Below are positions 1 to 64,000 of a stretch of 64,000 nucleotides of DNA, piece by piece; the stretch's first letter is position 1, and every line of letters starts with the position of its first letter. The stretch is from a virus. The stretch is taken from the IMG/VR virus record IMGVR_UViG_3300027983_000009, positions 1 to 64,000 of that record, one strand, 5' to 3'. The position numbers and the translations under genes were made by a program. The notes beneath the pieces were generated by a model, which searched no databases, was not told where the DNA came from, and saw only the letters and a program-made list of their open reading frames with translations.

Positions 1-2
1 CG

Positions 3-410
3 ATGCAGCAGATACCGATGCAGCAGATGCCGATGCAGCAGATGCCGATGCAGCAGATGCCGATGCAGCAGATGCCGATGCAGCAGATGCCGATGCAGCA
101 GATGCCTCAGCAGATGCAGCAACCCGCACAGGTGGGCGCTGCCATGGCTGGTCTTGTGGCTGGTATGCCTCCGGTAGCGGTGGTTCAGCCAACGGTAATG
201 CCGCTACCTGTGTCCAACGTGGCGACACAACCAGCAGCAGGTTTTGCGATGCCAGTAGCGTATCCTACTAACCCGGCACCTCAGCAGCAGGTTGGAGAGG
301 TAGCTCAGCAGATGCCGGCACAGGTTGCACAACCTGCAGCGGCTGGTGGCGGTCGAGCGCAGTTAGCACTTGCGGCAGCACAGGCAGCCGCAGGAGTAAC
401 TGCTCAATAG
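3..410 (+). CDS. C-terminal part of a Gln/Met/Pro/Ala-rich low-complexity protein (5' end outside window)
   Basis: Open frame from window start; 15-nt ATGCAGCAGATGCCG tandem repeat encoding (MQQMP)n. Confidence 0.7.
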   Translation: MQQIPMQQMPMQQMPMQQMPMQQMPMQQMPMQQMPQQMQQPAQVGAAMAGLVAGMPPVAVVQPTVMPLPVSNVATQPAAGFAMPVAYPTNPAPQQQVGEVAQQMPAQVAQPAAAGGGRAQLALAAAQAAAGVTAQ

Positions 411-413
411 TCT

Positions 414-431
414 CTGGTTATTAATAACCAG
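414..431. promoter_or_regulatory. Palindromic operator-like site CTGGTTATTAATAACCAG (family GTTATnnATAAC)
   Basis: Perfect 18-bp inverted repeat in intergenic DNA; core recurs at 7 other sites. Confidence 0.6.
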
Positions 432-437
432 TTAGTC

Positions 438-472
438 AGCCCACGCGGGTCGTTCCGCGTGGGCTTTGTTTT
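438..472 (+). terminator. Intrinsic terminator
   Basis: 11-bp stem AGCCCACGCGG/CCGCGTGGGCT followed by TTGTTTT. Confidence 0.75.
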
Positions 473-499
473 GCAACCAGGTGTCAGAGAGAGTGATTT

Positions 500-1819
500 A
501 TGGCAAAGAAATCTGGTAAGTCAGTGGATTCTGTGGCGGCTAGTTTTGCAGGGTTATCCGCTCAGCGGGTGCAGCAAGGTAAGGGCAGCGTCCAGCCGGC
601 TGACGTCGGCGTAGTTACAGGTATCCCGTTACCGTCGCTGGTGATGCGGTACTTTTTCCGCTCGACTGTCTTTCCGCTGAGTAAGATTGTGCAGCTGACA
701 GGGCAGGAGGGTTCCTGCAAGTCGGCGTTTCTCTATGAGGTAATGCGGTGGCACTACATGGCGAACGGCGGGGCAGCGCTAGCCCAGAACGAGAATAAGG
801 ACAGCCCGGAACTTCGTCGCAGTATACTGAAGTACAACCCGGAGTGGGCATCCAAGTTCTTCAAGGAGGATACGACCTCGTTGGAGGAGTGGCAGGAGTT
901 CCTGATCCGGACACTTAGTTCCACCAAAGAGATCTACGAAGACCCTAAAACGGCCGGAGCAGTGTGGCCCCTCATACTGGGTGTTGACAGCATTACAGCA
1001 ACGGGCACAGCAGCCGAGTTGGAGAATATCCACTCGGACGGTTTTGCATCCAGGGGTTTTGCTGTGATGGCTAACCTGATCAGCCGCTTCATGAGGGCTA
1101 TGCCGGGACAGCTTCGCAACTACCCGTTCACGGTTGTCGGGACAAACCATCTCAAACCTGGTACAGATGCGATGGGGAGACCCAAAGACGATATACCCGG
1201 CGGTAAGTCTGTGAAGTTCATGGAGACTTACGAGATCAAGATGGTCCGAATAAAGGACATCGACAAGGCGAATTACGGCGGTATCACTGTGCAGTTTACG
1301 CTGCAGAAGAACAGCCTCGGCCCTTCAAGATTCTCTGTCAAAGCGGATCTGTTGTGGTGGAGAGCACCCGGTCCAAATGGTAAACCTCGTCAGGAGACAG
1401 CCTGGGACTGGGAGACAGCGAGCATCGAGCTCCTGCTGGCGTTCGAGAGCTGTAAAGGGAAGAAGGGCTTATACAGGAGGCTTCAGGAGGTGTGTGATAT
1501 CCACGTAATCAGCAAGACTACGCGAAAGGCGTGGTCGAATGCGTTGGGTGTACCTAAAGACTCTCCGACCACATTCCGGCAGCTTGGTAGGCTGCTGGAG
1601 ACTCGGCAGGATATTTTGGTGCAGTTGTACGAAATCCTGGGCATCGAGGTGCGAACAGTTTGGGATCAGCGTATCCCGTACTCAGAGTTTATGTCGGCCG
1701 AGAGTGATAAGCAGCGGGCGGCGCTGCTGGTAAACCTACAGCAATTCAGAGACGACCCTGCAAGTTTCAGCGCTGCGGACTTCCCGGACATGCTGGAGGG
1801 TGATGGTGGCGACGACTAA
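500..1819 (+). CDS. recA: RecA/UvsX-like recombinase
   Basis: IVQLTGQEGSCKS (Walker A-like), ILGVDS (Walker B), TNHLK...PGGKSVKF (RecA L2/GG motif). Confidence 0.8.
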   Translation: MAKKSGKSVDSVAASFAGLSAQRVQQGKGSVQPADVGVVTGIPLPSLVMRYFFRSTVFPLSKIVQLTGQEGSCKSAFLYEVMRWHYMANGGAALAQNENKDSPELRRSILKYNPEWASKFFKEDTTSLEEWQEFLIRTLSSTKEIYEDPKTAGAVWPLILGVDSITATGTAAELENIHSDGFASRGFAVMANLISRFMRAMPGQLRNYPFTVVGTNHLKPGTDAMGRPKDDIPGGKSVKFMETYEIKMVRIKDIDKANYGGITVQFTLQKNSLGPSRFSVKADLLWWRAPGPNGKPRQETAWDWETASIELLLAFESCKGKKGLYRRLQEVCDIHVISKTTRKAWSNALGVPKDSPTTFRQLGRLLETRQDILVQLYEILGIEVRTVWDQRIPYSEFMSAESDKQRAALLVNLQQFRDDPASFSAADFPDMLEGDGGDD

Positions 1820-1850
1820 ATTAATCAGGTGGCGATTATTGGAGATATGT

Positions 1851-2030
1851 ATGGAGTGGATAAGTGTCGAAGATAATCTACCGGATCGCGGCGAGGCGGT
1901 AGTCGCGATGCGTGCAGATGGATGGTGGGCGAAAACACACGGGTGGTACTCAGCAGATTATGGTGCTAGGGTGCAGCCAATTGTAAAGTGGCTCCGTGTG
2001 ACCAAGCAAGTCGTTCCTAAGTCCGCATAA
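1851..2030 (+). CDS. DUF551-like small protein
   Basis: MEWISVEDNLP...IVKW motif; GGAG RBS. Confidence 0.55.
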   Translation: MEWISVEDNLPDRGEAVVAMRADGWWAKTHGWYSADYGARVQPIVKWLRVTKQVVPKSA

Positions 2031-2130
2031 GGCTACAGATCAGCCGGTTGGAGCGAGTGACGTTCCATGTGAAAACGGGTGACCGACAACTCGGTTGCAT
2101 CTAAGTAATATGAAGGGAGAAACGCTGAAT

Positions 2131-2730
2131 ATGAATGATAGTCACAAGCTTTTCAAAAAGCTGAAGCAGGACGCGGAAGACACCAGTATCAACCGTGACA
2201 CAGGTAAGTTTGAGGAGGCGGTTGTTGCGAAGCTGCTGCAGTTATCGAGTAGCCAGCTACAGCTCCCAGCACTGAAGCGGCACCAGCAGAACCTGACAGG
2301 TAGCTCGAGAGTAGCCTTTGCAGAGTTTGCCACTGTGTTCCCCTCTTATCCTGTGCGGTTAGCGGCTAGCACTAACAGGTACTCTGGAAAACTACCTTAT
2401 GCTTCGCTGCTCGGTGGTAAGCTGTCTAAGCTGAAGCTGATTGATGAGTACGCCAAGGTAGCCAGCGAGCACGAGATAAACGTCAAAGCTGTCAGATTTG
2501 GGTTGGTGTTCCGCTGTAGCTGGGCTAAGCAGGCATCTATCCAGGTAATGCATAATCAGGTATCCCAGACTGGTATGCCGGATTTCGATACGGAACCTGA
2601 AGAAGTGCAGGAAACACTGTGCCGCAGGTTTATGTTCTGGTTTCGTGGTACCTACTATGTGTTGGAAGGGCTGAGGTCGTTTACGCACACTGTTGGTACG
2701 GACTGGACGAGTAATGCAAATTTACAGTGA
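2131..2730 (+). CDS. Hypothetical protein
   Basis: Long ORF, GGGAGA RBS. Confidence 0.6.
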   Translation: MNDSHKLFKKLKQDAEDTSINRDTGKFEEAVVAKLLQLSSSQLQLPALKRHQQNLTGSSRVAFAEFATVFPSYPVRLAASTNRYSGKLPYASLLGGKLSKLKLIDEYAKVASEHEINVKAVRFGLVFRCSWAKQASIQVMHNQVSQTGMPDFDTEPEEVQETLCRRFMFWFRGTYYVLEGLRSFTHTVGTDWTSNANLQ

Positions 2731-3847
2731 GCCGGAGCTGGTGACATTCGGACAAGGTCAGCTGCAGTTACTGCAGAAGACACTGAAAGCGACGGACGCG
2801 AACACAGAGCTGGTGGACATTATTGCAGTGGACCAGCTGAAGCTCGGTAAAAACGGCAAGACAATTCATGGGTCTGCCGTTTTGAGTAGGTCTATGTTTC
2901 AGCAAGTCGCACACAAGCTTGGACCGGGCACAGCCCGTGTCGTTAAGTCGTTGGCTGGCATAGGTACAGCTGACACAGACGCCAGCCGTGTTTTCGACGT
3001 CGCGTTTGCAGTACGAGTGTGGAACAAGCTCGTCGAGTTGCGATTTGCAGAGTTAGCCAAGTACAGAATGATCGTGAATAGGAAGACCCACAGTTTGGAG
3101 GGTCTGGTAGGTAACAGCCAGCAGTACATCAAAAATCATGAGGTGTTGCAGACATCGCTGACTATTTGCGAAGACGTACACGGTACGACCTGTAGTTTTT
3201 ACGGGGCTCGACTGATCGGTAGGGGGATGACACTCTGGTTCCGAAAACCCGCGTCGTCGGTTATTATTACTCTGCGAGATAAGACCTACTCATTCAACGA
3301 GGGGTACTATTTCACAGTTCAGGAGGCAAGCGGGGCAGCCCTGCGTGGGTCTGTGGCGGTGTTTTCATCACACGGGGTCAGTCTGGCACCGTTCAAGCCG
3401 TTCGGTGCCAGGATGTCTCGCAAGCACAATGCTGTAACTTTCGGCGGCAAGGTTGCGCAGTTGTTCTCGACAGTTTTTGACAAGAAGTTCGAGTGGACGG
3501 CTCTGGAGCACGGTATTTCAACAGTCGCATCTCGGCCACTGGGTTACAGTGTCGAAATGTCGACAAAAGCTGTAGAGGTCCAATCTCGCGCTGTTGTCCG
3601 TATTCTGCGAAGCCTTGGTTTGCAGCAAGAGCTGTCTCAAGATATCCTGAAGCGGACACTGCGAACAGACAGCGACGGTGAGCTAGAGGCTCCACCACTG
3701 CACCTGGGTACCGAGTACTCCAAGAAAGCTGCGTTGGATCTGTTTTTGCAACTGCTGGGAACAGCCAGAACGCTGCGACCAGATCTGCGAGAGTGTGCTG
3801 AGCTTGTCGCCTATAAGTTGTTGGTAGGTCGTGTTCTTTTTGTGTGA
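2714..3847 (+). CDS. Hypothetical protein, possibly DUF932-like
   Basis: Long ORF; GLVGNSQQYIKNHEVL resembles the DUF932 'vs..Y..idN.ev' motif (weak). Confidence 0.45.
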   Translation: MQIYSEPELVTFGQGQLQLLQKTLKATDANTELVDIIAVDQLKLGKNGKTIHGSAVLSRSMFQQVAHKLGPGTARVVKSLAGIGTADTDASRVFDVAFAVRVWNKLVELRFAELAKYRMIVNRKTHSLEGLVGNSQQYIKNHEVLQTSLTICEDVHGTTCSFYGARLIGRGMTLWFRKPASSVIITLRDKTYSFNEGYYFTVQEASGAALRGSVAVFSSHGVSLAPFKPFGARMSRKHNAVTFGGKVAQLFSTVFDKKFEWTALEHGISTVASRPLGYSVEMSTKAVEVQSRAVVRILRSLGLQQELSQDILKRTLRTDSDGELEAPPLHLGTEYSKKAALDLFLQLLGTARTLRPDLRECAELVAYKLLVGRVLFV

Positions 3848-3882
3848 CAATTTTTACGGGTTAGACCCTGTAGGAGATTTTT

Positions 3883-4794
3883 GTGGTAGAGAAAAGTGTT
3901 AGAGATGTAGTTGTCGAGCGTATGCCGGCCCCGCTCCTGAATAAGCTCGCAGTTGTGGAGCAGCAGATTCAGGCTCAGCGAGACGGTACAATTCAGTGGT
4001 ACTACAAACTAGGTAAGACAGTGCAGGCGGTTAAAGAGGACGGGGATCGCTACCGCGGGACAGACGGTACAGACGGCCTCGAGCTTCTGTTGGAGGCTGT
4101 TGCTAAGCACGCATCAACGGTAACTACAGCGTTGCGATTCTTTGAGAACTTCTCTACGGAGGACTTGCAGTGGTTGCTGGATCTCAAGAACGCAAAGACT
4201 GGGGTAGGGTTGACCTGGTCACATATTCCAATACTACTAACCTGTGCTACGAAGACAGAAAGGAAGAAGTGGGCTTCGCGAGCGGTGCGGGAAGAGCTGA
4301 CAGCTCCGGCGCTACACGCAGAAATCAAGGCCGCCAAAGAGGACCCTAACAGCGGCCACGGTAGGCCGTTCGCTGTACCTGTAACGGTAGAGAAACAGAT
4401 CAGATCGCTGATCAAAGAACTGGCGAGAATGCAGCGGTTGCACGATCAGCTCTGGAACGGGGAGGCTCATAGCATTTTTCGGGAGCTCAGCAATATGGAG
4501 GACAGCGAGCTGGACGACGCCATGTTGTCTTACGCTGAGCAGATGCTCGAAGCTTCCAGCAAACTAGCAGGTGAGCTGCAGGTAATTTCAGAACTCAGCG
4601 ACGCAGCTGTCACAAGGATCAGCGACACGTTGAAAGCACGTGAAGAGGATGCGACTGAGGCGAGAAGCGGAGTTGCCGCAGCCGTAGAGGCCAGCGGAAC
4701 ACGGGCAAGTCGGGCAATTGAGCAAGATGCGGACACGCCTGTAGACCCACCACCGACACGTAGATCGCGATCCGCATCAGCTGTTCCGGCTTAA
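3883..4794 (+). CDS. DUF1016 (YhcG) N-terminal-like DNA-binding protein
   Basis: WYYKLGK...LTWSHIPILL...ERKKW..RAVRE.LT...L...IK pattern. Confidence 0.45.
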   Translation: MVEKSVRDVVVERMPAPLLNKLAVVEQQIQAQRDGTIQWYYKLGKTVQAVKEDGDRYRGTDGTDGLELLLEAVAKHASTVTTALRFFENFSTEDLQWLLDLKNAKTGVGLTWSHIPILLTCATKTERKKWASRAVREELTAPALHAEIKAAKEDPNSGHGRPFAVPVTVEKQIRSLIKELARMQRLHDQLWNGEAHSIFRELSNMEDSELDDAMLSYAEQMLEASSKLAGELQVISELSDAAVTRISDTLKAREEDATEARSGVAAAVEASGTRASRAIEQDADTPVDPPPTRRSRSASAVPA

Positions 4795-4822
4795 TGCTAG
4801 TCGTTAGAATAAGGGCTACGGC

Positions 4823-5647
4823 ATGTCTGCTAGAGTAACTGTTTGCGTGCTTCTGTACGGTGACTACCCGACACTTGCAAAGCGATGTATTGAAAGTATC
4901 CTGCAGGCAGCGTGGTTCGATGATGTGAATATAGTCGTAGGGTTGAATGCTGTAGCGCAGGTCACAAAAGATTATGTCTACAGCACCCTCGGCGAGTATA
5001 GTCGTGCTGTTATTGTTGAAAGTGACAGCAACCTTCGTAAATATCCCATGATGCGCGAGATGTTTTACGGTATCGGGGAGGCTGCGAAGTCTGACTATAT
5101 CATGTGGTTTGACGATGACACATTTTTAATTAGCGGGAGTGTGTCGCGTCAGGCTTCATGGTTATCAACTTTGGTGGGCCAGTTAGGTACCAGCCCCGGC
5201 TTGCTCGGTAGAGCGTACACGATTCCGTGGTTGGGGCAGCAGCGAGAGTGGGTGAAATCGCAACCGTGGTATAATTCGAGTACTGGTACAGCACCGGGTA
5301 AAGTCTCGTTTATTCAGGGCAGCTGGTGGTTAATCCAAACTGCTGTGCTGCACAAGCTTGATTACCCGTGGTTGAATTTGTCGCACAATGGTGGTGATTC
5401 GATGCTCGGTGAAGCCTGTCGGCACGCTGGTATCAAGCTGATCAACTACACTGCAGGCGGTGTAGCTGTAAACGCGGATGCAGCAGGTGCAGAATCAGCC
5501 GCACCTCGTAGAGGGGTTAGCGAGCCGCAGATAGGTCGCAATAGTGCGGCAGCATCATTAGATCAGGCGACGACGTTGTTGCACCCATCAGATCAGCTGT
5601 TCTCTGTAGGTGAGCACGGACTTCAGTACTCCCCGTACTCCCCTTAA
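4823..5647 (+). CDS. GT-A fold (family 2-like) glycosyltransferase
   Basis: VTVCVLLY..RCIESI; DYIMWFDDD (DxD); GGDSMLG. Confidence 0.75.
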   Translation: MSARVTVCVLLYGDYPTLAKRCIESILQAAWFDDVNIVVGLNAVAQVTKDYVYSTLGEYSRAVIVESDSNLRKYPMMREMFYGIGEAAKSDYIMWFDDDTFLISGSVSRQASWLSTLVGQLGTSPGLLGRAYTIPWLGQQREWVKSQPWYNSSTGTAPGKVSFIQGSWWLIQTAVLHKLDYPWLNLSHNGGDSMLGEACRHAGIKLINYTAGGVAVNADAAGAESAAPRRGVSEPQIGRNSAAASLDQATTLLHPSDQLFSVGEHGLQYSPYSP

Positions 5648-6047
5648 ACGTAAAGGTTATGCAGTGCAGTTAGATCACAGAGTGCTGGACATTGAGGCGA
5701 TGGGCGGCCCGGACAAGAAGCACGCAGACATTATGCCAGGTGGAGGACCTCGCGGCTCGTGGTTTGTACCTAAGACAAGTCTGTTGGACGATACAATACA
5801 CTGGCAGCGGTCATCGACCAGCTCATCAGTAGAAATACCTGTGCAGCGATACATAACGGCGCCATCGCTTACAGCTATTGTGCTGTTCGCTACAAAGTTA
5901 GGGATGATTATAGATAGCAGCGCTAACAGCTTGAACGCCTCGCGGGTTGTGATATCCGTTGGCAACATACCGTATGCCGCTGTGCATAACGGTGAAAATG
6001 TTTGGAAAATTTTTCACGGTGTGGCATTTTTTGTAAAGGAGTTGTGA
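5610..6047 (+). CDS. Hypothetical protein
   Basis: ORF in operon-like overlap. Confidence 0.5.
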   Translation: MSTDFSTPRTPLKRKGYAVQLDHRVLDIEAMGGPDKKHADIMPGGGPRGSWFVPKTSLLDDTIHWQRSSTSSSVEIPVQRYITAPSLTAIVLFATKLGMIIDSSANSLNASRVVISVGNIPYAAVHNGENVWKIFHGVAFFVKEL

Positions 6048-6517
6048 TGATAGACAGGGGTTTAACAGAAATTGCAGAGATGACGCAGGAAGCTTTTCGT
6101 CTCTACTCGGCTTATGCGGAAGCAGCTGCGCAGACCGATTTGCTCACGCAACCTGGGGCTGTAGTTGTGGTGCGTATGGCTAACACACCAACAGGCGAGA
6201 TAGTACTGAGCCCGCTACTCACAGAAGAGGTGATTGCAACAGTTCTAGCGAATGGCCCGAACAGGGTTGCTATTGAGCTGTTAGCGGAAGTGACGCGACT
6301 GGCAGCGGCGGCTGAGCAGTTGCGGTCGTATTGCTACGAGGCAGTAAATACACACAATCTGTCGGCTGAGATAGCAGCGTCACCTTTGCCGCAGCCGGGA
6401 GAGGTCGCAGAGGTGGGGGCAGCAGAAGAACTACCGCAACTGGACACCCTCAGTACAACACCAGTAGAGCCGGCACAGCCGTCGCGAGTTCGGAGAATCG
6501 TTCAACCAGTTAAGTGA
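6047..6517 (+). CDS. Hypothetical protein
   Basis: AAGGAG RBS, stop/start overlap with previous ORF. Confidence 0.6.
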   Translation: MIDRGLTEIAEMTQEAFRLYSAYAEAAAQTDLLTQPGAVVVVRMANTPTGEIVLSPLLTEEVIATVLANGPNRVAIELLAEVTRLAAAAEQLRSYCYEAVNTHNLSAEIAASPLPQPGEVAEVGAAEELPQLDTLSTTPVEPAQPSRVRRIVQPVK

Positions 6518-6526
6518 TAGGGTGTT

Positions 6527-7396
6527 ATGGACAGGCCGAAAATTGGCATCACAAGAATAGACAAACTGCGACAGACGCTATATTCCAAGGCGTTTGTGCA
6601 TTTCGTAGGTAAGCCTCTCAGGGAAGCTGAAGAGTTCAGCGAGCTGTGCAGGCTGTTAAAGAAAGTTATGCCCGGCGTACCATACAATGCGATACTCGAA
6701 ACTGTTCGGCCGCATATTAATGAAGCAATTCCGGTCGGTGTAGCGGTAAAGCTGTCTTGGTTGATGGCTGGAAATCTTGAAACACTCCAGAGCGGTGCAG
6801 CGGCTAGGCCGTGGGTTGGGCAGCACAGCGAGGAGTGGATGGCTGTAGAGATAAGGTCTCTATCGCGTGTACTCCGTTATGCGAATATTGTATCGGAGTG
6901 CGTCTTCCGGATCTTGAGCGGTACAGGCAGCGGTCTGACGGTTACCAGATACCTGAGCGCGGGTGCTATCAAACACATAGCCAGAAAAATCGGATTCTCT
7001 GCCGCTAACGGTCGATACCCGTACCGTCACACGCTGGATATGACTTACCTAAGATTTTACGGTAAGTTTGAGCAGTCGTGTGTCAGGGACGGTATACCCG
7101 GGTTCAAGGAAGTAGAGTGCCCGGATAGTCTGTGTAAATGGAACAGGGATAACTTCCTGGCGGTCAGGTGTCGACACAAGGCGAACTGCCCACGAGGTTA
7201 CACCCACCCCTGCACGAAGTGTGCGATAGGTAGAAATGAGTGCCAGTTCGCTGTGCGGCCGTTGTCATATACGCTAGGCTTCTGCGACAAGTGCATGAAT
7301 GCAGACGCGTTGTTTGACCCGGCTGCACCAGCAACAACTGTGTGTGCTCAGTGTCTTAGTCACCAGCGGTGTCTTGTAGATATCGCCAAGCGTTAA
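6527..7396 (+). CDS. Hypothetical protein with Cys-rich C-terminal Zn-binding region
   Basis: Multiple CxxC (CTKC, CDKC, CAQC). Confidence 0.6.
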   Translation: MDRPKIGITRIDKLRQTLYSKAFVHFVGKPLREAEEFSELCRLLKKVMPGVPYNAILETVRPHINEAIPVGVAVKLSWLMAGNLETLQSGAAARPWVGQHSEEWMAVEIRSLSRVLRYANIVSECVFRILSGTGSGLTVTRYLSAGAIKHIARKIGFSAANGRYPYRHTLDMTYLRFYGKFEQSCVRDGIPGFKEVECPDSLCKWNRDNFLAVRCRHKANCPRGYTHPCTKCAIGRNECQFAVRPLSYTLGFCDKCMNADALFDPAAPATTVCAQCLSHQRCLVDIAKR

Positions 7397-7399
7397 TGT

Positions 7400-7738
7400 G
7401 TGGAGTCAGTAGTGACCAGTGAACGAAATATGATGTGTCCCTGCGGCAGTAATAAAAAGGTCAAGAAGTGTTGCGGTAACAGCAAGAAAGCGGCAGAGCC
7501 CCCACACAAGCCAAAAGGTGTACCGCAGGTAGCGCAAGCAATGCTTGCTGCAGGCATAGATAAGGCGGTTGTTTACGCCTACTACAATACTGGTGAGTTT
7601 ATAGTCGAGGAGTCTCGACACTGTCAGTCCGTAGAGGGGTTGCAGGTTTGGGACGCGCACTTGGCTGCGTTCGCAATTCTGGATGAGGAAACTCAGAGTA
7701 GTGTCATATCTCAGTGTGTTAACGGAGCGTTTCAGTGA
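7400..7738 (+). CDS. SEC-C motif protein
   Basis: RNMMCPCGSNKKVKKCCG. Confidence 0.75.
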   Translation: MESVVTSERNMMCPCGSNKKVKKCCGNSKKAAEPPHKPKGVPQVAQAMLAAGIDKAVVYAYYNTGEFIVEESRHCQSVEGLQVWDAHLAAFAILDEETQSSVISQCVNGAFQ

Positions 7739-8490
7739 CTATGAATATCAGACCGCAGAATTCCGCAGGGTTGCAGGGTTACTCACCTTATCGCGACATC
7801 GCTTACCTGTTCCCTGCACTGGTTGCAGAAGTGTTTTCCAAGCTGGATGAGTGCAACTGGAGCGACGCAACGAAGCAAGCTTGTCATACACACCAGATCA
7901 GTGAGCAGGAGATCGCCGAGGCGTGTGGTAAGCTGGGTGCCGCGTTGGCGATGTATATTAGAGAACCGACTATCAGCTCACCGTTTGATGCACTGCAACG
8001 CAGTGGGTTCTTGGAGTCCCGACTGGTTGTGCAAGATTTGGTTTTTGCCCGGTTTGGTGAGTCTATAGCAGCTGGGTGGTTCGTTGCTGTGCGTGACGTG
8101 ACACTGCAAGGTGAGGCTAGCGACGCAGCGCCGGATATGGCTCGCATGTTGGCAGCGGCGAGGTCGCTGGCTGACCGTCGGTCGCCGAGGGAAGGAGACG
8201 GCGACCAGACTCCGGTAGACGCGATAGCGTTGTTGCGTGTGGAGGTGAGTGAGACGCGTCGAGCACTGGAGCAAGCTAGAAGGTTGCGACAAGAGCTCGT
8301 GGACAGCGTTGCAGAGCAGGTTACAAAGAATCGTGGTCTGCAGGAGCAGCTGCAGGAGCTGCAGATAGCGAATGAGCGATTACAGGGAGCGGCGAAGATC
8401 GCCAACCTGAAGATCGACGCAGTGCGAGAGGTGTTAAAAAACAGCCGTGTATTGCGGCTATTCAGAAAACTAGTTTCAGCAACACGCTGA
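7735..8490 (+). CDS. Hypothetical protein with C-terminal coiled coil
   Basis: Long ORF, heptad-like E/Q/L-rich C-terminus. Confidence 0.6.
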   Translation: MTMNIRPQNSAGLQGYSPYRDIAYLFPALVAEVFSKLDECNWSDATKQACHTHQISEQEIAEACGKLGAALAMYIREPTISSPFDALQRSGFLESRLVVQDLVFARFGESIAAGWFVAVRDVTLQGEASDAAPDMARMLAAARSLADRRSPREGDGDQTPVDAIALLRVEVSETRRALEQARRLRQELVDSVAEQVTKNRGLQEQLQELQIANERLQGAAKIANLKIDAVREVLKNSRVLRLFRKLVSATR

Positions 8491-8507
8491 GCAGAGAGCA
8501 GGAGTTT

Positions 8508-9272
8508 ATGGTAGCAACGTTACCAGTAGAGGGTCGCGAGCAGGTTTTGCGACACTTGCAGAGATACCCAATACCAGGGTCGTTTCTGTGTGTGTACATG
8601 GAGACAAGCGGCTTCAGTGCGACATCGGCAACTGTGGTAGACCACTCAGTTGCGTTGGTGCAGCTTGGTGGGGCAACTCCAGTTATTCGGAATTTGGCCC
8701 GGGGCATGCTGCGGTGGAATTTCAGTAACACGCCAGCACCGATCTTGGAAAGACTGCACAACGACCTCGACAGATTGAGGATGGCAGAGCCTGCGCAGGG
8801 TACTGGACAGTATCCTGAATATGGCAGTGCAGTACAGCACAGCGCAATTGATGGCCGGGAGGCTGTAGCAACTATGGCGGCGAGTATCGCTGACGCGATT
8901 CTTGCAGGTACACCTGTAGTCGGGCATGGGTTGCTGTCGTTTCATTGGAACTTCTTGAAGCCGCATTTACCCGTCACTGTTGACGAGCAGCTTGACTCGT
9001 CCATGTTGCTCGGCGGGGTGGTGGATACGTCGCATATAGAAAAACTGCGACAAGCCGACGAGGGCGTGTATGCGATGTCTTCAGTACCGTTGGCAGAGTG
9101 GCAGCGTAATGCTGCAGCTATTCGCTCTAAGTCGAAGTGGTCGCTGCGTAGCTTCATGCTGCCACTCTACGGTCTGGGTGTACCACCGGGTACAGTACTG
9201 ACTGCCGACGATATGCTGATCCGGTACTGTGAAATCCTGCAGGAGTGGTACAAACTAGGAAGTGGGACTTAA
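8508..9272 (+). CDS. DEDDh (DnaQ-like) exonuclease fold, catalytic residues degenerate
   Basis: VYMETSGF (cf. DxETxG), VVGHGLLSFHWNFL (cf. VGHN..FD..FL), VVDT. Confidence 0.5.
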   Translation: MVATLPVEGREQVLRHLQRYPIPGSFLCVYMETSGFSATSATVVDHSVALVQLGGATPVIRNLARGMLRWNFSNTPAPILERLHNDLDRLRMAEPAQGTGQYPEYGSAVQHSAIDGREAVATMAASIADAILAGTPVVGHGLLSFHWNFLKPHLPVTVDEQLDSSMLLGGVVDTSHIEKLRQADEGVYAMSSVPLAEWQRNAAAIRSKSKWSLRSFMLPLYGLGVPPGTVLTADDMLIRYCEILQEWYKLGSGT

Positions 9273-9274
9273 CA

Positions 9275-9982
9275 GTGGCAAAAAAACGAGCAGTATCCTC
9301 TGCGACTCTTGGTGACGCAGTCACCCCGCTACCGACAGGGCGGCTGAGGTTGCGGAAGGATCCGGCATCGTTTGCGACGGAGCACCCCGTTCCTGACGGG
9401 GTGTTTGTCCGCGTAATCGGGCTGGACCTGGGTACGAAATGCGGGTTCGCTGTTTGCGACCTGCAGAAAGATAAACCTCTTGACGGGCAGCTGATCGTTG
9501 CCGGGATATGGGATCTGTCTGTAGGGCCGTTTGACTCGGGTGCGTTAAGGCATCTCAGACTGCGGCAGTTCCTGGCTGTGACAAAGCCAGATTTCATCTC
9601 GTTTGAGAATGTGAAGTACACACCACCAGCGGAACAGTTTAAGGGTAGACTGTCACCAGCTGCTATTGTGGCCAGGGCTGCAACGTCGCAGGAGTTCCTG
9701 GGCGGGCTGAAGATGACAGTGTTATCGTGGGCAGAGGCGAATGGGGTACCTACTCAACCGCAGGATATTGGTACGATAAAGAAGTACGCAACTGGTAAGG
9801 GTGTAGCCAGCAAGTTGGATATGGTGCGAGCAGCCAATACTAAATATGGGATGAATCTGGTAGATTCATCGGAAGAAGAAGCCCGCGCAGTTGGGGATGA
9901 CAATGTGGCAGACGCGGTGTTTTGCTGCAGCCTCGGTATAGACATGTACAAAGAGGGTCTTGCTGAGTATACGCAGCGGTAA
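9275..9982 (+). CDS. ruvC: RuvC-like Holliday junction resolvase
   Basis: VIGLDLGTKCGFAV, ISFENV, IKKYATGKGVASKLDM, DDNVADA. Confidence 0.8.
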   Translation: MAKKRAVSSATLGDAVTPLPTGRLRLRKDPASFATEHPVPDGVFVRVIGLDLGTKCGFAVCDLQKDKPLDGQLIVAGIWDLSVGPFDSGALRHLRLRQFLAVTKPDFISFENVKYTPPAEQFKGRLSPAAIVARAATSQEFLGGLKMTVLSWAEANGVPTQPQDIGTIKKYATGKGVASKLDMVRAANTKYGMNLVDSSEEEARAVGDDNVADAVFCCSLGIDMYKEGLAEYTQR

Positions 9983-10068
9983 GTTTGCAAATGCAGCTGC
10001 CGGTCGTGTAAACTCGGTGGAGAGTGTGCATTGGTATTCAGCGAGGGTAACACAGGAGCGAAGCAGAC

Positions 10069-12822
10069 GTGATAGAGCCGAACTTATCAGATCAGCAGAA
10101 CAGTGTAATCAGGGATATTAGGCACCTTGTGTCAGAGAGCCCGCAGCTGGCTTGCTCTATTGCCCTCGAGGTACAGCTGCGGAGAGCTCTGTGCGTTATC
10201 GTTAACGCACGAGCGCACGAGCTGCGTACATGGAAAACAACCAGCGACGAGGCATCGTTGCTGAGTGGTATGACAGAGATAGCCGTGCACAAATCCCGCA
10301 CAATGGGGACACCGACAGCTTCGGAGGTTGTGGGGGGTCTACTCAACAGAGTGGTACCAGCTGTTGACATTTTCTGCCGGCAGTTCCAGAAAGAGCTGGA
10401 TGCTGGTAAGTCTTCTTTCGAACTCTACCCGTATTTTTGTCAACACATCTCGCGGCAAGGTGTGCAGGATATGAGCGATGGACCCACTAGCAGAGATGGC
10501 CAACCCGATACAGTCGATTGTGCGGAAGCTGGAGATAGCGGAGGAGCCGCCGAGGACTGATGTCAGCAAGTTTACACTGCTGGATATGCAGGCCCATTTC
10601 GTGCTGTGCACATCAGGTGTGCTTCACGCAACGATACCAGGCCTGAACCGCGACCTGGTGCGAGACTTCCTGACAGCTGTAGAGGACGCCACAGATGCTG
10701 TGGCCGTGTTTGATAGTGGGCCAGCGTTATTCGACGGGCTGGGTCAGCAGCTCGTGTTAAACAAGTTTGTAGACTTGGATCGCCGCATTTACGCTGTCCG
10801 TAAAGATCTTTGGGAGGGCTTGCGAAATTTCGTAGGGAGTGCTGCGTTTATAGCTAGTGACATGACCACATATCAGGTGCTGTTGCACACTGTCGCTGTG
10901 GTGGATGTAGTGGCTATGCAGAAATCCCCTTTATTACCGGCGCTGCCAATTGTTACAGTGCAAGTTTTCGCGGTGAATCATGACACCGGATTCTACCATT
11001 TATTACCAAGGTTGGTGGGTAGCGGGCTGCTGCCAAAGTATGCTGTAGCTCCACCATACACAACAGAAGAACTTTCTAAACTGGAATTAGCATGCAGTTG
11101 ATATTCACCCTGACAGGTACTGACGAGAATTTAATAGCTGTTACGGCAAAAGGTGAAGCTATTACTGGGTTTCAGCGGCTGGTTATCGAGCCAGAGCCGG
11201 TTGTTGGCAAGAGGTACATCCCGATCGGCCGACTCAAAGCCCTCGGCAATAGTGGCCGCGAGGTGCTGACAGACATAGTATTCGATACGAGGAAGGGCGA
11301 GTTTCTTATCAGGCCAAAGAAGCTGGACCCTAAAGGCTTTGAGTTCGACCGCAGCGAAGTGGCGGCTTATGGGGTAGTATCGGCCGCAGCAGAAGAGCCG
11401 GCAGCAGAGCCAGAAGAAACTTTCGGAATTCCCGCACCGCCTATCAAGCGAGGGGGCAGCGAACAGTGACTGTCTTCTTTACACGGACATTTACCGAGAC
11501 CCGGTGGTATCAGCGGGTGGTAGACGAAGAGGGGTCGCGGTATGTGGAGTTCTCTCCACCATCCGTTAGCCAGCTTAGTCTGGATCAGCAGGTAGCAGAT
11601 TGGGTGGGTGAGACTGGTAGCATCATCGTCAACCCTGGAACCCTCGGTATGCATACAGTGTGGCACGGTACGGATAAAGATCCGTATGCTGTCAAATGTA
11701 TCATGCTGGCGATCGTGATTCTGTATCAGGAGTAGCGAAATGTCGAACAGTATCACAGAGCCAGGTAACCCGCAGCCGCAAGCTGCAGTCCCACCACGTG
11801 GCAGTGCAGGTAAGCGGACAGCCTCAACGTTTCCACCACCGCAGCAACTCGGGGCGGCGTTACAACAATCCGAGCCGGCGGCAGAAACAGCACCACCGTC
11901 AACACAGGGCGATGCCGTAGCCACGCCGGAGTTGGCTACTGTTTTGCAGGCACTGCTGTTGCAGTTAAGGTTGCAACAGCCCGCATCAGCCGAGGCTGTG
12001 CCAGTGGCACCACCAGCTGCACTGTTACAGGTCTCGCAACCACAGCCGGCAATAGCAGTACCTGGCGCTATGGGTTCTTTGATGGTGACGCTGCTGAATC
12101 AGCGTAGGGAGGCTGGCAGTGCGTTTTTCTTGCTGGTGATCCCCGAGACTGCAGCCCCGGAGTTGCAGACATTCGAGAATGTGGAGGGGCTCATTGATGC
12201 GATAAGAGCGAAGACTGGGGAGTCGGTCTACATGTTTTGTTTTCTCGGGCAGAGAATGCACATAACACGCGGGGCCAATCAGTCGCTGATAACGCCGTAC
12301 GGCGCGCTATCGCTTGCATTACCTCAAGTTGCTGGGGATATAGTTGAAGACGGCTGGTTAGGTAGCGAGCTTCCGGTTACGGAGGTGTCGCAGCTCGGTA
12401 GCCTGATCAGCGAGGAGCCTGGTGATGAGGAAGAAGACCAGTTGGGTGAAGAAGACTACGATGAGGACAGTGGCGGCACGCAACTGTTTTAACTCAGCGA
12501 GTAAACGCGTCAGTTAGTATGTATGTTGTATAGCATATCTATTAGACATAGTGTGTAACTTCGTCTAATAGCTACGCGTAGCAAAGGGGGACCAATGTCG
12601 CACGAACAGCGGCATAGACGAGAGTTTTACGAGGGCCGCCCAGTGAAGCGGAAACGTAAAGTCGTGGGTGGAATCCTGCTCACGTTCGTAAATGAGATAA
12701 AGGGATCCAGAGGTGAGCAGCTTGTGGTAACACAGGCTCAGCTAGACGCCGGTCGTACATTGCAAGATGTACCAGATCGGACAATGGATTGTTTAAGGAG
12801 GTTAGCCACAAAGTGTGGTTGA
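10069..12822 (+). other. Cluster of six hypothetical CDS (10069-10560, 10478-11101, 11092-11469, 11466-11735, 11740-12492, 12595-12822)
   Basis: Co-directional, mostly overlapping or abutting ORFs; no recognisable motifs. Confidence 0.55.
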
Positions 12823-12861
12823 CCTAATTTTTTGGATAGCTTTCTTTTGAAAGACTCAGTC

Positions 12862-14304
12862 ATGACGCAGTCAACAGCAATCACAGCAGCAATCACAGCA
12901 GCTGTCACCGAAGTAATCGCAGCCGGAGAGGGACACCCAAAGCGAGTGTTCCGGAAACCTACCACCTCAGCAGAGAGGGCGGAGACGCGGTACACGTTCC
13001 CAATTATCCACAAGCAGCTCGCTATTGTTCGCGGGTTGCAGTGGGGCGCATCCCCGTGGCCCCATGGCACGATGATATGGGATGTGAAGGATATGGTGGC
13101 TCCGCTGGGTCAGACCGCCGCCGCTGTGGTGACATATCGGGGAAGGCTCGACGCACCTGGTACACGCAGTGTGATCGACCTCCCGTTGTGGGAGATCCGC
13201 GGAAATCTTGTAGACGGTTGGGTACAGTATAGTACCCATGGATTCAAGAATCTCGGGTGGGTAGCCTTTCCGGAGGCTGCAGGTAAGATCATCAATGCAG
13301 CACCGGTCACACCAGACCTTATCGAAGATGCCGATATGCAATGGGCGTGGCTTGGCTTGCAGACGCTCCGAGAGGGTGTGCAAGCAGCACAAGCACAGGT
13401 GCAACCGGAAACCGTTCCGGTTATGCCGAAACTGCTAGTTAAGTGCGATCCATCTAACGTCGCAATTGGCGGCCGGGTCGCGGCGGTAGTGGCCGCAGGC
13501 ATCGCAAGGTGTGATGTAGCTTACGCGGTGGCAAACCTTCAAGAGGTGTTGTCTCGAAGGATAGACGGCAGAACTATACGGCAGATCATGTGTCGGCAAC
13601 CAATGGTCGCCGGTAACCCAACCAATCACTGGTTGGTGCGGGCTGACTACCTGTGTAAGAGCAGGCTGCCAAACACAGAGATCTTTGAGGACTTCAAGGA
13701 TCTCTGCGGTGCGCAAGTACCTAACCCGTACCGCTTTTGCGGTACTACGCTGTCTGTGATGAACACAGCTCGGCTGGCTGCATACATGCAGGGGGAGGAC
13801 AGCAATGGCGAGCCTGTCGTCGATGTCTTGTCTTGTGTGCGGCAGCTTAACGAGCTGCAGCTACAGGCCGAATCGGCAAAAGAGCTCGATGTGCGCTGGG
13901 ATGAGGCGTCTGCCAGGGAGGTTGAGGGGGGGATTACGGATAAGTTGGTATCGTTGATACCAACCATCCGAGACCTCCTTGGACCGCTCGAGTCGTTTTA
14001 CAGCGACGAGGCGATACTGCCAAGTCTACTTAATCCTAGAGAGGAAATGCGGACGGTCATACCGCCGGTCACAGAGTTAAGTGGCCAGCAGAAGGATGAC
14101 CTTGCTGTAGGGGTCTGCTTGTGCAAGTATCCGCACTTGGCTGACAAGCTGGATTGTGCGGACCTTGACCTGGCAGCTGGTAACCCAACCAGTCCGTTGT
14201 TTGCTCGCCGAATGGGGGTGACGCAGAACATACTGTTCTCCCAACGCGGCGTACAGTTGGGTGCTGAAGACCTCGGCGCTTACAGGACACTAACCATACG
14301 ATGA
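12862..14304 (+). CDS. Hypothetical protein (480 aa)
   Basis: Long ORF; ATGA overlap with next gene. Confidence 0.65.
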   Translation: MTQSTAITAAITAAVTEVIAAGEGHPKRVFRKPTTSAERAETRYTFPIIHKQLAIVRGLQWGASPWPHGTMIWDVKDMVAPLGQTAAAVVTYRGRLDAPGTRSVIDLPLWEIRGNLVDGWVQYSTHGFKNLGWVAFPEAAGKIINAAPVTPDLIEDADMQWAWLGLQTLREGVQAAQAQVQPETVPVMPKLLVKCDPSNVAIGGRVAAVVAAGIARCDVAYAVANLQEVLSRRIDGRTIRQIMCRQPMVAGNPTNHWLVRADYLCKSRLPNTEIFEDFKDLCGAQVPNPYRFCGTTLSVMNTARLAAYMQGEDSNGEPVVDVLSCVRQLNELQLQAESAKELDVRWDEASAREVEGGITDKLVSLIPTIRDLLGPLESFYSDEAILPSLLNPREEMRTVIPPVTELSGQQKDDLAVGVCLCKYPHLADKLDCADLDLAAGNPTSPLFARRMGVTQNILFSQRGVQLGAEDLGAYRTLTIR

Positions 14305-14735
14305 AAAGTATGACAGATGTCTTTGGGCGGACGGGAGCAGCGTTGCAGTCGATAATAGATGAGTACACAGTACTTGCCCCGAGCGGGGCAGCTACGGATA
14401 GTCACCTTTTACCGGCCGAGGCTGTACTTCTCTGGTTGCAGCGGTACACTATCGCTTCGTTGGCTACCCCTTGGGTGGGTGACGATAGTGATTTTTGTAT
14501 TGTGTGCGTCATGTCGGCGACAGTCGGCGAAGAGGGGGAGTGCGGTCATTCTGCAGCGTTCTTGTTACCCGACGCTAAGGCCTATGTATTGCTGACACAG
14601 TTAGCTGTACATTACCATCAGCAAGTATGGCAGGCAGCTGAAGCTGGCCACCCCTCCAAGATTGTTATGATGCTGTTGTTCCTGACAGTACCTACACAGG
14701 TTGTGGCGGCGGCTAACCCGTTGTTGTTTATGTAG
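14301..14735 (+). CDS. Hypothetical protein
   Basis: ATGA overlap, followed by terminator. Confidence 0.55.
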   Translation: MKSMTDVFGRTGAALQSIIDEYTVLAPSGAATDSHLLPAEAVLLWLQRYTIASLATPWVGDDSDFCIVCVMSATVGEEGECGHSAAFLLPDAKAYVLLTQLAVHYHQQVWQAAEAGHPSKIVMMLLFLTVPTQVVAAANPLLFM

Positions 14736-14740
14736 ATATG

Positions 14741-14783
14741 ATATGGGCCGGACAGTTGTCCGGCCCGTATTATTCTTTTTTTT
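14741..14783 (+). terminator. Intrinsic terminator
   Basis: ATATGGGCCGGAC/GTCCGGCCCGTAT stem + T8. Confidence 0.75.
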
Positions 14784-14798
14784 AGGCAGAGCAGGACC

Positions 14799-15566
14799 AT
14801 GGTAGGGTACATAAAATTCAGTAATGAGCTCGAGGGGTGGGCGAGAGACGATGATGGGAGGGTGCTTGGAGACACCAGACATGTCTCGCAGCACATGGCA
14901 CCGAAGAAGGGAATCGCTACTGTAATCATCCCACCGGCTACACCTGGCGGAGTACCACAATCGTTCGACCCGCACGATGTGGGCAATATGACGATCAACT
15001 ACGACCCGGGTAGACCGGAGCAGCGATCTGTGACTGTGCAGAGTTTAAGGCACCAAGCTCTACAAAGCCTGACCACAGGTAACCCTATTGCATCCCGACC
15101 ATTGAGTGTTCAAGAAGGTAACCCAGCAATGCCTCTAGGGTCTATAGGTCCCACATCAGCAGTAGGTCCGCCCATTCCAGATATGCAGCGGGTGGACTTG
15201 GAAGCGCTAGTTGCTGGCCGCAGATCTGCACAACAACCGCAACAACCAGTGATACAAGCACCGCCATCAACAGCAAAATCTGTGCTGTTCCAAGTCGCCG
15301 GGTTTGGCAAACTGACATCGCAGTACTCCGAAGTGTTGCGGCAAGGTAATATGCTTATTCTTGTGGTTGACCACGCAAGAAATGCTGGTGTATGTTATTT
15401 TCCAGACATGACTGGTCAGGAGGGCGGCCCTCAGCCGCGTATCTTTGTTAATGTTGTAGGCACAGCAGACGTCTGGGAAATAGCGACAACAGGTATACAA
15501 TTCAAGCACGGTACGCTAGAGTACTGCGTCTTACTTATAGTGAGCGACCCAGAGGCGGGAGAGTAA
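14799..15566 (+). CDS. Hypothetical protein
   Basis: AGGA RBS, long ORF. Confidence 0.6.
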   Translation: MVGYIKFSNELEGWARDDDGRVLGDTRHVSQHMAPKKGIATVIIPPATPGGVPQSFDPHDVGNMTINYDPGRPEQRSVTVQSLRHQALQSLTTGNPIASRPLSVQEGNPAMPLGSIGPTSAVGPPIPDMQRVDLEALVAGRRSAQQPQQPVIQAPPSTAKSVLFQVAGFGKLTSQYSEVLRQGNMLILVVDHARNAGVCYFPDMTGQEGGPQPRIFVNVVGTADVWEIATTGIQFKHGTLEYCVLLIVSDPEAGE

Positions 15567-15568
15567 TA

Positions 15569-15739
15569 ATGGAGAAGAGAGGCGTAGTCAGCGAGGCAAC
15601 AACTTTGCCGACATCTGTTGAAATGCAGAAAAAGTTGGTAGCCATACCGCTAATGGAGACAGCGAAGCGGGAAGAAACATTGGATGGTGATACTGTAAAG
15701 CGGCTCGCAACAGCAGCTCGTCAGACCCGCCAGGCTTAA
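15569..15739 (+). CDS. Small hypothetical protein (56 aa, MEKRGVVS...), not in ORF track
   Basis: GGGAGAG RBS; fills gap before the portal-like gene. Confidence 0.5.
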   Translation: MEKRGVVSEATTLPTSVEMQKKLVAIPLMETAKREETLDGDTVKRLATAARQTRQA

Positions 15740-15775
15740 AGTTCGTTATTAATAACCAAGGCGGATGGTGATGGT

Positions 15776-17764
15776 ATGGCTGCTCCCGGCCTAGACTCAA
15801 TGATCTCCAGCGGCATGTGGTCGGGTAAAGACCCGCACCAGTTTGCCGACCCCTTCATGAGTTTCTCTTCGATGGCTATGCCATCCACAATAGATGAGGC
15901 CAACCGCTGGACCGAGTTTATCATCAATGCCAGCGGTGTTTACCGCTCGGCGATCTCCAGGATTGTCGCTTACTTTATCACGGAAGTGGAGATTGTTGCG
16001 AAGTCTGATGGGGACGGTGCGCAGCGACTTGGTAAACAAGAAAAGCAGCAGTACATAGACTTTCTTGAAGACAAACTCGGTATCCGCGAGCTACTGCTTA
16101 CGATCGGGCTGGATTACCTGACCTACGGTAATTCATTCACGTCTGTGTTGATGCCATTCAAGCGATACCTCGCCTGCCGAAAATGCGGCTTCGAGAGCCC
16201 GCTGAACAAGATCGCGAACAGTTCGTCATTCGGGTATAGCTTCAACGGATTCAAATTTAATGCCACCTGCAAGCAGTGCGGATACTCGGGTGACTGGCGG
16301 CATATTGACAGAAGGGCCGGGGTTACTGGCGATGTCGTTGTAAAGCGATGGTCCCCACACGAGATGGCGATTTGCTACGACCAGCTGACAGGTCAGAGTG
16401 CTTACATCTGGAAGATACCAGAAGACTACAGATCCCAGCTGCGTCGCGGAGAGCTGTTTCAGCTTGAGCGGGCAAATTGGGAAGTTGTGGACGCTGTAAA
16501 GAACAATCAGCACTTGTGGTTCGATAAGGATGTCGTGTACCACATGAAAGAGCAGCCGCTCGCCGGTATCCGTAGTCACGGATGGGGAATAAGTAGAGTT
16601 CTGGCTAACTTCAGGCAGGCTTGGTACGTCCAGCTGCTGCACGCCTACAATGAAGCTCTGGCGTTAGATTACATTATCCCGTTTCGAGTGATCACACCTG
16701 CCCCGCGTAAAGGCAGCGGTGGGGATGGGGGAGACCTTAACGACCCTGTAATAATGCTGAACATGGGCGACTTTAGCTCCCGTGTCCGGTCCATGATCAA
16801 GCGGCGCAGGGCTAACCCAACAGAGTGGAATGTCCTACCCTCGCCGATCGAGTATCACGCGCTGGGTGGGGATGCTACGCAACTGGCTCCGAAGGAGCTA
16901 CTAGAGCTCGGTATGGATACGCTGCTGACAGCCATTGGTATCCCGGTAGAAATGTACAAAGGTTCGATGAGCATGCAGGCAGCACCCGCGGCGCTGCGGC
17001 TGTTCGAGGCATACTGGTCCAGTCTGGTAAACGCACTGAATAAGCAGCTCGCTCATATAGTGCAGAGAGTTGGTGAGATCTTTAACTGGCAGCCGGTTAC
17101 TGCTCGACTGACCAAGGTTACCCATGCGGATGACCTGAATCGACAGATGGCGAAACTTCAACTGATGATGGGCGGCCAGATGAGCCGCACAACGGGTATG
17201 GCCTCTGTCGGTGCAGACTTCGCAGAAGAAGAACGCCTGAAGCTGGAGGAAGAGCGAACAGTTGCAGAGGAGACGGAAAAGCAGCAGAAGGAGATGGATC
17301 AGGCTGCATCAATGGAGGCAACTGCGGTACAGGGCCCACCAGCCGGTGGCGCCCCTCCGCCACCTATGCCGGGGATGCCTGGGCAGATGCCAATGATGCA
17401 GGGAATGCCTGGAGCAATGCCTGGCGGCGGAGCGCCAGCTGCACCTGCTGCTGGCGGAGCCGCGCCGGCGGGCGCCGCCCCAGGAGGGGCATCTCAGCAA
17501 TTCGCTGCCCAGCAGCTACCGACACCGAACCAGCCCACTACAGTAGAAGAGATGGTATCTCAGGCTACTACACTGGCTCAGCAGGCGATGACAATGCCTG
17601 AGAGTCAGAGGAAGAGTTATCTGATCCAGCTGAGGAAAGAGAACCCCGTCATGGCAGACTTGGTTAAATCGCAACTGGATGAGATGCGAAATCAGGCGAG
17701 GCTCCAGGGTGGCGATATGCTGATGCAGCAACAGCAGCAAGCACCAGCACCAGCAGCAATGTAG
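15776..17764 (+). CDS. Probable portal protein with Zn-ribbon insertion and low-complexity tail
   Basis: AISRIVAY...LDYLTYGNSF (portal-like YGNxF), VYHMKE, GWGIS; CRKC/CKQC insertion; P/G/M/Q-rich C-terminus. Confidence 0.5.
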   Translation: MAAPGLDSMISSGMWSGKDPHQFADPFMSFSSMAMPSTIDEANRWTEFIINASGVYRSAISRIVAYFITEVEIVAKSDGDGAQRLGKQEKQQYIDFLEDKLGIRELLLTIGLDYLTYGNSFTSVLMPFKRYLACRKCGFESPLNKIANSSSFGYSFNGFKFNATCKQCGYSGDWRHIDRRAGVTGDVVVKRWSPHEMAICYDQLTGQSAYIWKIPEDYRSQLRRGELFQLERANWEVVDAVKNNQHLWFDKDVVYHMKEQPLAGIRSHGWGISRVLANFRQAWYVQLLHAYNEALALDYIIPFRVITPAPRKGSGGDGGDLNDPVIMLNMGDFSSRVRSMIKRRRANPTEWNVLPSPIEYHALGGDATQLAPKELLELGMDTLLTAIGIPVEMYKGSMSMQAAPAALRLFEAYWSSLVNALNKQLAHIVQRVGEIFNWQPVTARLTKVTHADDLNRQMAKLQLMMGGQMSRTTGMASVGADFAEEERLKLEEERTVAEETEKQQKEMDQAASMEATAVQGPPAGGAPPPPMPGMPGQMPMMQGMPGAMPGGGAPAAPAAGGAAPAGAAPGGASQQFAAQQLPTPNQPTTVEEMVSQATTLAQQAMTMPESQRKSYLIQLRKENPVMADLVKSQLDEMRNQARLQGGDMLMQQQQQAPAPAAM

Positions 17765-17782
17765 GGCATAGGTCCGCAAATA

Positions 17783-18607
17783 ATGCAACCACCAATTTGT
17801 GTACTGACTAGAAATAGAGCAGGGTATCTCGACATCACGTTACGGTCGCTGAGTGCTACGCAGTTACCGGCAGACGTGAGGGTAATGGTGCATGATGATT
17901 GCAGCACAGATGCATCGGCGAAGGCTTACTACGGCAGAGGCCCACTTTTAGAGGTTAAGTATGACTGGCCCAAGATCAGCAAGTGGAGCGGTTACGGCTT
18001 CTCTGTGTTGCCAGCAGGTAACAGGAAGCTGACACCGTTGGCAGATAGGGTATCTGTTAGTGTAAGTAAGCAACCCATGGGTGTAGTGAAAGCCTCTTGT
18101 CATGTATTGCGAAGGTTGTTTGAGACAACCGAGGCGGAGGGGGTAATCCTGCTGCAGGATGACATTCTATTAAAGGTGGAGTGGTATACTCAACTTTTGC
18201 AAATAGTGAACAGCTGGGGTAACAGCAACCCTCTCGGTGTGTTGGCTGGTGTGAAGCTCGGTAAAAGTTTTCACAAGGGTCACACGCAGGGAGCTGTGTC
18301 GTCGGGTATTACCGCGCAGTGTCTGTATGTGAGCAGGCGGGTGTACGAGCAGGCGAATTTTTTGAAGCAGCCACCAAACGTAACGAAGCGATTTGACGAC
18401 CTGTTGCGGAATTCGGCCGCAGCCGCAGGGCTGTGGGTAGGTGTGATAAACCCAGGAATCTGCCAGCACATTGGCGTGACGTCGCTGGTCCGACCAGGTA
18501 AACGGTGGAGCTTAAATCAGCGTGTTGTTAGGATAGGGTTGAATGTGTCTCCGCCATACGCCATGGCGGACAAGGTTAAGAGATTTGAAGCTGGAGTAGA
18601 GCTATGA
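17783..18607 (+). CDS. GT-A fold glycosyltransferase
   Basis: ICVLTRNRAGYL..TLRSL; VHDDCS; ILLQDD; CQHIG. Confidence 0.75.
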   Translation: MQPPICVLTRNRAGYLDITLRSLSATQLPADVRVMVHDDCSTDASAKAYYGRGPLLEVKYDWPKISKWSGYGFSVLPAGNRKLTPLADRVSVSVSKQPMGVVKASCHVLRRLFETTEAEGVILLQDDILLKVEWYTQLLQIVNSWGNSNPLGVLAGVKLGKSFHKGHTQGAVSSGITAQCLYVSRRVYEQANFLKQPPNVTKRFDDLLRNSAAAAGLWVGVINPGICQHIGVTSLVRPGKRWSLNQRVVRIGLNVSPPYAMADKVKRFEAGVEL

Positions 18608-19313
18608 GTCAAGACGACCAGTCTAGTTACCGCCAACGGTTGAGAGGCCAGTTTGGGGATGTGTCGCAGAATCTGGTGAAAGCGTTTAATATCCGACCTC
18701 TGGAGGTAGCGATGCCGGAGCAGCTGCGGACCGAGCAGCAGGTGGAGGAGATAGCACAAGAGATTGTGCAGGGGATGCTGGAGTTAGAGGACACAGAGTA
18801 CGAGTCAAGCATGCTGGCATTACGCGCCGACGATGTGCTGGTGTACACAGCGGTGGCTGCGGCTATCGCTAAAATTGGTCAAGAAGAGTAAACCACAGAC
18901 AATAGCTAACAGGAGGCCAGATGGTCACAACAACAAAAGACGAAGTATCTACGAAGGTGCAGATAGAGCAGGGCGAGTCGACTGAGGCTGCCCTGCGAGA
19001 GGTTGGTGTCGCAGCAGCTGCTGCTGGCGTACTCGGGAAGTTGATGCGAGGAATTGCTGATCTTGTGGATGACGCGGTTTCCACGGCCAGCATCTCACCA
19101 GCAATTTCAGGGATCGTGCTGACGAGGGACCACAACACCGACTATTTTATGGTGACAATCCAGTTCGATCGCGAGGTCGAACCTGTTGCAATCAGTGCGC
19201 TTACAGACAGGTTGTCTGCTAGCGTTAATACCGGCAGGGGTAACGAAGGTGGTGAGAGCACCATGCTCGAGAGGCGAGCAAAAGCGGTGGACGTCCACGG
19301 TGAGACACCGTAG
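18604..19313 (+). other. Two hypothetical CDS (18604-18891, 18921-19313)
   Basis: RBS-preceded ORFs. Confidence 0.55.
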
Positions 19314-19368
19314 TACCGGCCATTTTGTTTTTGCTGTTTTTTTTAACTGGTCAGTGGAGTTGCCAACC

Positions 19369-20145
19369 ATGATGGGTCGCAGTATATTTGGCAGATTATT
19401 CGGAACATCAAAGCCAGTGGCACCAGCACCGGATATTGCGGCAGTTCTGTTAAAGGTGGCTGAGCTGCAGCAACTGGTGCTGGTGCAAATGGACACGTTG
19501 CGAGAGCTGCGGCAGTTCACGTTCAGAGCGGCTGCGTCATTGCTGACGCAGTCAGAAGGTTTGAGGACGTCGCAAGAAAATTTGCGGAAACTAGTGTGGC
19601 GGCACCTTGTGGTACCGCCAAACATACCAGAGATTGACGTTATTTCGGAGAGCGAGTTTATGTCCTACATCAATAAGCAACTGACGCTGGCTGACCCACG
19701 TCTGACGGACTCGGATGTGGTTATCCAGCAGGTGACTATCAGTCAGGCTAACGCTGAGCCACTCGTTGTTAAGGTGCCAGCCCTGGCAGACCAGGTTGTG
19801 CAATTCTCCGTGTTGCAAGACACGGTGTACACAATAACCTTGAGCTACATCGACGACGCAGGTAACAGCTCAAACCCGAGCATTACGGAGTTTGTGGCGA
19901 TCGACGATGTTGCGCCGTTGGGTCCGGATGGTGTAGGCACGGTCAAGTCATTCAGCGAGACAGCAAGTCCGCTGTTTGCCACGCTACCAGCAGCACCAGA
20001 GGCGGTTGAGCCTGTTGTGGTTGAGCCTACTGTGGTTGAGCCTACTGTGGTTGAGCCTACTGTGGTTGAGCCTACTGTGGTTGAGCCTGTGGCGCCAAGC
20101 AGTCCAGACGGGGCGACAGGACCGACTGGCCCGTATGGGGAATAG
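19369..20145 (+). CDS. Hypothetical protein; FN3/Ig-like C-terminal half with VVEP(T/V) repeats; probable internal start at 19660
   Basis: YTITLSYIDDAGNSS motif; 15-nt tandem repeat ~20005-20092; GGAGAG before ATG 19660. Confidence 0.5.
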   Translation: MMGRSIFGRLFGTSKPVAPAPDIAAVLLKVAELQQLVLVQMDTLRELRQFTFRAAASLLTQSEGLRTSQENLRKLVWRHLVVPPNIPEIDVISESEFMSYINKQLTLADPRLTDSDVVIQQVTISQANAEPLVVKVPALADQVVQFSVLQDTVYTITLSYIDDAGNSSNPSITEFVAIDDVAPLGPDGVGTVKSFSETASPLFATLPAAPEAVEPVVVEPTVVEPTVVEPTVVEPTVVEPVAPSSPDGATGPTGPYGE

Positions 20146-20314
20146 TAGGTCTTTGTGCGAATTCGCGGGTCGCAGGTTTAGCTGATAAACCGTCTAGTCA
20201 GCGAAGATCTGTGGCCCTGCGCTCAGTAGAGGACCCTCGGTTTCCGAGGGTCCTCTCACTCATAACACTCACAACCCTGCTGGCTCACAGCAGGACATCA
20301 ACAGGTTCGCAGAT

Positions 20315-20776
20315 ATGCCTAATTCAGCTTCAGTGTGTCGTGTTAGTCGTGTGAAACGGGAAATCGCAGAGGCGTCGCGTCAGCAGGGTGTGCTGGAGAT
20401 CCAGCAGGGTGGTAGCCACTACAAAGGCTGTGGTATTGAGCCTGTGACGTACTCGTTGGCAAACAACCTAGGAGGTATCGAGTTCGAGGTTGTCAAGTAC
20501 ATCACGAGGCACGGAAAGAAAGGCGGCGTAGAGGGTGGTATCACAGATCTCAAGAAGGTGATTCACTACACGCAGATATTGTTGCAGGAGTTTTACGGTG
20601 TACGGTCTACGTTCAATGTCATCGAGGTAGAGAAAGCAAAGCAGAAGCAGAAGCATGAGAAGCATGACACAGATAAACAGTTCGGCGACACAGCGAAACG
20701 ACGAAGCGTCAGGAATAAGGTGTCGAGTACTGGCCGACAGTCGGCACCCAAACGGAAGCCGTCTAACAACACTTGA
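20315..20776 (+). CDS. DUF3310 (SaV-like) protein
   Basis: QQGGSHYK..IEP...VVKYITRH.KK...DLKK.IHY. Confidence 0.75.
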   Translation: MPNSASVCRVSRVKREIAEASRQQGVLEIQQGGSHYKGCGIEPVTYSLANNLGGIEFEVVKYITRHGKKGGVEGGITDLKKVIHYTQILLQEFYGVRSTFNVIEVEKAKQKQKHEKHDTDKQFGDTAKRRSVRNKVSSTGRQSAPKRKPSNNT

Positions 20777-21602
20777 GATCAGGTATAATCGGTTCATCCA
20801 CAGCGAGCTGTTGACTCACCGCAGAAACTCACGTAACTCCGCATCGTCCCGAGCCATCCCTGTGCGGCAGATGCTTCGTGACGTTTATAGGGATCCGGTT
20901 GTACCGGTTTATTGGGGGGCGGCTCAGCAAGGTATGCAGGCCTACTCCCAAGTTTCTGCACTGAGAATCTGGGTTTGCAGACGGCTGTGGCTCACTCTGC
21001 GACTTTTCGTGATCGCTGTTGCGTGGGCGATGCTGAAGCTCGGCCTACACAAACAGATCCCTAACAGGCTGCTGGAGCCATGGATGTGGATCACTGTTGT
21101 CCTCTCAGGAACCACCAGCTCATTTGCGAACCTGTTCGCATTACGCTGCCACGAGAAAGCAGAGCCGCATATCCAGATACTGGCTGGGCTTATTCGCGAA
21201 TGTATGTCTGCTAATCAGGCAGCGGGGAAGGTCTCGCAACTCCATATTGGTGACTGGCATCTACCGTTCATAGACAAGGTCGAGGACTGGGCCATAGACT
21301 ATATCGACTTACCGAAGGTGGCCGCTGCGAGGTGCGCTCGTGTGTCGTATTTGACACATAACGGTAGCAGGGCGCCAGCGAAAGATCTGGATCTGTATGA
21401 CAGACTTGTTGCCGATACACCTAAGCACGCAAGTGCGCTGGAGCATGCCGCCAAGTGCATCAATGTAGATTGTACTACGCTAGAAGGCTACAAAGCAGCG
21501 GCGGCAGCGTCAGGTAATTTCGAGCATGGTTGGCAGCAGTTAAGGAAGCTGATCTCTAATGAGGCGACTGACCGGCCTGTGACCGACGAGCTATGGTCGT
21601 AG
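20655..21602 (+). CDS. thyX: Flavin-dependent thymidylate synthase ThyX-like
   Basis: RFIHSELLTHRRNSRNSASSRAIP; HKQIPNRLLEP; ARCARVSY; HASALEH. Confidence 0.8.
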   Translation: MRSMTQINSSATQRNDEASGIRCRVLADSRHPNGSRLTTLEIRYNRFIHSELLTHRRNSRNSASSRAIPVRQMLRDVYRDPVVPVYWGAAQQGMQAYSQVSALRIWVCRRLWLTLRLFVIAVAWAMLKLGLHKQIPNRLLEPWMWITVVLSGTTSSFANLFALRCHEKAEPHIQILAGLIRECMSANQAAGKVSQLHIGDWHLPFIDKVEDWAIDYIDLPKVAAARCARVSYLTHNGSRAPAKDLDLYDRLVADTPKHASALEHAAKCINVDCTTLEGYKAAAAASGNFEHGWQQLRKLISNEATDRPVTDELWS

Positions 21603-21635
21603 TAGGGATCAGCTGATAGCTAAAGAAAAGAATTT

Positions 21636-21672
21636 GTAGCCCACACTCGTATGAGTGTGGGCTATTTGTGTT
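21636..21672 (+). terminator. Intrinsic terminator
   Basis: 13-bp stem GTAGCCCACACTC/GAGTGTGGGCTAT + T-rich tail. Confidence 0.65.
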
Positions 21673-21712
21673 CTAAGGTTGTGCTCTTTTACACGTAGAG
21701 AGGGGGTGTGAT

Positions 21713-22618
21713 GTGCAGATAACGGGCAGCGTCAAGCCTGTAACGTACGCTACGCAAGTTAAGAGTGACCCTTTACGCAAAGGGTGGTCTGCCGACTGCA
21801 AAGGAGATCCTGTAGGTGTCGGCAGGTACAGCCGAATCACGGAGGAGGTCGAATCGTTGGTGTGTGGGGTCATGGTGTTTAGTAAATACAACGGGGAACA
21901 TGTAACGTGTTACAACGTAGACCATAGACTCAGTAAGTCACAAAATTTAGACAGTGTAATAAGCACCGCATTAGAGTCCCACGACTACCTGGTTCCTGAA
22001 GATGTTGGACGCATTGGGTCTCAGTTGTTACGTAACCTTTTCATGTTTGAAGACAAGTACTACCGAAGGGTCGAGTCACAGCGGCAGGAGTATAGCGATA
22101 CCAGAAAAACACCTGCGTCGTTTCAGCAACTGCTTGCATGGCTGACTATGATGTCTGTAGTTGTAGTGCCTGTGCGGTTGCGTAACGGTGTATTCCACAA
22201 GGTAGACTGGATACGGATAAACAAGCGTCGCAAATTGGTAGAGCGAGATGTCTCTGCAATTTTCGTGGTGTCATGTGGATCCGCTGCTGCCTGTATAAGT
22301 CAGCAGTACCACCGAGACCGCGGCTCGTTGGAGGGTAAAACACTGAATCGGGTGTTTAGGTGGGCGGATGAGGCGGTGACCGCAGAGATCCGAATGTTCA
22401 ATAGCTGGTTCAGTAACGAATTGTACGCAACCATTGTACTACCCGACGGTACCTCAAGGGAGCCATACAAGTTATTCGGGTATGGCCACCGATACGGTGC
22501 AGACCACCGAACGAATGGCACACTGCAGATACTTGCAATCACCAGGCCAGATTACAGGTTCAAATTCATTACAGGGGCAGACGCATGCGATTTATTAGCC
22601 TCCCGGCCAAGCCACTGA
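21713..22618 (+). CDS. Hypothetical protein, paralog 1 of 3
   Basis: WA....AEIRMFNSWFSNELY...YGADHRTNG motif shared with next two ORFs. Confidence 0.6.
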   Translation: MQITGSVKPVTYATQVKSDPLRKGWSADCKGDPVGVGRYSRITEEVESLVCGVMVFSKYNGEHVTCYNVDHRLSKSQNLDSVISTALESHDYLVPEDVGRIGSQLLRNLFMFEDKYYRRVESQRQEYSDTRKTPASFQQLLAWLTMMSVVVVPVRLRNGVFHKVDWIRINKRRKLVERDVSAIFVVSCGSAAACISQQYHRDRGSLEGKTLNRVFRWADEAVTAEIRMFNSWFSNELYATIVLPDGTSREPYKLFGYGHRYGADHRTNGTLQILAITRPDYRFKFITGADACDLLASRPSH

Positions 22619-23664
22619 CGGTAGGAATTGTTAAGTTGAATTTTGTCGGCGAGATGGGGCCGCTGGGTAGCGCAGCCAGAATGCACAACCCCAGAGCCAA
22701 TATCAGGCCGCTGGTATACAGAAACTTCAAATCGAATAACGTAGATGAGGAGGCAACAGCAGAAGCTTTTATGCGAGACCCTACTTCTACTGGCTGCGTG
22801 TTGTTTGGGGCGAAATACGGCAGGTTGCTGCCGAGTGACAGCCAGACCTGGTTATTCCCTTCGGCTGGGTGGATCAGTATATCCTCAGTCAACTGTGTAC
22901 GATTACGTGAGGCAGGTGCTAAGCGGTCTATGCTGTTTAGGATGTTATCAGAGCTGCTAAACGAGCCGTCGGTCAGGAATACTCGCTTTATTGCCGACGA
23001 GATGGAGCCGTACAACCTTGGGCCGTGGGGGGGTCGTGGTTACATGGACATTTTGTCTGAGTTGGACTGGCTGCGGGATGTGGTAGCAAGAGAGGCCCGC
23101 AACGCTTTTGTCACTACGCAGGATAGGCTTGGCGGTAAAGCGGATGCTGATGCTGTCAGCAGTGTGCCTTTCTACAAGCTGTGTGAGTGGGTAAAGAACC
23201 TGTGCGGTGCTTGCATCTTTGTGAGATACGATGGTAGAAAACTCACAGAATACCACGAACTGTCGCATTTCACACAGCCACGGGATATCTCTGGCGTGTT
23301 CTTCATGCGGGCGCACGCGTTTAGGATACCGTTGCTGGGCTCGCAGTTGCTTGCGACGCCCAAGGAGGTGGCTGTAGATACTGTTAAAGACTGGGCAGTT
23401 CGAGTACTTCGGAGAGATATTGATGAGTACAACGCGTATCTGGCGTCGGATGTCTACACGTGGTTTACGCAAGTCGACGGTGAAGACAAGGTGCTCGGTA
23501 CACCGCTGTTTTATGGCAGCGACATAAGGAGGAACGGCCTACTTTGTTGTCTGGATCGTGTTATCAAAATTATGCATCCGTCAACAACGGTGAGATTAAG
23601 GCCAGACATCGCGACAGTAAAAATGGGAGAAGTTTATGCAAGTTACAATGCAGGCGACAGCTGA
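22585..23664 (+). CDS. Hypothetical protein, paralog 2 of 3
   Basis: WAVRVLRRDIDEYNAYLASDVY...FYGSDIRRNG. Confidence 0.6.
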   Translation: MRFISLPAKPLTVGIVKLNFVGEMGPLGSAARMHNPRANIRPLVYRNFKSNNVDEEATAEAFMRDPTSTGCVLFGAKYGRLLPSDSQTWLFPSAGWISISSVNCVRLREAGAKRSMLFRMLSELLNEPSVRNTRFIADEMEPYNLGPWGGRGYMDILSELDWLRDVVAREARNAFVTTQDRLGGKADADAVSSVPFYKLCEWVKNLCGACIFVRYDGRKLTEYHELSHFTQPRDISGVFFMRAHAFRIPLLGSQLLATPKEVAVDTVKDWAVRVLRRDIDEYNAYLASDVYTWFTQVDGEDKVLGTPLFYGSDIRRNGLLCCLDRVIKIMHPSTTVRLRPDIATVKMGEVYASYNAGDS

Positions 23665-25063
23665 GCGTTTGTTGATACCGGTGCGGTGCGACCCGGGTGA
23701 TAAGTTATCGCCGAGCAGGCAGTGTAACCCTCGTTTCGATAACAGCAGGCACAGGGAACTTGTGTTTGCAGCTTCAGAGGGTGTGAGCGTACACGACCGT
23801 AATGTGGTTGATGGTGATGGCGGTGACTACCGGTATACAAAGTTTGTTTGTGTAGAAGCGGGGAGAAGAACACCTGACGCTGAGCGTTTTTATAGCTTGT
23901 TTTATACCGACAGCTGGCAAACGGGCGTTAGGCGTAACATGTTTAAGCCTACAGTTACCATGTACGGCTCATCTCCGCTGGGTGGAAGCCTGTCGTCGGT
24001 CGCACACGAGTTATTGGATCAGGCACTGCTGAGCGGGTCTATGCTATCGGCACACACTGGGGATGACGGTAGTGTGCCGAAGATACTCGAATACATGCTG
24101 AGGAGATGGCAGGTCAACACAAAGGGTGTAACTACCCAAATCTATGGAGAGCGGTCGACGATGCGTACACGTTACGCATGTATGACTAACCTGCGGCAGA
24201 AGATCCATTTATTGCAGAGCCTCACAGCTGCGGTGGTGTTTGTGAAATACAAGGACGGCCGCATGCAGCCTGTAGTAATAACACCCACTGTAGTTGATGA
24301 GGCTATTGATGGGTACTTCTTTGTAACGTGGCGAGATGTTGCGAACAGGTTGGCCGATGCTTTCCCTGAGGATGACGTATCCATTAGTGAGGCTATGCGT
24401 CGCGGTAAAGTGTGGGCAAATAAGATCTTGAATAAGGAGCTCCAGCAGTACAACCACTGGCTGGATTCCAATGTGCTCACATGGTGCGAAATACCAAGGC
24501 TATCGCCAGGGCGGTCGGCTGTGGTGCTGTGGCCCATGCAGCAACCTATGTTTTATGGCGAGAACATCCGCACCAGCGGCATGTTGACGTATTTGACCCT
24601 ACTGCGCAGTGCCAGCGGTTGGCGTAATGTGAAGGTAGCTACGGGCTGTGTCGAGGCAGCTATCAGCGATATTCCGTCTGGTGGGGTCTATTCGACGGCA
24701 CCTGTGACGGTGCACGCAACGGGAATCGCTTTACTAGATCAGGCACTTTACAAACCTATCCTGAAGGAGAAGACCACAATGGCAAAAGCTAAACCCGATC
24801 CACGAGAAGTGGAGGCGCTGCGAATGAAGCAGCTGGAGGAGATTAATGCGAATCCCCGCACACGGGAGGAGCTCGAGGCGTTGTTCGGGCAAGCATGGGA
24901 CACCGCCCAGCTGACTGAGGATTTCGAGGTTAGGTCGTTTATAGCCCCGTACTGTGTGGTGACGCGTAAATCTGATGGTGCTGTTGGATCTCTGTGCTTC
25001 CAGCACAGACCACGGTTCTATTTTGATTTTGTCGAAGACACCAGCGCGATACCAAAGCTATGA
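23636..25063 (+). CDS. Hypothetical protein, paralog 3 of 3, in frame with a distinct C-terminal ORF starting at 24779
   Basis: WANKILNKELQQYNHWLDSNVL...FYGENIRTSG; AAGGAG RBS before ATG 24779. Confidence 0.6.
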   Translation: MQVTMQATAERLLIPVRCDPGDKLSPSRQCNPRFDNSRHRELVFAASEGVSVHDRNVVDGDGGDYRYTKFVCVEAGRRTPDAERFYSLFYTDSWQTGVRRNMFKPTVTMYGSSPLGGSLSSVAHELLDQALLSGSMLSAHTGDDGSVPKILEYMLRRWQVNTKGVTTQIYGERSTMRTRYACMTNLRQKIHLLQSLTAAVVFVKYKDGRMQPVVITPTVVDEAIDGYFFVTWRDVANRLADAFPEDDVSISEAMRRGKVWANKILNKELQQYNHWLDSNVLTWCEIPRLSPGRSAVVLWPMQQPMFYGENIRTSGMLTYLTLLRSASGWRNVKVATGCVEAAISDIPSGGVYSTAPVTVHATGIALLDQALYKPILKEKTTMAKAKPDPREVEALRMKQLEEINANPRTREELEALFGQAWDTAQLTEDFEVRSFIAPYCVVTRKSDGAVGSLCFQHRPRFYFDFVEDTSAIPKL

Positions 25064-25233
25064 CAGCCAGGCGGGTCGTGATACCTGGCTGGTACCAGCA
25101 TTACTGGAAGTGCCGGGTCCGCAGTTGTCAGGCTGTGCACTGGTACAGGGCGGACAAGTGTCAGCGATGCGGCGCCCAGCTGTACCAGTTTGATAACCCC
25201 AGCTACACGCCAAGGAGCAAGAAGGTCGAGTAA
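25060..25233 (+). CDS. Small Zn-ribbon protein (57 aa), not in ORF track
   Basis: MTARRVVIPGWYQHYWKCRVRSC...CQRCG; ATGA overlap. Confidence 0.55.
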   Translation: MTARRVVIPGWYQHYWKCRVRSCQAVHWYRADKCQRCGAQLYQFDNPSYTPRSKKVE

Positions 25234-25567
25234 CTGTGTTGTGAGGCTTACTCTGTGTTTGAATCTTCGACGATTTTGTGGTTGTAACCGGTTACAGCCA
25301 CTCGTCGGTCGGTTTCGGTAGATATTCCGTACGACCATTTTGCGAGGGTTGAATTTCTGGAGAGGCTGCGACATGATACGCCCATCATTTGTGACGGATA
25401 CATTTGACGAGTTTCTTGGGGCTGCCGCGTTGGCTAGCTGTTTTCTATTGCTGCCTGCAAGTTGCAGTGATACCGTTGCGTCAGTGCCTGTGAGTGGTCC
25501 TCGTATCTGTAAACCTTACACCCTACCGTCTCGGTGGGGCCTCGTTAACATGAAGGATGTTGAATTT

Positions 25568-25828
25568 ATGGTAGATGATATGCCGGAACATGATGAGCCG
25601 CTCTACAGTGGTGCGGACAGTGATTTGCTGGTGGCCCCCGCAGAGGAGGATGCAGCAAAGGTCAATGGTTTCGTTAATGACGACTTCGCCGAAGATGCCG
25701 ACGATGATGCCGATGACGACGATGACGACGATGATGATGATGACGATGACGATGACGATGATGATGACGACGATGATGACGACGATGATGACGACGAAGA
25801 AGACTACGACGACAATTTTGCAGGTTAG
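25568..25828 (+). CDS. Highly acidic poly-Asp protein
   Basis: (GAY)n tract ~25700-25812; AAGGA RBS; followed by terminator. Confidence 0.6.
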   Translation: MVDDMPEHDEPLYSGADSDLLVAPAEEDAAKVNGFVNDDFAEDADDDADDDDDDDDDDDDDDDDDDDDDDDDDDDDEEDYDDNFAG

Positions 25829-25876
25829 CCCAGCTTACAACGCAGCCTGCGTTGTTCTGGGGGCGAGTTGAGCGAG

Positions 25877-25908
25877 AGAGCGGGGGTTAATCCCCTCGCT
25901 CTTTTTTT
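25877..25908 (+). terminator. Intrinsic terminator
   Basis: AGAGCGGGGG/CCCCTCGCTCT-type stem + T7. Confidence 0.7.
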
Positions 25909-25918
25909 GTTTGGTCAC

Positions 25919-25946
25919 GCCTCTGTAGCGGCTTCATTTCTGCAGA
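25919..25946 (+). repeat. Cas12m-repeat-like pseudoknot motif
   Basis: GCC TC TGTAGC GGC TTCATT TCTGCA GA. Confidence 0.7.
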
Positions 25947-25972
25947 CAAATATACAGAACTGGGTGTTCTTG

Positions 25973-26224
25973 ATGCGACATGGTTTGGTACCGGGTCATA
26001 ATGTTGACCAGCTGGATATCCGAGCAGGTCTGGAGGAGCTCAAGCTGTGCGGCTATACGGAGCTTGAAACTGTGCAGGTCATCCAATATGCGATGCTGCG
26101 GTGGCGGCGAGGCGAGGAGGAGGCTGCAGAGCGGGGTGCAATCAATACTGAGTTCCATGGGATAAGTATGACATGTTGGAGACGTGTGCTGGCTGCAGCA
26201 ATGGCTGCTGTGGCTGATAAGTAG
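25973..26224 (+). CDS. Hypothetical protein
   Basis: ORF between two repeats. Confidence 0.45.
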   Translation: MRHGLVPGHNVDQLDIRAGLEELKLCGYTELETVQVIQYAMLRWRRGEEEAAERGAINTEFHGISMTCWRRVLAAAMAAVADK

Positions 26225-26233
26225 TGTTCCAGT

Positions 26234-26261
26234 GCCTGTGCAGGGGCCTCGTATCTGTAAA
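26234..26261 (+). repeat. Cas12m-repeat-like pseudoknot motif (a decayed sister copy is at 25486-25513)
   Basis: GCC TG TGCAGG GGC CTCGTA TCTGTA AA. Confidence 0.7.
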
Positions 26262-26277
26262 TGGGGAGAAGGGCGAT

Positions 26278-26997
26278 ATGAGCGATCTTGAGGTATTTGT
26301 GCTTTGCCACCCGAGAAAGGTGTGCACGACGACGCAACTCCTGCAGCGAGCAGGCGTTACACACACGATGTATGTGAATGAGGACAGTGATTTACCGTTT
26401 GACCATGCCGAATACTCGGTAGACCGGTCCTGGCGGCCATCTCAGCGGGATTACGCGGTTAGGCAGTACAGAGCGATGTACGGGCACACCCAGATCCACA
26501 AACGCTCAAACGCGGCCATTACGCTGGTCTTTGAGGACGACGTGAAGCTCGGGTCGCTGACTAAGGCTTACTTGCGTAGGGCCATGGATGTGTGTCAGGA
26601 TATTTTTGAGGTGTACCCTGATGTTCAGGCAATCAGCTTCCATGGCAGGAATCTGTCGCCTAATCGGCCGATCGTGTCGCTGCCTGGCATGCAGTTCAGT
26701 GCGTTGCAGACCAAGCCGCTCACAGAAGAAGCGCAGGTCAGGTTCCTGGAGCCGCTCTGGAAGGTTTCCATGGGTCTGACTACTCCTCCTGCGCTCAAGT
26801 GGCACGAGGGTTGTTTGATGTACGCTGTTAATGAGTCAGGTCGCAAGATCTGGGCTGATACAGACTTGAGGCAAGGTTGGCCTTGCGACCTGTTCCTGGT
26901 GAATAAGCTGAACACGCTGGTTGTAACGAACTCGCCCGTTATGCATAACGAAACTGGCTCACTGATGACTCGTCCGCTCTACGAGTCACCGGTATAG
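26278..26997 (+). CDS. Glycosyltransferase family 25-like
   Basis: AMYGHTQIHK...LVFEDDV; MYAVNESG; WPCDLFL. Confidence 0.6.
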   Translation: MSDLEVFVLCHPRKVCTTTQLLQRAGVTHTMYVNEDSDLPFDHAEYSVDRSWRPSQRDYAVRQYRAMYGHTQIHKRSNAAITLVFEDDVKLGSLTKAYLRRAMDVCQDIFEVYPDVQAISFHGRNLSPNRPIVSLPGMQFSALQTKPLTEEAQVRFLEPLWKVSMGLTTPPALKWHEGCLMYAVNESGRKIWADTDLRQGWPCDLFLVNKLNTLVVTNSPVMHNETGSLMTRPLYESPV

Positions 26998-27003
26998 CGC
27001 TGT

Positions 27004-28284
27004 TTAGCTGGCCTTTGGTGCCAGGATGGCTAATCGCTGGAGCAGGGAGTGGATTTGGCCTCTGAGGTCCTGCTGCCCCTGCTCCAGACTGGCCACCCGT
27101 TCGGTGAGGAAGGTTAACCGTACTTCCGGGGCATCCATGTTGCAGACAGCATCTGAGTGCCGGCAGAAGATGTATTGGCGTAATCCGGGCTGATACCACA
27201 ACTTTGGTGCCACAGGCTGCCAGATAAACGGTAATCGCTTCCCGGGAGCCAGTGTGAAGATGAGGTCCCCATCCTGACTGACTTCGCCAGCGCTTAGTAT
27301 TCTGTGTCTGGCCGGCATATCCTTCTCGGCTAGTGACAGCAGCCCGTTATGGGTTATTGGCTCTCCGAGGTAGACGGAGTACTCCATGTTCCATCGGATA
27401 GACTCAGGGACAGCAGAATCCCCGATTGTTGCGATGGTGGGCGACATGTCCTGAGTGTTGACTGGTTTGTCGAAGACCTGCAACGCTGTACCGAACGTAT
27501 CCCAGATAATCCCATAGCATGGTTGTCCTGTGTTATGCTGAATTTCCTGCATTTTCTTGCGAACAGCGATAATGTTACCCAGAGCAGTGCTCAGGGATGT
27601 CCCAGCGTTCGCATTAGCCCCGAAGCCCGGTCTGGTGTTCACGTACCAATTGACCCAATGCACAGGGATAGGGCGAATAAAGCGAGCGCTCTCTATGGTG
27701 ACCCCTGTGATGGTAGTTCCGATCACTGGTGCGTTCACGTCAGCCCATTTATTGTTGTCTACAGCACTCGTACGCAGGTCTTTCTGTCTGACGACCTCAC
27801 CGATCTGTAGATGTCTGTGTCCCGGAGGTGCGGATAACGTCCGCCACGTCGATCGAACAGGGTGTGCTACCATCGCACTCTGACGGTACATTGAATAGAC
27901 AGCAGAGTTTCCTTTGACAGTCTGCTTTATGCTGCCAGGGTCGCTGTGCCAGTACTTGGAGACGCCAAGACCGTACCAGCAGACAGGAACAGGGATCCAG
28001 TGCCCCTGATGCCAGTACACAGCATCCTCAGAGATAACCTGATCCCCGTAGACGATCTTGTAGTCCTCAGGAGACGACGGAGCACAGAATAGCTGGAATG
28101 CTGTAGGAACAGCCTCAGAGTGCCAGAAAGCCGCAGTAGTGAGCTCCCACGTACCTGTGCTGGTATTACCAACGTAACAGCTGGGAAAGATGACCTCCCC
28201 TTCGGTCATCAGCCTGTATGGGGCCTTCATACTGTCAATTAACCGGTGTGTGTGAGTGGGGAAGGATTCTGCAGCTTCTGACAT
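27004..28284 (-). CDS. Hypothetical repeat-domain protein, the only substantial minus-strand gene
   Basis: Long ORF with recurring (Y/H)R.L..GEV...D units; GGGAG RBS on minus strand. Confidence 0.65.
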   Translation of the reverse strand: MSEAAESFPTHTHRLIDSMKAPYRLMTEGEVIFPSCYVGNTSTGTWELTTAAFWHSEAVPTAFQLFCAPSSPEDYKIVYGDQVISEDAVYWHQGHWIPVPVCWYGLGVSKYWHSDPGSIKQTVKGNSAVYSMYRQSAMVAHPVRSTWRTLSAPPGHRHLQIGEVVRQKDLRTSAVDNNKWADVNAPVIGTTITGVTIESARFIRPIPVHWVNWYVNTRPGFGANANAGTSLSTALGNIIAVRKKMQEIQHNTGQPCYGIIWDTFGTALQVFDKPVNTQDMSPTIATIGDSAVPESIRWNMEYSVYLGEPITHNGLLSLAEKDMPARHRILSAGEVSQDGDLIFTLAPGKRLPFIWQPVAPKLWYQPGLRQYIFCRHSDAVCNMDAPEVRLTFLTERVASLEQGQQDLRGQIHSLLQRLAILAPKAS

Positions 28285-28428
28285 CTGTTGTACTCCCTGT
28301 GTTTTGCGTTGCTGGCACGGATATGCCTCTGCGGTCTTGTGTTCTTCGCCTCTGTGTGGCAGACTATAACCCTGAACTCCACCCCTTGCTACCAATCAAG
28401 TCAAACCAGCGGAAACAAAGGATTTATT

Positions 28429-29694
28429 ATGTCGGATGCACTTGCAGCGATCAGGGCGTGGAGAAAAAGTGCACTTGTTTCGCCAATGGTTGCACCGGGT
28501 AACACAGCACCAAGACAGCAGCCCGGGGCACGACATGTGATGGGGAGTGGAATACCGCAAACAGGGCTTTCGACGCAGCGAGGAAAGGCTCCAGCGTTTC
28601 CAGGGTTGCCAGGAAGTCCAGCAGGAAATCCCATAGAGACACACGGAGCGTTGGGGCCGGCTGGGACTGTGGATGGCAACCACGCAGCAGGTGTAGCGAA
28701 AGGATTTAAGATTGGCAGGGCAAGGCTTGCGGAGAAGGGTATGCAGGCAACTTCTTCTGGGAAAATCAATGTTTTTAGTAAAGATTCATCCCAGCTCCGC
28801 GGGTTCGTAGCAGGGCAGAGGAAGACTGCAGGCATGTATGCGGCTCATATTGTCTCGGCAAACCTACCACCTGAGCAGCGCAAGCAACTACTTGCGATAG
28901 CGAAGAACGTGGCCAGGTTTCGCCAAGCTATCGCGACAGATATGTCATCGCAGGGTTATCAGTCGTACGCTGGTGGAAGCACAAACTTCCGTGACGACAT
29001 ACTTGAGCAGTTTCTGGAAAAGAACAAGGATGCACAGGTGGAGGCTGGCGATTCTTATGAGATATCTGCGAGAGGTCCTCGTCGGTGGATGGGTTTGCGA
29101 CAAGGTGCACGTATTCCGATTGGGGAGGGTTACGCGACGTTAATGGATCATTTTGATGAGGGTGGGCAGGGGTATGAGCGTGACGAGTCTCATGCTGTAA
29201 CAGATTTTTACGGCGAGGTGGATCCCGCTATTCACAGCTTTTTAGGTCAGATGACAGGCGGCCGCTACAAAACACCGAAACCTCCGAAGGCACCATCTGC
29301 TCCGAAGTTAGAGGGTGTACCGGCGATAAAGGCGGCATTCAGACAACCGACTGATGTGTCGCCATACGCAGGTATTCATCGACGGATTCGCCACACTCTG
29401 GCGGGTGGTGCGATGGGCGGGTTAGTTGGTGTTGGGGTTGGTGGTTTAACTGGGGCTGGCGGGGCTGCCGGTGCCACAATTGGCGGGCTGCACGGCATGT
29501 TTAGCGATCCGGGTGTAGATGAGGAGGGCAAGAAGCGGAGCCGGATGATGGCTGCACTTCGTGGTTCTCTGGGTGGTGGGGCGTTGGGTGCAGCTGGCGG
29601 ATTGGCAGCTGGTGTTGGCGGGCTGGCTGGTGGTGCAGCTGGCGGCACAGTCGGGGCCAGCATCGACGACTGGCCCGTGGCGCCGCAGCTGTGA
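28429..29694 (+). CDS. Gly/Ala-rich protein with K-x-A motifs (possible virion-internal protein)
   Basis: KSA/KTA/KAA motifs, glycine-zipper-like C-terminal helices. Confidence 0.55.
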   Translation: MSDALAAIRAWRKSALVSPMVAPGNTAPRQQPGARHVMGSGIPQTGLSTQRGKAPAFPGLPGSPAGNPIETHGALGPAGTVDGNHAAGVAKGFKIGRARLAEKGMQATSSGKINVFSKDSSQLRGFVAGQRKTAGMYAAHIVSANLPPEQRKQLLAIAKNVARFRQAIATDMSSQGYQSYAGGSTNFRDDILEQFLEKNKDAQVEAGDSYEISARGPRRWMGLRQGARIPIGEGYATLMDHFDEGGQGYERDESHAVTDFYGEVDPAIHSFLGQMTGGRYKTPKPPKAPSAPKLEGVPAIKAAFRQPTDVSPYAGIHRRIRHTLAGGAMGGLVGVGVGGLTGAGGAAGATIGGLHGMFSDPGVDEEGKKRSRMMAALRGSLGGGALGAAGGLAAGVGGLAGGAAGGTVGASIDDWPVAPQL

Positions 29695-30070
29695 GCTCTC
29701 ACATATACGCTCTCACATATACTCTCTCACAGCACATTTTGACAACAATCCCAGCCTTGCGGGTTCGTAGCAGGATAACAGGGGGCCAAAGTATACAGCT
29801 CCTCACATATACTCTCTCACGTATACGCTCTCACAGCAATCCCAGCCAGGCGGGTTCATAGCACGGCAACTGCACAAGTCCTCACATATACTCTCTCACA
29901 ACAATCCCAGCTCTGCGGGTTCGAAGCAAGGCATGAACAGGGTTGTCACAGTGCACAATTCCTCACATATACGCTCTCACAGCAATCCCAGCCAGGCGGG
30001 TTCATAGCACGGCAGCACAGTCCAGGATCCACAATAACAATCCCAGCCTTGCGGGTTCGAAGCAGGGCAT
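29695..30070 (+). CRISPR. Degenerate CRISPR-like mini-array: 5 Cas12m-type pseudoknot repeats with interspersed CTCACATATAC(G/T)CTCTCAC motifs
   Basis: CAATCCCAGCyNNGCGGGTTCrwAGCA at 29746, 29837, 29902, 29983, 30038 with unique intervening segments. Confidence 0.5.
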
Positions 30071-30105
30071 CGCGTGCAGCCGGACAAACAAGCACAGGAG
30101 AAAAC

Positions 30106-31251
30106 ATGTTCAACAACCTCACGGATCTGCGGGCAGTCCACTGTCTATATGTGTTGACGCATCCGGATAGCCAGCTACAGAAGCAGGCCATCAACATGAA
30201 GGGTCTTTCCAAAGTCCTGTCCCGTACAGCCTCCAAAACAATGGGCAGGCCTGTGGCAGGACCTGGAGCTGCACCGATACAGTCGCCGGTCAGGCAGATG
30301 CGTGTGCCTACACCGGCGCAGCAGAAATCAATCACCACATCAATGGCGACCAAGGTACCGCCGCCACCAGCCAAGTCGTTGGCGACCAGAGCTGTAGCAG
30401 CTGTGACACCTGCTGTGAAGGCTGTCGCGGCACCCAGATCGAGACCGGCACCAGCGTTGGTAGAAGCGAACATAGGCAAACCTTTGCCGAGTCGTGCTGG
30501 TAGAGCCCTCAACACTGTCGCTAACGTGCCTGCAGGTGAGAGATTTCGCCAGAGGCCAGTCATGAACACAGCAAAACTGCTGTCCGCTGACGGTGTGCCG
30601 GGTATGCGTAGGCTGAATCAGGCCGCGGCTGCCGGCTTGGTGTATTCGGGAGCTCGGGGCCTCAGTGATGCGAATCAGGCTGTGAACGATTCGATCTACA
30701 ACACGACCAGCGATTATGGTGTGCAGGCTGGGCTGACACCTAATCAGAGAAGGAGGCTGAGTGAGCAGGGGCAGAAGGTCAAGCAGTACACGTTGCAGGA
30801 TGCAACCCTCGGGAGACTGAAACGAAATATTTTCGGTCATGGGGGTGACGAGGCTGCTGTAACCGCATCTAAATACAGAGATGAGTTGTACGGCTTGGCG
30901 TTGAATGATGCGATGAAATATCAACTCTCTAAACCTGCTGTGGGTCGCGGTATGTTGGATTCCCTAATGCATTACAGAAGCCCGGCTGCTGCAGCTGTGT
31001 CAGGTGTGCAGCAGGCGGGTAAAAACTATCTGGGTGGTCATATGGAGTACAACGATCCAGCTGCGTACGCTGGGCCGATACAGCAAATGTACTCTACTAT
31101 GAGGCCAGAAAACGAGCAGGATGCTAAGGATATGGCAGCAGCTGCTGTTCAAGGCGGCTGGAAACACCTGACACCAGAGCAGCAGCGGAAGCTGATTGAG
31201 AAGGTTGGACCGGCTGCAATAGCAGCAATGACTGCAAGTGTCGGCAGGTGA
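30106..31251 (+). CDS. Ala/Pro-rich hypothetical protein with KQA motif
   Basis: AGGAG RBS; long ORF. Confidence 0.6.
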   Translation: MFNNLTDLRAVHCLYVLTHPDSQLQKQAINMKGLSKVLSRTASKTMGRPVAGPGAAPIQSPVRQMRVPTPAQQKSITTSMATKVPPPPAKSLATRAVAAVTPAVKAVAAPRSRPAPALVEANIGKPLPSRAGRALNTVANVPAGERFRQRPVMNTAKLLSADGVPGMRRLNQAAAAGLVYSGARGLSDANQAVNDSIYNTTSDYGVQAGLTPNQRRRLSEQGQKVKQYTLQDATLGRLKRNIFGHGGDEAAVTASKYRDELYGLALNDAMKYQLSKPAVGRGMLDSLMHYRSPAAAAVSGVQQAGKNYLGGHMEYNDPAAYAGPIQQMYSTMRPENEQDAKDMAAAAVQGGWKHLTPEQQRKLIEKVGPAAIAAMTASVGR

Positions 31252-31296
31252 CGCCAACGCATCACAGTAAACAGTAAACAGTATAGGAGGCAGAGT

Positions 31297-31527
31297 ATGC
31301 AGATAACACTGGCAGCCAGGTCGTCGACAACTGCGGTATCTCTTCGGCTGTACAGAGTGCTAGCACAGGACAGAGAGTGGTCTTCTGTGAATTATGTGCG
31401 GGCAGCTGACGAGGGTCACGCCGTCACGTGCGTCAGGAATACGAATCAGGATCTGTACAATAATAGCCGTGTGTGGTTCAGTGTGACCATACAGGATGAT
31501 TCCAAAGGAGTCGTGTTCAGAAGATAG
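31297..31527 (+). CDS. Hypothetical protein
   Basis: AGGAGG RBS. Confidence 0.5.
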   Translation: MQITLAARSSTTAVSLRLYRVLAQDREWSSVNYVRAADEGHAVTCVRNTNQDLYNNSRVWFSVTIQDDSKGVVFRR

Positions 31528-31584
31528 TGTGCTGCGAGTTAGTATTGCAGCACTAAACCTCATTAAACAGAAAGCAGTAAACAG

Positions 31585-34500
31585 ATGAAGCAGGTGAAGT
31601 TAGAAAAACTCACACAAGAACAGATCGCGCAGCTCCCGCTGCACACAGAGAAATGGTTGGAGATAGGGCTATCATGTGAGCCGTGCGATTTCGAGAAGGC
31701 CAAAGCGGCTGCAATCGAGTGCTACGTAGCAGCTGGGCTGGAGCCGCCCAAATTGTTTCTTCTTTTCGATTCGCCCATAGCGGCGGCTATGGGGGCGGTA
31801 GCACTGCAGTCTATTGCCTCGGATCAAGGTATGGAGCGGCTCCAGCACCAGCTCAGGAATAAAATCTTGGCGAAGGCCTGGGCGCAGGTCAGTGATCAGG
31901 TCGGTGCGAAGGTACGGGATCATGTCAAGGGACAGGTCGGCGATAGGATCGTGTATCAGATCTGGCAGACGGTCCGGGATTCTCTCACTGCTCAGGTCGG
32001 TGATCGTGTCGATGCTCAGGTCAGCGAGCAGGTCACCGAGCAGGTCGGTAAGCAGATCAGGAATCAGCTCGCTGAGCAGGTCTTGGCTCAGCTCGACAAC
32101 CAGGTCAGTGCTCAGGTCAGTTCTATGATCAACGATCGGGTCACGTGGTCGGTACGGGATATGGTCAACGGGGGGGTCAGTGATATGATCCGCGAGCAGG
32201 TCACGTGGCCGGTACGGGATATGGTCAACGAGGAGGTCTCGGATCAGGTCCGGAATCAGCTCACTGATCAGGTCTTGGAGCCGGTCGGTGATGCGATCCA
32301 CTCGCAGGTCTCGGAGCTGCTACGGGAGCAGATCTGGGAGCAGGTCCGAGATCAGATCTGGGGTCGGATCGATACTCAGATCCGTGATCATATCCGGGAA
32401 CAGGTCGGCGATGATATCAGTGAGCAGATATGGGAGGCGGGCAATGCTACGCTCGCGGTTCGGGATCAGCTCTTGAGGCCGGTCCAGGATCAGGCCTGGG
32501 AGGTAGCCCAAGAGGCGATTGCGCATACTCCAGGCGAGAAAGTCAGCGATCAGGTACAGGTTAAGGTCTTGGGGCAGATCTGGGGTAAGCTCTGCGAGGA
32601 GCTCAGTAGTGAAGTCTTGGATCAGGTCATGAATCATGTCGTCGAGCCGGTCGAGCCGGTTATGTCGCAGATCCGGGACCGAATCCGGGAACAGGTCGGC
32701 GAGCAGGCCCAGGATCAGGCCAGTGCGGGGGTCCGCATTCAGGTCGATGCGCATGTCAGGTATGGGGTCACCGAGCCGGTCGGTGAGCAGGTTGGTACTC
32801 GTGTCTGGGGGCAGGTCTGGGCTGAGGCCAATAACCAGGTCAGTAATCAGGTCGCTGCACAAATCAGTGAGCTGATCAGTGGGCAGGTCGGTGAGCATGT
32901 CTGGGGTAAGGTCCGTGGTCCGGTCTCGGCTCAGGTACGCGAGAGCGTCGGTGAGCAGATCCAGGAGCAGGCTTGGAAGCAGGCCAGCGAGCAGACCCTT
33001 GAGGAGGTCGGTGATCAGGTCTCGGAGCCGCTCAGCGAGCCTGTCCGTGGGATGATCCGGGATCACGTCTTGGGTCAGGTTATTGATCAGATCCATGAGC
33101 AGATCAGCGAGACGGTCCGTAGGGTGATCCTGGGGCAGGTCAGCGGGCAGGTTCGGGAGCAAGTCTGGGAGCAGATCCGGATGCGCGTCAGCGGTCAGGT
33201 CGGCGAGCAGGTCCGGGATACTGTCTCGGGTCAGGTCCATGAGCTGGTCAGCGAGACGACCATGGAGCAGGTCGGTGATCAGGTCTGGGGTCGGGTCATG
33301 AACACTGTAGGTGCACAGGCCCGGGCAGGGGGCCAGAATCAGGATTCGACTTGGGATCGGGTACAGGTTAAGGTCTTGGAGACTGTAGCGGATACGGTAC
33401 GAGAGCAGGTCTTGAATCAGCTCAACGATCAGGTCTTGGAGCAGGTAGGTATGCCGGTATTGGCGCAGATCCAAAATCAGGCTCGGGAACAGGTCGGTGG
33501 TCAGGTCAGTGATCAGGTCAGTGATAGGGTCAGTGATCAGGTCAGTGATGAGGTTCGTGCGGAGGTCTCAGCCCGGGTCCGGAATTCGATCTGGGATCAG
33601 GTCATGGAGCAGGTCCGGCATCAGGTCGATGCGGATGTCAGGGATCTGGTCGGCGGGCAGATCCAAGAGCAGACCTCGGGGCAGGTCAGAAATCAGGTCT
33701 GGGCTCAGACCTGGGATAAGGCCTGGGAGAGTATCAACGCGACGATCCGGGAGAAAATCAGCGAGCAGGTCCGAGAGCAGCTCAAGGATCCGGTCAGGAC
33801 TCAGGTCTGGGATCAGCTCCGGAGTCCGATCTGGGGGCAGGTCCGAGATCAGGTCGGCGAGCCGGCCATGGAGCAGGTCGTGGATCAGGTCTCGAATAAG
33901 GTCTCTGATCAGGTCAACACGGCGATCATGGATCAGGTCCGGGGGCAGGCCCGGAAGCAGACCCAGGAGCAGACCCCGGAGCAGTTACGAGAGCAGCTCC
34001 TGAATAAGGTCAGCGATCAAGTTTTTGGATCGCACGACGTAGGGTGGTTATCTTATTACGCATTTTTCCGCGAGCATTGCGGGTTAACGGAGGCTACAGA
34101 TAAACTTTCCGGACTGCTTGAGCTGGCCAAGAACTGTGGCTGGTGGGCACCGTATAAGGGTGTGTGCATTTTTCAGCACCGGCACAGTGAGCTGCACCGA
34201 GATGAAGCGGGGCGACTGCACAACGAGACAGGGATGGCGTGTCGGTACCGTGATGGTTTTGGGGTCTGGTCGCTTCACGGCATACTAGTGGATGAGCAGA
34301 TTGTTATGCGACCGGAGACACAAACGGTTGCGCAGATCAACGAGGAGACGAATCAAGACATCCGATCTATCCGAATCACCCGGTTTGGGTGGGCCAGGTA
34401 TATTGAAGAGTCTGGTGCGGTGTGTGTGCACAGCATGATCAATCAGATCAGCAACACACCAGAAGCGTTGTACCGATTGGCAGACAATTCACAGAGGCTT

Positions 34501-34623
34501 GTTGCTGGCTGTGTGACTGGTAAGATGGTTACGATGGGTGTCCCATCTACCATCATGACGTGCGAGCAGGCTCAGCTGTGGCTTGCTGGCGACAAAAAGT
34601 TCAATCTGATAGCAGCTACATGA
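31585..34623 (+). CDS. DUF6745-like protein with large internal (QVxx/DQV) repeat expansion
   Basis: N-term KLTQEQ...WLEIGL...DSP; C-term GSHDVGWLSYY...CGWW...GRLHNETG..RYRDGFGVW; ~730 aa of periodic repeats. Confidence 0.75.
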   Translation: MKQVKLEKLTQEQIAQLPLHTEKWLEIGLSCEPCDFEKAKAAAIECYVAAGLEPPKLFLLFDSPIAAAMGAVALQSIASDQGMERLQHQLRNKILAKAWAQVSDQVGAKVRDHVKGQVGDRIVYQIWQTVRDSLTAQVGDRVDAQVSEQVTEQVGKQIRNQLAEQVLAQLDNQVSAQVSSMINDRVTWSVRDMVNGGVSDMIREQVTWPVRDMVNEEVSDQVRNQLTDQVLEPVGDAIHSQVSELLREQIWEQVRDQIWGRIDTQIRDHIREQVGDDISEQIWEAGNATLAVRDQLLRPVQDQAWEVAQEAIAHTPGEKVSDQVQVKVLGQIWGKLCEELSSEVLDQVMNHVVEPVEPVMSQIRDRIREQVGEQAQDQASAGVRIQVDAHVRYGVTEPVGEQVGTRVWGQVWAEANNQVSNQVAAQISELISGQVGEHVWGKVRGPVSAQVRESVGEQIQEQAWKQASEQTLEEVGDQVSEPLSEPVRGMIRDHVLGQVIDQIHEQISETVRRVILGQVSGQVREQVWEQIRMRVSGQVGEQVRDTVSGQVHELVSETTMEQVGDQVWGRVMNTVGAQARAGGQNQDSTWDRVQVKVLETVADTVREQVLNQLNDQVLEQVGMPVLAQIQNQAREQVGGQVSDQVSDRVSDQVSDEVRAEVSARVRNSIWDQVMEQVRHQVDADVRDLVGGQIQEQTSGQVRNQVWAQTWDKAWESINATIREKISEQVREQLKDPVRTQVWDQLRSPIWGQVRDQVGEPAMEQVVDQVSNKVSDQVNTAIMDQVRGQARKQTQEQTPEQLREQLLNKVSDQVFGSHDVGWLSYYAFFREHCGLTEATDKLSGLLELAKNCGWWAPYKGVCIFQHRHSELHRDEAGRLHNETGMACRYRDGFGVWSLHGILVDEQIVMRPETQTVAQINEETNQDIRSIRITRFGWARYIEESGAVCVHSMINQISNTPEALYRLADNSQRLVAGCVTGKMVTMGVPSTIMTCEQAQLWLAGDKKFNLIAAT

Positions 34624-34636
34624 AAGAGGTCGCATC

Positions 34637-35083
34637 ATGACAACAGTGATTCAGGAAATCGAGAGTACTATGTGTCGTGTGAGGGCAGGTGTGGACCCAC
34701 TTGTTCAGCCGGGGAGGCCCGAGAGCTTTACAAGGGGTTGCGTCGCTGGCGACGCCATCAGGCAGGGTGATTTGTATTTAGTTATTGTGGATACAGTGCC
34801 TGCGCACTTTATCCGGGCCACTGACGACTCGTGTCAGCTTGTGCCGGGTAACACTGAAGGAGCCAAGCACTGTCTTGACTCGTTGGAGGGTGTCACAAAG
34901 TGGTATCCACCTAACTGGTCCAGCGAGTCGTTGGAGGGTCCAATGTTGGTGCTGACAAAAGATCGCGTGGTGCTGCACCCAACACATGGACCGGTTACGC
35001 TGTTGGCGGAAACGACAATTGCGTGTCACTACCAGCGAGAGTTCGACGCGATTGAGATGAGGGAGCGAAGAGCTCTCGATTAG
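34637..35083 (+). CDS. Conserved partner of DUF6745-type proteins (RQGD...HP.H...QRE..RxxD family)
   Basis: IRQGDLYL, GAKH, LHPTHGPV, YQREF, RALD. Confidence 0.6.
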   Translation: MTTVIQEIESTMCRVRAGVDPLVQPGRPESFTRGCVAGDAIRQGDLYLVIVDTVPAHFIRATDDSCQLVPGNTEGAKHCLDSLEGVTKWYPPNWSSESLEGPMLVLTKDRVVLHPTHGPVTLLAETTIACHYQREFDAIEMRERRALD

Positions 35084-35174
35084 TTGCTCATAAGCAGCAA
35101 GGTCCACTCTGTGCAGCCGGCTCATTGCGAGCCGGCTGCAGCAGGTGGCGGACAAAAAGAGAAGGGAGCGATAA

Positions 35175-35435
35175 GTGGAGGAACCCAGCAGCTTCAAACC
35201 AGTCGGTAGCAACCACATCGACGGCTACGGCAACCAGTGCGGCAACGGCTCCGGCTATGGCAACGGATACGGCTATGGCAACGTCTACGGCTATGGCAAC
35301 GGATACGGCTACGCCAGCGCCTACGCCAACGTCTACGCCAGCGGTTGCGGCAACGGCAGCTGTTCCGGTTACGGCGACGGCAACGGTTTCGGCAACGGCA
35401 GCAGCACAGTGTCGACATCTACCAGACGACGGTAA
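35175..35435 (+). CDS. Gly/Tyr/Asn-rich mini-protein, cassette 1
   Basis: SSFKPVG...TVSTSTRRR. Confidence 0.55.
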   Translation: MEEPSSFKPVGSNHIDGYGNQCGNGSGYGNGYGYGNVYGYGNGYGYASAYANVYASGCGNGSCSGYGDGNGFGNGSSTVSTSTRRR

Positions 35436-35454
35436 CAGGAAGCAGGAAGGTAAA

Positions 35455-35751
35455 ATGCGCAGCTTAAAACTAGTAGGCTACAGCTTAGGCTACGATCCAA
35501 GTTACGGCAACGGCAATGGCAATGGCTACGGCTATGGCAACGGCCACGGCAACAGCAACGGCTGCGACTACGGTAGCGGCTACGGTACCGGCAGCTGTTC
35601 CGGTTACGGCAACGGTTACAGCTATGGCAACCAATACGGCTCCGGCTCAGGCCCCGGCTCTGGCTTCGGGAACGGTTACAACGGCTACAGCAACGGCGAC
35701 GGCGGCGGTTACGGCGACACCACCATCTCAACGACTACCAGAAGACGGTAG
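35455..35751 (+). CDS. Gly-rich mini-protein, cassette 2
   Basis: MRSLKLVG...TISTTTRRR; GGAAGG RBS. Confidence 0.6.
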   Translation: MRSLKLVGYSLGYDPSYGNGNGNGYGYGNGHGNSNGCDYGSGYGTGSCSGYGNGYSYGNQYGSGSGPGSGFGNGYNGYSNGDGGGYGDTTISTTTRRR

Positions 35752-35771
35752 CAGAAAGCAGGAAGGTAAAA

Positions 35772-36068
35772 ATGAGTAGTGTAAAACCAGTAGGTGGCGG
35801 TATTCGTTACGGTAGCGGACAAGGTTACGGCGCCGGTTACAGCTTCGTCAACGGTAACGGCCACGGCTTCGGCTTCGGCAACAGCTGCAACCGCGGTACC
35901 GGCAATGGTTACATTAGCGGCCGCAGCTTCAGCAACGGCTACGGCAGCGGCTACAGTAACGGCGACGGCGACGGTTATGGCGACGGCAACGAGCGAGGCG
36001 GCCACAGTTACGGCGACGGCTACGGCTATGGCAACGGCACAGTCTCAACAGTTACCAGAAGACGGTAG
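35772..36068 (+). CDS. Gly-rich mini-protein, cassette 3
   Basis: MSSVKPVG...TVSTVTRRR. Confidence 0.6.
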   Translation: MSSVKPVGGGIRYGSGQGYGAGYSFVNGNGHGFGFGNSCNRGTGNGYISGRSFSNGYGSGYSNGDGDGYGDGNERGGHSYGDGYGYGNGTVSTVTRRR

Positions 36069-36088
36069 CAGGAAGCAGAGAGGTAAAA

Positions 36089-36415
36089 ATGAGCAGTGTA
36101 AAACTAGTAGGTGGCGGCCTCCGTTACGGCGGAGGCCGCAGTTCCGGGCAGAACAGTGGCTGTGGTAGCGGCTGTGGCTACGGTGACAGCTACGGCTGTG
36201 CCAGCGGCAGCGGTAGTGGCAGTGGTTACGGCAGCTACGGCAGCGACGGCGGCGGAGGCTACGGCGAAGGCTACTGCAACGGCAGCGGCGCTGGCAACGG
36301 CGCCGGTTACCGTGGAGGAAACGGCGGCGGCTACGGTAACGGTACCGACAACAGCTTCGGCAACGGCTTCGGTCATGGCATCAGCACAATCTCAACAGCC
36401 ACCAGAAGACGTTAA
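36089..36415 (+). CDS. Gly-rich mini-protein, cassette 4
   Basis: MSSVKLVG...TISTATRRR. Confidence 0.6.
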   Translation: MSSVKLVGGGLRYGGGRSSGQNSGCGSGCGYGDSYGCASGSGSGSGYGSYGSDGGGGYGEGYCNGSGAGNGAGYRGGNGGGYGNGTDNSFGNGFGHGISTISTATRRR

Positions 36416-36435
36416 TAGGAAGCAGGAAGGTAAAA

Positions 36436-36723
36436 ATGAGCAGCTTAAAACTAGTAGGTAGCGGCCACGGCCTGGGTTACGGCTTCGGCAACGGCTTCGG
36501 ATTCGGATACGGTTACAGCACCGGATACGGTAACGGCTTCGGCTTCGGCTTTGGCTTCGGCAACAACGGTCGATACGGCAGCACCAACGGCTCCGGCTCC
36601 GGTTCTGGCACTGGCTCCGGCGACTGCGACAGCTACAGCAGCAACGGCAACGGCTACAGCAGGAACGGCTTCGGCAACGGCAACGGTAACGGCACAGTGT
36701 CGACCTCTACCAGAAGACGATAA
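36436..36723 (+). CDS. Gly-rich mini-protein, cassette 5
   Basis: MSSLKLVG...TVSTSTRRR. Confidence 0.6.
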   Translation: MSSLKLVGSGHGLGYGFGNGFGFGYGYSTGYGNGFGFGFGFGNNGRYGSTNGSGSGSGTGSGDCDSYSSNGNGYSRNGFGNGNGNGTVSTSTRRR

Positions 36724-36749
36724 TGTGTAGCAGGGTGTAAAGGGTGTAA

Positions 36750-36767
36750 TCGGTTATTGATAACCGA
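36750..36767. promoter_or_regulatory. Palindromic operator-like site (GTTATnnATAAC family)
   Basis: TCGGTTATTGATAACCGA. Confidence 0.55.
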
Positions 36768-36838
36768 GCTCATAGAGAGCTGACTCATTGTGAGGCAGCG
36801 ACAGTAAGTGGTAAGCAATAATCAGAAAAAGAAACAGA

Positions 36839-37162
36839 ATGATCGATCAGACAGTAGTGATCAACGGTGTTAAGTATGTCCGAGAAGACTCAGTTCCAGT
36901 ACCACGACCGACTGGAAGCAGGGCTGTAGTTGTGGTGGATCGCGGGTGGATCTTCGCTGGGGATGCTCGGCGGGAGGACGGCAGGATCTTCCTGAGCAGA
37001 GCGATCCTTGTCTTCAAATGGGAAGAAGTTGGGTTCGACGGGATGCTCTCAAATCCGCTGTCGACTAAAGTATTCCTGCGACCGCTGCAGAATGATGTCG
37101 AGATCCCGGCAGGGTCGGAGATTTGCTCCGTTCCGGTATCGGAAAACTGGGGGCTGAAGTGA
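36839..37162 (+). CDS. DUF6948-like small beta protein
   Basis: INGVKYVRED...VVVVDRGWIFAG...L..A..V..W. Confidence 0.5.
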   Translation: MIDQTVVINGVKYVREDSVPVPRPTGSRAVVVVDRGWIFAGDARREDGRIFLSRAILVFKWEEVGFDGMLSNPLSTKVFLRPLQNDVEIPAGSEICSVPVSENWGLK

Positions 37163-37368
37163 GCCCAGCCCCGAGCGGCAACACCTTGAAACTTGTAGGC
37201 TACAGCTTAGGCCACTGTTACGGCGCCGGCTACGGTTACGGCAGCGGCAACAGCTACGGCTATGGCTACGGCTATGGCAGCGGCTATGGCAGCGGATTCG
37301 GCAGCGTCTATGCCAGCGGTGACGGTTTCGGCAACGACAGGCAATCAAACAGGAGGACTCAGTGGTAG
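37159..37368 (+). CDS. Gly-rich mini-protein, cassette 6
   Basis: LKLVGYSLG...GYGYG; GTGA overlap. Confidence 0.5.
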   Translation: MSPAPSGNTLKLVGYSLGHCYGAGYGYGSGNSYGYGYGYGSGYGSGFGSVYASGDGFGNDRQSNRRTQW

Positions 37369-38702
37369 TAGAGCAGCACCAAGAATCAGGCAAAACCGAA
37401 CCAGCGGATCTGGTAACAATCACGATCAGCCGAGTTGTGGCACGTTGGCTGGATCTACATCTCCAGCAACAATTCAAAATGCACGGGTTCCGACCGCACG
37501 ATCCGGTACCTCCAGAGGTAGCGGTGGTGGGGCAGGCTGTACAGGAGGCGATGGAGCCCACACCAGCTTTCGCAGGTTTCTCACACGGTTCAGATGTTAA
37601 TGTTTCGTGGGAAGAAGCCATCGTACTTGCGGGGATGTGCCGTCGAGCTCATAAGCAAGCGGGGATAGAGCTGGAAGCCATGCGATCAACCGACCCGGAT
37701 CGGCGACTGCTGCCAGAAAGTTTACGCGACGCGCCGCTAGAAGAGCTGCGTGATCAGGTTAACCCGTGGTGCAGCAGGTGTATGTTGCTGGAGCATCTGG
37801 TCAAGGTATTCACAGACGCAGTACCAGATAGTTACACGGATCGATTCAAGAGTGCGGGTGATCACCTAACGATCACACCACAACCCACTCTGCTGGATCC
37901 TATCATGCGAAGAATGATAGCTGCTGAGGATAGCAGGATATTAGCTTCTATTGCGGCTCCTGCCGCTGGCTCGGAGGATGTGGCCCGCAGGGAGCGGCAG
38001 AAACTACATCGCGAGCCGGATAACCTAATCTACTTCCAGTAGTAGTTCTGCAAACAGTGGAGACTAGATAAAGGAGCTAGAAGTGAAGAAAAAAGGTAAG
38101 GCTGCAGTTATCCGGCAGCGGTGGTCGTGTGTCCCGCGATGGGTGACTCGACAGATATCTGGACTACGGCAGATCGGCCGAATCGACCCATACTACGAAG
38201 TCCATCGCTGCGCGGTGTCTATTCGCATGCTAGCGCAGGAGCTTGATGACAAACACGAGTTTAGTCGACTGATGGATCATTGGGGTAGTTGCGGCGATGT
38301 GTTTTACTGTGAGCCGTACTGGACGAAGGTCGAGGTGAAACCAATCGCAGACAGGCTTTCCAGGTTGCTGTGCTGCTCGTGGAGATTCGCTAAGCCTAGA
38401 TGGAATGACTCGACAATTCGTGTCGAGTTCTATAGGTCACCAGAGGATCAGCTGCCGCTCAGCGGGTTGCGGCGGCAGCAGGTTTTTGCGGATATCGTCT
38501 CCCCAGCTATCGAGGCGAAAATTAAGGCATATATGGATACACCGTACAGGAAGCATAAGCGACTCGAAGATCTAAGAGTGATCACCACTACAAAGGTCTG
38601 GGTGCGGGTAAGGAAGATGCTTGGAGTTCCGATGTTTTGACCGGCAACCAGGTAATTGCGTCGTAGTTGGTTATGAATAACGAACCTTTGACCCGATAGT
38701 AT

Positions 38703-38730
38703 GCCTACTTGGGGGCTTCGTAGCCAAGCG
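38703..38730 (+). repeat. Cas12m-repeat-like pseudoknot motif (CTTGG/CCAAG stem variant)
   Basis: GCC TA CTTGGG GGC TTCGTA GCCAAG CG; operator GTTATGAATAAC at 38670-38681 upstream. Confidence 0.7.
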
Positions 38731-39257
38731 GAGGCACACATGGGTAGCCTGACACTGCATACACAACGGACAAAAACACAAAAGGAAGGTTAGAGTTAGA
38801 GTATGGCTATTAACTTGAAAAAGTTGGCTGAGGCGTTGAGCAATCTAAACCCGGCTGCCGCGGCAGTCCTTCGCAGAGCTACAGCGGATGCCCCCACGAC
38901 AGATGCAGCGGATGAGGAGTGCGAGGTTAAGCTTGTGCTTATCATGATGGCTATGCGGATTGCGGAGAAAGAGGGGTTGAACCCGTGATGGTTAACGTGC
39001 AGCCCGGGGCGGCTAATAACCACCCGGCCACCCCTGAATCCGCGTCACAGATAGTCCGGCACATGAAAGCCGGGGGTCGGTGTATGGTGCAGATGCTGCC
39101 GCGTCGTGATGCAACGATAACCTACCCCAGAGTGGTAGAGCAGGCGAGAATGGATAAAAATGGTGAGTGGTACTTTGGTGTGTCGCTCTGGGCGTTCTCG
39201 TGGTTTACGTTCCCCTCGGCGGGGTTGGTGTGGACGCTGAATTAGGGTAAGCCCCGG

Positions 39258-39412
39258 GTCGGTGACGGTACAGCATTTGTACGGGTGCGTAGCCCGTAGT
39301 TTTCAGAACAACCGTTGCCGCTGGGGTAGCACCCAGCGCCTACCAGCTGTACCTAAACGACGCTATTGGAGTGCGAAGAGCGTCAGGTTGATGATGTGCT
39401 GTACCGTCTGAC
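39258..39412 (+). ncRNA. Candidate structured RNA element
   Basis: 13-bp closing stem 39264-39276/39396-39408 enclosing four further helices. Confidence 0.3.
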
Positions 39413-39833
39413 AGAGAAAATCTGGAAGAAAGTTAAAATCGAGCTCAACATCCAAGACTGAGAGCGACGTGAGGAGAAATATTTCAAATGTCAGACACTG
39501 AGCCCGGGCAACCAAGTGTGGATCATACTAGTATGCTGAAGGACCGCAAAATGACTGAAAACCAGCCAGTCCTGGCAGCAGAGGCCCTCTCTACAGAGGC
39601 TCACATGGTTTCCATGCTGTTAAGCGTGGGCTGGGTAATACACCTGACGGACTACCCAGCATTATCCGTGAAGATGTTTAAGTGCGTAACAACAGGTAAT
39701 ACCACAGCAGTGGAGCAGCTGGAGGTAGAAGTGGACACAATTCTGGAGTTGCAGAGAGCGGGTAAGTTAAAGCGGCACAAACAGTTCAAATCACAGGGTG
39801 TAACAACAACAATTTTTACTGCAGGAGAGTAGA

Positions 39834-40841
39834 GTGTTTACAACAGACAGCAGGACGGAAAACTTCCTGACGCAGATGGGTGTGCAATACTCGTATCGCA
39901 ACGGATTGCGATTCCCGGAGGAGTTTGCACCGGGTTGGGATCAGGAGAACCTGGGAAGACCGGTGGCCGTCCGTGAGGACGCTGTGTTGGAGTATGCGGC
40001 GCTGATGGAGGGAGGCTCAGCCGCCCCAGCCACGATACTATGTGCGACACGTGATGGTTTTCGTGTGTTGGATGGGGTCCAGCGTCTATCTGCAGAGCTT
40101 CTGCAGGAGACTACCAGGATTTCTGCCTACGTTGTGGAGACGGACTCGGAGGACTCACTTGCGGCAATCCGGGTGCTGGCGAATGCGAGAATGCAGGGCC
40201 GTGCAGAGCCGGCTGAGTGGACTCGTCGACGAGCTGTCGAGGTGTTGGTAATCGCCAGAAAAATGAGTTACGCAGAGGTCGCCAAGATGGGCGGCTGGAA
40301 GACAGCAGACGTGAAGAGGATAGCGGAGGCTATCGAGCTCCAGAGCTGGATTCGAGATGTTGGAGGACCGGCGGATCTCCCAGATTTGCTGCTGGCGGAG
40401 CTGCGACCACACCTTGAGACTGGTAACCTCCTGGAGAAGGCAACACTGCCAATAACAGCCTTCCTGCAGACTATCCGGAAGGCGAAGCTGTCTGTTCAGG
40501 ACGCTGTACCATTTATTGACGAGTTCTTTGCCCCGCTACCGAAGGGGTCGAACCCGTATCAGGTGTACTCGAGCAGGCTTGATGATGTCCACAAAGAGAC
40601 AGAGATCTCAACCAGGCTAACCGGCCGGCAGAGAATGGAGATACCCAAAGACGTTGTCTTGTTAAGGGCGCTGAAAACTGTCGAGACAGTTGTTGACAGC
40701 ATCCTGACGCACGGCGAGCCGGTACCAAACGTGGACGAGTTTTTCCACATACTGAACAGGGTCACAAAAAAGCTGAAGGTGTTCTCTACGAACAAGAAAA
40801 ATCAGAAGGGGCAGCCAGCAGTAGACAGGACGAGCAGATGA
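39834..40841 (+). CDS. ParB/Srx-like N-terminal domain protein
   Basis: VLEYA..M..G..APATIL...RVLDGVQRLSA; HTH-like MSYAEVAKMGG. Confidence 0.55.
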   Translation: MFTTDSRTENFLTQMGVQYSYRNGLRFPEEFAPGWDQENLGRPVAVREDAVLEYAALMEGGSAAPATILCATRDGFRVLDGVQRLSAELLQETTRISAYVVETDSEDSLAAIRVLANARMQGRAEPAEWTRRRAVEVLVIARKMSYAEVAKMGGWKTADVKRIAEAIELQSWIRDVGGPADLPDLLLAELRPHLETGNLLEKATLPITAFLQTIRKAKLSVQDAVPFIDEFFAPLPKGSNPYQVYSSRLDDVHKETEISTRLTGRQRMEIPKDVVLLRALKTVETVVDSILTHGEPVPNVDEFFHILNRVTKKLKVFSTNKKNQKGQPAVDRTSR

Positions 40842-41572
40842 TTTCGCAGATAAAGCGGAGGTTTGAGGATTTATCCTCATACCTCAACAAGGACACAGAG
40901 GGTCTGAAAAGATTGAAGGCGCTTAAAGACGATGTGAATGTGTTGCGGAAGGCGTTAGCCGTCGCGGAAGATAGCACCAGACGAGCAGAGGAGACCAAGA
41001 ATGCTGCCAGGGCGAGGGCCGACAGTGCAGAGGCGGCTAACTACGCAGCACAGCTGGAGAGTATGCAGCTGCTGGTCAGGGTTGATGCTTTAACCAGAGA
41101 AGTGGCATCGCTAACACCTGCAGAGGTCATCGAGGAGGGTGATCACGCAGAGTCAGCTGGTGGTGATATGCAGGAACACGTTGTTAGGGCCGTATTGAAA
41201 AAACTCAGGAAGGAAGTACGCTGCTGCCCTAAAGCTATAATGCGGGAAAAAGAAACCGGCCGTACAAGATCGGCCGCTTCAACAACTCGTGCTGATACCT
41301 ATGTGCGAGAGGAGTTTGCGACAGGTTGGTCGCATAAAGACCTGTGGACGCTAGGTGCAGCAGTTGCAGTTATCGCAAGCATGAACGGTGGTGTGACAAT
41401 TGTGACGGATAAACTGTTCAAGCAGATGGCTGTTAAAGGAGACGAGGGGCCAGTGGAGCGACATATGTGGCAATGGTTCGCCCCGAAAAACGTTGAACAG
41501 TTCTCTGCTGCTTCTTCTAAGCTGTATGAGGCGGCGGATTCAGGACAACATCCAAGTCACGACTATATTTAG
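40838..41572 (+). CDS. Coiled-coil protein, paralog A
   Basis: MISQIKRRFE...KALKDDVNVLRKA shared with next ORF. Confidence 0.65.
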   Translation: MISQIKRRFEDLSSYLNKDTEGLKRLKALKDDVNVLRKALAVAEDSTRRAEETKNAARARADSAEAANYAAQLESMQLLVRVDALTREVASLTPAEVIEEGDHAESAGGDMQEHVVRAVLKKLRKEVRCCPKAIMREKETGRTRSAASTTRADTYVREEFATGWSHKDLWTLGAAVAVIASMNGGVTIVTDKLFKQMAVKGDEGPVERHMWQWFAPKNVEQFSAASSKLYEAADSGQHPSHDYI

Positions 41573-41581
41573 GGGCGCACG

Positions 41582-42370
41582 ATGATTTCGCAGATAAAGC
41601 GGAGGTTTGAGGAGCTCTCGGAATACCTGAACAACGATACCGCGGGGCAGAAGAGACTGAAGGCCCTTAAAGACGATGTGAATGTGTTGCGGAAGGCGAT
41701 GGCTGCAGCGGTGGAGGACACAAAGCGAGCAGAGGAGATCAAGCACACAACCAGAGTGCGGGCCGATTCGGCCGAGCTGCAAGTTGAGAAGGCCGAGCAG
41801 GTCGCCACACAATTGAAGGATCAGGTTGCCAGTCTTCGTCGCGAGGTGACAGAGCTTGAGCGAAAGCTGCGACCAGATTTGGTGACTGCTGAAAGCATAC
41901 CGGGCGATAAATCGCACAGACTGCGCGAGGCTATTTTGGAGGCGCTGTTGCACCTCCGTAAAACCAACCCTATTTGTCCTACCTATATAGCGACAGTAAG
42001 TGCGACAGGGTTTTCACCTGGGTATAACGGGAAGGTGAGGACCGTCGCTGAGGTTTATGATCTCGACGAGTTTGAGAATGACTGGTCACCGGCCAGTCTT
42101 TGTCGACTAGGTACAGCGATGGCGCTGATAGTTCAAATGACAGGAGAGGTTACGTTTATTGGCGATGCATCTTTAGCCAGGAAGGACTATTTAGGGGGTC
42201 ATGTTAGTAAAGTCCTGGAGATAGGGTTGCACAGCTGGTTTTCTGCAAATCTCGATCAGATGGTTGCTGAGGATCAGCAAGAGGTAGTCGCACACAGGGA
42301 GCTGATGCGAGGTCCATCTACCAAGAAGCAGTTCAACAGAGCAAAAAAAGAAGAAAAGGGGACTACATGA
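41582..42370 (+). CDS. Coiled-coil protein, paralog B
   Basis: Near-identical N-terminal ~65 aa, divergent C-terminus. Confidence 0.65.
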   Translation: MISQIKRRFEELSEYLNNDTAGQKRLKALKDDVNVLRKAMAAAVEDTKRAEEIKHTTRVRADSAELQVEKAEQVATQLKDQVASLRREVTELERKLRPDLVTAESIPGDKSHRLREAILEALLHLRKTNPICPTYIATVSATGFSPGYNGKVRTVAEVYDLDEFENDWSPASLCRLGTAMALIVQMTGEVTFIGDASLARKDYLGGHVSKVLEIGLHSWFSANLDQMVAEDQQEVVAHRELMRGPSTKKQFNRAKKEEKGTT

Positions 42371-43891
42371 AGATCTGCGATAACTGTAGGCTGGAGAAAA
42401 ACATACTTATCCTACTAGACAGCGAGTTTGGCGGCGGAGGTGTGGAGCTGTGTGTGCACTGCCACGACAAGCTGGCGAAGCAGGTCGAGAAGATAAATAG
42501 CCGATTGGCAGCAATTCGGGACAGGGCTCGGCAGCGGGCCTTCAAAGAGTTAATGAGTGAGAACCCTCTACCTATCCGGGTTCAGCGAGCCCGGTGGGCT
42601 ATCACAGCGTTACTGTTGACTCTGTTTAGCTCCTCCACAAAGGGCGAACCGTGAGCACAGGGAAGCAGATGTGTGATCGCGAGCAAACGCCACTTTACTC
42701 GATAGGTACGTGGGATACGCACAGACAGGCCTTCACGCCGCATCGGGGGCTGTCTGTGCCGTCTTTCAACATTACTATCCTCCAGTTGAGGGTAGCTATG
42801 CGGGAGCTGCAAGAGACGGGCTATAGGTGCCACAGGTACCGAGGCCTAAACGGCGGAGAGGAGGACAATGACACGAGTGTGCTCATTGAAAGAACAGACG
42901 GGCAACCCTGGCGGGATATCCGTCGGGGTTGGAACAGATAACGAGCACCTAACACGCGAAGGGTTGAGAATTATGATGCTTGAAGAGGGTAAATACTACA
43001 AGAGCAGAGATGGGTATATAGTAGGCCCGGTAAGGCTAAGACTGCCGGTCGAGCGATATACTACTTTCCCATTCACGAGCCAGCTCGGAATAACGTACAC
43101 GAATAACGGGGTGGTTTATCGCACGCACGAGACAGGCGACGATTTGGTAAGCACGTGGGACCCTGTTGTGGCTCTAGCAGCACAGGCAGCACCGGTAGCA
43201 CCGGTAGCACCCGTTTCAGACAGTTGTGCGATCACGGGCATACCGTGGGTAGACTGGTTTAATCTGCAGAGCGATACCGATAGGCGGGTGATTGCGATAG
43301 AAGCACTTGCGGAGCTGCTCAGCCAGGCCACAATACTTGTCCGCACAGTTGGGGATACTGATGAAGTGGAATCTCTGTGTTGGGACAGCGGCGGAGAGAG
43401 TTTGAGTATACCCCTCTAGAGTGGTGAGTATGTTTGGTTATTCTGCAGAAATGAAGCCGCTGCAGAGGCATGCCTACCACTGTACGCTGAACTTGAGGCA
43501 GGTCAACTTCACAGGTAAAAAATTGTGTAACAGCACCACGGAATTACGAGATAACGAGAAACAGAGGGGACTAGACATGCAGATTTTTGGATCAAAACTC
43601 TGGCGGTTCTTTGGCGGAGAGAGGATTGAGGATGGGTTCAGACAGCTGTCCGACAGCATTATCAGTAACCGCAAGTTGATTTCAGAACTGCGCACAGAGA
43701 TCCTGTTGTTGCAGCGGAGAGTGTGGGCATTAGAATCGCACACTATTGAGGAGTCCGTGGCAGAGTGCGAGAAGAAGCTTGCGTCGTTTGAGGCGAGTGT
43801 AATAGCGTGGGCACCGATAGCACCAGATGAGCCGGACGCGCCGGATGTGGCAGTTGAGCCGGACGCGCCGGATGTGGCAGTTGAGCCGTGA
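42367..43891 (+). other. Four hypothetical CDS (42367-42654 CxxC, 42651-42941, 42973-43419, 43577-43891)
   Basis: Overlapping start/stop codons, RBSs. Confidence 0.5.
43442..43530 (-). promoter_or_regulatory. Antisense sigma70-type promoter + pseudoknot repeat cassette (copy 1)
   Basis: Minus strand: AT tract, TTGACC-16-TACAGT, 9 nt, GCC TC TGCAGC GGC TTCATT TCTGCA GA. Confidence 0.65.
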
Positions 43892-43939
43892 CAGTTTCCT
43901 CACACCAGCAACTCAAGGAGTGCCGCCATCAAAAATCTA

Positions 43940-44461
43940 GTGTTAATGTTCACTTTGTTTGATCCTGCGAAGCACATGTTCTCCGTACTGAGGTTGGAGA
44001 AAGAGCTGGCCCCGTATCCGCTACCGCAACACGAGATTCTGGCTATGCACAGGTGTTCCAACATAATGCATATGGTGATCGAGGCGGATCATGGGGTGAT
44101 CGGTCACTATGCGTTGCTATTCGCCAAGAAGAAGCAACCAGAGCTGTTACTGATTGCGATCACAGCCGAGTACCAGCGAAGGGGTATTGGGGCGGCTGTG
44201 TTGCACAGGATCGTGCTGCGTACTCTTCTGGGTAGGCAGAAGGGGGAGGACCTGATTGTCCGTGTGGCTGAGATCAACACACCTGCGCAACTCTTTTTCA
44301 GTAAGTGTGGGCTAAAGTGTGTGAGCATGGTCCCAGAATACTATCCCAGCGGTGAGACAGCCTACAGTTTCAGGGGGGACGCGTTGGGTATTGTGGGCAA
44401 CACGGTAGATAGGCTGCCGGAAGGCTACCCCAAGGAGCGAAGCAGCCGGGTGTCTGGCTGA
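43940..44461 (+). CDS. GNAT (RimI-like) acetyltransferase
   Basis: IAITAEYQRRGIG; VAEINTPAQLFFSKCG; EYYPSGETAY. Confidence 0.8.
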   Translation: MLMFTLFDPAKHMFSVLRLEKELAPYPLPQHEILAMHRCSNIMHMVIEADHGVIGHYALLFAKKKQPELLLIAITAEYQRRGIGAAVLHRIVLRTLLGRQKGEDLIVRVAEINTPAQLFFSKCGLKCVSMVPEYYPSGETAYSFRGDALGIVGNTVDRLPEGYPKERSSRVSG

Positions 44462-44505
44462 GGCAGGATCCAAAAACAGAAAGTAGACAAAGTGGGGCAA
44501 GAACA

Positions 44506-44970
44506 GTGCGGATTGGCAGAAGGGTTACAGGGCTGCCCTGTTTGAGTGTGCTCTCAATTCCTGTGAAGCAGGTAGTTGCACCGAAAGAAACTGAGCAGCC
44601 AGCGGAGAGCTTAGCGACGGCCAGTGAAGACTGGGCTGAACTAACCGACCCGTTGCACCTTCTGCGGGTAGATGTAGACTGGGTGCTCGAACCTACCGAC
44701 ACGGGCGAGCGACCAGAGCCGTGGGTAGTGGTTACATCGGTGTTGGAGGGTTATTGCCTAGGCAACATGCGAAAAGACCTCAAGTTCCGGTGCCTGCATA
44801 AAGACTTACCATTACCACTTCGAAAAATTGTGCTAACCAAGTGGCTCGTAGAGCACCCGGACTTGCGGTATACCGTGCAGTTTAGCACCTGCAGGCCAAC
44901 CCCTAGACGACATTACATCCGTATTACAGCAATCGGTACAGAGACAGTGGAGATACCACAATCAAAGTAA
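44506..44970 (+). CDS. Hypothetical protein
   Basis: ORF. Confidence 0.45.
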   Translation: MRIGRRVTGLPCLSVLSIPVKQVVAPKETEQPAESLATASEDWAELTDPLHLLRVDVDWVLEPTDTGERPEPWVVVTSVLEGYCLGNMRKDLKFRCLHKDLPLPLRKIVLTKWLVEHPDLRYTVQFSTCRPTPRRHYIRITAIGTETVEIPQSK

Positions 44971-45027
44971 GGACCTGCATTGTGTAGGTACCTGCAGTAA
45001 ACAATTAATTCGCAGAGAGGCAGAGAG

Positions 45028-45277
45028 ATGACTCGTGAGACTATGAGACTGCAGCTGACAGCTGCAGCACTTGAGCGGCTAATAGGCGAGGATGTAGAGC
45101 TCGAGCTGGAGCTCAAAAATTGACCGGAAGGTGCGAGACGCTGTAGCACTAGCTACCCGTGCGATGGTAGACACAGCTGTTGCCGCAGCGGTCAAAGTAG
45201 CAGTAGAAGAAGCGCAGAAGTCGATGCCTCCGATCCAGCTGAAACTGGTTCAAGAAAACACCGTAACTACAAGCTAA
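45028..45277 (+). pseudogene. Frameshifted small gene
   Basis: MTRETMRL...LELK stops at 45121; +1 frame continues IDRKVRDAV...TTS*; shift at A5 run 45115-45119. Confidence 0.45.
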
Positions 45278-45299
45278 CAGAAACAGTGGAGATACCCCT

Positions 45300-46436
45300 A
45301 TGATTGATGAGGCGGCACCAGATACACCCTATGTCAGAGCAATCCAGAAAAGGTTGGAGTTGCTCCAGCATATGCTAGGCGCCACCAGCCAGAAGAGACC
45401 AGCAACGTGGGGTGAGAGAAATTACTTCTGTGCCGAGATAGGCAGCGAAGACCACACTGTGCTGGTCAGTATGGTTGAAGAGGATCTCGTGCAGGCTGGC
45501 GGCACTATCAACGAGGGTACCGACCAGTATTTTTTCGCCACCAGGGCGGGGGCGCAAGCCATAGGGATGAGCAAAGCTGCTATCGGCAGAATGATCGATC
45601 GGCAGAGGGCGAGGACTAAGGCCCGGCAGGACGCTGCCGCTGTTGCAGCCGCTGTCGCTGCAGCTGCTGAGGGTAGTGTAGAGCCCACTGAGGGCGACGC
45701 TGTGTAACTCAGATACTTATTTTTCGCGGGAGCAGAGATGCCAATTTACAGGGTTATAGTACGCACGATGTTCGAGATTGATGCAGAGTCAGAACACGCA
45801 GCTAGAGTGCAGGCGTTTGAGGCTGCCGATAACTGTCTGGAGGAGACCCACGACACATTCCAACGATGTCGAAAGCGTGACCAGTTGTACGGACGCATCC
45901 ACAGCGCCAATGACGGCAATCGTACGCTGTGCGGATTACCGATGGACGAGCGGTGGTGGATCCTGACCACAGACGGCAAACACGCTCCAGAGTGTGACCA
46001 GTGTGCCGTATACGGACTAACAGAGAGCAGCAAATAGGAGACGATGATGTTCAAAGTAATGATCAACCCGAAGCCGGAAGAGCAAGGCACCGGCATCACC
46101 AGTGTGCGAAGGTGGGAAGACCCGGAGGTACTGGACAGCCTGCGTAAACTGTTCGACATGACCAGCAACGAAGTTCTGCTACAGCTGGAGATCAGCAAGG
46201 CAGGCATCGTAGGGAGGTTTGGTCGCACCGCGGTTACGCCCAAACAGAAAGACAGCTGGATCTACACCAGCGAAAAGATGCCCCAACCGGGCGAGCGTGT
46301 GCTGGGTATGACTGAAGATGGTATGTGGGCTGTGGTAATATGGACGACCAAGTACGTACCTATGCTGTACGTGCCGTCTGTTGACACTACCACGCAGTGT
46401 AAACCAGTCGTGAAATGGAAACGCGTAACACTATAG
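45300..46436 (+). other. Three hypothetical CDS (45300-45707, 45738-46037 Zn-binding, 46044-46436 with DUF551-like C-terminus)
   Basis: RBS-preceded ORFs; WIYTSEKMP motif. Confidence 0.55.
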
Positions 46437-46494
46437 TGTCCGCGTTGTGACTCTGGTTATTAGTAACAGACACTACAACTGAAAGAGAGTATAC

Positions 46495-46815
46495 ATGACC
46501 ACAGAATTGCCGAAGTACGTTTGTCACAAAGAGGTGCGAGCGCTAAAGATCGCAAGAGTGGCGAAGCACGCTCACTCAGACCCTAACGTAGATGACGCGA
46601 CGTTTGAGGCGTCATCTGTATTCCAGGGGGCGCACCTGATGCCGGAGCGAAAGGACTTCCTGCCGGTCCCGGTCGACCCAGCGTGGTATCGGAAACACAA
46701 ACCGTCAGGTGAGGGCTACTACGTTGTGTACGCTGACGGTTACACGTCGTGGTCACCGGTTGAGGCGTTTGAGCAGGGTTACGTATTGGCAGATGAGCCG
46801 AAGACAGGAGAATGA
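46495..46815 (+). CDS. Conserved phage protein (YYVVYADGYTSWSP..AFE.GY family)
   Basis: Y.CHK.V.A.KI N-terminus and GY.SWSP motif. Confidence 0.65.
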   Translation: MTTELPKYVCHKEVRALKIARVAKHAHSDPNVDDATFEASSVFQGAHLMPERKDFLPVPVDPAWYRKHKPSGEGYYVVYADGYTSWSPVEAFEQGYVLADEPKTGE

Positions 46816-47346
46816 CCGTGAGCAGCGACTCTACGTGCCCATACTGTCAGCAGGATGGTATGGTCACAGAGTCAATGTCTGAAGACGAGGAGGTCGAGGT
46901 AGAGTGTGGAGGTTGCAGTGAGACGTTCATAGTCACAGCCTCGGTTCGTGTGCTGTATAATGTATCCTGTGCACCGGGTAAGCACGACCTGCGGCCAAAC
47001 AAAAAACACGACGGCTGGTACAACTGCAGCAAATGTGACTCATTCTTGAATGAGGTGATCCACCAAGACGAGTTCACCAAACCAGCCAGCTAGGTAGCGT
47101 ATTTTAACGCAGCGGAGTAGACCCGTGTACGAAGAACGGAGAAGACCTATGCATATCGATGAGGTGCAGGCAGACGTGGATGACGTCACCAAAGCTGCAA
47201 ATGAGCTTGTAGAGCACCTGACCACCGCGGAGTGTTGTGAGACTATAGAGGACCTTCAGGTGAACCTCGAGAATGCTGTGCGTACAGCTGGCGAGATTCA
47301 GGCAGCCGCAAAGAGGCTGCATAAATTGGCAATGCGACTACGGTAG
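46812..47346 (+). other. Two CDS: Zn-ribbon protein (46812-47093) and coiled-coil protein (47149-47346)
   Basis: CPYC/CGGC/CSKC; RBS. Confidence 0.5.
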
Positions 47347-47371
47347 TCGCGAGCGTGATAGTGTTTAGTAT

Positions 47372-47419
47372 GCCTACTTGGGGGCTTCGTATCCAAGCTG
47401 CTCCGGTTGAAAGGGATGT
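47372..47419 (+). ncRNA. Pseudoknot repeat + candidate self-targeting guide (47400-47419)
   Basis: GCC TA CTTGGG GGC TTCGTA TCCAAG CT, then GCTCCGGTTGAAAGGGATGT, matching 47541-47560 (17/20) behind TTT. Confidence 0.55.
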
Positions 47420-47426
47420 GGCTACT

Positions 47427-47726
47427 ATGTCTAAATCATCTGAAGCTCTACAGCGTGCGTTCATAGCAGACCCCGGAGCTATCCGGTCGCTGATGTTGAA
47501 CAGAGCGCCGTGCAATGCGGCTCTGGTTGACCATGAATTTGTTCCGGTTGAAAGAGATATGTGTATGCCGGGGGCGCATTTCACAATCAGCGCTATTGGG
47601 CTGGTCAACGCAGTACTTGCAGCGAACGGCCTGCCGCTGGTTGCAGGTATGTGGGAGGATGGCGAAAAGGTAGGGTGTGACAATTTTGTAGGGTTCTGTG
47701 AGTGCACACCAACTGTAGAGATCTAA
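47427..47726 (+). CDS. Hypothetical protein (contains the candidate protospacer)
   Basis: MSKSSEALQRAF.ADP...CN..LVDH...IGLVNAV. Confidence 0.6.
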   Translation: MSKSSEALQRAFIADPGAIRSLMLNRAPCNAALVDHEFVPVERDMCMPGAHFTISAIGLVNAVLAANGLPLVAGMWEDGEKVGCDNFVGFCECTPTVEI

Positions 47727-48248
47727 TCTAAGGAGGTGAGCCGTGGATGCAGATAACCTAATAGCGAGAGCCAGAAGGCAGCAAGTTGTCGGCAATGGCA
47801 AGGCGCAGATTGCGGCCCTCGTGTACGAACTGGAGATGCGGGAGGCTCAGGTGGGCGGTATGACAATCCGCTTGCATGAAGCTGAGTCACAGTTAGCGAA
47901 CTACATCAAACTTATTAAGGAAGGCGCAGCTAGGCGTCTTAAGCAAGGGGGTGTATAATGTTCAATAGACACAATAATATGGATGGGATGGCGGCACTAG
48001 CCAGTTCCGGTTGGGGTGGTGTTACTTCGTGTGGATATCCCAGTGATAGTGCGGGTTACTGCGAGTAGGGCTACCCAAGACGGGTTGCCAGCCCAGCTCG
48101 TTGTTGTGTTTCCGCAAGGTAGGCTGTGTGTCGAGGATATGAGTGGCGACTGGCAAGCTGTGCGGACCCCGCCAAAGATGTTGAAGACAGTCGCGATGAG
48201 AGAGCAAGCAGCGGTAAGCCCCGTAGCAAACACCAGACAGGAGTAGAT

Positions 48249-48608
48249 GTGGGAGAATTTGAAAAGTCAAAACTGCCAGTAACCTTCGAAGAGTGGGCCA
48301 CACACCCCAGACCCAAACCGCTAGACGCAGACGCCCTGGAGCTGTGGCTAGCTGCGCAGGGGCGTTGTAAACCGTGCCCATTTTGCGGCACAAGCCGTAC
48401 GCTAGTGTCTAGCGAGCTGAACGCTCAGACTAATATTTACATCACACACATTGCCTGCAGTAACTTCAAGTGCTTCGTTGTAGTAGCAGGTAATTCGAGA
48501 TACAGCCGATTGCAGGCACAGCAGGAGGCGTTTAACAAGTGGCAACGCAGACCGGCAGGAGTAACAGAAACAGGAGACAATAACCCACCCCTCAAGCAGC
48601 TACCGTAG
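48249..48608 (+). CDS. Lar-family (restriction alleviation-like) Zn-ribbon protein
   Basis: KPCPFCG...CSNFKC...AFNKWQRR. Confidence 0.55.
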   Translation: MGEFEKSKLPVTFEEWATHPRPKPLDADALELWLAAQGRCKPCPFCGTSRTLVSSELNAQTNIYITHIACSNFKCFVVVAGNSRYSRLQAQQEAFNKWQRRPAGVTETGDNNPPLKQLP

Positions 48609-48639
48609 CTGCTTTCATTATTAATAACCAACTTTACAT

Positions 48640-48667
48640 GCCGTTGCAGAGGCTTCGTGGCTGCGAG
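48640..48667 (+). repeat. Cas12m-repeat-like pseudoknot motif
   Basis: GCC GT TGCAGA GGC TTCGTG GCTGCG AG; operator-like ATTATTAATAAC at 48617-48628. Confidence 0.65.
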
Positions 48668-48682
48668 AGAGGGTAGTGAACA

Positions 48683-49678
48683 ATGACAAAAAACCAGCAA
48701 TCTCTACCTGTGGGCGAGCGTCGGGTTCGTTGGGTAGCAGCTGAACGAGATGACTCTTCGTTCGTAACGGAGTACAGGCTTATCGTTGGCAAGCTTATTA
48801 GACGCGGCAAGATGCGGTGTGTAGCGACAGTCTGGGTTAAACCGGAATGCAACTATGCAACGTGGCACACGTGGGACATTCAAGGGACAGGTGGCGAGAA
48901 TAGTGTTGAGTACGCCGACAGCTGCGAGGCAGCTACGCTGCAGGCTAAAGGTATGGCGTCATTAGCGGCAATTACTCAGGGTTTCGTGTAGGTAATCAGC
49001 AGGAGAGTAATATGACAGAGCCGTGCTATATGTTGAAGATAGCAGACAGGCTGACAGGGCATGCGCACTGTGGAGCGAGCGACGCAGAGGCTGCGGCAGA
49101 CATCATCAGACAGGTGCACGGTATTCTGGTGCAGGTGCGGCAGCAGTATTTACTCCCGACAGAGGCCGGATACCGTGGAGGGCTGAGTCAGGAAGTGCGA
49201 GCACAGATCATGACACTACTTTGAAGAGGAGCAGAGAGAAGTGAAGAAACAGAAAGCAGCACTAACTGAGGCGCAGCAACCACCAAAAACACTACGCGAC
49301 TTAAAGGTCGGTGACAGCGTGTTTGTTGTGCATCAGCGTGGGAGGTGGGATCCTGCAGAGTATAGGACAGCGGTTGCCACTGTGGTAAAGGTGGGTAGGT
49401 TGTACGCATACATTGAGCAGGGTGTGTACAGTGACCTGTCACCGTTCTGTCGCGACACTGGGTCTAGCGTCCACCCGGGTGATGGTAATGTGAGATCTAA
49501 TAACCGCGGGTTTGATGTGCACCTGTCACAGCAAGGCTACCATGAATCCGGGCAGAGAAGCGCGGAGATGGCCAGGCTGACCAGACGGATCATCGCGAGG
49601 ATGGGTGATCTGATACAGCTACCGCCAGAAGTTGTGACAGCGATACACAAGCTGTTGGACGACGCCAAGCTGGATTAG
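48683..49678 (+). other. Three hypothetical CDS (48683-48991, 49012-49224, 49241-49678 SH3-like 'LKVGDSV..VVKVGR')
   Basis: RBS-preceded ORFs. Confidence 0.55.
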
Positions 49679-49691
49679 CAACCCAGCCAAT

Positions 49692-49769
49692 GTGTAGTGC
49701 CGCTGCAGAGGCGTAATATCTGCAGAGCCCAGAATATGGTGACAACCCTGCCGACGTTCGGCGGGGTTG
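49692..49769 (+). ncRNA. Repeat + 16-nt segment + hairpin immediately upstream of cas12m
   Basis: GTGTAGT GCC GC TGCAGA GGC GTAATA TCTGCA GA; 12-bp hairpin 49743-49769. Confidence 0.55.
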
Positions 49770-49809
49770 GCAGCAAGCAGCAAACATCAAACAGAGAGCA
49801 GGAATCAGA

Positions 49810-59204: not shown

Positions 59205-59968
59205 TGTCAGACTCTGCAGTATTCGTAACGCAGCTCCTGGGATTGCAGGTAGTGCAAGCCGGGCTGCTTGAGTGTGCCCACAGCAGCGGTCCGCCGGTAG
59301 GTCAGACTGCTGACGGCCCTGTTGTGGGATTATTCCGTGTGCGGAGAGAGCTGGATGTGTCTCCGCAGGTTCAGAAGATTGCGGAGTCTGTATTGGACGG
59401 GGATAAGGATATCCGTATCGGCGGAATCCGCATTGTGATACCGGTTAGCAGGCAATACGTGTTTGCTACACCGCTGCCAGTATTCGTAGCAGCGGTAGGT
59501 ACTGAGTTCAACGTATCGATTAGTAAGCTGGAGCTGATCCGGGACGAGCAAACCTCACAACCTGCGATCCTGGTTACGACAGCTTCCAGCATCAAGCCAG
59601 ACTTGGTTGTGGTGCTGGCGGTGTTGCCGGAAAATAAACCGGATACTGAGCCGTCGGGTTTTGATATCTCACTGATCACCACCAAGTTGCTGCAAACCAA
59701 CCGTGTCCCTGCGCAGCATACTGCTGCAATCATTAAAGCGACCCAGCACGCCTGGCGGACAGGGATGGCAACCCAAACAGCTTCGAGGATGCTGCCCAAG
59801 ACAGGCAAGAAGGCATCACAGCACCAGCTTGAGGCTGCGGCTCGAGAGATAGTGAAACAGCTGGTAGATCAGCAGGTTGTCACGATGGGCCTATTTTTCT
59901 GGATGCGGCTGGGTTATTGGCTTCTCACTATTATCATGCTCCTTCTGGAGCAACCAGACAGCGACTAG
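59204..59968 (+). CDS. Hypothetical protein with C-terminal TM segment
   Basis: TAATG overlap. Confidence 0.55.
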   Translation: MSDSAVFVTQLLGLQVVQAGLLECAHSSGPPVGQTADGPVVGLFRVRRELDVSPQVQKIAESVLDGDKDIRIGGIRIVIPVSRQYVFATPLPVFVAAVGTEFNVSISKLELIRDEQTSQPAILVTTASSIKPDLVVVLAVLPENKPDTEPSGFDISLITTKLLQTNRVPAQHTAAIIKATQHAWRTGMATQTASRMLPKTGKKASQHQLEAAAREIVKQLVDQQVVTMGLFFWMRLGYWLLTIIMLLLEQPDSD

Positions 59969-60011
59969 ACCGTTGTGGTCTTGCAGTCGTTTTTGTTTTT
60001 TTGGCTGTTAC

Positions 60012-60079
60012 GCCTCTGCAGAGGCTTCGTGTCTGCAGCTGAAGAAATGAAGCCTCTGCAGAGGCTTTGTGTCTGCAGA
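60012..60079 (+). repeat. Two tandem pseudoknot repeats (60012, 60052)
   Basis: GCC TC TGCAGA GGC TTyGTG TCTGCA x2, 40-nt period. Confidence 0.7.
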
Positions 60080-60142
60080 GGCAGAGATACTGCGCCTGCG
60101 AATGGTGCATCATCAGTTCACTGTAGCTATGTAGGGAGTAAC

Positions 60143-61189
60143 ATGCAGCCACGACTGGACCGTATAGGTGATATCACCAGAGCAGCTGTCACGCAGCTGT
60201 TTATGCAACTGCTCAACCCGCAGCGGCGATACAGAGTGGCAGAGTTTGACTTTACTACGTACGACATTGCTAAGCCTGTAGTAGAGGCTGCGCAGTTCAT
60301 GCTATCTCAAACACTGACTCCGACAGAGATCGATACTGTGCGTAAGAAGTCAGTAGAGCTGTGGAAGAGATATGTGAGCATGACCGGAGTGGCTGAGTGG
60401 TGCGGAGAAGGAGCTGACGGCTCTACCCCGGAGAAGCTGATGATGCGGTGGGCTACAGACGCCCAGCAGCTGCTGGAAGCTGGCACACGCGAAGACTTAG
60501 CGGAAGCTAAGACGCACATGACACTGATACAGAACACGATTAAAGAGCTACAGCAGCAACGTGGTATTTCGGGCACACCAGTCAGCAGGCCACCAGCTAT
60601 ACAGCAGAGAAAGAGGAAGTAGTGTGAGCAGGCTTGTGCAACTACAGTCGGTGATTGGAGACTAAGCTATGTTAGCGTACGGAGCTAGAGTTATTGAGTT
60701 CATGGACGGCCCATTACAGGGCGAGTTTCACGAAGTAGAGAACGGCTTCCCGTGCCCGGATAGGATGTCCGTACCAGATGCGACAGCGAAGTGGGAATAC
60801 ATATACGACATAGATAGCAGTACAGGCAGAGCGACCTTCGTCAGCGAGGGTGTGCGCAGATAGCAGGAGACACAATGAGCGTCAAATACATCCGATACAC
60901 AGACGAGAAAACAGAGCCGGTAGCTCGCAAACCTATCAGCGTAGGTAAAGACCCGGCAGCACAGGGTTTCCTGAGGATGTTTGGTCAGCCGACCAAGCTA
61001 CCAGGTCAGGACGACGAGGGTTACGGCGGCAAGATCACCACAGACAAGATGGTCTACGTCAACCGTAGTGATACTAGCACCAATGGCAACGCTAGAGGCG
61101 GTCGCTGGTACCGCGTGTATGCAACTTGCTACGGCAATGCGACATCCTCTTGGGTGCTCATAGGAAAAACTCGGTACCACTTACGTTGA
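60143..61189 (+). other. Three hypothetical CDS (60143-60622, 60669-60863, 60875-61189)
   Basis: GGAG RBSs. Confidence 0.55.
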
Positions 61190-61218
61190 CCGCAGAGGCA
61201 GCAAACAGGACGTAGCGA

Positions 61219-61307
61219 TCTGCAGAAATGAAGCCTCTGCAGGGGCATGACTAGCACTGTACGCTGAACCTGTGGCGAGTCAACTGCACAGGTAAAAAAT
61301 TGTGTAA
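61219..61307 (-). promoter_or_regulatory. Antisense promoter + pseudoknot repeat cassette (copy 2)
   Basis: TTGACT-16-TACAGT, 9 nt, GCC CC TGCAGA GGC TTCATT TCTGCA GA. Confidence 0.65.
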
Positions 61308-61415
61308 CAGCACCACGGAATTTGAAGAGACAGCAAACAGAAAGCAGGAAAATCATGAAAGACCAGGACTACTACAAAGAGCTCTACCCAGTGATCCTAG
61401 ACCGTTGGTTTTTAC

Positions 61416-61463
61416 GCCTCTGCAGGGGCTTCGTGTCTGCAGCTTACGGCAATGCGACATCCT
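61416..61463 (+). ncRNA. Pseudoknot repeat + segment matching 61129-61148 behind TTG
   Basis: GCC TC TGCAGG GGC TTCGTG TCTGCA GC then TTACGGCAATGCGACATCCT (19/20). Confidence 0.45.
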
Positions 61464-61679
61464 CTTGGGTGCTCATTGGAAACATTCAGTACCACTTACG
61501 TTGACCGCAGAGGCAGCAACAATGGTTACGGGAAATAAGGTGACGGTTAAAGAAGAGCACAAGAAGACCAAACAGCCAGCAGCTGGATACAGTCGACCAC
61601 TTGGGGAGTCTTGTGCTGAGTGCGGGTTAATATTTGGACAGCACCGCCATAATTGCAGTAAACAGAAAGCAGGAAAATC

Positions 61680-62306
61680 ATGAAAGACTGGGACTACTAC
61701 ACCGAAACGGACGTTCGATTTTACGGATTCAAGGAAGAGAGTACTCTGTTTAGTGAGCGATTGCAGGCGATAGACGCAGCAAAACTAACAGCAGAGGAGC
61801 GAGAGACGGCCAAGAGAGAGCTGAAGCCGACGATTCGCCGAGAGTTTCGGGAATTAAATGCTCCGCACAGGGCGGCATTAAGACGCAAGCAAGACGAGTT
61901 CTGGGCAGACGCCCGGGAAGATTTGGGGTATACCGAGACCTTGTCGAAGGAAGCTGTAGCAGCCATGGAGAGCGAAGCCTGGGAGCAGGAGCACTCTGAT
62001 GGTTTCTCTGAAGTGTACATCGCACTGCAAGACTTGTGGGCTGTTGTTGAGGCGGCAGCGGCAGCGGCAGTTAAAGTCGCTACCGTGCCGGCTGAGACGG
62101 CAACCAAAAAACCGGAAAAGAATACGAGACAGATCCGCCAATTGCAAGACCTGACAACAGCGGTGATGATCTCGCTGAATCACAGTTCGTCGCCTAGGGT
62201 CGTTGGGATTGCTAGGGACACTGCTAGCAACACGCCGAATGTACTGCTCGCTACAGCTCAGGATGTACCTATCCGTATTACTGTAGATCTGCAGGTGGGG
62301 CTCTAA
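61680..62306 (+). CDS. Hypothetical protein
   Basis: AGGA RBS; F.AD...LG...AWEQ.HSDG..EV motif. Confidence 0.6.
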   Translation: MKDWDYYTETDVRFYGFKEESTLFSERLQAIDAAKLTAEERETAKRELKPTIRREFRELNAPHRAALRRKQDEFWADAREDLGYTETLSKEAVAAMESEAWEQEHSDGFSEVYIALQDLWAVVEAAAAAAVKVATVPAETATKKPEKNTRQIRQLQDLTTAVMISLNHSSSPRVVGIARDTASNTPNVLLATAQDVPIRITVDLQVGL

Positions 62307-62307
62307 G

Positions 62308-62526
62308 ATGGCCAGATTCACAATCGCAGAGCTGAAGGCTGGTACGTGCAGCATGACAGAGCTGGCTCGCGTGATAGATTTGAAATTGAGTAGATGGCCG
62401 GGGAATTGCGACTTTGTGGCGACGAAGCTGGTAGAGTACGGCCAATTACCGGGCCGCGTAGTGCGAGGTCACTACCATGGCCGAATATCATCTGCAGAAA
62501 TGAAGCCTCTGCAGAGGCATGCCTAG
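62308..62526 (+). pseudogene. Probably truncated gene running into the antisense cassette
   Basis: Last 12 codons are cassette sequence (SAEMKPLQRHA*). Confidence 0.4.
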
Positions 62527-62579
62527 CACTGTACGCTGAACTTGAGGCGAGTCAACTGCACAGGTAAAAAATTGTGTAA
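62491..62579 (-). promoter_or_regulatory. Antisense promoter + pseudoknot repeat cassette (copy 3)
   Basis: TTGACT-16-TACAGT, 9 nt, GCC TC TGCAGA GGC TTCATT TCTGCA GA. Confidence 0.65.
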
Positions 62580-62627
62580 AATCCCCCTAAACGCCTCAAT
62601 AGAGGCTGCTCGAACGAAAGGATAACT

Positions 62628-63937
62628 ATGACCAAGCAGGCGCCAGTATGGTTTGCGTTAATTGGAGGGGCCTATGAGATCTGCATTGCGTGCAGCGAGA
62701 CGCTGGCTGAAATAGAGAGTGCCCAGAAGGATGTTGTGACGGCCACCAGGATCGTCGAGACAACCCGAGAGTACGAGCGTGGTGAGAAAGTCACCCAGTA
62801 CACGTACACTGAAAAAGTGAGCAAACTACAGGCCGAGCCCGACGCCGTACCGAACCCGCCAGAGGAAGGGTAGTAAACTGTGCTGTGCCGTAACCAGCAG
62901 TGCGAAAGACTGCAACCAGATGCAATATACCGAGATGGTATGCTGCACACACCTATCCCCGAGGCTAGACGAGTTACGGGGGTAGTTGCTTATTTTCGGG
63001 AGATTGTTCGTCAGCACCAACAGTCAGCCAAGTGGGGTCGTACGGACTCCGCTGGCAGACTGGTGCACCTCATTTACCCAGATGGAGCCGACACATGAGT
63101 ACAGAGCAGCGATACGCAGAGATCCTCGGGACCAACGTTATCGAGATTCCGACCCACCCGAAGAGGGAGATACCAAGTTGGGTGACCCCCATCAGCAGCA
63201 TGGGGTACATTATGGCGAGACTCGCCGTGGTGCAGCAGCTTATCGCCGCACTGAGGAAACTGTTGCCGGATACAAGTATGGATTACGTTACACCAATCTG
63301 GGTACACCCTATTGATGAGGCCGTGGCCACACCAGAATTCCGACCTGTTGTGTGGGGCAACTGCAGCCATCCACTGTTGGCTATCCCTGATGTCAGGGTA
63401 CTGACGCACCACATACAGAGAGCACCACAATTCCAAGCAGAGATAGCGGCAGTGTACAGCGAGTTGTGGGGGAGCGTGCTGCAGCTAAACTCCGAGGCTT
63501 TTACTCATCGAGACATTGTCGCGGACTGTGTTAAAACAGTTATGTCAATCCGCATGGGCCGCACGCAGGTCAGGCCGGTCAGGTTGTCATCCTCCCGCTG
63601 GGTGTTCGATTGCCACAGTCCCGACCTGGAGTGTCAGTTAACGGAGTTTCTGCTGTTTGCAGTGATCGGAATGTCGCGGGAGATAAATAAGGTAATGCGT
63701 GACAAGCTGCGGTCAGCGGAGCCCGGCGACGTTGCGCATGTCAGCTACGAGGTGCCGCAGCTTGAGTTTCAGCTATCGCAGCACATGTTGTCTATAGTCA
63801 GCACCACCCACCTTGTTGTAGTCGTTGTGCCGGAAGACGTCCCGTCGCCGCTGTATGTGTACGCTCCAGACTCTACGCCAGACGGCACGCTGCATTTCTT
63901 CAGTATCGACGGCAATAGCATCGACTACGACAAGTAG
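62628..63937 (+). other. Three hypothetical CDS (62628-62873, 62880-63098, 63095-63937)
   Basis: RBS and ATGA overlaps. Confidence 0.55.
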
Positions 63938-63957
63938 GACCTTGTGAGGTGAGCCGT

Positions 63958-63990
63958 ACTGCCGTAGTCATCTGCGGCAGTTTTTTATTT
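63958..63990 (+). terminator. Intrinsic terminator
   Basis: ACTGCCGTAG tcat CTGCGGCAGT + T-run. Confidence 0.65.
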
Positions 63991-64000
63991 ATACTGCCAC

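Follow-up and report, generated by a model that had tools for sequence, protein, structure and literature searches.

How might a phage use a Cas12m effector that is accompanied by scattered single repeats and not by a CRISPR array? This question is raised by an uncultured phage, IMG/VR record IMGVR_UViG_3300027983_000009 (82,680 bp; 57% complete according to CheckV), whose positions 1 to 64,000 form the stretch analyzed here, called the window. The sequence-only reading of this window had described a nuclease-dead Cas12m with about 22 dispersed crRNA-like repeats. In this study, the best explanation, to which we give a probability of roughly 0.5, is a type V-M system without an array in this DNA, where the motif serves as the crRNA handle of the phage's RuvC-inactive Cas12m.

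Results

The motif is 28 nt long, with the layout GCC/CCC-2-S2(6)-GGC/GGG-6-S2'(6)-2, which is shown by all of the copies claimed previously (14 on the plus strand, 3 on the minus strand and 5 of the CCC/GGG variant). The covariance model that had been suggested, here R1, was built from 25 window copies (alignment A2) and gave, over all 82,680 bp of the record, 28 matches with E<=1, of which 25 are solid (E<=8e-4). The other three are the decayed copies listed earlier: 25486..25513 (plus strand, S1' broken; E 0.007), 52104..52128 (minus strand, 3-nt deletion in S1'; E 0.027) and, weakly, the partial copy 54423..54439 (plus strand, 3' half only; E 0.43). Copies at 28790(+), 55956(+) and 60032-60065(-) are additions to the first list. 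All 28 matches lie between 25.4 and 62.6 kb; in the scan of the 82.7-kb record, no handle copy was found in 1-25 kb or 62.6-82.7 kb. A strict pattern scan of the whole record returned 24 matches, one of them chance-like (10308, minus strand), compared with 1.3 +/- 1.1 (maximum 5) expected from 50 first-order Markov shuffles. R1 found nothing in four further viral records, of 63, 192, 129 and 84 kb, and gave a single weak match in a fifth, of 117 kb.

As first noted, the motif lies almost entirely between genes. All 22 plus-strand copies (25486 included) are intergenic, sit between an ORF end and the next start preceded by a Shine-Dalgarno (SD) sequence, and are co-directional with the genes; handle distances are 9-292 nt upstream (d_up) and 9-103 nt downstream (d_down). 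An SD and start codon follow within 23 nt in 8-9 window copies, for example 16 nt after 26234..26261 (an ORF ends 9 nt before it) and after the CCC/GGG variant 28790..28817, 15 nt after 53433..53460 and 11 nt after 55412..55439. This closeness to start codons (p=0.003, with all positions as the null) is not clearly beyond what a 28-nt element in intergenic gaps of 50-130 nt must show. Further solitary plus-strand handles are found at 25919..25946, directly 3' of a terminator-like hairpin and T run; 38703..38730, with a CTTGG/CCAAG stem; 54979..55006, whose upstream 40 nt are common to copy 53433; 55956..55983, a CCC variant; and 61416..61443, whose downstream ~77 nt recur as a duplicate at 61129, following a decayed 3' half-handle. 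A composite at 60012..60079 holds two plus-strand handles 12 nt apart (60012-60039 and 60052-60079), and the minus-strand handle 60032-60065 overlaps the region of both. Handles of one stem class cluster locally.

Five CCC/GGG handles form a non-coding cluster at 29697..30105 (plus strand), upstream of a 381-aa gene at 30106. Their true positions are 29750..29777, 29841..29868 (with two internal S2 mismatches), 29906..29933, 29987..30014 and 30042..30069, the last 36 nt before the ATG of the 381-aa gene. The spacing is irregular (91, 65, 81 and 55 nt), and CTCTCACATATAC[GT] tandem units are interleaved with the handles. The claim that solitary repeats stand in place of an array holds insofar as no regular CRISPR array is present in the 82.7-kb record; it is qualified by the 57% completeness of that record, as the ~43% of the genome that is missing may hold an ordinary array, and by this cluster at 29.7-30.1 kb, which is array-like.

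Three solitary minus-strand handles belong to putative promoter-driven units: 43442..43469 (22 nt to the stop of a convergent gene, 43419), 61219..61246 (29 nt to the stop of a convergent gene, 61189) and 62491..62518. Each stands behind a conserved minus-strand promoter cassette, namely 43470..43545 (TTGACC-16 nt-TACAGT, then 9 nt to the handle), 61247..61322 and 62519..62579 (both TTGACT-16 nt-TACAGT), and conservation among the three ends exactly at the handle 3' end. Some handle copies are preceded by -10-like hexamers, and promoter-like sites overall show no excess (13, compared with 12.2 in shuffles).

Sibling strains differ in the presence or absence of handles, with breakpoints at the handle 3' end; among strains 97-98% identical, 4/4 larger differences (indels and replacements) seen in 7.5 kb break at or inside repeats. 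A strain-specific 299-bp gene insert starts exactly at the 3' end of 47372..47399, sibling L009 has a hybrid copy at 48640..48667 and is missing the next gene, and copy 53675..53702 is absent from sibling L010, where a 767-bp two-gene insert lies. Such breakpoints are what would be expected of relics, that is, repeats of a decayed array and promoter cassettes spread by duplication and illegitimate recombination, which now matter only as points of gene-cassette shuffling or not at all. The local clustering of copies of one stem class and the three decayed copies point the same way, and the PeSL cassettes of T4-type phages offer a precedent in the available text of PMC2839356 and PMC4122927. However, neutral decay would not preserve both helices by compensatory changes across 24 distinct copies with 94% of cells paired; decayed copies are only 3/28, the effector gene is intact, and its junction-reading residue changed along with the handles. 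We regard this explanation as distinctly unlikely.

The fold was tested as the pseudoknot (((..[[[[[[)))......]]]]]].. across the copies. Pairing is present in 94.0% of 216 cells, compared with 74.3 +/- 1.9% in shuffles (0/500 reach it), and cells changed on both sides number 40, compared with 14.4 +/- 3.3 (0/500), figures that are not probabilities because the copies are interrelated and the structure was read from these same copies. When the partner is slid, only 33-53% of cells pair. Double changes occur in 6/9 pairs, a count that alone is not significant because 142/500 shuffles reach it. These comparisons show that both pseudoknot helices are maintained by compensatory changes. A rival 5-bp hairpin was rejected, as it is not kept across copies.

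R1, although made from window copies only, picks out regular CRISPR arrays in other viral contigs, where they lie directly behind cas12m homologs (L002, L004, L011-L013, L024, L025, L035, L041 and L065) and also matches a decaying array in L045. In L002, an array of 10 repeats with a period of ~72 lies 35 nt behind a Cas12m homolog of 47% identity, and its repeat, GTATCAAT-GCC-TA-CTCAGT-GGC-TTCGTA-ACTGAG-AC, has the same loop as the window copies. Because these arrays behind cas12m homologs share layout and loop with the window copies, the motif is identified as the type V-M repeat. The expected co-occurrence was also seen: 11/15 viral records found by the DNA motif pattern alone encode cas12m. 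As far as the available structural descriptions go, the register 3-2-6-3-6-6-2 equals that of the solved PmCas12m scaffold, in which -28..-26 pair with -17..-15 and -23..-20 with -6..-3 (10.64898/2026.03.26.714355), and parallels the MmCas12m2 crRNA scaffold (PMC10442227), in agreement with the likeness first proposed. The MmCas12m repeat given in that reading matches each of the 13 nucleotide identities that section 7 of PMC10442227 names.

These arrays also bear on a role of the motif outside Cas12m, as a site for a ProQ-C-like RNA-binding protein or as a phage promoter or processing signal. A Phage_ProQ_C_like gene (49241-49678) lies just upstream of cas12m, and some copies follow -10-like hexamers. 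However, in unrelated phages with no other gene in common with this one, the motif makes up arrays behind cas12m; no ProQ-like gene was found beside cas12m in those loci, and Rfam has no family matching the motif, so that such a role is scarcely credible.

The effector gene (49810..51801, plus strand) encodes P0001, a protein of 663 aa recognized by PDB and family-profile matches: P0001 matches the PDB Cas12m 23vw (E 3.1e-44), and family profile A1 matches 23vw (3e-113) and Cas12m2 8hio (6.5e-58) and 8pm4 (1.1e-46). It is full length, with all domains alignable to DNA-binding Cas12m and an intact CxxC...CxxC zinc ribbon. The RuvC positions are H342, P530-D531 and D617, of which H342 and P530 are non-catalytic (2/3 positions), upholding the description as a true homolog of Cas12m whose RuvC site is non-canonical. 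The RuvC-I position carries H throughout P0001-P0010, and at RuvC-II P0001-P0009 have either A or P. As reported earlier, two handles flank the gene: 49699..49726 in its leader, ending 83 nt before the ATG, and 51820..51847, 18 nt after the stop, where the first array repeat of the relatives sits. In relatives L002 and L012, a handle copy lies 13 nt from the cas12m start.

S293 of P0001 aligns with His269 of MmCas12m2, the reader of C(-1). Ser at the equivalent position is confined to this phage and to its siblings L009 and L010; the other 12 of 13 A1 members have His there. In arrays, the repeats finish with AC (16/17 in L012, 11/11 in L025 and 12/13 in L114), and window handles end in GA, CA or AA instead, copy 53675 being the sole one with AC. 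These alignments show that protein and handle have co-changed where handle and guide meet. MmCas12m2 reads the conserved terminal AC base-specifically; with this AC lost, loading of some copies may be poor.

Close Cas12m homologs occur almost only on viral and metagenome contigs. A search of 185,579 species genomes gave one match, with 28% identity; therefore, a host V-M system is not evident. This weighs against the possibility that the repeats are RNA anti-CRISPR decoys, Racr-type solitary repeat units (SRUs) soaking up a V-M effector of the host or of a rival. In the available text of PMC10651486, what defines SRUs and Racrs in phage genomes is a solitary repeat placed directly behind a promoter; here three units have this form and copies are many. 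The same text reports that SRUs have no association with cas genes, whereas this phage encodes a cognate effector among the handles, one that has co-changed with them, and most copies lie inside gene leaders and not in dedicated small-RNA genes. Decoys are thus highly improbable.

Handle flanks were searched as putative guides. In the phage genome, no flank has a convincing second site: sites with <=4 mismatches number 47 for 27 flanks, compared with 34 for 27 random 18-mers, and matches with <=2 mismatches are repeat-derived or local duplications. The flanks of the three promoter-driven units have 1, 1 and 0 exact 20-nt matches elsewhere in genomes and 0, 0 and 1 in viral contigs; these occur at chance rate, in three unrelated AT-rich contigs with no TTN flank. 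The sequence-only reading had inferred a programmable regulator of the phage's own, host or competitor genes, which finds no backing in these searches. Just two observations, a relative's array and one polymorphic site, suggest that competitors may be targeted. Spacer 7 of the L012 array matches cas12m of sibling strain L002/L013 over 37/37 nt, behind GTTT, and L012's own cas12m differs at this site. The one empty site that is informative reads ...TTTA in this phage and continues with a 19/20 match to L009's flank. The second polymorphic site, 53675, has a sibling allele that matches poorly and carries GAC upstream. Copies ending in YTN are 0/25, which speaks weakly (P about 0.05) for self-sparing.

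That no trans target was found would also fit a purely cis-acting regulon, with Cas12m as an RNA-binding regulator of phage messages and no DNA targeted. Handles would be bound, polycistronic RNA cut into units and leaders covered or stabilised; a small set of early-type genes would be shut off or tuned, for which RegA and RegB of T4 provide a comparison, and Cas12m would regulate itself. Consistent with this are the co-directional, intergenic placement of 22/22 plus-strand copies, 8-9 of them with SD and start within 23 nt, and the copy in the cas12m leader here and abutting the cas12m start in L002 and L012. The Ser in place of His269 and the lost terminal AC suggest that guides are presented in a relaxed manner, and stem diversification with compensatory changes fits long-term selection on RNA structure. 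However, three units have a strong promoter of their own, run opposite to the genes and lack an ORF that they could regulate; the full-length Cas12m aligns throughout with DNA-binding Cas12m; closeness to start codons is weak evidence given the compact gaps; and we know of no Cas12 acting in this manner. We therefore consider a purely cis-acting regulon unlikely.

Discussion

On the sequence evidence, the handles are very probably cognate Cas12m-binding RNAs. Given this, competition between phages and control of the phage's own transcripts are equally plausible as the main purpose, each with somewhat less than an even chance, and what remains falls to both or neither. In a type V-M system without an array in this DNA, every handle would be transcribed, three from their own sigma70-like promoter cassette and the others within gene leaders or between cistrons. 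Cas12m would bind each handle, cut just 5' of it, like other Cas12m proteins, and retain the next 17-20 nt, plain flanking phage sequence, as a guide. Most likely, Cas12m loading by the handles would make the flanking bases either a guide or a bound gene leader. We propose that the phage would be spared self-silencing because the handle occupies the PAM place in its own DNA. If this is true, Cas12m would bind and silence a co-infecting sibling or related phage in which that flank follows a T-rich PAM. Where the flank is a ribosome-binding site and start codon (8-9 copies), bound Cas12m would cover the leader and gate translation, and the genes gated in this way would include cas12m's own relatives.

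In the literature searched, we found no description of a Cas12m phage with ~25 scattered single handles between small genes. Viral SRUs of the Racr type are likewise single intergenic phage repeats, some directly behind a promoter; in the available text of PMC10651486 they mimic host repeats and lack cas genes, whereas this phage encodes the matching effector and has about ten times more copies, mostly in gene leaders. PeSL cassettes of T4-type phages, as far as PMC2839356 and PMC4122927 describe them, are also repeated intergenic cassettes bordering strain-specific small ORFan genes, but are promoter-terminator motifs without a link to a CRISPR effector. Cr-like RNAs and mini-arrays regulate cas and cargo genes, and in ~34% of V-A loci a repeat adjoins cas12a (10.1101/2023.03.03.530964). 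As in this phage, a lone repeat stands immediately upstream of the effector gene (copy 49699 here, and two copies in L002/L012); the guides of those RNAs are partly complementary to a promoter, whereas here no such complementarity above chance was found and the handles spread far beyond the cas locus.

In the TnpB-omegaRNA of IS200/IS605 elements, the guide is the DNA flanking the scaffold end, to which the proposed handle-flank guides may be likened. TldR proteins, nuclease-dead TnpB-like repressors, share the use of a nuclease-dead relative as an RNA-guided DNA binder, as proposed here (PMC10705468, in its available text). In contrast to TnpB and TldR, no transposase or transposon ends were seen here, there are many scaffolds per effector, and the scaffold is a 28-nt crRNA handle, compared with an omegaRNA of ~150 nt. 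The Cas12m of Myxophage MV-1 is also phage-encoded without adaptation genes, but its triad is D-E-D and MV-1 carries an ordinary array of 8 spacers; in the available text of 10.64898/2026.09.14.751636 it is presented as the first phage Cas12m, with no mention of dispersed repeats.

The closest comparison is with type V-M itself (MmCas12m2, GoCas12m and PmCas12m), with which this phage shares the effector family, a non-cutting RuvC (here read from sequence) and a handle free of tracrRNA, whose two-helix pseudoknot has the same register. Published Cas12m proteins process their own pre-crRNA, bind DNA beside a TTN/YTN PAM and silence by roadblock, according to the available text of PMC10442227, PMC11013384 and 10.64898/2026.03.26.714355. 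In this phage, the loop is 6 nt, compared with 4 nt in MmCas12m, RuvC-II is lost as well, the stems vary among copies, and the terminal AC is not kept and its reading residue is Ser; in place of a regular array, the 82.7 kb carry at least 25 solitary handles over 37 kb.

Handle copies and their fold

The sequence-only reading had placed a recurrent motif (the handle, 28 nt) at a series of coordinates, and the motif is present at every one. A strict pattern (S1 as GCC or CCC, S1' as GGC or GGG, and at least 4.5 pairs in S2:S2') had 24 matches in the record versus 1.3 +/- 1.1 in 50 shuffles. The covariance model suggested as a check was built from 25 copies (alignment A2; model R1) and gave 28 matches in the record, 25 solid and 3 decayed, all within 25,486-62,518. 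Three of the copies, at 28790, 55956 and 60032-60065 (minus strand), were additional to those already listed. R1 found no match in four other viral records (468 kb combined) and one weak match in a fifth. The placement of the motif between genes was borne out for 22 of 22 plus-strand copies, each situated after the end of one ORF and before the next start that has a Shine-Dalgarno (SD) sequence.

The handle forms a stem plus pseudoknot, with covariation in both helices. Written out as a pseudoknot, the copies had 94% of 216 cells paired, where shuffles gave 74% and controls with a slid partner 33-53%; the copies are kin, so these figures are not probabilities. Pair 1:14 flips from G-C to C-G in six copies, and double changes are seen at five of six S2 pairs; when pairs having at least one double change were counted, 142 of 500 shuffles reached the observed number. 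A rival plain hairpin, GCCTC...GAGGC, is not maintained, its two extra pairs being broken in 14 and 13 of 24 copies.

Three minus-strand units, with handles at 43469, 61246 and 62518, are promoter-driven. They have a common 61-76-nt cassette, TTGAC[TC]-16-TACAGT, which ends 9 nt 5' of the handle; conservation among the three ends exactly at the handle 3' end, and in two of them the handle is just 22 and 29 nt from the stop codon of a convergent gene. The plus-strand copies lie in leaders or between cistrons, some of them (25919, 60012) preceded by terminator-like hairpins. In 8-9 of them a start codon follows within 23 nt of the handle 3' end, so placed that the SD is within the would-be guide. 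Start-codon proximity was scored in 7 of 21 copies against 9.9% (p=0.003), a value that we downgrade because the null took no account of the copies being intergenic.

At 29.7-30.1 kb, five CCC/GGG copies are clustered at irregular spacing, with CTCTCACATATAC[GT] units in between. These units, both tandem and dispersed (29697-30000), stand 5' of each CCC-type cluster handle and upstream of a 381-aa gene without relatives in IMG/VR. Iteron- or operator-like, they may extend the repeat on its 5' side, bind proteins or act as an origin. At 60012-60079, two plus-strand handles lie 12 nt apart and an overlapping minus-strand handle has the palindromic GCCTCTGCAGAGGC in common with them; either strand could give a handle there.

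The Cas12m protein and its link to the handle

The effector, encoded by the ORF at 49810-51801 (663 aa), is homologous to Cas12m along its length. The ORF matches solved Cas12m structures (PDB 23vw, E 3.1e-44), and the family profile A1 matched 23vw at 3e-113 and Cas12m2 (8hio) at 6.5e-58 over positions 18-611; Pfam gave a sub-threshold TNB domain only (22.2 vs 26.3 bits). The RuvC residues are H342, P530-D531 and D617: the RuvC-I His is that of MmCas12m2, RuvC-II has a Pro with an adjacent Asp, and the RuvC-III Asp is kept. The zinc ribbon is intact (C589, C592, C607 and C610 are invariant). Of the proposal of a nuclease-dead Cas12m, the homology and the non-canonical RuvC site stood, and inactivity itself is predicted from the sequence. 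According to an excerpt of PMC11013384, published Cas12m proteins bind DNA and do not cut it regardless of the triad, and processing of their own pre-crRNA and PAM-dependent DNA binding are known for other Cas12m proteins. A single distant Cas12m homolog was found in species genomes. Among viral records, several of the cas12m homologs of G009, G010, G012, G017 and G018 carry one in-frame stop (TGA or TAA) in an otherwise full-length match; G010 has two homologs, one of them with an in-frame TGA. These stops could reflect pseudogenes, recoding or assembly errors.

As first noticed, two copies flank cas12m: one at 49699 in its leader and one 18 nt past its stop, the position occupied by the first array repeat in relatives. 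Two related loci, L002 and L012, likewise have two copies 5' of cas12m, the second one 13 nt from the start. Directly 5' of cas12m in this phage is a Phage_ProQ_C_like (RNA-chaperone-type) gene, at 49241-49678, which was not found beside cas12m in relatives' loci.

R1, made from the scattered copies alone, picks up regular arrays in other viral and metagenome contigs, where they immediately follow cas12m homologs. The repeat of L002, whose Cas12m has 47% identity, is 36 nt long and consists of an 8-nt 5' part and GCC-TA-CTCAGT-GGC-TTCGTA-ACTGAG-AC, and two further loci (L004, L045) follow the same plan. The expected match to type V-M repeats was confirmed, since the PmCas12m scaffold, as it appears in an extract of 10.64898/2026.03.26.714355, has the same 3-2-6-3-6-6-2 register; the MmCas12m2 scaffold, in the portion of PMC10442227 available, has a register parallel to that of the window handles. 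In the reverse direction, a DNA pattern for the motif gave 22 loci on 16 IMG/VR contigs. Fifteen of these entered the co-occurrence count (the 2.2-kb contig L091 was left out), and 11 of the 15 motif-found viral records encode Cas12m, as the proposed co-occurrence would have it. The four records that have the motif without the gene are all fragments (9-59% complete). A function of the motif unrelated to Cas12m is less likely in view of the arrays behind cas12m. The genes that Cas12m relatives' loci have in common with this phage were cas12m, ThyX (in L075; a 39-aa stretch in L002, L012 and L013) and one other ORF (in L061).

Part of PMC10442227 describes how C(-1) is read in MmCas12m2 by His269, which also stacks on G(-23). 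The equivalent of His269 was placed by counting on the alignment, in which Arg237, Arg241, Arg245 and Arg270 align as expected. Twelve of the 13 family members have His at this position, as do all loci with arrays, where the repeats terminate in AC. Ser is confined to this phage and its sibling strains L009 and L010, whose copies end in GA, CA or AA; among the window copies, only 53675 has a terminal AC. This co-change of residue and handle end argues that this Cas12m and its handles evolved together. We put at about 0.85 the probability that selection maintains the copies as cognate handles of Cas12m.

The record, the array question and related phages

The window covers bases 1-64,000 of its source record, a linear IMG/VR virus record of 82,680 bp, with nearly all genes on the plus strand and no family match for most of them. 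Annotation covered 91 window ORFs (PHROGs and Pfam) and 24 ORFs of 64-82.7 kb (PHROGs), and included a UvsX-like recombinase, ThyX, a RuvC-like resolvase and several methyltransferases. Neither Cas1, Cas2, Cas4 or an RNA polymerase nor any virion gene was seen among these ORFs; the lack of virion genes implies that the structural module, and a large portion of the genome, is absent from the record. No Rfam family matched at gathering thresholds, no tRNAs were found, and no GenBank phage matched the 47-56 kb stretch by megablast. The biggest gene of the handle-rich region (31585-34623) encodes a protein of 1012 aa, in which a DUF6745 domain (E 5e-28) and long matches of coiled-coil type were found.

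The suggestion that single repeats stand in place of an array held within the 82,680 bp, where the nearest thing to an array is the irregular five-copy cluster; the record is 57% complete (CheckV), which qualifies it for the genome as a whole. Other Cas12m phages also carry dispersed handles. The complete 153-kb record G010 (L113, L118-L126) has 40 R1 matches at at least 10 separate loci, in the form of lone copies as well as mini-arrays, each match with a terminal AC, and G008 and G009 have R1 matches away from cas12m too. Dispersed handles are thus a class rather than a one-off, and this phage is its extreme case, with no array in 82.7 kb, diversified stems and an altered junction. No description of dispersed V-M repeats was found among the top-ranked matches of the literature searched, and supplements, including the SRU tables of PMC10651486, might list V-M units. 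A myxophage Cas12m with an ordinary array is presented as the first in a phage in the excerpted text of 10.64898/2026.09.14.751636.

Handles at the breakpoints between sibling strains

L009 and L010 are of the same species as this phage (Cas12m 98-99%, DNA 96-98%). Over the 7.5 kb covered by these strains, each of the four larger differences involves a handle. A 299-bp gene starts precisely where the 3' end of copy 47372 lies (breakpoint 47399); L009 has a replaced cassette that closes with a handle of its own, precisely at the return of homology, at 48439; a gene missing in the sibling comes after the hybrid copy at 48640 (breakpoint 48640-48667); and a 767-bp two-gene insert of L010 replaces copy 53675 (breakpoint 53675-53702). 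At the empty site 48439, this phage has ...TTTA followed by a 19/20 match to the L009 flank; at 53675, the sibling allele matches the flank poorly and is preceded by GAC. Inert relics of recombination would suit these breakpoints and the three decayed copies; they are less likely considering the covariation in both helices and the matching change in Cas12m, which favor selected, cognate handles.

The Lar-like (restriction alleviation) gene at 48126-48608 has its 5' two-thirds replaced in the sibling (L009:943-1452) by a different zinc-ribbon gene, which ends with a handle, and a start-less 3' remnant of the Lar-like gene remains. A second intergenic element, a hairpin AACAGCGGTTGTTACGTT with an A run, marks further strain-specific inserts at L010:5440-5491 and 6420-6490.

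Possible targets of the flanks

The flanks, directly 3' of the handles, are putative guides. A search of the phage's own genome for second sites of the flanks gave none that was convincing and nothing above chance. The 47372 flank (47400-47421) has a 22-nt near-repeat 169 nt downstream, at about 47539-47560, with 2-3 mismatches and TTT upstream, inside a strain-specific insert. This near-repeat can be read as a self-directed protospacer or as a copied ribosome-binding region; since a second start region lies there, a duplicated ribosome-binding site would explain it. A match of the 61416 flank was rejected as a target, as the flank sits in a duplication of ~90 nt. In a test modeled on cr-like RNAs, the best matches had 3 mismatches (49699 flank to 50977, 53675 flank to 49766), about the chance number. 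Exact matches to the 20-nt flanks of the three promoter-driven units numbered 1, 1 and 0 in species genomes (a Sphingobacteriia MAG in either case) and 0, 0 and 1 in viral contigs; chance predicts about one match per 20-mer in the genome collection. The three matched contigs (31-44% GC; flanks ATT, ATC and ATT) have nothing in common with each other or with the phage by tblastx, and the matches were treated as chance rather than as host or competitor targets.

None of 156 distinct array spacers of relatives matched this phage. Among the array-bearing relatives, the closest has an array spacer (L012:12440-12476) that matches cas12m of the sibling L002/L013 (11512-11548) at 37/37 nt, with GTTT as the 5' flank, a T-rich PAM as in Mm and Pm. 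L012's own cas12m differs at the matched site, and the arrays of L012 and L002/L013 have almost no spacers in common, despite near-identical flanks. The match shows that V-M systems carried by phages of this clade are directed against sibling phages.

Proposed mechanism and its meaning

A transcribed handle would load Cas12m, and its flank would serve as the guide. The phage's own DNA would be spared, the handle taking the place of the PAM; none of the 25 copies ends in YTN, which lends weak support to self-sparing. The purpose could be exclusion of sibling phages, control of the phage's own leaders, or both together. A tentative and rather doubtful extension is a genome-wide device with the flank as guide: a lone handle would make the adjoining DNA a guide and remove the PAM from the phage's own copy, so that each insertion would mark self, silence siblings lacking it (a selfish, drive-like exclusion) and put the neighboring gene's ribosome-binding site under Cas12m control, with no need of an array or spacer acquisition.

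CRISPR effectors are thought to require arrays or one dedicated guide gene. Here, a DNA-binding Cas12m seems to be supplied by ~25 single handles within the phage's own transcripts. If the handles are used, they would be a natural example of guide RNAs excised from messenger RNAs and possibly an instance in which a Cas12 affects translation, and they would open a path for CRISPR components to turn into regulators of genes or weapons among sibling phages. Their diverse stems are a ready map of Cas12m tolerance, useful for engineering a small CRISPRi or base-editing scaffold.

Comparison with known systems

A type V-M system has a regular array of identical repeats and unique spacers next to the effector, the feature absent from this 82,680 bp. 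Solitary CRISPR repeats in a viral genome (28 copies, three right behind a conserved promoter cassette) recall solitary repeat units (SRU) and RNA anti-CRISPRs (Racr). However, those come without cas genes and mimic a host repeat, which inhibits host Cas, whereas here the copies surround a cas12m gene cognate to them; decoys for a host system, which that likeness would suggest, are therefore less likely than handles of the phage's own Cas12m. In the cr-like regulatory RNAs (mini-arrays), the spacer partly matches a cas or cargo promoter; here, a standalone repeat lies near the cas gene, at 49699. PeSL-type cassettes are repeated intergenic cassettes that border strain-specific indels, as the handles do, and the likeness is one of behavior, not of sequence.

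Follow-up and report, generated by a model that had tools for sequence, protein, structure and literature searches.

The 411-nt gap at 29695-30105 of an 82,680-base freshwater phage contig, bordered by two plus-strand genes, raises the question of whether a CRISPR array is found there, as claimed in a preliminary description that considered the region to be a remnant or modified array of five Cas12m-type repeats, or whether the repeats serve the phage in some other manner. In the following, the window refers to the whole stretch of DNA that was analysed (positions 1-64,000, i.e., 64 kb), while the record refers to the entire contig. The repeat copies, termed handles, and the neighboring features are:

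28782-28818, plus strand: c0, a sixth handle, of the CCC/GGG subtype, 15 nt ahead of the ATG at 28834
28834-29694, plus strand: upstream gene, 286 amino acids, Gly-rich in its C-terminal part; no family could be assigned
29698-29732, plus strand: two 14-nt units, CTCACATATACKCT, and a partial unit, CTCACAG, beginning 4 nt past the stop codon
29742-29778, plus strand: handle c1, long helix 6/7 paired, made up in order of a tail (8 nt), a stem (3 bp), an A, a helix strand (7 nt), the returning stem strand, a loop (6 nt), the returning helix strand and 2 nt
29779-29832, plus strand: c1 tail, 23 unique nt followed by a pair of 14-nt units and a further, partial one
29833-29869, plus strand: handle c2, long helix 5/7 paired, with two central mismatches
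29870-29897, plus strand: c2 tail, 11 nt, one 14-nt unit and a partial unit
29898-29934, plus strand: handle c3, long helix 6/7 paired, the copy most similar to the handle that follows cas12m
29935-29978, plus strand: c3 tail, 17 nt of unique sequence, then a c2-tail paralogue, one 14-nt unit and a partial unit
29979-30015, plus strand: handle c4, long helix 5/7 paired
30016-30033, plus strand: c4 tail, 18-19 nt, the shortest of the tails, with no 14-nt unit
30034-30070, plus strand: handle c5, the sole cluster copy with a 7/7 long helix (one G-U), 35 nt ahead of the next ATG
30106-31251, plus strand: downstream gene (gene 30106), 381 amino acids; no family found
49691-49727, plus strand: single handle, 82 nt ahead of the cas12m start codon (41.0 bits with model R2, described below)
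49810-51801, plus strand: cas12m, 663 amino acids
51812-51848, plus strand: single handle, 11 nt past the cas12m stop codon, long helix 7/7 Watson-Crick

Both a pattern search and the detection of repeat families revealed CAATCCCAGCNNNGCGGGTTC to be present in five exact copies on the plus strand, at 29746, 29837, 29902, 29983 and 30038, with copy-to-copy periods of 91, 65, 81 and 55, confirming the number, positions and periods originally assigned. When up to 3 mismatches were allowed, the 64-kb window contained 6 matches, every one on the plus strand, with 0.08 being expected by chance and 6 matches being reached in 0 of 100 shuffles; the sixth match, at 28786, contains 2 mismatches. Across the whole 82,680-base record, the pattern appears at these 6 sites alone, with no minus-strand match. 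For CTCACATATACKCT, 7 matches were obtained at up to 2 mismatches (0.78 expected; 7 reached in 0 of 100 shuffles), including six units at 29698-29975 in the cluster (5 exact, 1 with one mismatch). These 14-nt units are interleaved with the handles and are found nowhere else in the 82.7 kb on either strand; the seventh match, at 58380 with 2 mismatches, is unrelated. As had been stated for four copies, such units precede copies 1-4; this is not so for copy 5.

The claim that each copy is followed by a unique segment held only in part, as a TGCACAAkTCC-like piece recurs, together with the 14-nt unit, in the tails of units 1-3, while those of copies 2 and 4 begin with related letters. Moreover, c2 and c4 are identical over 47 nt (29822-29868 and 29968-30014), and the first 18 nt of the c2 tail recur in the c3 tail at 29951 with 2 mismatches. 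Being paralogous, the tails are not independent spacers. As far as sequence comparison goes, these relationships establish that the units of 55-91 nt, each comprising a handle, a tail and 14-nt filler, arose by tandem duplication.

Strain variation was considered in the contig-covered parts of runs X4, X7, X8 and X9. Several copies are retained in the cluster of a diverged strain, represented in runs X4, X7 and X8, in which the flanks differ at many sites and 514 nt of the upstream gene are swapped for 49 letters. Among the changes listed, the c1 handle presents one (at 29768, in the loop), whereas the c1 tail is strongly diverged, with many insertions at 29784-29815. In c0 of this strain, the central triplet is CTT rather than TCC, restoring full pairing of the long helix. 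Finally, one X9 contig joins 29821 to 29968 to give a 3-copy form with 47 shared letters at the joint, a 146-nt skip that may correspond to assembly collapse across the 47-nt exact repeat.

The assignment of the copies as Cas12m-type repeats was addressed through the relatives of the phage protein, for which regular arrays with a period of 66-77 lie beside the gene in 15 of 35 loci. Alignment of 14 repeats from those 15 arrays, with one duplicate being left out, revealed two helices that are 99.2% paired (30-48% in slid controls) and show double changes in 9 of 9 pairs, with the stem columns being 100% paired. The assignment was upheld, since c1-c5 fit this type V-M layout of two covarying helices column for column, combining a short stem of 3 bp with an unpaired A, a pseudoknot helix of 6-7 bp and a TT loop, with the short stem enclosing the 5' strand of the second helix, i.e., a pseudoknot topology. 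All 15 cells of the short stem are paired (as are all 24 in the eight-row alignment A5), the unpaired A is present in all five copies (eight of eight rows of A5), and the loop comprises 6 nt and begins with TT in all five (again eight of eight rows). No variation is seen among c1-c5 in the short stem, the A, the start of the loop or the ends of the helix. By contrast, only 29 of 35 cells of the long, pseudoknot helix are paired, with the helix being intact in one of the five copies, as compared to 98.8% pairing in the foreign repeats and 91.3% in the 18 other handles of the phage. Likewise, the terminal AC (A35 and C36, invariant in the 14 foreign repeats of alignment A3) is not kept, with the cluster copies in the same register ending in CA (TA in c1), then A, A, T, G, T. 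The cluster copies also form their own subtype, with a CCC/GGG short stem, most handles of the phage being GCC/GGC. The resemblance earlier seen between copy 3 and the handle right after cas12m is real, corresponding to 78% identity over 27 nt; that handle, at 51812-51848, occupies the place where the regular array of relatives starts. An alternative nested fold, in which the loop triplet pairs downstream and no short stem forms, was considered and is subsumed by the pseudoknot model.

According to the available text of PMC10442227, the crRNA of the solved Cas12m2 comprises a stem and a pseudoknot, with a flipped-out A(-24) and a 17-bp heteroduplex. Like the V-M repeats of Cas12m2 (PMC10442227) and of GoCas12m and MsCas12m (PMC11013384), as these appear in the portions of both papers that were available, the cluster copies present a 5' tail of 8 nt whose last letters are CAAT, followed by a stem, an unpaired A, a second helix and a TT loop, with the guide position directly 3' of the handle. 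Judged on sequence and predicted pairing, the cluster copies are kin of genuine type V-M repeats and share their handle layout. Thermodynamic folding of the 411 nt gave z values of 0.32 (plus) and 0.47 (minus), an absence of signal to be expected because the folding programme cannot form pseudoknots, and a scan of the whole window at the Rfam gathering threshold returned 0 matches.

Two covariance models were employed, R1, built from foreign V-M repeats only, and R2, trained on 18 of the phage's other handles. These were used for handle counts because a permissive structural regex was too loose, giving 41 plus-strand and 27 minus-strand matches versus 26.2 +/- 4.4 in shuffles. With R1, other handles of the phage were found at E values of 1e-4 to 0.03 and that at 51812-51848 at 13.9 bits (E 0.2), while in the cluster c1-c4 all lay above E 10 and c5 reached 10.7 bits (E 1.6). 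With R2, c1 (17.2 bits, E 0.033), c0 (16.9 bits, E 0.039) and c5 (16.4 bits, E 0.052) were the top three plus-strand matches outside the training set, followed by c2 (9.9 bits, E 2.5) and c4 (9.8 bits, E 2.6), while c3 was not listed at E values up to 5; the handle at 51812-51848, itself a training row, scored 36.3 bits. The scores of the cluster copies (E 0.03-2.6, with one copy missed) are borderline.

The effector presumed to lie on the same DNA was confirmed, with the ORF at 49810-51801, 19.7 kb downstream of the cluster, encoding a true Cas12m homologue (PDB 23vw_A, Cas12m, E 3.1e-44; Cas12m2, 8hio_A, E 2.9e-14). The IDLGWR motif of the solved protein corresponds to AHLGYR in the phage Cas12m, and the His is invariant in eight aligned close homologues. 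The Asp of the IDLG motif is presumably the first catalytic residue of RuvC in the solved Cas12m. Cas1 (PF01867) and Cas2 (PF09827) gave 0 matches in the 82.7-kb record, which is ~57% complete, while controls were matched. A simple period finder detected no regular CRISPR array in the whole record, in agreement with the earlier prediction that standard array finders would miss the cluster.

The preliminary description had further proposed that the post-repeat segments be searched against host and phage genomes with a 5'-TTN requirement; no exact match to the c1 and c3 20-mers was found in IMG/VR. When the c0-c5 tails, together with that of the handle following cas12m, were compared with the phage's own 82.7 kb, 4 matches at up to 4 mismatches were obtained, with 6.4 expected. 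All 26 handle tails gave 25 matches in the phage record, with 9 expected, the excess being due to handle-to-handle matches. No 9-12-nt seed match with a TTN flank was detected in the phage record. Searching the phage collection with 29000-31500 by blastn yielded no match, and the cluster alone, at E values up to 10, gave two chance-level rows (E 5), both on the c2/c4 handle. The handle pattern gave 1 single match in IMG/VR, and 14 single matches but no arrays in 185,579 species genomes (596 billion bases), ~17 being expected by chance; the best-looking of these (L052) sits inside a 354-amino-acid ORF.

Neither flanking gene could be assigned, with the longer ORF of the upstream gene (28288-29694) and gene 30106 matching nothing in Pfam or PHROGs. 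A single-sequence AlphaFold2 model of the gene 30106 product had a mean pLDDT of 42, and no relatives of the gene were found in IMG/VR or in five Cas12m-bearing virus records. No sigma-70-type promoter or terminator was detected inside 29695-30105, and a promoter scanner returned 0 sites in 28500-30400. The 14-nt units were themselves considered as sigma-70 promoters and rejected, as they contain TATACT in some cases and TATACG in others, with no -35 box at 16-18 nt; in the antisense cassettes at 43441-43530 and 61218-61300, by contrast, TTGACC or TTGACT is followed by a 17-nt spacer and TACAGT. No RNA run is listed among the sequencing runs carrying the stretch.

Considered together, these results partly support the interpretation first given to the region. 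The cluster is not an acquired-spacer array, in that spacing is irregular, the segments are paralogous duplicates accompanied by a second repeat, four of the five handles carry pseudoknot-helix mismatches, no Cas1 or Cas2 was found and no target was identified. In our preferred reading, to which we tentatively assign a probability of about 0.45, the locus is a cluster of Cas12m handles, built by duplication and co-transcribed, from which crRNA-like RNAs and a handle-headed mRNA arise, and represents a non-adaptive pseudo-array rather than a decayed canonical array. The cluster would be transcribed together with the flanking genes, as the lack of a visible promoter or terminator suggests. The phage Cas12m would then bind each handle and cut just upstream, as Cas12m proteins do with pre-crRNA; in the available text of PMC11013384, Cas12m cleaves pre-crRNA inside the repeat to yield crRNAs of 50-60 nt, while both that text and that of PMC10442227 call the RNA-processing mechanism unresolved. 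Four crRNA-like RNAs of ~55-91 nt would be released, with the first 17-20 nt past the handle in the guide position, and the fifth, best-formed handle would stay on the leader of the gene 30106 mRNA. The shortest of the four inter-handle tails measures 18-19 nt, such that all of them leave room for a 17-nt guide. Guided action is predicted to consist of binding or silencing rather than cutting, because His replaces the IDLG Asp, the presumed RuvC catalytic residue. As in V-M loci, a Cas12m gene is found on the same DNA as the cluster. Unlike V-M arrays, the cluster lacks a regular 36+36-nt period, with spacings of 91/65/81/55 instead, presents paralogous tails with 14-nt filler, a second helix mismatched in four of five copies and a replaced terminal AC, has its effector 19.7 kb away and is duplication-born.

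A broader proposal, which we consider rather improbable, is that a phage lacking an array uses a nuclease-dead Cas12m with handles in its own transcripts, such that the cluster would be either a multi-guide module or a Cas12m sink or timer. As a module, self-made by duplication and not by Cas1-Cas2, it would silence host or rival genes; as a sink, it would set the level of free Cas12m for roughly 20 handle-headed phage messages. The myxophage MV-1 (10.64898/2026.09.14.751636), as far as its available text goes, similarly encodes Cas12m without cas1 and cas2, and also without cas4, yet has a regular adjacent array and canonical RuvC residues, neither of which is seen in the present phage. New here is a Cas12m-encoding phage genome that lacks an array and contains a five-unit handle cluster. 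No literature on solitary repeats associated with Cas12m was found, although V-M cases may be included among the SRUs and viral crRNA-like RNAs tabulated for PMC10651486, 10.1101/2024.10.29.618823 and PMC10120712.

Other handles of the phage bear on a rival explanation that is somewhat unlikely, namely that the copies are guide-less Cas12m binding sites in the gene 30106 leader, acting as a titration sink or in the control of processing, stability or translation, with tails that target nothing. According to R2, 20 further single handles are distributed over 25.9-62.5 kb, 15 of them on the plus strand, and ~9 of 17 plus-strand handles outside c1-c4, c0 included, end 8-22 nt before a start codon preceded by a Shine-Dalgarno sequence. 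Handles without guide room do exist in this phage, since the tandem pair at 60004-60080 has just 11 nt between cores. Such a role would also suit cluster tails that are duplicates with filler repeats and for which target searches found nothing. However, c1-c4 lie 90-330 nt from the start codon, while c5, 35 nt from the start, is placed such that its first 20 nt miss the ribosome-binding site; short intergenic gaps alone, moreover, place any intergenic element near the next start. The weakened long helix of four of the five handles would be odd for a pure binding site, and RNA-level regulation by Cas12m is not described in the available portions of PMC10442227 and PMC11013384.

Less probable still is that a former array, or a set of solitary repeats multiplied by duplication, has left the cluster as a non-functional, drifting remnant. 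The long-helix mismatches in four of five copies, the loss of the terminal AC, the irregular spacing, the borderline R1 and R2 scores and the possible change in copy number, i.e., the 3-copy form in one X9 contig, would all be compatible with decay. Against this stand the invariance of the short stem, A, loop start and helix ends in c1-c5, the retention in the diverged strain of a multi-copy cluster with a little-changed handle and the fully pairing triplet in c0 of that strain. Phage genomes are, moreover, compact, with 92% of the present record being inside the ORF set, such that 411 nt of junk between genes would be unusual.

The same subtype difference noted above, CCC/GGG versus the GCC/GGC of most phage handles, could be read as evidence for an anti-CRISPR RNA mimic, Racr-like or short-spacer Cracr-like, that sequesters or re-programs the V-M Cas12m belonging to the host or a rival element, an explanation that we find very doubtful. 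From what is available of PMC10651486 and 10.1101/2024.10.29.618823, phage repeat mimics are known and are often multiplexed in an array-like manner, with degenerate repeats and shortened spacers. Specifically, Cracr arrays and the regulatory mini-arrays CreR and scaRNA (10.1101/2024.10.29.618823, PMC10120712, 10.1101/2023.03.10.532045, each as far as available) resemble the cluster in their degenerate repeats, short or odd spacers, lack of acquisition and multiplexed, array-like arrangement in phages, and are expected to guide binding and not cutting. Those systems are, however, of types I and V-A, rely on host Cas proteins and have spacers with partial matches to the promoters of cas or toxin genes, whereas the cluster is of type V-M with a phage-encoded effector. 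The PAM-flanked promoter match typical of CreR and Cracr has no counterpart in the phage record in the form of a TTN-flanked 9-12-nt seed, although TTN may not be the PAM of this Cas12m. V-M and Cas12m are, furthermore, absent from the available main text of 10.1101/2024.10.29.618823. SRUs and Racrs, as described in the available part of PMC10651486, are likewise CRISPR-repeat mimics in phage intergenic regions, yet are single, with none other within 100 bp, and have their own promoter and no cas linkage, as opposed to five handles within 330 nt, no promoter found and the presence of cas12m here. In addition, the phage's own Cas12m would be loaded too, and no host array with this repeat was found among the 185,579 species genomes, the 14 single matches being about what chance would give.

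In iteron-type origins of phages and plasmids, a non-coding gap likewise accommodates a group of short direct repeats. That the 14-nt repeats and hairpins represent such iterons, the alternative named in the preliminary description, or else operator sites, is highly improbable, for although six direct 14-nt units are confined to a non-coding gap with a slightly lower G+C content than the flanks (47-51% at 29701-29900), the hairpin units are accounted for by Cas12m handle homology, all units lie on one strand, co-oriented with transcription, the units, with their 14-nt period and single orientation, are interleaved with RNA-type handles unlike in iteron origins, no replication gene, initiator included, was recognised beside the cluster (Pfam, PHROGs) and the cumulative GC skew rises steadily through the cluster without a turn, the last two points not being decisive and the skew being weak evidence because all genes are on one strand.

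Returning to the duplication-built pseudo-array, were the cluster to be processed and loaded, this would mean that guide or handle RNAs can multiply by plain duplication in a virus, without an array, leader or adaptation genes, and that a DNA-binding Cas12 effector has been recruited to the phage's own regulatory or anti-host programme. Should the broader array-less proposal apply, a CRISPR effector would be acting as a regulator of phage gene expression without adaptive immunity, while as a remnant the cluster would record the decay of a viral V-M array into solitary repeats. Five handles of graded helix quality, presumably on one transcript, offer a natural test bed that is useful for defining what Cas12m needs for RNA binding and processing.

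A pattern search of the window with CAATCCCAGCNNNGCGGGTTC returned five exact matches, all on the plus strand (29746, 29837, 29902, 29983 and 30038; copies c1-c5), and a repeat finder recovered the same five copies, each 35 nt long, 77-100% alike and spaced by 91, 65, 81 and 55 nt. No further copies of CAATCCCAGCNNNGCGGGTTC were found in the whole 82,680-base record; a slightly different sixth copy (c0) lies on the plus strand at 28786, the six together comparing with 0.08 expected by chance in the window. A second, 14-nt motif, CTCACATATACKCT, has six copies, all located between 29698 and 29975; the only other match in the record, at 58380, contains two mismatches and is due to chance. The preliminary description of five copies with a second interspersed motif is borne out. 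The cluster (29695-30105) occupies the entire gap between two genes:

29694, plus strand: stop codon of the upstream gene, encoding a 286-aa Gly-rich protein (ORF reading)
30106, plus strand: ATG of the downstream gene, encoding 381 aa (ORF reading)

A protein search yielded 13 relatives, and scans of IMG/VR and metagenome contigs yielded 35 loci, 15 of which present a regular array (period 66-77) adjoining the gene. Such an array lies beside the gene in four of the five fetched IMG/VR loci with full-length relatives, and in the closest relatives (L020, 50% identity; L007, 47%) begins 20-30 nt past the stop codon. The 14 distinct foreign repeats align almost without gaps in one common layout, namely, an 8-nt tail often ending in CAAT, a 3-bp stem, 1-2 unpaired nt, a 6-nt strand, the stem return, a 6-nt loop mostly starting with TT, the 6-nt strand return and a final AC. 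Both helices are backed by covariation, with 99.2% of cells paired, both-sided changes in 9/9 pairs and a covariation score reached by none of 500 shuffles (slid controls, 30-48%). This layout matches the solved Cas12m2 crRNA, in which a stem is combined with a pseudoknot, A(-24) is flipped out and guide and target pair over 17 bp (PMC10442227). It agrees, too, with PMC11013384, which draws 'stem I / stem II' and reports that pre-crRNA is cut inside the repeat in a Cas12m-dependent manner, with crRNAs of 50-60 nt.

All five cluster copies of this repeat unit, or handle, fit the columns of the foreign type V-M repeats (CCC/GGG stem, A and 6-nt TTC-starting loop in 5/5), with second helix pairing reaching 7/7 in c5, 6/7 in c1 and c3, and 5/7 in c2 and c4. 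A single handle with a perfect second helix, found 11 nt past the cas12m stop codon, occupies the position where arrays start in the relatives; the earlier claim that this handle and c3 are nearly equal holds at 78% identity over 27 nt. Two home-made covariance models, the E-values of which are rough, were employed. R1, built only from the 14 foreign repeats, detected in this phage the handle at 53667 (25.5 bits, E 1e-4), those at 26226, 60004 and 61408 (E ≤0.0025) and four more at E ≤0.03; in the cluster, c5 scored 10.7 bits (E 1.6) and none of c1-c4 was listed at E up to 10. R2, built from 18 handles of this phage, cluster and c0 excluded (93.9% paired; double changes in 7/10 pairs), found its 18 training rows and two further minus-strand copies, next ranking c1 (E 0.033), c0 (E 0.039) and c5 (E 0.052), with c2 and c4 at E 2.5-2.6 and c3 absent at E up to 5. 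The terminal AC, invariant in the 14 foreign repeats, is missing from the cluster copies. Membership in the V-M repeats is less than clear-cut; the cluster copies thus represent a diverged subtype that shares the architecture and scores weakly in sequence.

In the aligned units, a constant 36-37-nt handle is followed by a tail, i.e., the segment up to the next handle, of 54, 28, 44 or 18 nt (55, 29, 45 and 19 nt if the repeat is set at 36 nt). The tails of units 1-3 close with a TGCACAAkTCC-like piece, the 14-nt unit once or twice and, adjoining the next CAAT, an incomplete unit, CTCACAR. The tails are interrelated, not independent; the first 18 nt past c2 are found again inside the c3 tail with two mismatches, and c2 and c4 share a 47-nt stretch without a mismatch. 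From these relations, the cluster arose by tandem duplication of 55-91-nt units, rather than by spacer acquisition.

The ORF at 49810-51801, 19.7 kb downstream of the cluster, matches PDB entry 23vw_A (E 3.1e-44), UnCas12m4a (E 2.7e-15) and Cas12m2 (E 2.9e-14), and encodes a genuine Cas12m homologue. At the position of IDLGWR in the solved protein, this protein contains AHLGYR, the His of which is invariant in eight close homologues; we take this change in the RuvC-I signature to mean that the first catalytic Asp is lost. Neither Cas1, Cas2 nor, by a period finder, a regular CRISPR array was found in the record, which is ~57% complete (CheckV), such that the missing part may contain an array, adaptation genes or targets.

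Since a search of 28500-30400 gave no sigma-70-type promoter and no terminator was seen within the gap, the cluster is, in the simplest reading, a portion of a plus-strand transcript. The folding energy of the stretch is unremarkable. The reading we favor, tentatively and with a probability of about 0.45, is of a duplication-built, co-transcribed set of handles that the phage's own non-cutting Cas12m would bind, trimming upstream of each. Four crRNA-like RNAs would result, with the 17-20 nt past the handle in guide position, and the best handle, c5, would stay on the 30106 message. No tail matches beyond chance were found in the record or the phage collection, the c1 and c3 tail 20-mers had no exact match in IMG/VR, and none of the public runs that contain the stretch is an RNA run.

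The main rival, possible if clearly less probable, holds that the tails are meaningless and that the handles serve purely as binding sites, whether as a sink or in leader control. This fits the placement of handles across the genome, as well as a tandem pair that leaves no room for a guide. Handles outside the cluster, in this phage and in relatives, are located as follows:

25911-62526, 15 on the plus and 5 on the minus strand: 20 further handles besides the cluster and c0 (R2, whole record)
49691-49727, plus strand: single, slightly degenerate handle upstream of cas12m
60004-60080: tandem handle pair, 11 nt between cores
60037-60073, opposite strand: third copy within the tandem-pair region
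43441-43530, 61218-61300 and 62490-62594, minus strand: three near-identical handle cassettes
L007:9906-9975, L024:7479-7562 and L023 near 184-219: single, slightly degenerate handles upstream of cas12m in relatives

R2 found no handles in 1-25 kb or 63-82.7 kb. Many plus-strand handles stop 8-22 nt short of a start codon that has a Shine-Dalgarno-like motif ahead of it, c0 among them (15 nt); for c5, the distance is 35 nt. The opposite-strand copy at 60037 appears because the stem and first helix strand form a perfect palindrome. Upstream of cas12m, relatives with regular arrays have retained single handles, one or two each (9906 and 9945 in L007; 7479 and 7528 in L024), as has this phage at 49691, a position that recalls autoregulatory CreR-type elements. 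The minus-strand cassettes, oriented against the genes, contain a promoter-like site (TTGACC/TTGACT, 17 nt, TACAGT) with the handle 9 nt later. The 17 nt past the handle at 53667-53702 (53703-53722) resemble, with three mismatches and no TTN flank, the sequence at 49766-49785 that directly follows the hairpin upstream of cas12m.

That the cluster is a drifting remnant seems unlikely. In runs X4, X7 and X8, a strain with many differences in the flanks has the c0 triplet CTT in place of the TCC seen here, restoring full pairing. Its cluster is split into short high-depth contigs, in the order c3-like handle, 58 other letters and c1-like handle; among the differences listed are at least one change in the c1 handle (29768, loop) and at least nine insertions in the c1 tail. 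In one otherwise identical contig of run X9, 29821 is joined to 29968, yielding a three-handle form that reflects either true variation in copy number or collapse of the 47-nt repeat during assembly. In the X4/X7/X8 strain, 514 nt of the Gly-rich protein gene (28836-29351) are swapped for 49 other letters; this gene is therefore hypervariable.

Slightly more doubtful still is a mimic directed against a V-M system of the host. No host array carrying the cluster handle was found. A single handle-like match in an Anaerolineaceae MAG (L052:1967-2003; 17 bits, E 0.014 with R2) is probably due to chance, as it falls within an ORF of 354 aa on the minus strand.

Of known families, the V-M repeats themselves come closest to the cluster, together with the crRNA-like RNA units of phages. 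The latter form multiplexed, array-like sets in which the repeats are degenerate and the spacers short; they have been described for types I and V-A and rely on host Cas proteins (bioRxiv 10.1101/2024.10.29.618823; PMC10120712). Solitary repeat units/Racr are defined, as outlined in PMC10651486, by occurring singly, with a promoter of their own and without a linked cas gene; the cluster differs on all three. A 2026 preprint reports what is, by its own description, the first phage Cas12m, which has canonical RuvC residues and a regular array alongside its gene (bioRxiv 10.64898/2026.09.14.751636). No publication linking Cas12m with solitary repeats was found in a search of published papers, supplementary material aside. 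Particular to this phage is the lack of a regular array together with a five-unit duplicated cluster containing 14-nt filler.

A DNA-level origin or operator is very improbable; cumulative GC skew shows no turn at the cluster.

The window, which covers the first 64 kb of the IMG/VR virus record, has a G+C content of 53.8% and its long ORFs are nearly all on the plus strand; the metagenome labels of the DNA runs bearing the cluster are freshwater, lake, estuary and microbial mat. A 1012-aa ORF (31585-34623) is largely made up of repeats with a 12-nt period, present in dozens of copies, matches DUF6745 at its C-terminus (E 4.7e-28), and is followed by a run of short Gly-rich ORFs (35125-37368) with repeated units of ~317-347 nt, the ends of which are conserved. 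A 15-nt tandem repeat opens the record (1-128), and a GAT/GAC-rich (acidic) coding repeat of 9/12 nt lies at 25650-25826.

Follow-up and report, generated by a model that had tools for sequence, protein, structure and literature searches.

Antisense promoter-like and repeat cassettes as candidate solitary guide units in a freshwater phage that encodes a Cas12m homologue

Cassette anatomy and genomic setting

The window, that is, the whole stretch of 64,000 nucleotides that was analysed, belongs to the 82.7-kb virus record IMGVR_UViG_3300027983_000009 of a freshwater phage (record completeness 57%), whose genes were found to lie nearly all on the plus strand. Three cassettes of 89-104 nt each, 91-96% identical and all intergenic, were found on the minus strand:

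43442-43545, minus strand: cassette 1, with -35 TTGACC at 43506-43501, -10 TACAGT at 43484-43479, the repeat at 43477-43442 and an A/T-rich tract; it lies in the gap from the stop of the plus-strand gene 42868-43419 to an ATG near 43577
61219-61322, minus strand: cassette 2, with -35 TTGACT at 61283-61278, -10 TACAGT at 61261-61256 and the repeat at 61254-61219; it lies in the gap following the plus-strand gene 60875-61189
62491-62594, minus strand: cassette 3, with -35 TTGACT at 62555-62550, -10 TACAGT at 62533-62528 and the repeat at 62526-62491

In minus-strand order, the cassettes were found to contain an A/T-rich tract followed by TTGAC(T/C), 16 nt, TACAGT, 2 nt and a single 36-nt repeat. 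The alignment gave a block common to the three, TTACACAATTTTTTACC...TTGAC(T/C)-16 nt-TACAGT-9 nt-GCC...CTGCAGA, followed by zero similarity past CTGCAGA, which ends on the last base of the repeat. Repeat family D11 and self-BLAST paired 43442-43545 with 61219-61322 (cassettes 1 and 2; 91% over 104 nt), 62490-62579 with 61218-61307 (cassettes 3 and 2; 96% over 90 nt) and 62491-62579 with 43442-43530 (cassettes 3 and 1; 94% over 89 nt), and the likeness of cassette 3 to the other copies was found to extend to 62579. The three near-identical minus-strand cassettes of promoter and repeat described in the initial annotation were borne out by the repeat family, self-BLAST, the alignment and the promoter scan, as was the end of similarity beyond stem 2, its exact border being the last base of the repeat. 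The downstream 20-mers, which had been called mutually unrelated, proved to be so on comparison of the three sequences.

The absence of a credible downstream gene on the minus strand, also claimed earlier, agreed with the coding scores: the minus-strand ORFs there scored -0.14 to -0.18 bits/codon under a codon model trained on the long genes of this phage, and the plus-strand genes overlapping them scored +0.13 to +0.34 bits/codon under the same model. No second repeat, degenerate ones included, was found within 70 nt 3′ of cassettes 1-3 (p 0.71, 0.45 and 0.73, respectively), so that no regular array was present. The ORF at 62308-62526 had been thought to be truncated by cassette 3, but was found to extend 36 nt into the cassette and to meet its stop codon there; at the joint of the cassette-less strain it would end, if the joint is clean, 4 codons past the joint (65 aa versus 72 aa).

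The repeat family and the Cas12m of the phage

The repeat was found in 26 dispersed copies, 22 on the plus strand and 4 on the minus strand, and the asymmetry of the family places the cassette copies on the minus strand. With up to 3 mismatches allowed, its 28-nt core occurred 7 times in the window, where 100 shuffles led to an expectation of 0. The following copies and the effector gene are referred to below:

60038-60073, minus strand: fourth minus-strand repeat copy, without a promoter, in head-to-head fusion with the plus-strand copies at 60012 and 60052 via a shared palindrome
25911-25946, plus strand: repeat copy of the same subtype with loop TTCATTT, without a promoter, just 3′ of a terminator-like hairpin
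49810-51801, plus strand: cas12m homologue P0001 (663 aa), matching Cas12m chains

The model R1, built solely from 25 copies of the window, was found to detect 9 regular repeats with a 72-nt period directly 3′ of a 47%-identical cas12m in the viral locus L008 (35-38 bits, n=9), as well as arrays in the viral loci L011, L022 and L025-L031; all these loci keep ordinary 72-nt-period arrays adjoining cas12m. Covariation was found in the stem and the pseudoknot, with 85.5% of 275 cells paired and 57 cells changed on both sides, whereas none of 500 shuffles was as well paired and slid controls were 33-46% paired. The crRNA of Cas12m2, as described in PMC10442227, has a stem and pseudoknot scaffold with disorder in the first 7 of its 36 nt, and the layout of the phage repeat agrees with it. 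The repeat carried by the cassettes is a true CRISPR repeat of type V-M (Cas12m).

Among PDB Cas12m chains, P0001 was found to match 23vw_A (E 3e-44) and Cas12m2 8hhl/8hio (E 3e-14). It contained an invariant His at the RuvC-I position and a conserved WDQDxN, and was the sole TNB-domain match in the record. By this RuvC variant, the phage Cas12m is predicted to be of the DNA-binding, non-cutting type. The distance from the gene to the cassettes is 6.3 kb on its upstream side and 9.4-10.7 kb on its downstream side.

A promoter-like sequence confined to minus-strand copies

The promoter scan found TTGACT/TTGACC-16-TACAGT (9/12) on the minus strand of all three cassettes. A promoter of ≥9/12 ending 9 nt before the stem was found at 3 of the 26 repeat copies, which are the cassettes, and hence at 3/4 minus-strand versus 0/22 plus-strand copies; the same score was reached at 22 of 3000 random positions. 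The pattern TTGAC-N16-18-TAnnnT had 7 matches in the 82.7 kb, the intergenic ones being the three cassettes only. The -10 hexamer matches at 4/6 positions only, and its recognition by a sigma-70 factor of the host is assumed. Since the three cassettes are recent paralogues, the pairing of promoter and antisense orientation is essentially one copied event and not three independent ones.

A plus-strand start codon was found just beyond each cassette, 35-50 nt away, which would suit a plus-strand promoter or operator in the conserved upstream 60 nt for the gene starting there. That reading, raised earlier as an alternative, is extremely improbable. It found no support in the promoter scan (sites of ≥9/12 on the plus strand, 0/3 cassettes), the strain without cassette 3 retains the gene at 62628, and the repeat asymmetry assigns the copies to the minus strand.

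Strain differences and mobility

A search for empty sites in related genomes had been proposed, and one such site was found at cassette 3, where precisely the segment 62491-62575 is missing from contigs of a related strain in samples X6 and X9, the matched sequence to either side spanning 255 nt or more. The joint contained no shared letters and no target-site duplication. Since 62471-62490 is retained in these contigs, the sequence in the guide position is pre-existing local DNA at this one of the three cassettes, and the unit is a discrete, polymorphic module. In further contigs from X1, X4, X6 and X9, similarity was found to break off precisely where the repeats end (61219 and 62490). At cassette 1, 43427-43594 is replaced in X6/X9 by 88 other letters, and 15 of the 20 putative guide bases are lost with it; the guide is thus not always conserved flank. 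At cassette 2, 61041 directly adjoins 61217 in one X6 contig, so that the repeat has a different neighbour there.

The claim that the cassettes are portable guide units stood in part. A promoter-like sequence was found with a real Cas12m-type repeat in a discrete unit beside unrelated DNA, local at cassette 3; relocation as the source of guides lacked a transposase (no Y1 transposase, PF01797, was matched in the 82.7 kb of this incomplete record, control genomes being positive) and a target-site duplication.

Of the 15 strain joints, 10 fell on or close to a cassette or the end of a repeat (43426, 47366, 47397, 47398, 48656, 49723, 53667, 55005, 61217 and 62490), and self-BLAST resolved 60-62.6 kb as a patchwork of short duplications. 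Both findings would suit PeSL-like modules, in which a strong promoter of host type and a stem-loop occupy a plastic accessory region and serve mainly copy-to-copy recombination (gene shuffling) and antisense interference with, or insulation of, plus-strand read-through; the Cas12m repeat would be incidental. In T4-type phages, cassettes of a sigma-70-like promoter and a stem-loop mark hyperplastic regions and the indel borders of close strains (PMC2839356). However, PeSLs face a gene with a Shine-Dalgarno site and start codon and the cassettes face none, the stem-loop here is the covarying Cas12m pseudoknot and not a simple G/C hairpin, and recombination at repeats leaves an antisense-only promoter unexplained. 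We regard this reading as quite unlikely.

The cassettes might also be non-functional by-products, in which a single fragment of leader and repeat, after one inversion or capture, spread through repeat-mediated or other selfish (MITE-like) copying, the promoter match being fortuitous. Their recent paralogy is consistent with this, as is the minus-strand copy at 60038-60073, which is clearly a rearrangement scar, and the variable positions among the cassettes did not significantly avoid the hexamers (the differences are too few to test). Against it, a 9/12 promoter with an A/T-rich tract aimed at the handle is rare, as the random positions indicate. In one X6 contig, similarity ends at 62547, but TTGACC still lies 16 nt before TACAGT while the other upstream sequence differs, and extra copies with other flanks were found in runs of four studies. 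The by-product reading is held to be rather improbable.

Putative guides and proposed mechanism

The cassette anatomy, the repeat identity, the presence of cas12m, the promoter on minus-strand copies only and the sharp-bordered strain polymorphism were observed here. The promoter and the antisense Cas12m repeat therefore make a guide RNA from the adjoining phage DNA possible. The candidate guides are as follows:

43422-43441, minus strand: guide candidate at cassette 1 (ATAACCAAACATACTCACCA), lying antisense to the bases immediately past the stop codon of gene 42868-43419
61199-61218, minus strand: guide candidate at cassette 2 (TCGCTACGTCCTGTTTGCTG), lying antisense to 3′-UTR sequence of gene 60875-61189
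62471-62490, minus strand: guide candidate at cassette 3 (TGATATTCGGCCATGGTAGT), local DNA kept in cassette-less strains

That each cassette is a self-promoted solitary crRNA-like transcription unit for the phage's own Cas12m is a proposal in which our confidence is evenly balanced. Because a cassette is opposite in strand to the phage genes, it would need a promoter of its own and would bring one of sigma-70 type. A transcript starting 5-9 nt past TACAGT would begin at positions 4-8 of the 36-nt repeat, just before the stem, pass the stem and pseudoknot handle and continue into the adjoining DNA. The product would be a crRNA-like RNA consisting of a Cas12m handle and ~17-20 nt of local sequence, which the binding-only Cas12m of the phage may load. 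The unit of ~85-104 nt has been copied to at least 3 intergenic sites and varies in presence between strains. Transcription, Cas12m loading and any targeting are the inferred steps.

The best matches of the three guides in their own genome (82.7 kb) had 3, 4 and 3 mismatches in 17, which equals background (400 random 17-mers, mode 3-4 mismatches). Among viral contigs, exact 20-mer matches numbered 0, 0 and 1 for cassettes 1, 2 and 3, respectively, and the sole match, in an unrelated viral contig of 34.6% GC, is probably due to chance. The proposed search of phages with a TTN PAM thus returned own-genome matches at the mode of the null and, outside, one weak match preceded by ATT. The sequence directly before each putative guide at its own locus is the end of the repeat (..AGA), not TTN.

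Guides without targets in the own genome and the viral contigs would suit an RNA in which only the handle matters and the flanking bases are uninformative, and which titrates or regulates Cas12m, either as a Racr-like decoy of a host or rival Cas12m or as a sponge or timer of the phage's own. A class of phage solitary repeat units placed just 3′ of a predicted promoter has been described, and one member acts as an RNA anti-CRISPR (PMC10651486). The transcript could also end before any guide, at the repeat hairpin followed by the U-rich tract UUCAUUUCU; the terminator scan flagged cassette 3 only, and the hairpin is a poor terminator in cassettes 1 and 2 because it contains a mismatch. Racrs copy host repeats, usually without cas genes, whereas this phage encodes the matching Cas12m. 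A survey of 185,579 species, each represented by one genome, gave 0 matches to the repeat pattern and a single distant Cas12m relative (27% identical, in a MAG). The similarity border also falls exactly at the guide start, as in real arrays. Titration is therefore considered unlikely, though worth keeping in view.

If the self-promoted crRNA-like units are expressed and loaded, a CRISPR effector would be programmed by repeat position instead of spacer acquisition. As a long shot, the cassette may be a minimal non-autonomous "guide gene" of promoter and Cas12m handle that takes its guide from the landing site. The phage could then programme its binding-only Cas12m independently of Cas1-Cas2; the targets would be the cassette-less alleles carried by co-infecting relatives, a selfish logic like that of TnpB, or the phage's own genes in a genome-wide, repeat-distributed regulatory network. 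If the cassettes are decoys or recombination modules, they would still show a viral array dissolving into a genome.

Comparison with known systems

The cassettes share with PeSLs a repeated sigma-70-like promoter and stem-loop, an A/T-rich upstream tract, a plastic region and strain differences at the modules; PeSLs, as described in PMC2839356, drive a downstream gene, whereas the cassettes are directed away from all genes and contain a Cas12m handle. RNAs of the crlRNA/CreR type (bioRxiv 10.1101/2024.12.27.630466) are likewise solitary repeat-like units, in which the neighbouring sequence directs a Cas effector to transcriptional repression and not to cleavage, through partial matches to promoters adjoining a PAM; the three cassette guides have no such target in their own 82.7 kb.

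Viral solitary repeat units (SRUs) and Racrs are described as host-repeat mimics not associated with cas genes (PMC10651486). Phage solitary repeats were until now interpreted as decoys against host CRISPR. The cassettes, too, are viral solitary repeats that closely follow a predicted promoter, but their repeat is that of the Cas12m encoded by the phage itself, has no host match in the same survey of one genome per species, and occurs in ~26 dispersed copies with a promoter on antisense ones only. The best reading is that the cassettes are a new variant among phage solitary repeat units.

Type V-M CRISPR-Cas12m arrays, including virus-encoded ones, are described in PMC10442227, PMC11013384 and bioRxiv 10.64898/2026.09.14.751636. 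The phage shares with them a homologous effector with a RuvC variant of the binding-only kind, a 36-nt repeat with stem and pseudoknot, a guide position 3′ of the repeat and no need of a tracrRNA. Virus-borne Cas12m was reported very recently, with an ordinary array; here the effector is retained and the repeats are scattered singly, the three self-promoted antisense ones varying in presence between natural strains. Each unit is one repeat with its own promoter and resident phage DNA as "spacer", in place of a regular array.

In IS200/IS605 elements, the omega-RNA of TnpB/IscB takes its guide from the DNA abutting the element end, without Cas1-Cas2. Cassette 3, one of the three, is alike in that its guide is flanking DNA and its empty site has no target-site duplication; on the minus strand of that site, TTAC, the target of IS608, lies directly before the guide-matching bases. 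In contrast, the cassettes lie 6-11 kb from the nuclease gene and do not overlap or abut its 3′ end, their RNA would be a 36-nt crRNA repeat and not a long omega-RNA, no Y1 transposase was found in the 82.7 kb, and cassettes 1 and 2 have upstream borders that misfit the same end. By analogy, the guide logic of the cassettes would resemble that of TnpB omega-RNA more closely than Cas1-Cas2 adaptation, and, if expressed and loaded, the cassettes would form a natural bridge from the omega-RNA principle to crRNA arrays and would offer a compact promoter-handle guide design.

Cas12m effector and repeat identity

The ORF at 49810-51801 (+ strand, 663 aa) was found to match solved Cas12m structures (23vw_A, E 3e-44; Cas12m2, E 3e-14). 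In an alignment with seven homologues (39-50% identity), the RuvC-I position was occupied by an invariant His and the WDQDxN motif was conserved; such a non-canonical RuvC arrangement is described, in a study of Cas12m orthologues, as binding DNA without cutting it (PMC11013384). The motif alignment comprised 25 dispersed copies of the repeat from the window (+ strand, 21; - strand, 4). A 3-bp stem and an 8-bp pseudoknot were found to be paired in 85.5% of 275 cells with 57 double-sided changes, a result reached by 0 of 500 shuffles, and slid registers were paired in 33-46%. The same arrangement is known from the 36-nt scaffold of Cas12m2, the seven 5′ bases of which are reported to be disordered (PMC10442227).

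The covariance model built from the window copies recovered its seeds and one further copy at 26226-26265, and no copy was found in 64001-82680. It also matched nine repeats of the viral locus L008, with a 72-nt period and immediately 3′ of a 47%-identical cas12m, as well as arrays in the viral loci L011, L022 and L025-L031. The window elements are therefore Cas12m CRISPR repeats, now solitary and dispersed. The viral relatives retain normal arrays.

A solitary copy was also found just upstream of cas12m in the window (49691-49730), in L008 (9905-9979), in L025 (184-223) and in L026 (7527-7566), the last three of which otherwise have normal arrays downstream. The ribosome site and start codon of the L008 cas12m fall within the bases that follow its copy; the upstream copy could be an autoregulatory crRNA-like unit. 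Many + strand copies in 38703-55983 (e.g. 38703, 48640, 52100, 53433 and 55956) stop 5-25 nt short of the ribosome-binding site and start codon of the next gene, so the 'guide' there would be the translation start region of that gene, a placement that hints at mRNA processing or translational control by Cas12m. The region 29742-30073, 20 kb from cas12m, contained an atypical mini-array of five repeats of a CCC/GGG-stem subtype with irregular spacing (91, 65, 81 and 55 nt); a second repeat, of the CTCACATATAC type, was interspersed among them.

Architecture of the antisense cassettes

Three of the - strand copies lie in cassettes that carry promoter-like sequence, each followed by a putative 20-nt guide.

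43442..43545, - strand, cassette 1
43422..43441, - strand, putative guide of cassette 1
61219..61322, - strand, cassette 2
61199..61218, - strand, putative guide of cassette 2
62491..62594, - strand, cassette 3
62471..62490, - strand, putative guide of cassette 3

The three copies of one block proposed by the initial annotation were confirmed by repeat family D11 and by self-BLAST, in which 43442-43545 matched 61219-61322 (91% over 104 nt), 62490-62579 matched 61218-61307 (96%) and 62491-62579 matched 43442-43530 (94%). On the - strand the block was found to contain TTACACAATTTTTTACCTGTG, followed by TTGAC(T/C), 16 nt, TACAGT, 9 nt and GCC-TCTGCAGA-GGC-TTCATT-TCTGCAGA. The similarity ended at the final A of the block with nothing common beyond it, as had been noted. 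The claim that no credible - strand gene lies downstream also held, as the ORFs there scored -0.14 to -0.18 bits/codon and the + strand genes that they overlap +0.13 to +0.34 bits/codon.

Aligned column by column with the L008 repeat, the repeat of each cassette (36 nt) starts 2 nt past TACAGT. A transcription start 5-9 nt past the -10 element would thus lie at repeat positions 4-8, just before the stem, and 5′ processing of the primary transcript would be largely or wholly unnecessary. Folding of the predicted RNAs with ViennaRNA, in which pseudoknots are not representable, gave z = -0.27, -2.72 and -1.25 for cassettes 1-3, the value of cassette 2 being due to pairing with a palindrome-like stretch past the guide. 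A mini-array with a degenerate terminal repeat was considered, as GCCTCTGC-like bases were visible by eye about 20 nt past the repeat, cassette 2 showing them best; it was rejected by local alignment against shuffles (p 0.71, 0.45 and 0.73). A spacer of the L022 array matched the stretch between the cassette -35 and -10 elements (18 nt, 94%, E 0.075 in 327 kb), covering the PAM-distal end only, and was not counted.

Predicted promoters on the antisense copies

All three cassettes are located in gaps between + strand genes, and a - strand site scoring 9/12 was found in each by the consensus promoter scan. That they act instead as + strand promoters is very improbable, as the same scan lists no + strand site within any of them. 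A promoter of at least 9/12 at this position was found in 3 of 26 repeat copies, namely 3 of the 4 on the - strand and 0 of the 22 on the + strand; random positions reached this score in 22 of 3000 cases. The stricter pattern (TTGAC, 16-18 nt, TAnnnT) had seven matches in the whole record, three being the cassettes and the other four lying within genes and no more than chance would give, as shuffles had about 2 per strand. A private promoter on - strand copies makes functional sense, because + strand copies can ride gene transcripts and antisense copies cannot. The three cassettes are recent paralogues, so that the association of promoter and antisense orientation is close to a single event.

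The best explanation of the anatomy is that the cassettes are solitary, crRNA-like units that carry their own promoter and serve the Cas12m of the phage itself; this reading is given about an even chance, real guide-dependent targeting being its weaker half. Selfish or scar copies without function are quite improbable; the rarity of a promoter in this position tells against this alternative, and in its favour is the fourth - strand copy (60038-60073), which has no promoter, is fused head-to-head with two + strand copies via a shared palindrome and looks like a rearrangement scar.

Comparison between strains

Contigs of four DNA runs (X1, X4, X6 and X9) were compared with 43200-63000. Those of X1 and X4 matched at about 99% or better, and X6 (estuary) and X9 (lake) contained a relative with many substitutions. 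An empty site was found, as one contig each in X6 and X9 joins 62490 to 62576 and skips cassette 3, with at least 255 nt matched on either side and no letters shared at the joint, which is known by its end positions, so intervening letters are possible. The skipped 85 nt begin with the final base of the repeat and stop four bases before the similarity ends. Read on the - strand, TTAC at the joint directly precedes the bases that match the guide, and nothing is duplicated. These contigs keep all 20 'guide' bases, and the guide there is thus resident DNA and the cassette the variable part.

At the cassette 1 site of the same X6 and X9 strains, 43427-43594 was replaced by 88 letters, so that the cassette is lost together with 15 guide bases and the beginning of the next gene. 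Cassette 2 was retained, and one X6 contig joins 61041 to 61217, giving its repeat a new neighbour. The segment 61335-61659, flanked by two 46-nt direct repeats, was missing from both strains. Loose contig ends at 61219 and 62490 (X1, X4, X6 and X9) represent further copies diverging exactly at the repeat end, and one X6 contig lost similarity at 62547, yet TTGACC was still found 16 nt before TACAGT. In total, 10 of the 15 structural joints listed coincide with repeat ends or cassettes or fall close to them, so structural differences between the strains also arise mainly at the repeats. This speaks for the alternative of promoter/stem-loop modules resembling PeSL, the cassette of T4-type phages, which would work via recombination and antisense transcription; the alternative is nevertheless considered improbable, the stem-loop here being a covarying Cas12m pseudoknot.

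In one X1 contig, 49723 (where the repeat before cas12m ends) is connected to 54425, so that 4.7 kb with cas12m among them are missing; the joint is weak, its short side being only 21 nt. If it is real, some genomes of the source sample are without the effector.

Search for targets of the putative guides

Within 82.7 kb of the phage's own genome, the best non-self matches of the first 17 nt of the guides had 3, 4 and 3 mismatches, the mode of the null (400 random 17-mers, with 116 at 3 and 224 at 4 mismatches), and self-targets were rejected. At the own loci each guide is preceded by the repeat end and not by TTN, the context reported for GoCas12m (PMC11013384). Two + strand guides had near matches in the phage: 47400-47416 with 47541-47557 (2 mismatches in 17, the match preceded by TTT) and 61444-61460 with 61129-61145 (1 mismatch in 17, the match preceded by TTG). 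Both are rarer than the random 17-mer null, and a local 88-nt duplication accounts for the second.

Exact 20-mer searches of viral_contigs gave 0, 0 and 1 matches for cassettes 1, 2 and 3. The single match falls in another reading frame of an ORF on the viral contig L044.

L044 3288-3307, exact match to the cassette 3 guide, preceded by ATT
L044 1457-4504, - strand, primase/helicase-like ORF, 1015 aa, with the sole exact match of a cassette guide beyond this phage

The match was judged to be chance, the contig being otherwise without similarity to this phage (GC 34.6% vs 53.8%). None of the other 25 guides matched this contig, and about 0.1 chance match per 20-mer is expected from a rough estimate of the collection size.

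The repeat pattern was absent from the species-representative genome collection, in which a single, distant relative of Cas12m was found, so nothing points to a host array for the cassette RNAs to mimic. This tells against a decoy or titrator RNA of the kind of Racr, the phage RNA anti-CRISPR, in which the guide would be irrelevant, and the guide matches equal to the null speak in its favour; this alternative is considered unlikely.

Phage record and relatives

The source record (82,680 nt, of which the window is the first 64 kb) was classed as linear and about 57% complete. GC skew was positive throughout, and the + strand carries 116 of 136 ORFs by greedy picking. Rfam and tRNA scans of the window found nothing, and no + strand phage promoter motif was found by 7-mer enrichment in intergenic gaps. 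A 1012-aa ORF at 31585-34623 is made of 12-nt-period repeats, followed at 35100-37400 by about 317-nt tandem units encoding small Gly/Tyr-rich ORFs; the products of both regions are highly repetitive proteins.

The runs listed as containing the stretch were all of DNA, from freshwater, lake, estuary and microbial-mat metagenomes. No relative was found among cultured phages by a search with the UvsX-like protein, and the search with Cas12m gave one distant match. The exact repeat pattern had 0 matches in viral_contigs, and searches for relatives with the Cas12m protein as lone query and with the flanking 208-aa protein gave 0 each. The viral loci L020 and L021 (Cas12m 98-99%) cover only about 47.3-54.8 kb in window coordinates, with the cassette sites outside.

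Comparison with known systems

The analogy with TnpB omega-RNA drawn by the initial annotation was retained for how the guide is defined; no support for it came from a transposase, the RNA-gene position or a consistent left end, and membership of the TnpB family is therefore not claimed. Solitary phage repeats linked to promoters are already reported (PMC10651486), and the first Cas12m of a phage, next to its array, is claimed in a 2026 preprint (10.64898/2026.09.14.751636). Among the matches listed for literature on Cas12m and on phage CRISPR solitary repeats, none describes repeats that are both solitary and self-promoted and that serve the Cas12m of the phage itself.

Follow-up and report, generated by a model that had tools for sequence, protein, structure and literature searches.

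The window analysed here is a stretch of 64,000 nucleotides, positions 1 to 64,000 of the virus record IMGVR_UViG_3300027983_000009, and forms part of a record of 82,680 bases in which nearly all genes lie on the + strand. The locus under study combines a small accessory gene, a CRISPR-type repeat in front of it and, further downstream, a gene for a Cas12m homologue. The features referred to below are the following:

47364 to 47399, + strand: solitary Cas12m-type CRISPR repeat, the best window match of covariance model R1
47399 to 47697, + strand: segment absent in related strains, comprising the leader and nearly the whole small gene
47400 to 47419, + strand: putative guide, the first 20 nt after the repeat, in the 5' leader of the small gene and directly following the end of the R1 match
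47427 to 47726, + strand: small accessory gene, 99 aa (P0001), phrog_21281, no Pfam family
47538 to 47540, + strand: putative PAM TTT, also the codon of a family-invariant Phe (F57, alignment A1)
47541 to 47560, + strand: putative target, matching the putative guide at 17/20 and encoding V-P-V-E-R-D-M
49810 to 51801, + strand: cas12m homologue, 663 aa, His-Asp-Asp type RuvC

The product of 49810–51801 matched PDB entry 23vw_A, 'CRISPR-associated DNA-binding protein Cas12m', with an E-value of 3.1e-44 over two stretches (query residues 208–443 and 479–626), as well as UnCas12m4a (2.7e-15) and Cas12m2 (8hhl/8hio; 2.9e-14). The Pfam Cas12f1-like TNB domain reached 22.2 bits on this protein, under the cut-off of 26.3. 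The RuvC-I Asp of 23vw is replaced by His in the phage protein, the RuvC-II Glu of 23vw is aligned with Asp, and residues H342, D615 and D617 are invariant across eight members of the Cas12m clade (39–50% identity). Judged from these alignments, the phage Cas12m is of the His-Asp-Asp RuvC type that in Cas12m2 binds without cutting. Cas12m2 itself is reported to bind DNA beside a 5'-TTN motif and to silence transcription without cleavage (PMC10442227), and T-rich 5' PAMs are reported for the characterised members of the family. With a RuvC of this non-cutting kind, self-targeting would be tolerable, as the sequence-only reading of this locus had supposed.

In all five full-length viral relatives of this protein, CRISPR repeats lie just downstream of the gene, as arrays in L014 to L017 and as two copies in L018. 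In contrast, neither the window nor the complete 82,680-base genome showed a regular or periodic CRISPR array. A single-protein scan of viral contigs found no Cas12m relative, and the Cas12m alignment recovered a single distant relative from genome_contigs. The viral contig L014, found by scanning viral contigs with the clade alignment, encodes a Cas12m 47% identical to that of the phage. Its array starts 27 nt after cas12m and consists of nine 36-nt repeats with unique 35–37-nt spacers; two more repeat copies lie just upstream of cas12m. The L014 repeat and the window copy at 47364–47399 share the same order of elements, namely a 3-bp stem 1, 2 nt, a 6-bp stem 2 and then 2 nt; between the two arms of stem 2 lie the second half of stem 1 and a conserved loop region, which has 9 nt in the window copy. 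The loop bases are identical in the two, and the differences in stem 2 are compensated. When viral contigs were scanned with the repeat-core pattern, 63 loci were returned, and among the 62 non-L014 loci properly paired copies occurred only in L100, which holds a second array of the family with six repeats and a different but again paired (compensated) stem 2; no Cas12m was found within its 4.4 kb. Three solitary copies were present in a related phage record (G001, estimated 78% complete), in which Cas12m was not detected.

A covariance model (R1) was built from ten outside copies, drawn from L014, L100 and the three solitary copies in G001, with no window copy among them, and the window was searched with filters off; the model calibration was shortened, so that the E-values are rough. 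At E<0.05 the window yielded 16 matches, of which 12 lie on the + strand. The top match was 47364–47399 (32 bits, E 8.6e-6), which covers the model over its full length (1–36) and reaches the model end at 47399. Since R1 ends there, the guide register with its start at 47400 is right. In the L014 array, moreover, stem 2 is followed by the same two bases, and the spacers begin directly behind them. The claim that the guide starts 2 nt past stem 2, at 47400, is thus borne out by the end of the model as well as by the L014 spacers. The crRNA scaffold of Cas12m2 is likewise described as a 6-bp stem followed by two bases and then the guide. Judged by its layout, register and model score, the element at 47364–47399 is a genuine Cas12m-type CRISPR repeat, and this is the main new result. 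The predicted fold of the leader (47347–47445) gives no support for a self-standing hairpin, as the minimum free energy structure was without stem 2 and was no better than shuffles (z 0.87); short protein-bound crRNA hairpins, however, need not stand out thermodynamically.

The small gene downstream of this repeat matched phrog_21281, a group of unknown function, with an E-value of 6.6e-7. A megablast of 46000–50000 against phage records gave no match, nor did the small protein on its own retrieve a relative from viral contigs; alignment-based scans yielded 13 viral and 13 metagenome loci. Of nine homologues, seven begin no further upstream than the Met that corresponds to 47427, and the N-terminal extensions of the other two show no conservation. 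With the ATG at 47427, 27 nt past the repeat, as the start in most homologues, the first copy of the matching sequence (47400–47419) belongs to the 5' leader and is not coding. A Shine-Dalgarno-like AAGGGA (47411–47416) is situated inside the putative guide. The two copies are offset by 141 nt, that is 47 codons, and both are in frame in the open reading frame 47355–47726, where the peptide PVERD occurs twice. Reading them as an intragenic protein repeat was rejected, as copy 1 is upstream of the conserved start. The same position of copy 1 weakens the alternative that the sequence-only reading had itself named, a neutral in-frame duplication within the protein.

The 17/20 match between 47400–47419 and 47541–47560, together with the TTT at 47538–47540, was re-read in the sequence and agrees with what had been claimed. 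The guide is identical in sense to the + strand and would pair with the − strand. Mismatches fall at guide positions 2, 15 and 19. By this pairing logic those at positions 15 and 19 are rG:dT wobbles, again as claimed, and at position 2, within the PAM-proximal seed, rC faces dA and does not pair, with one paired base before it. The similarity extends one base upstream (47399 and 47540, both T) and no further on either side. The putative target is located 114 nt after the start codon; the protein is variable there, downstream of an invariant Phe-Val. Among the DNA-level homologues the Pro and Arg at the target site are specific to the window, and the codons of these two residues are those that agree with the guide.

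The interpretation first given to this match was a feedback loop, in which a crRNA derived from the leader guides Cas12m to 47541–47557/60 beside the TTT and blocks RNA polymerase inside the gene. Several elements of that proposal stand, namely the presence of Cas12m, the genuine repeat, its exact register, the position of the TTT and the resemblance of the His-Asp-Asp RuvC to that of the non-cutting Cas12m2. Others count against it, namely the rC:dA pair in the seed and the location of the target in the coding region and not at a promoter; promoter prediction gave no sigma-70-like promoter from 47000 to 47560. The orientation is favourable. In dCas12a roadblocks, the effective orientation is that in which the guide pairs with the template strand and the PAM is on the promoter side. 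Here, too, the guide would pair with the template strand and the PAM is on the promoter side. The Cas12m2 heteroduplex is reported to comprise only 17 bp, which makes guide position 19 irrelevant, and position 15 is a wobble. Cas12m is also reported to silence from targets in coding regions as well as in promoters (among others in PMC10442227), and regulatory cr-like RNAs with partial complementarity are described as widespread (10.1101/2023.03.03.530964). Nevertheless, the rC:dA at position 2 weighs heavily, as single mismatches up to 12 nt from the PAM abolished the activity of PmCas12m, the one Cas12m whose published mismatch data were considered. The known cr-like regulators are, furthermore, described as pairing contiguously from the PAM and as targeting promoters (10.1101/2023.03.03.530964). 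Taken together, we consider a feedback loop at this gene unlikely. That it would damp not only the small gene but also the downstream genes of the same transcription unit, possibly including cas12m 2.3 kb on, is doubtful, and equally so is the form expected from the imperfect pairing, a partial repression.

How unusual such a match is was assessed empirically. On the + strand, 5.4% of 20-mers have a match of at least 17/20 elsewhere, and 0.32% do so when a TTN flank is also required. Among the 76,788 non-repetitive + strand 20-mers of the 82,680-base genome, defined as those outside tandem-repeat regions, 0.17% (133) have a TTN-flanked match of at least 17/20 on either strand. Restricting the matches to the same strand and to within 1 kb leaves 0.022% (17 positions in 14 clusters, one of which is 47400–47401). 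The earlier estimate of about 2e-4 per guide, made with uniform bases, is therefore of the right order for unique sequence. Over 25 post-repeat segments, the family-wise chance of a match comes to about 0.04 genome-wide and about 0.005 for a local, in-register and PAM-flanked match, the latter speaking for the feedback loop. The PAM-proximal run counted with one mismatch speaks against it: the observed run of 14 was equalled by 2 of the 276 control 20-mers, or about 0.17 family-wise. A typical chance hit would be commoner than this match, which is nevertheless only moderately unlikely over 25 guides (about 0.005 to 0.17, depending on the measure) and is not decisive.

The other repeats of the phage put this match into a wider setting. 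CRISPR-type repeats, about 16 to 25 copies, are spread over about 37 kb. Among the 20-mers that follow 25 such repeats, 20 are without a notable TTN-flanked match in the genome, which counts against the feedback loop. The five exceptions are the 47400 case, copy 61416 (a duplication), copies 60012 and 60065 (repeat-on-repeat matches) and copy 55412, whose run of 11 is reached also by 21 of the 276 controls. The segment after the repeat at 61408–61443 (copy 61416) matches 61129–61148 at 19/20, next to TTG. With this match begins a 76-nt stretch duplicated from the 3' end of the gene at 60875–61189, and the left edge of the duplication falls within 1 nt of the repeat end. The case indicates that nearby sequence can be copied in right after a repeat without need for targeting. 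On the other hand, both in-register self-matches (47400 and 61444) are TTN-flanked; TT occurs at 4.6% of + strand positions, and the chance of both being so flanked is roughly 0.002 if they are independent. The double TTN flank hints that the PAM position matters and keeps a targeting model alive. A match of the 53675 segment to the cas12m leader (17/20 at 49766) was considered as a further target and rejected, as it has a GGG flank and three adjacent central mismatches; the site also lies within a leader motif common to several genes.

Five of the 14 + strand copies examined are followed, 11–27 nt past the repeat, by a start codon that has a Shine-Dalgarno-like motif; this count takes the ATG at 47427 for 47364–47399, for which the script output was the in-frame GTG at 47418, 18 nt away. 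The 'guide' in those copies is the ribosome-binding region. The most far-reaching extension of the targeting model would be that the array has dissolved into single repeats in message leaders, so that each message donates its first ~17–20 nt as a guide, and that the unit at 47364–47419 sets a nuclease-dead Cas12m roadblock 141 nt downstream in the same operon, making the small gene and cas12m self-limiting; the mRNA leaders would then form an RNA-guided circuit of transcriptional control. We regard this wider scheme as quite unlikely.

Comparison with related loci bears on whether the pair of guide and target is conserved. In the 18 DNA loci of relatives of the small gene that were compared (out of 26, after leaving out the duplicates L006 and L031, L039 with a cut gene and the weak matches L009–L013), the repeat was found in front of the gene in none. 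The N-terminal over-extensions of two homologues (P0002 and P0009) read Leu-Arg-Ile or Leu-Arg-Val 14–15 codons before Met (the comparison is of proteins only), and the window frame through the repeat loop reads like them. From these peptides, both relatives probably have the repeat at the same place. Their post-repeat peptides are unrelated to that of the window and, in frame, unlike their own target regions, again at the protein level only. This speaks, indirectly and by protein sequence, against a conserved guide-target pair and so against the feedback loop. Cas12m was matched in none of the five records that carry relatives of the small gene, of which four are incomplete.

Natural variation at the locus itself was followed in four public runs (X4, X6, X7 and X10, out of twelve listed, with no RNA run among the twelve), all of them as DNA contigs. 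The contig from X4 is identical to the window over 46838–47655 and thus shows no covariation. Three runs from three studies (X6, X7 and X10) contain a related strain, about 95–97% identical in the flanks, whose contig joins 47398 to 47698; other contigs of these runs cross the repeat from the upstream gene and go on into unrelated sequence, leaving the window sequence at 47397/47398. Leader and small gene together form a cassette that strains either have or lack as a whole, bounded on the left by the 3' end of the repeat. The repeat 3' edge is thus a proven rearrangement junction in the phage lineage. Guide and target were lost together in X6, X7 and X10, which neither supports nor refutes targeting.

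A junction at the repeat in three runs would also be expected if the dispersed repeats were no longer used by Cas12m, being either the remains of a scattered and decayed array or recombination hairpins, with the similarity of 47400–47419 to the gene a functionless chance product or scar. The 76-nt duplication abutting another repeat fits this explanation, as do the leader that folds no better than its shuffles and the 18 DNA loci of relatives without the repeat before the small gene. Three solitary copies in G001, where Cas12m was not detected, point the same way, although G001 is incomplete, so that the absence of cas12m there shows little. Against it, stem 2 is kept between copies by compensatory changes and the loop is conserved, 12 of the 16 significant copies lie on the transcribed strand, and an intact, clade-conserved cas12m is present in the same genome. 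We hold it improbable that the repeats are out of use.

The reading that we prefer, with about even confidence, is that the solitary repeat acts on its own transcript and that the self-match is incidental. The repeat at 47364–47399 would be transcribed in the 5' leader of an accessory gene cassette, within a rightward polycistronic message. The Cas12m of the phage, predicted to be nuclease-dead, would most likely bind the repeat on this RNA and may cut beside it, in the way that Cas12m proteins mature their crRNA; PmCas12m is reported to cleave close to the repeat's 5' end and again at guide position 17–18. The 17–20 nt held as 'guide' would then be the gene's own ribosome-binding region, and since the two coincide, the first effect would fall on the transcript (its translation or stability) and not on DNA. 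The 17/20 resemblance would be a by-product, arising from a short local duplication at the 3' edge of the repeat or by chance, and because of the rC:dA at guide position 2, binding to DNA at 47541–47560 would be weak at most. In sum, the repeat's identity and register, its place in the leader, the match and the junction are established, and from these we infer the binding by Cas12m, the action at the RNA level and the non-functional nature of the match.

Observations that count against this preferred reading are the rarity of the local match, the double TTN flank, the window-specific codons that agree with the guide, the orientation, the silencing by Cas12m from coding regions, an action at the RNA level that is inferred only, and a hairpin that is not thermodynamically favoured.

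A further explanation takes its cue from the description of single viral repeat units as RNA anti-CRISPRs (PMC11656645). The solitary repeats would be decoys that soak up the Cas12m of the host, and the sequence after the repeat would be irrelevant. The phage, however, encodes its own cognate Cas12m, and the repeats are about 16 to 25 copies in mRNA leaders, not a dedicated small-RNA gene; such a function seems very improbable. The reported RNA anti-CRISPRs likewise consist of single CRISPR repeats in a viral genome, but they mimic a host system in viruses without the effector, whereas this phage carries the cognate effector.

The nearest known systems are those of type V-M (Cas12m2 of Mycolicibacterium mucogenicum, GoCas12m and PmCas12m), which share with the phage a homologous effector with a His-Asp-Asp RuvC and, as reported for the Cas12m2 scaffold, a 6-bp stem and 2 nt before the guide. 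The loop has 9 nt in the phage and 8 nt in Cas12m2. While the close relative L014 has a normal array, the phage has none; its repeats occur one by one and dispersed, in many cases within mRNA leaders. The characterised systems are directed at foreign plasmids and phages and not at the genome that encodes them, and the T-rich PAMs were established for other Cas12m proteins. For the Cas12m clade of the phage, the L014 spacers gave only 12–14-nt protospacer matches in the loci collected, the single 21-nt match coming from the segment past the last repeat, and a comparison of the L014 array with the phage collection (distant mode, E limit 1) gave no match. A 2026 preprint reports an ordinary array alongside a phage Cas12m, which it presents as the first from a phage; V-M systems are also said to be encoded by some prophages (PMC11656645). 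Within a narrow search of the Cas12m and phage literature, in sources covered in part, no description of dispersed solitary Cas12m repeats or of leader-derived self-guides was found.

The cr-like RNAs (tracr-L of Cas9, CreA of type I and the mini-arrays on cas promoters; Shmakov et al., 10.1101/2023.03.03.530964) resemble the present arrangement in combining a stand-alone repeat with a spacer-like segment partly complementary to a site within the same element, and their effect, as it would be here, is binding without cleavage. As described there, however, they pair contiguously from the PAM (e.g., 11 bp), act on promoters and are conserved among related loci, whereas the pairing in the phage is broken at position 2 and lies 114 nt inside a coding region. 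The survey deals mostly with types I and V-A and mentions V-M as non-cleaving interference. In kind, the self-match would be a variant of these regulatory RNAs, but the evidence makes it no more than a lead. Register and PAM coincide strikingly, yet with a mismatch in the seed this is weak evidence for a working feedback switch. A second likeness is to TldR (PMC10705468), a miniature nuclease-dead RuvC-type repressor derived from TnpB, which is reported to use a natural guide against a gene of its own genome, as proposed here. TldR has an omega-RNA-like guide beside its gene and a conserved promoter target, whereas the phage has Cas12m and scattered CRISPR-type repeats.

Should the self-match prove functional, the phage would be a natural example of a virus that has built a CRISPR effector into the regulation of its own genes, using a guide cut from an mRNA leader, and engineers would gain a compact feedback design. 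Even if it does not, the dispersed hairpins are firmly tied to the repeats of a real Cas12m array in a relative, and the wider question becomes testable, namely the role of a non-cutting Cas12m and of about 16 to 25 single repeats before the genes of a phage.

Short hairpins between small accessory genes, with the gene content of strains differing exactly there, are a further likeness of this locus, in this case to the PeSL elements. PeSLs are repeated stem-loops that bound mobile gene cassettes in T4-type phages; they are associated with promoters and unrelated to CRISPR. The phage element differs from them in being homologous to a CRISPR repeat.

The 20 nucleotides 3' of the solitary repeat at 61408-61443, one of the single, dispersed Cas12m-type CRISPR repeats of the phage, are matched at 19 of 20 positions by 61129-61148, a site adjoined by TTG at which guide position 1 would form rU:dG. 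If Cas12m loads the RNA following this repeat, 61129-61148 would be a far better self-target than 47541-47560. These 20 nt open a longer duplicated stretch of 76 nt, the source of which is the 3' end of the gene at 60875-61189; the repeat and both duplicate stretches fall within window 61408-61520 and 61129-61205. Additionally, the segment 3' of the repeat at 53667-53702 (window 53667-53722) is identical at 17/20 positions to the cas12m leader (49766-49785). The TTN flank looked for at this leader match was absent, and the match falls within a leader motif common to several genes.

The analysis of contigs of related strains, found in public DNA runs from three studies (X6, X7 and X10), showed that the 3' end of the repeat preceding 47400-47419 (position 47398) either was fused without a gap to 47698 or led into unrelated sequence. 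Therefore, the solitary repeats mark the edges of exchangeable gene cassettes.

The same repeat occurs in other viral records. A viral contig (IMGVR_UViG_3300020219_000029; L014:9906-12620) encodes a Cas12m 47% identical to that of the window, its gene preceded by two copies of the repeat and followed by an array of nine, and is the array-bearing counterpart to the dispersed repeats of the window phage. No protospacers for its spacers were found among the loci compared or in the phage collection searched. A 71.9-kb phage record from the same sample, G001, carries three solitary copies:

L025:12902-12937, solitary copy of the same repeat
L025:14737-14772, solitary copy of the same repeat
L026:7794-7829, solitary copy of the same repeat

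No Cas12m was detected in G001, which is estimated to be 78% complete.

A 104-nt cassette is present in the window in three copies of 86%–91% identity, which on the minus strand terminate in a repeat copy scoring 17–20 bits with R1, the covariance model of the Cas12m-type repeat built only from copies outside the window:

43442-43545, 104-nt cassette
61219-61322, 104-nt cassette
62491-62594, 104-nt cassette

A second class of the repeat hairpin, with CCC/GGG as stem 1, is located at 28790-30070 and 55956; its five copies, spaced by 55–91 nt, alternate with a 14-nt tandem motif and score poorly with R1 (best 6.3–8.4 bits). The window also contains an ORF of 1012 aa made of 12-nt periodic repeats (31585-34623), followed on its 3' side by a series of short Gly/Tyr-rich repeat ORFs with ends in common (35125-37400).
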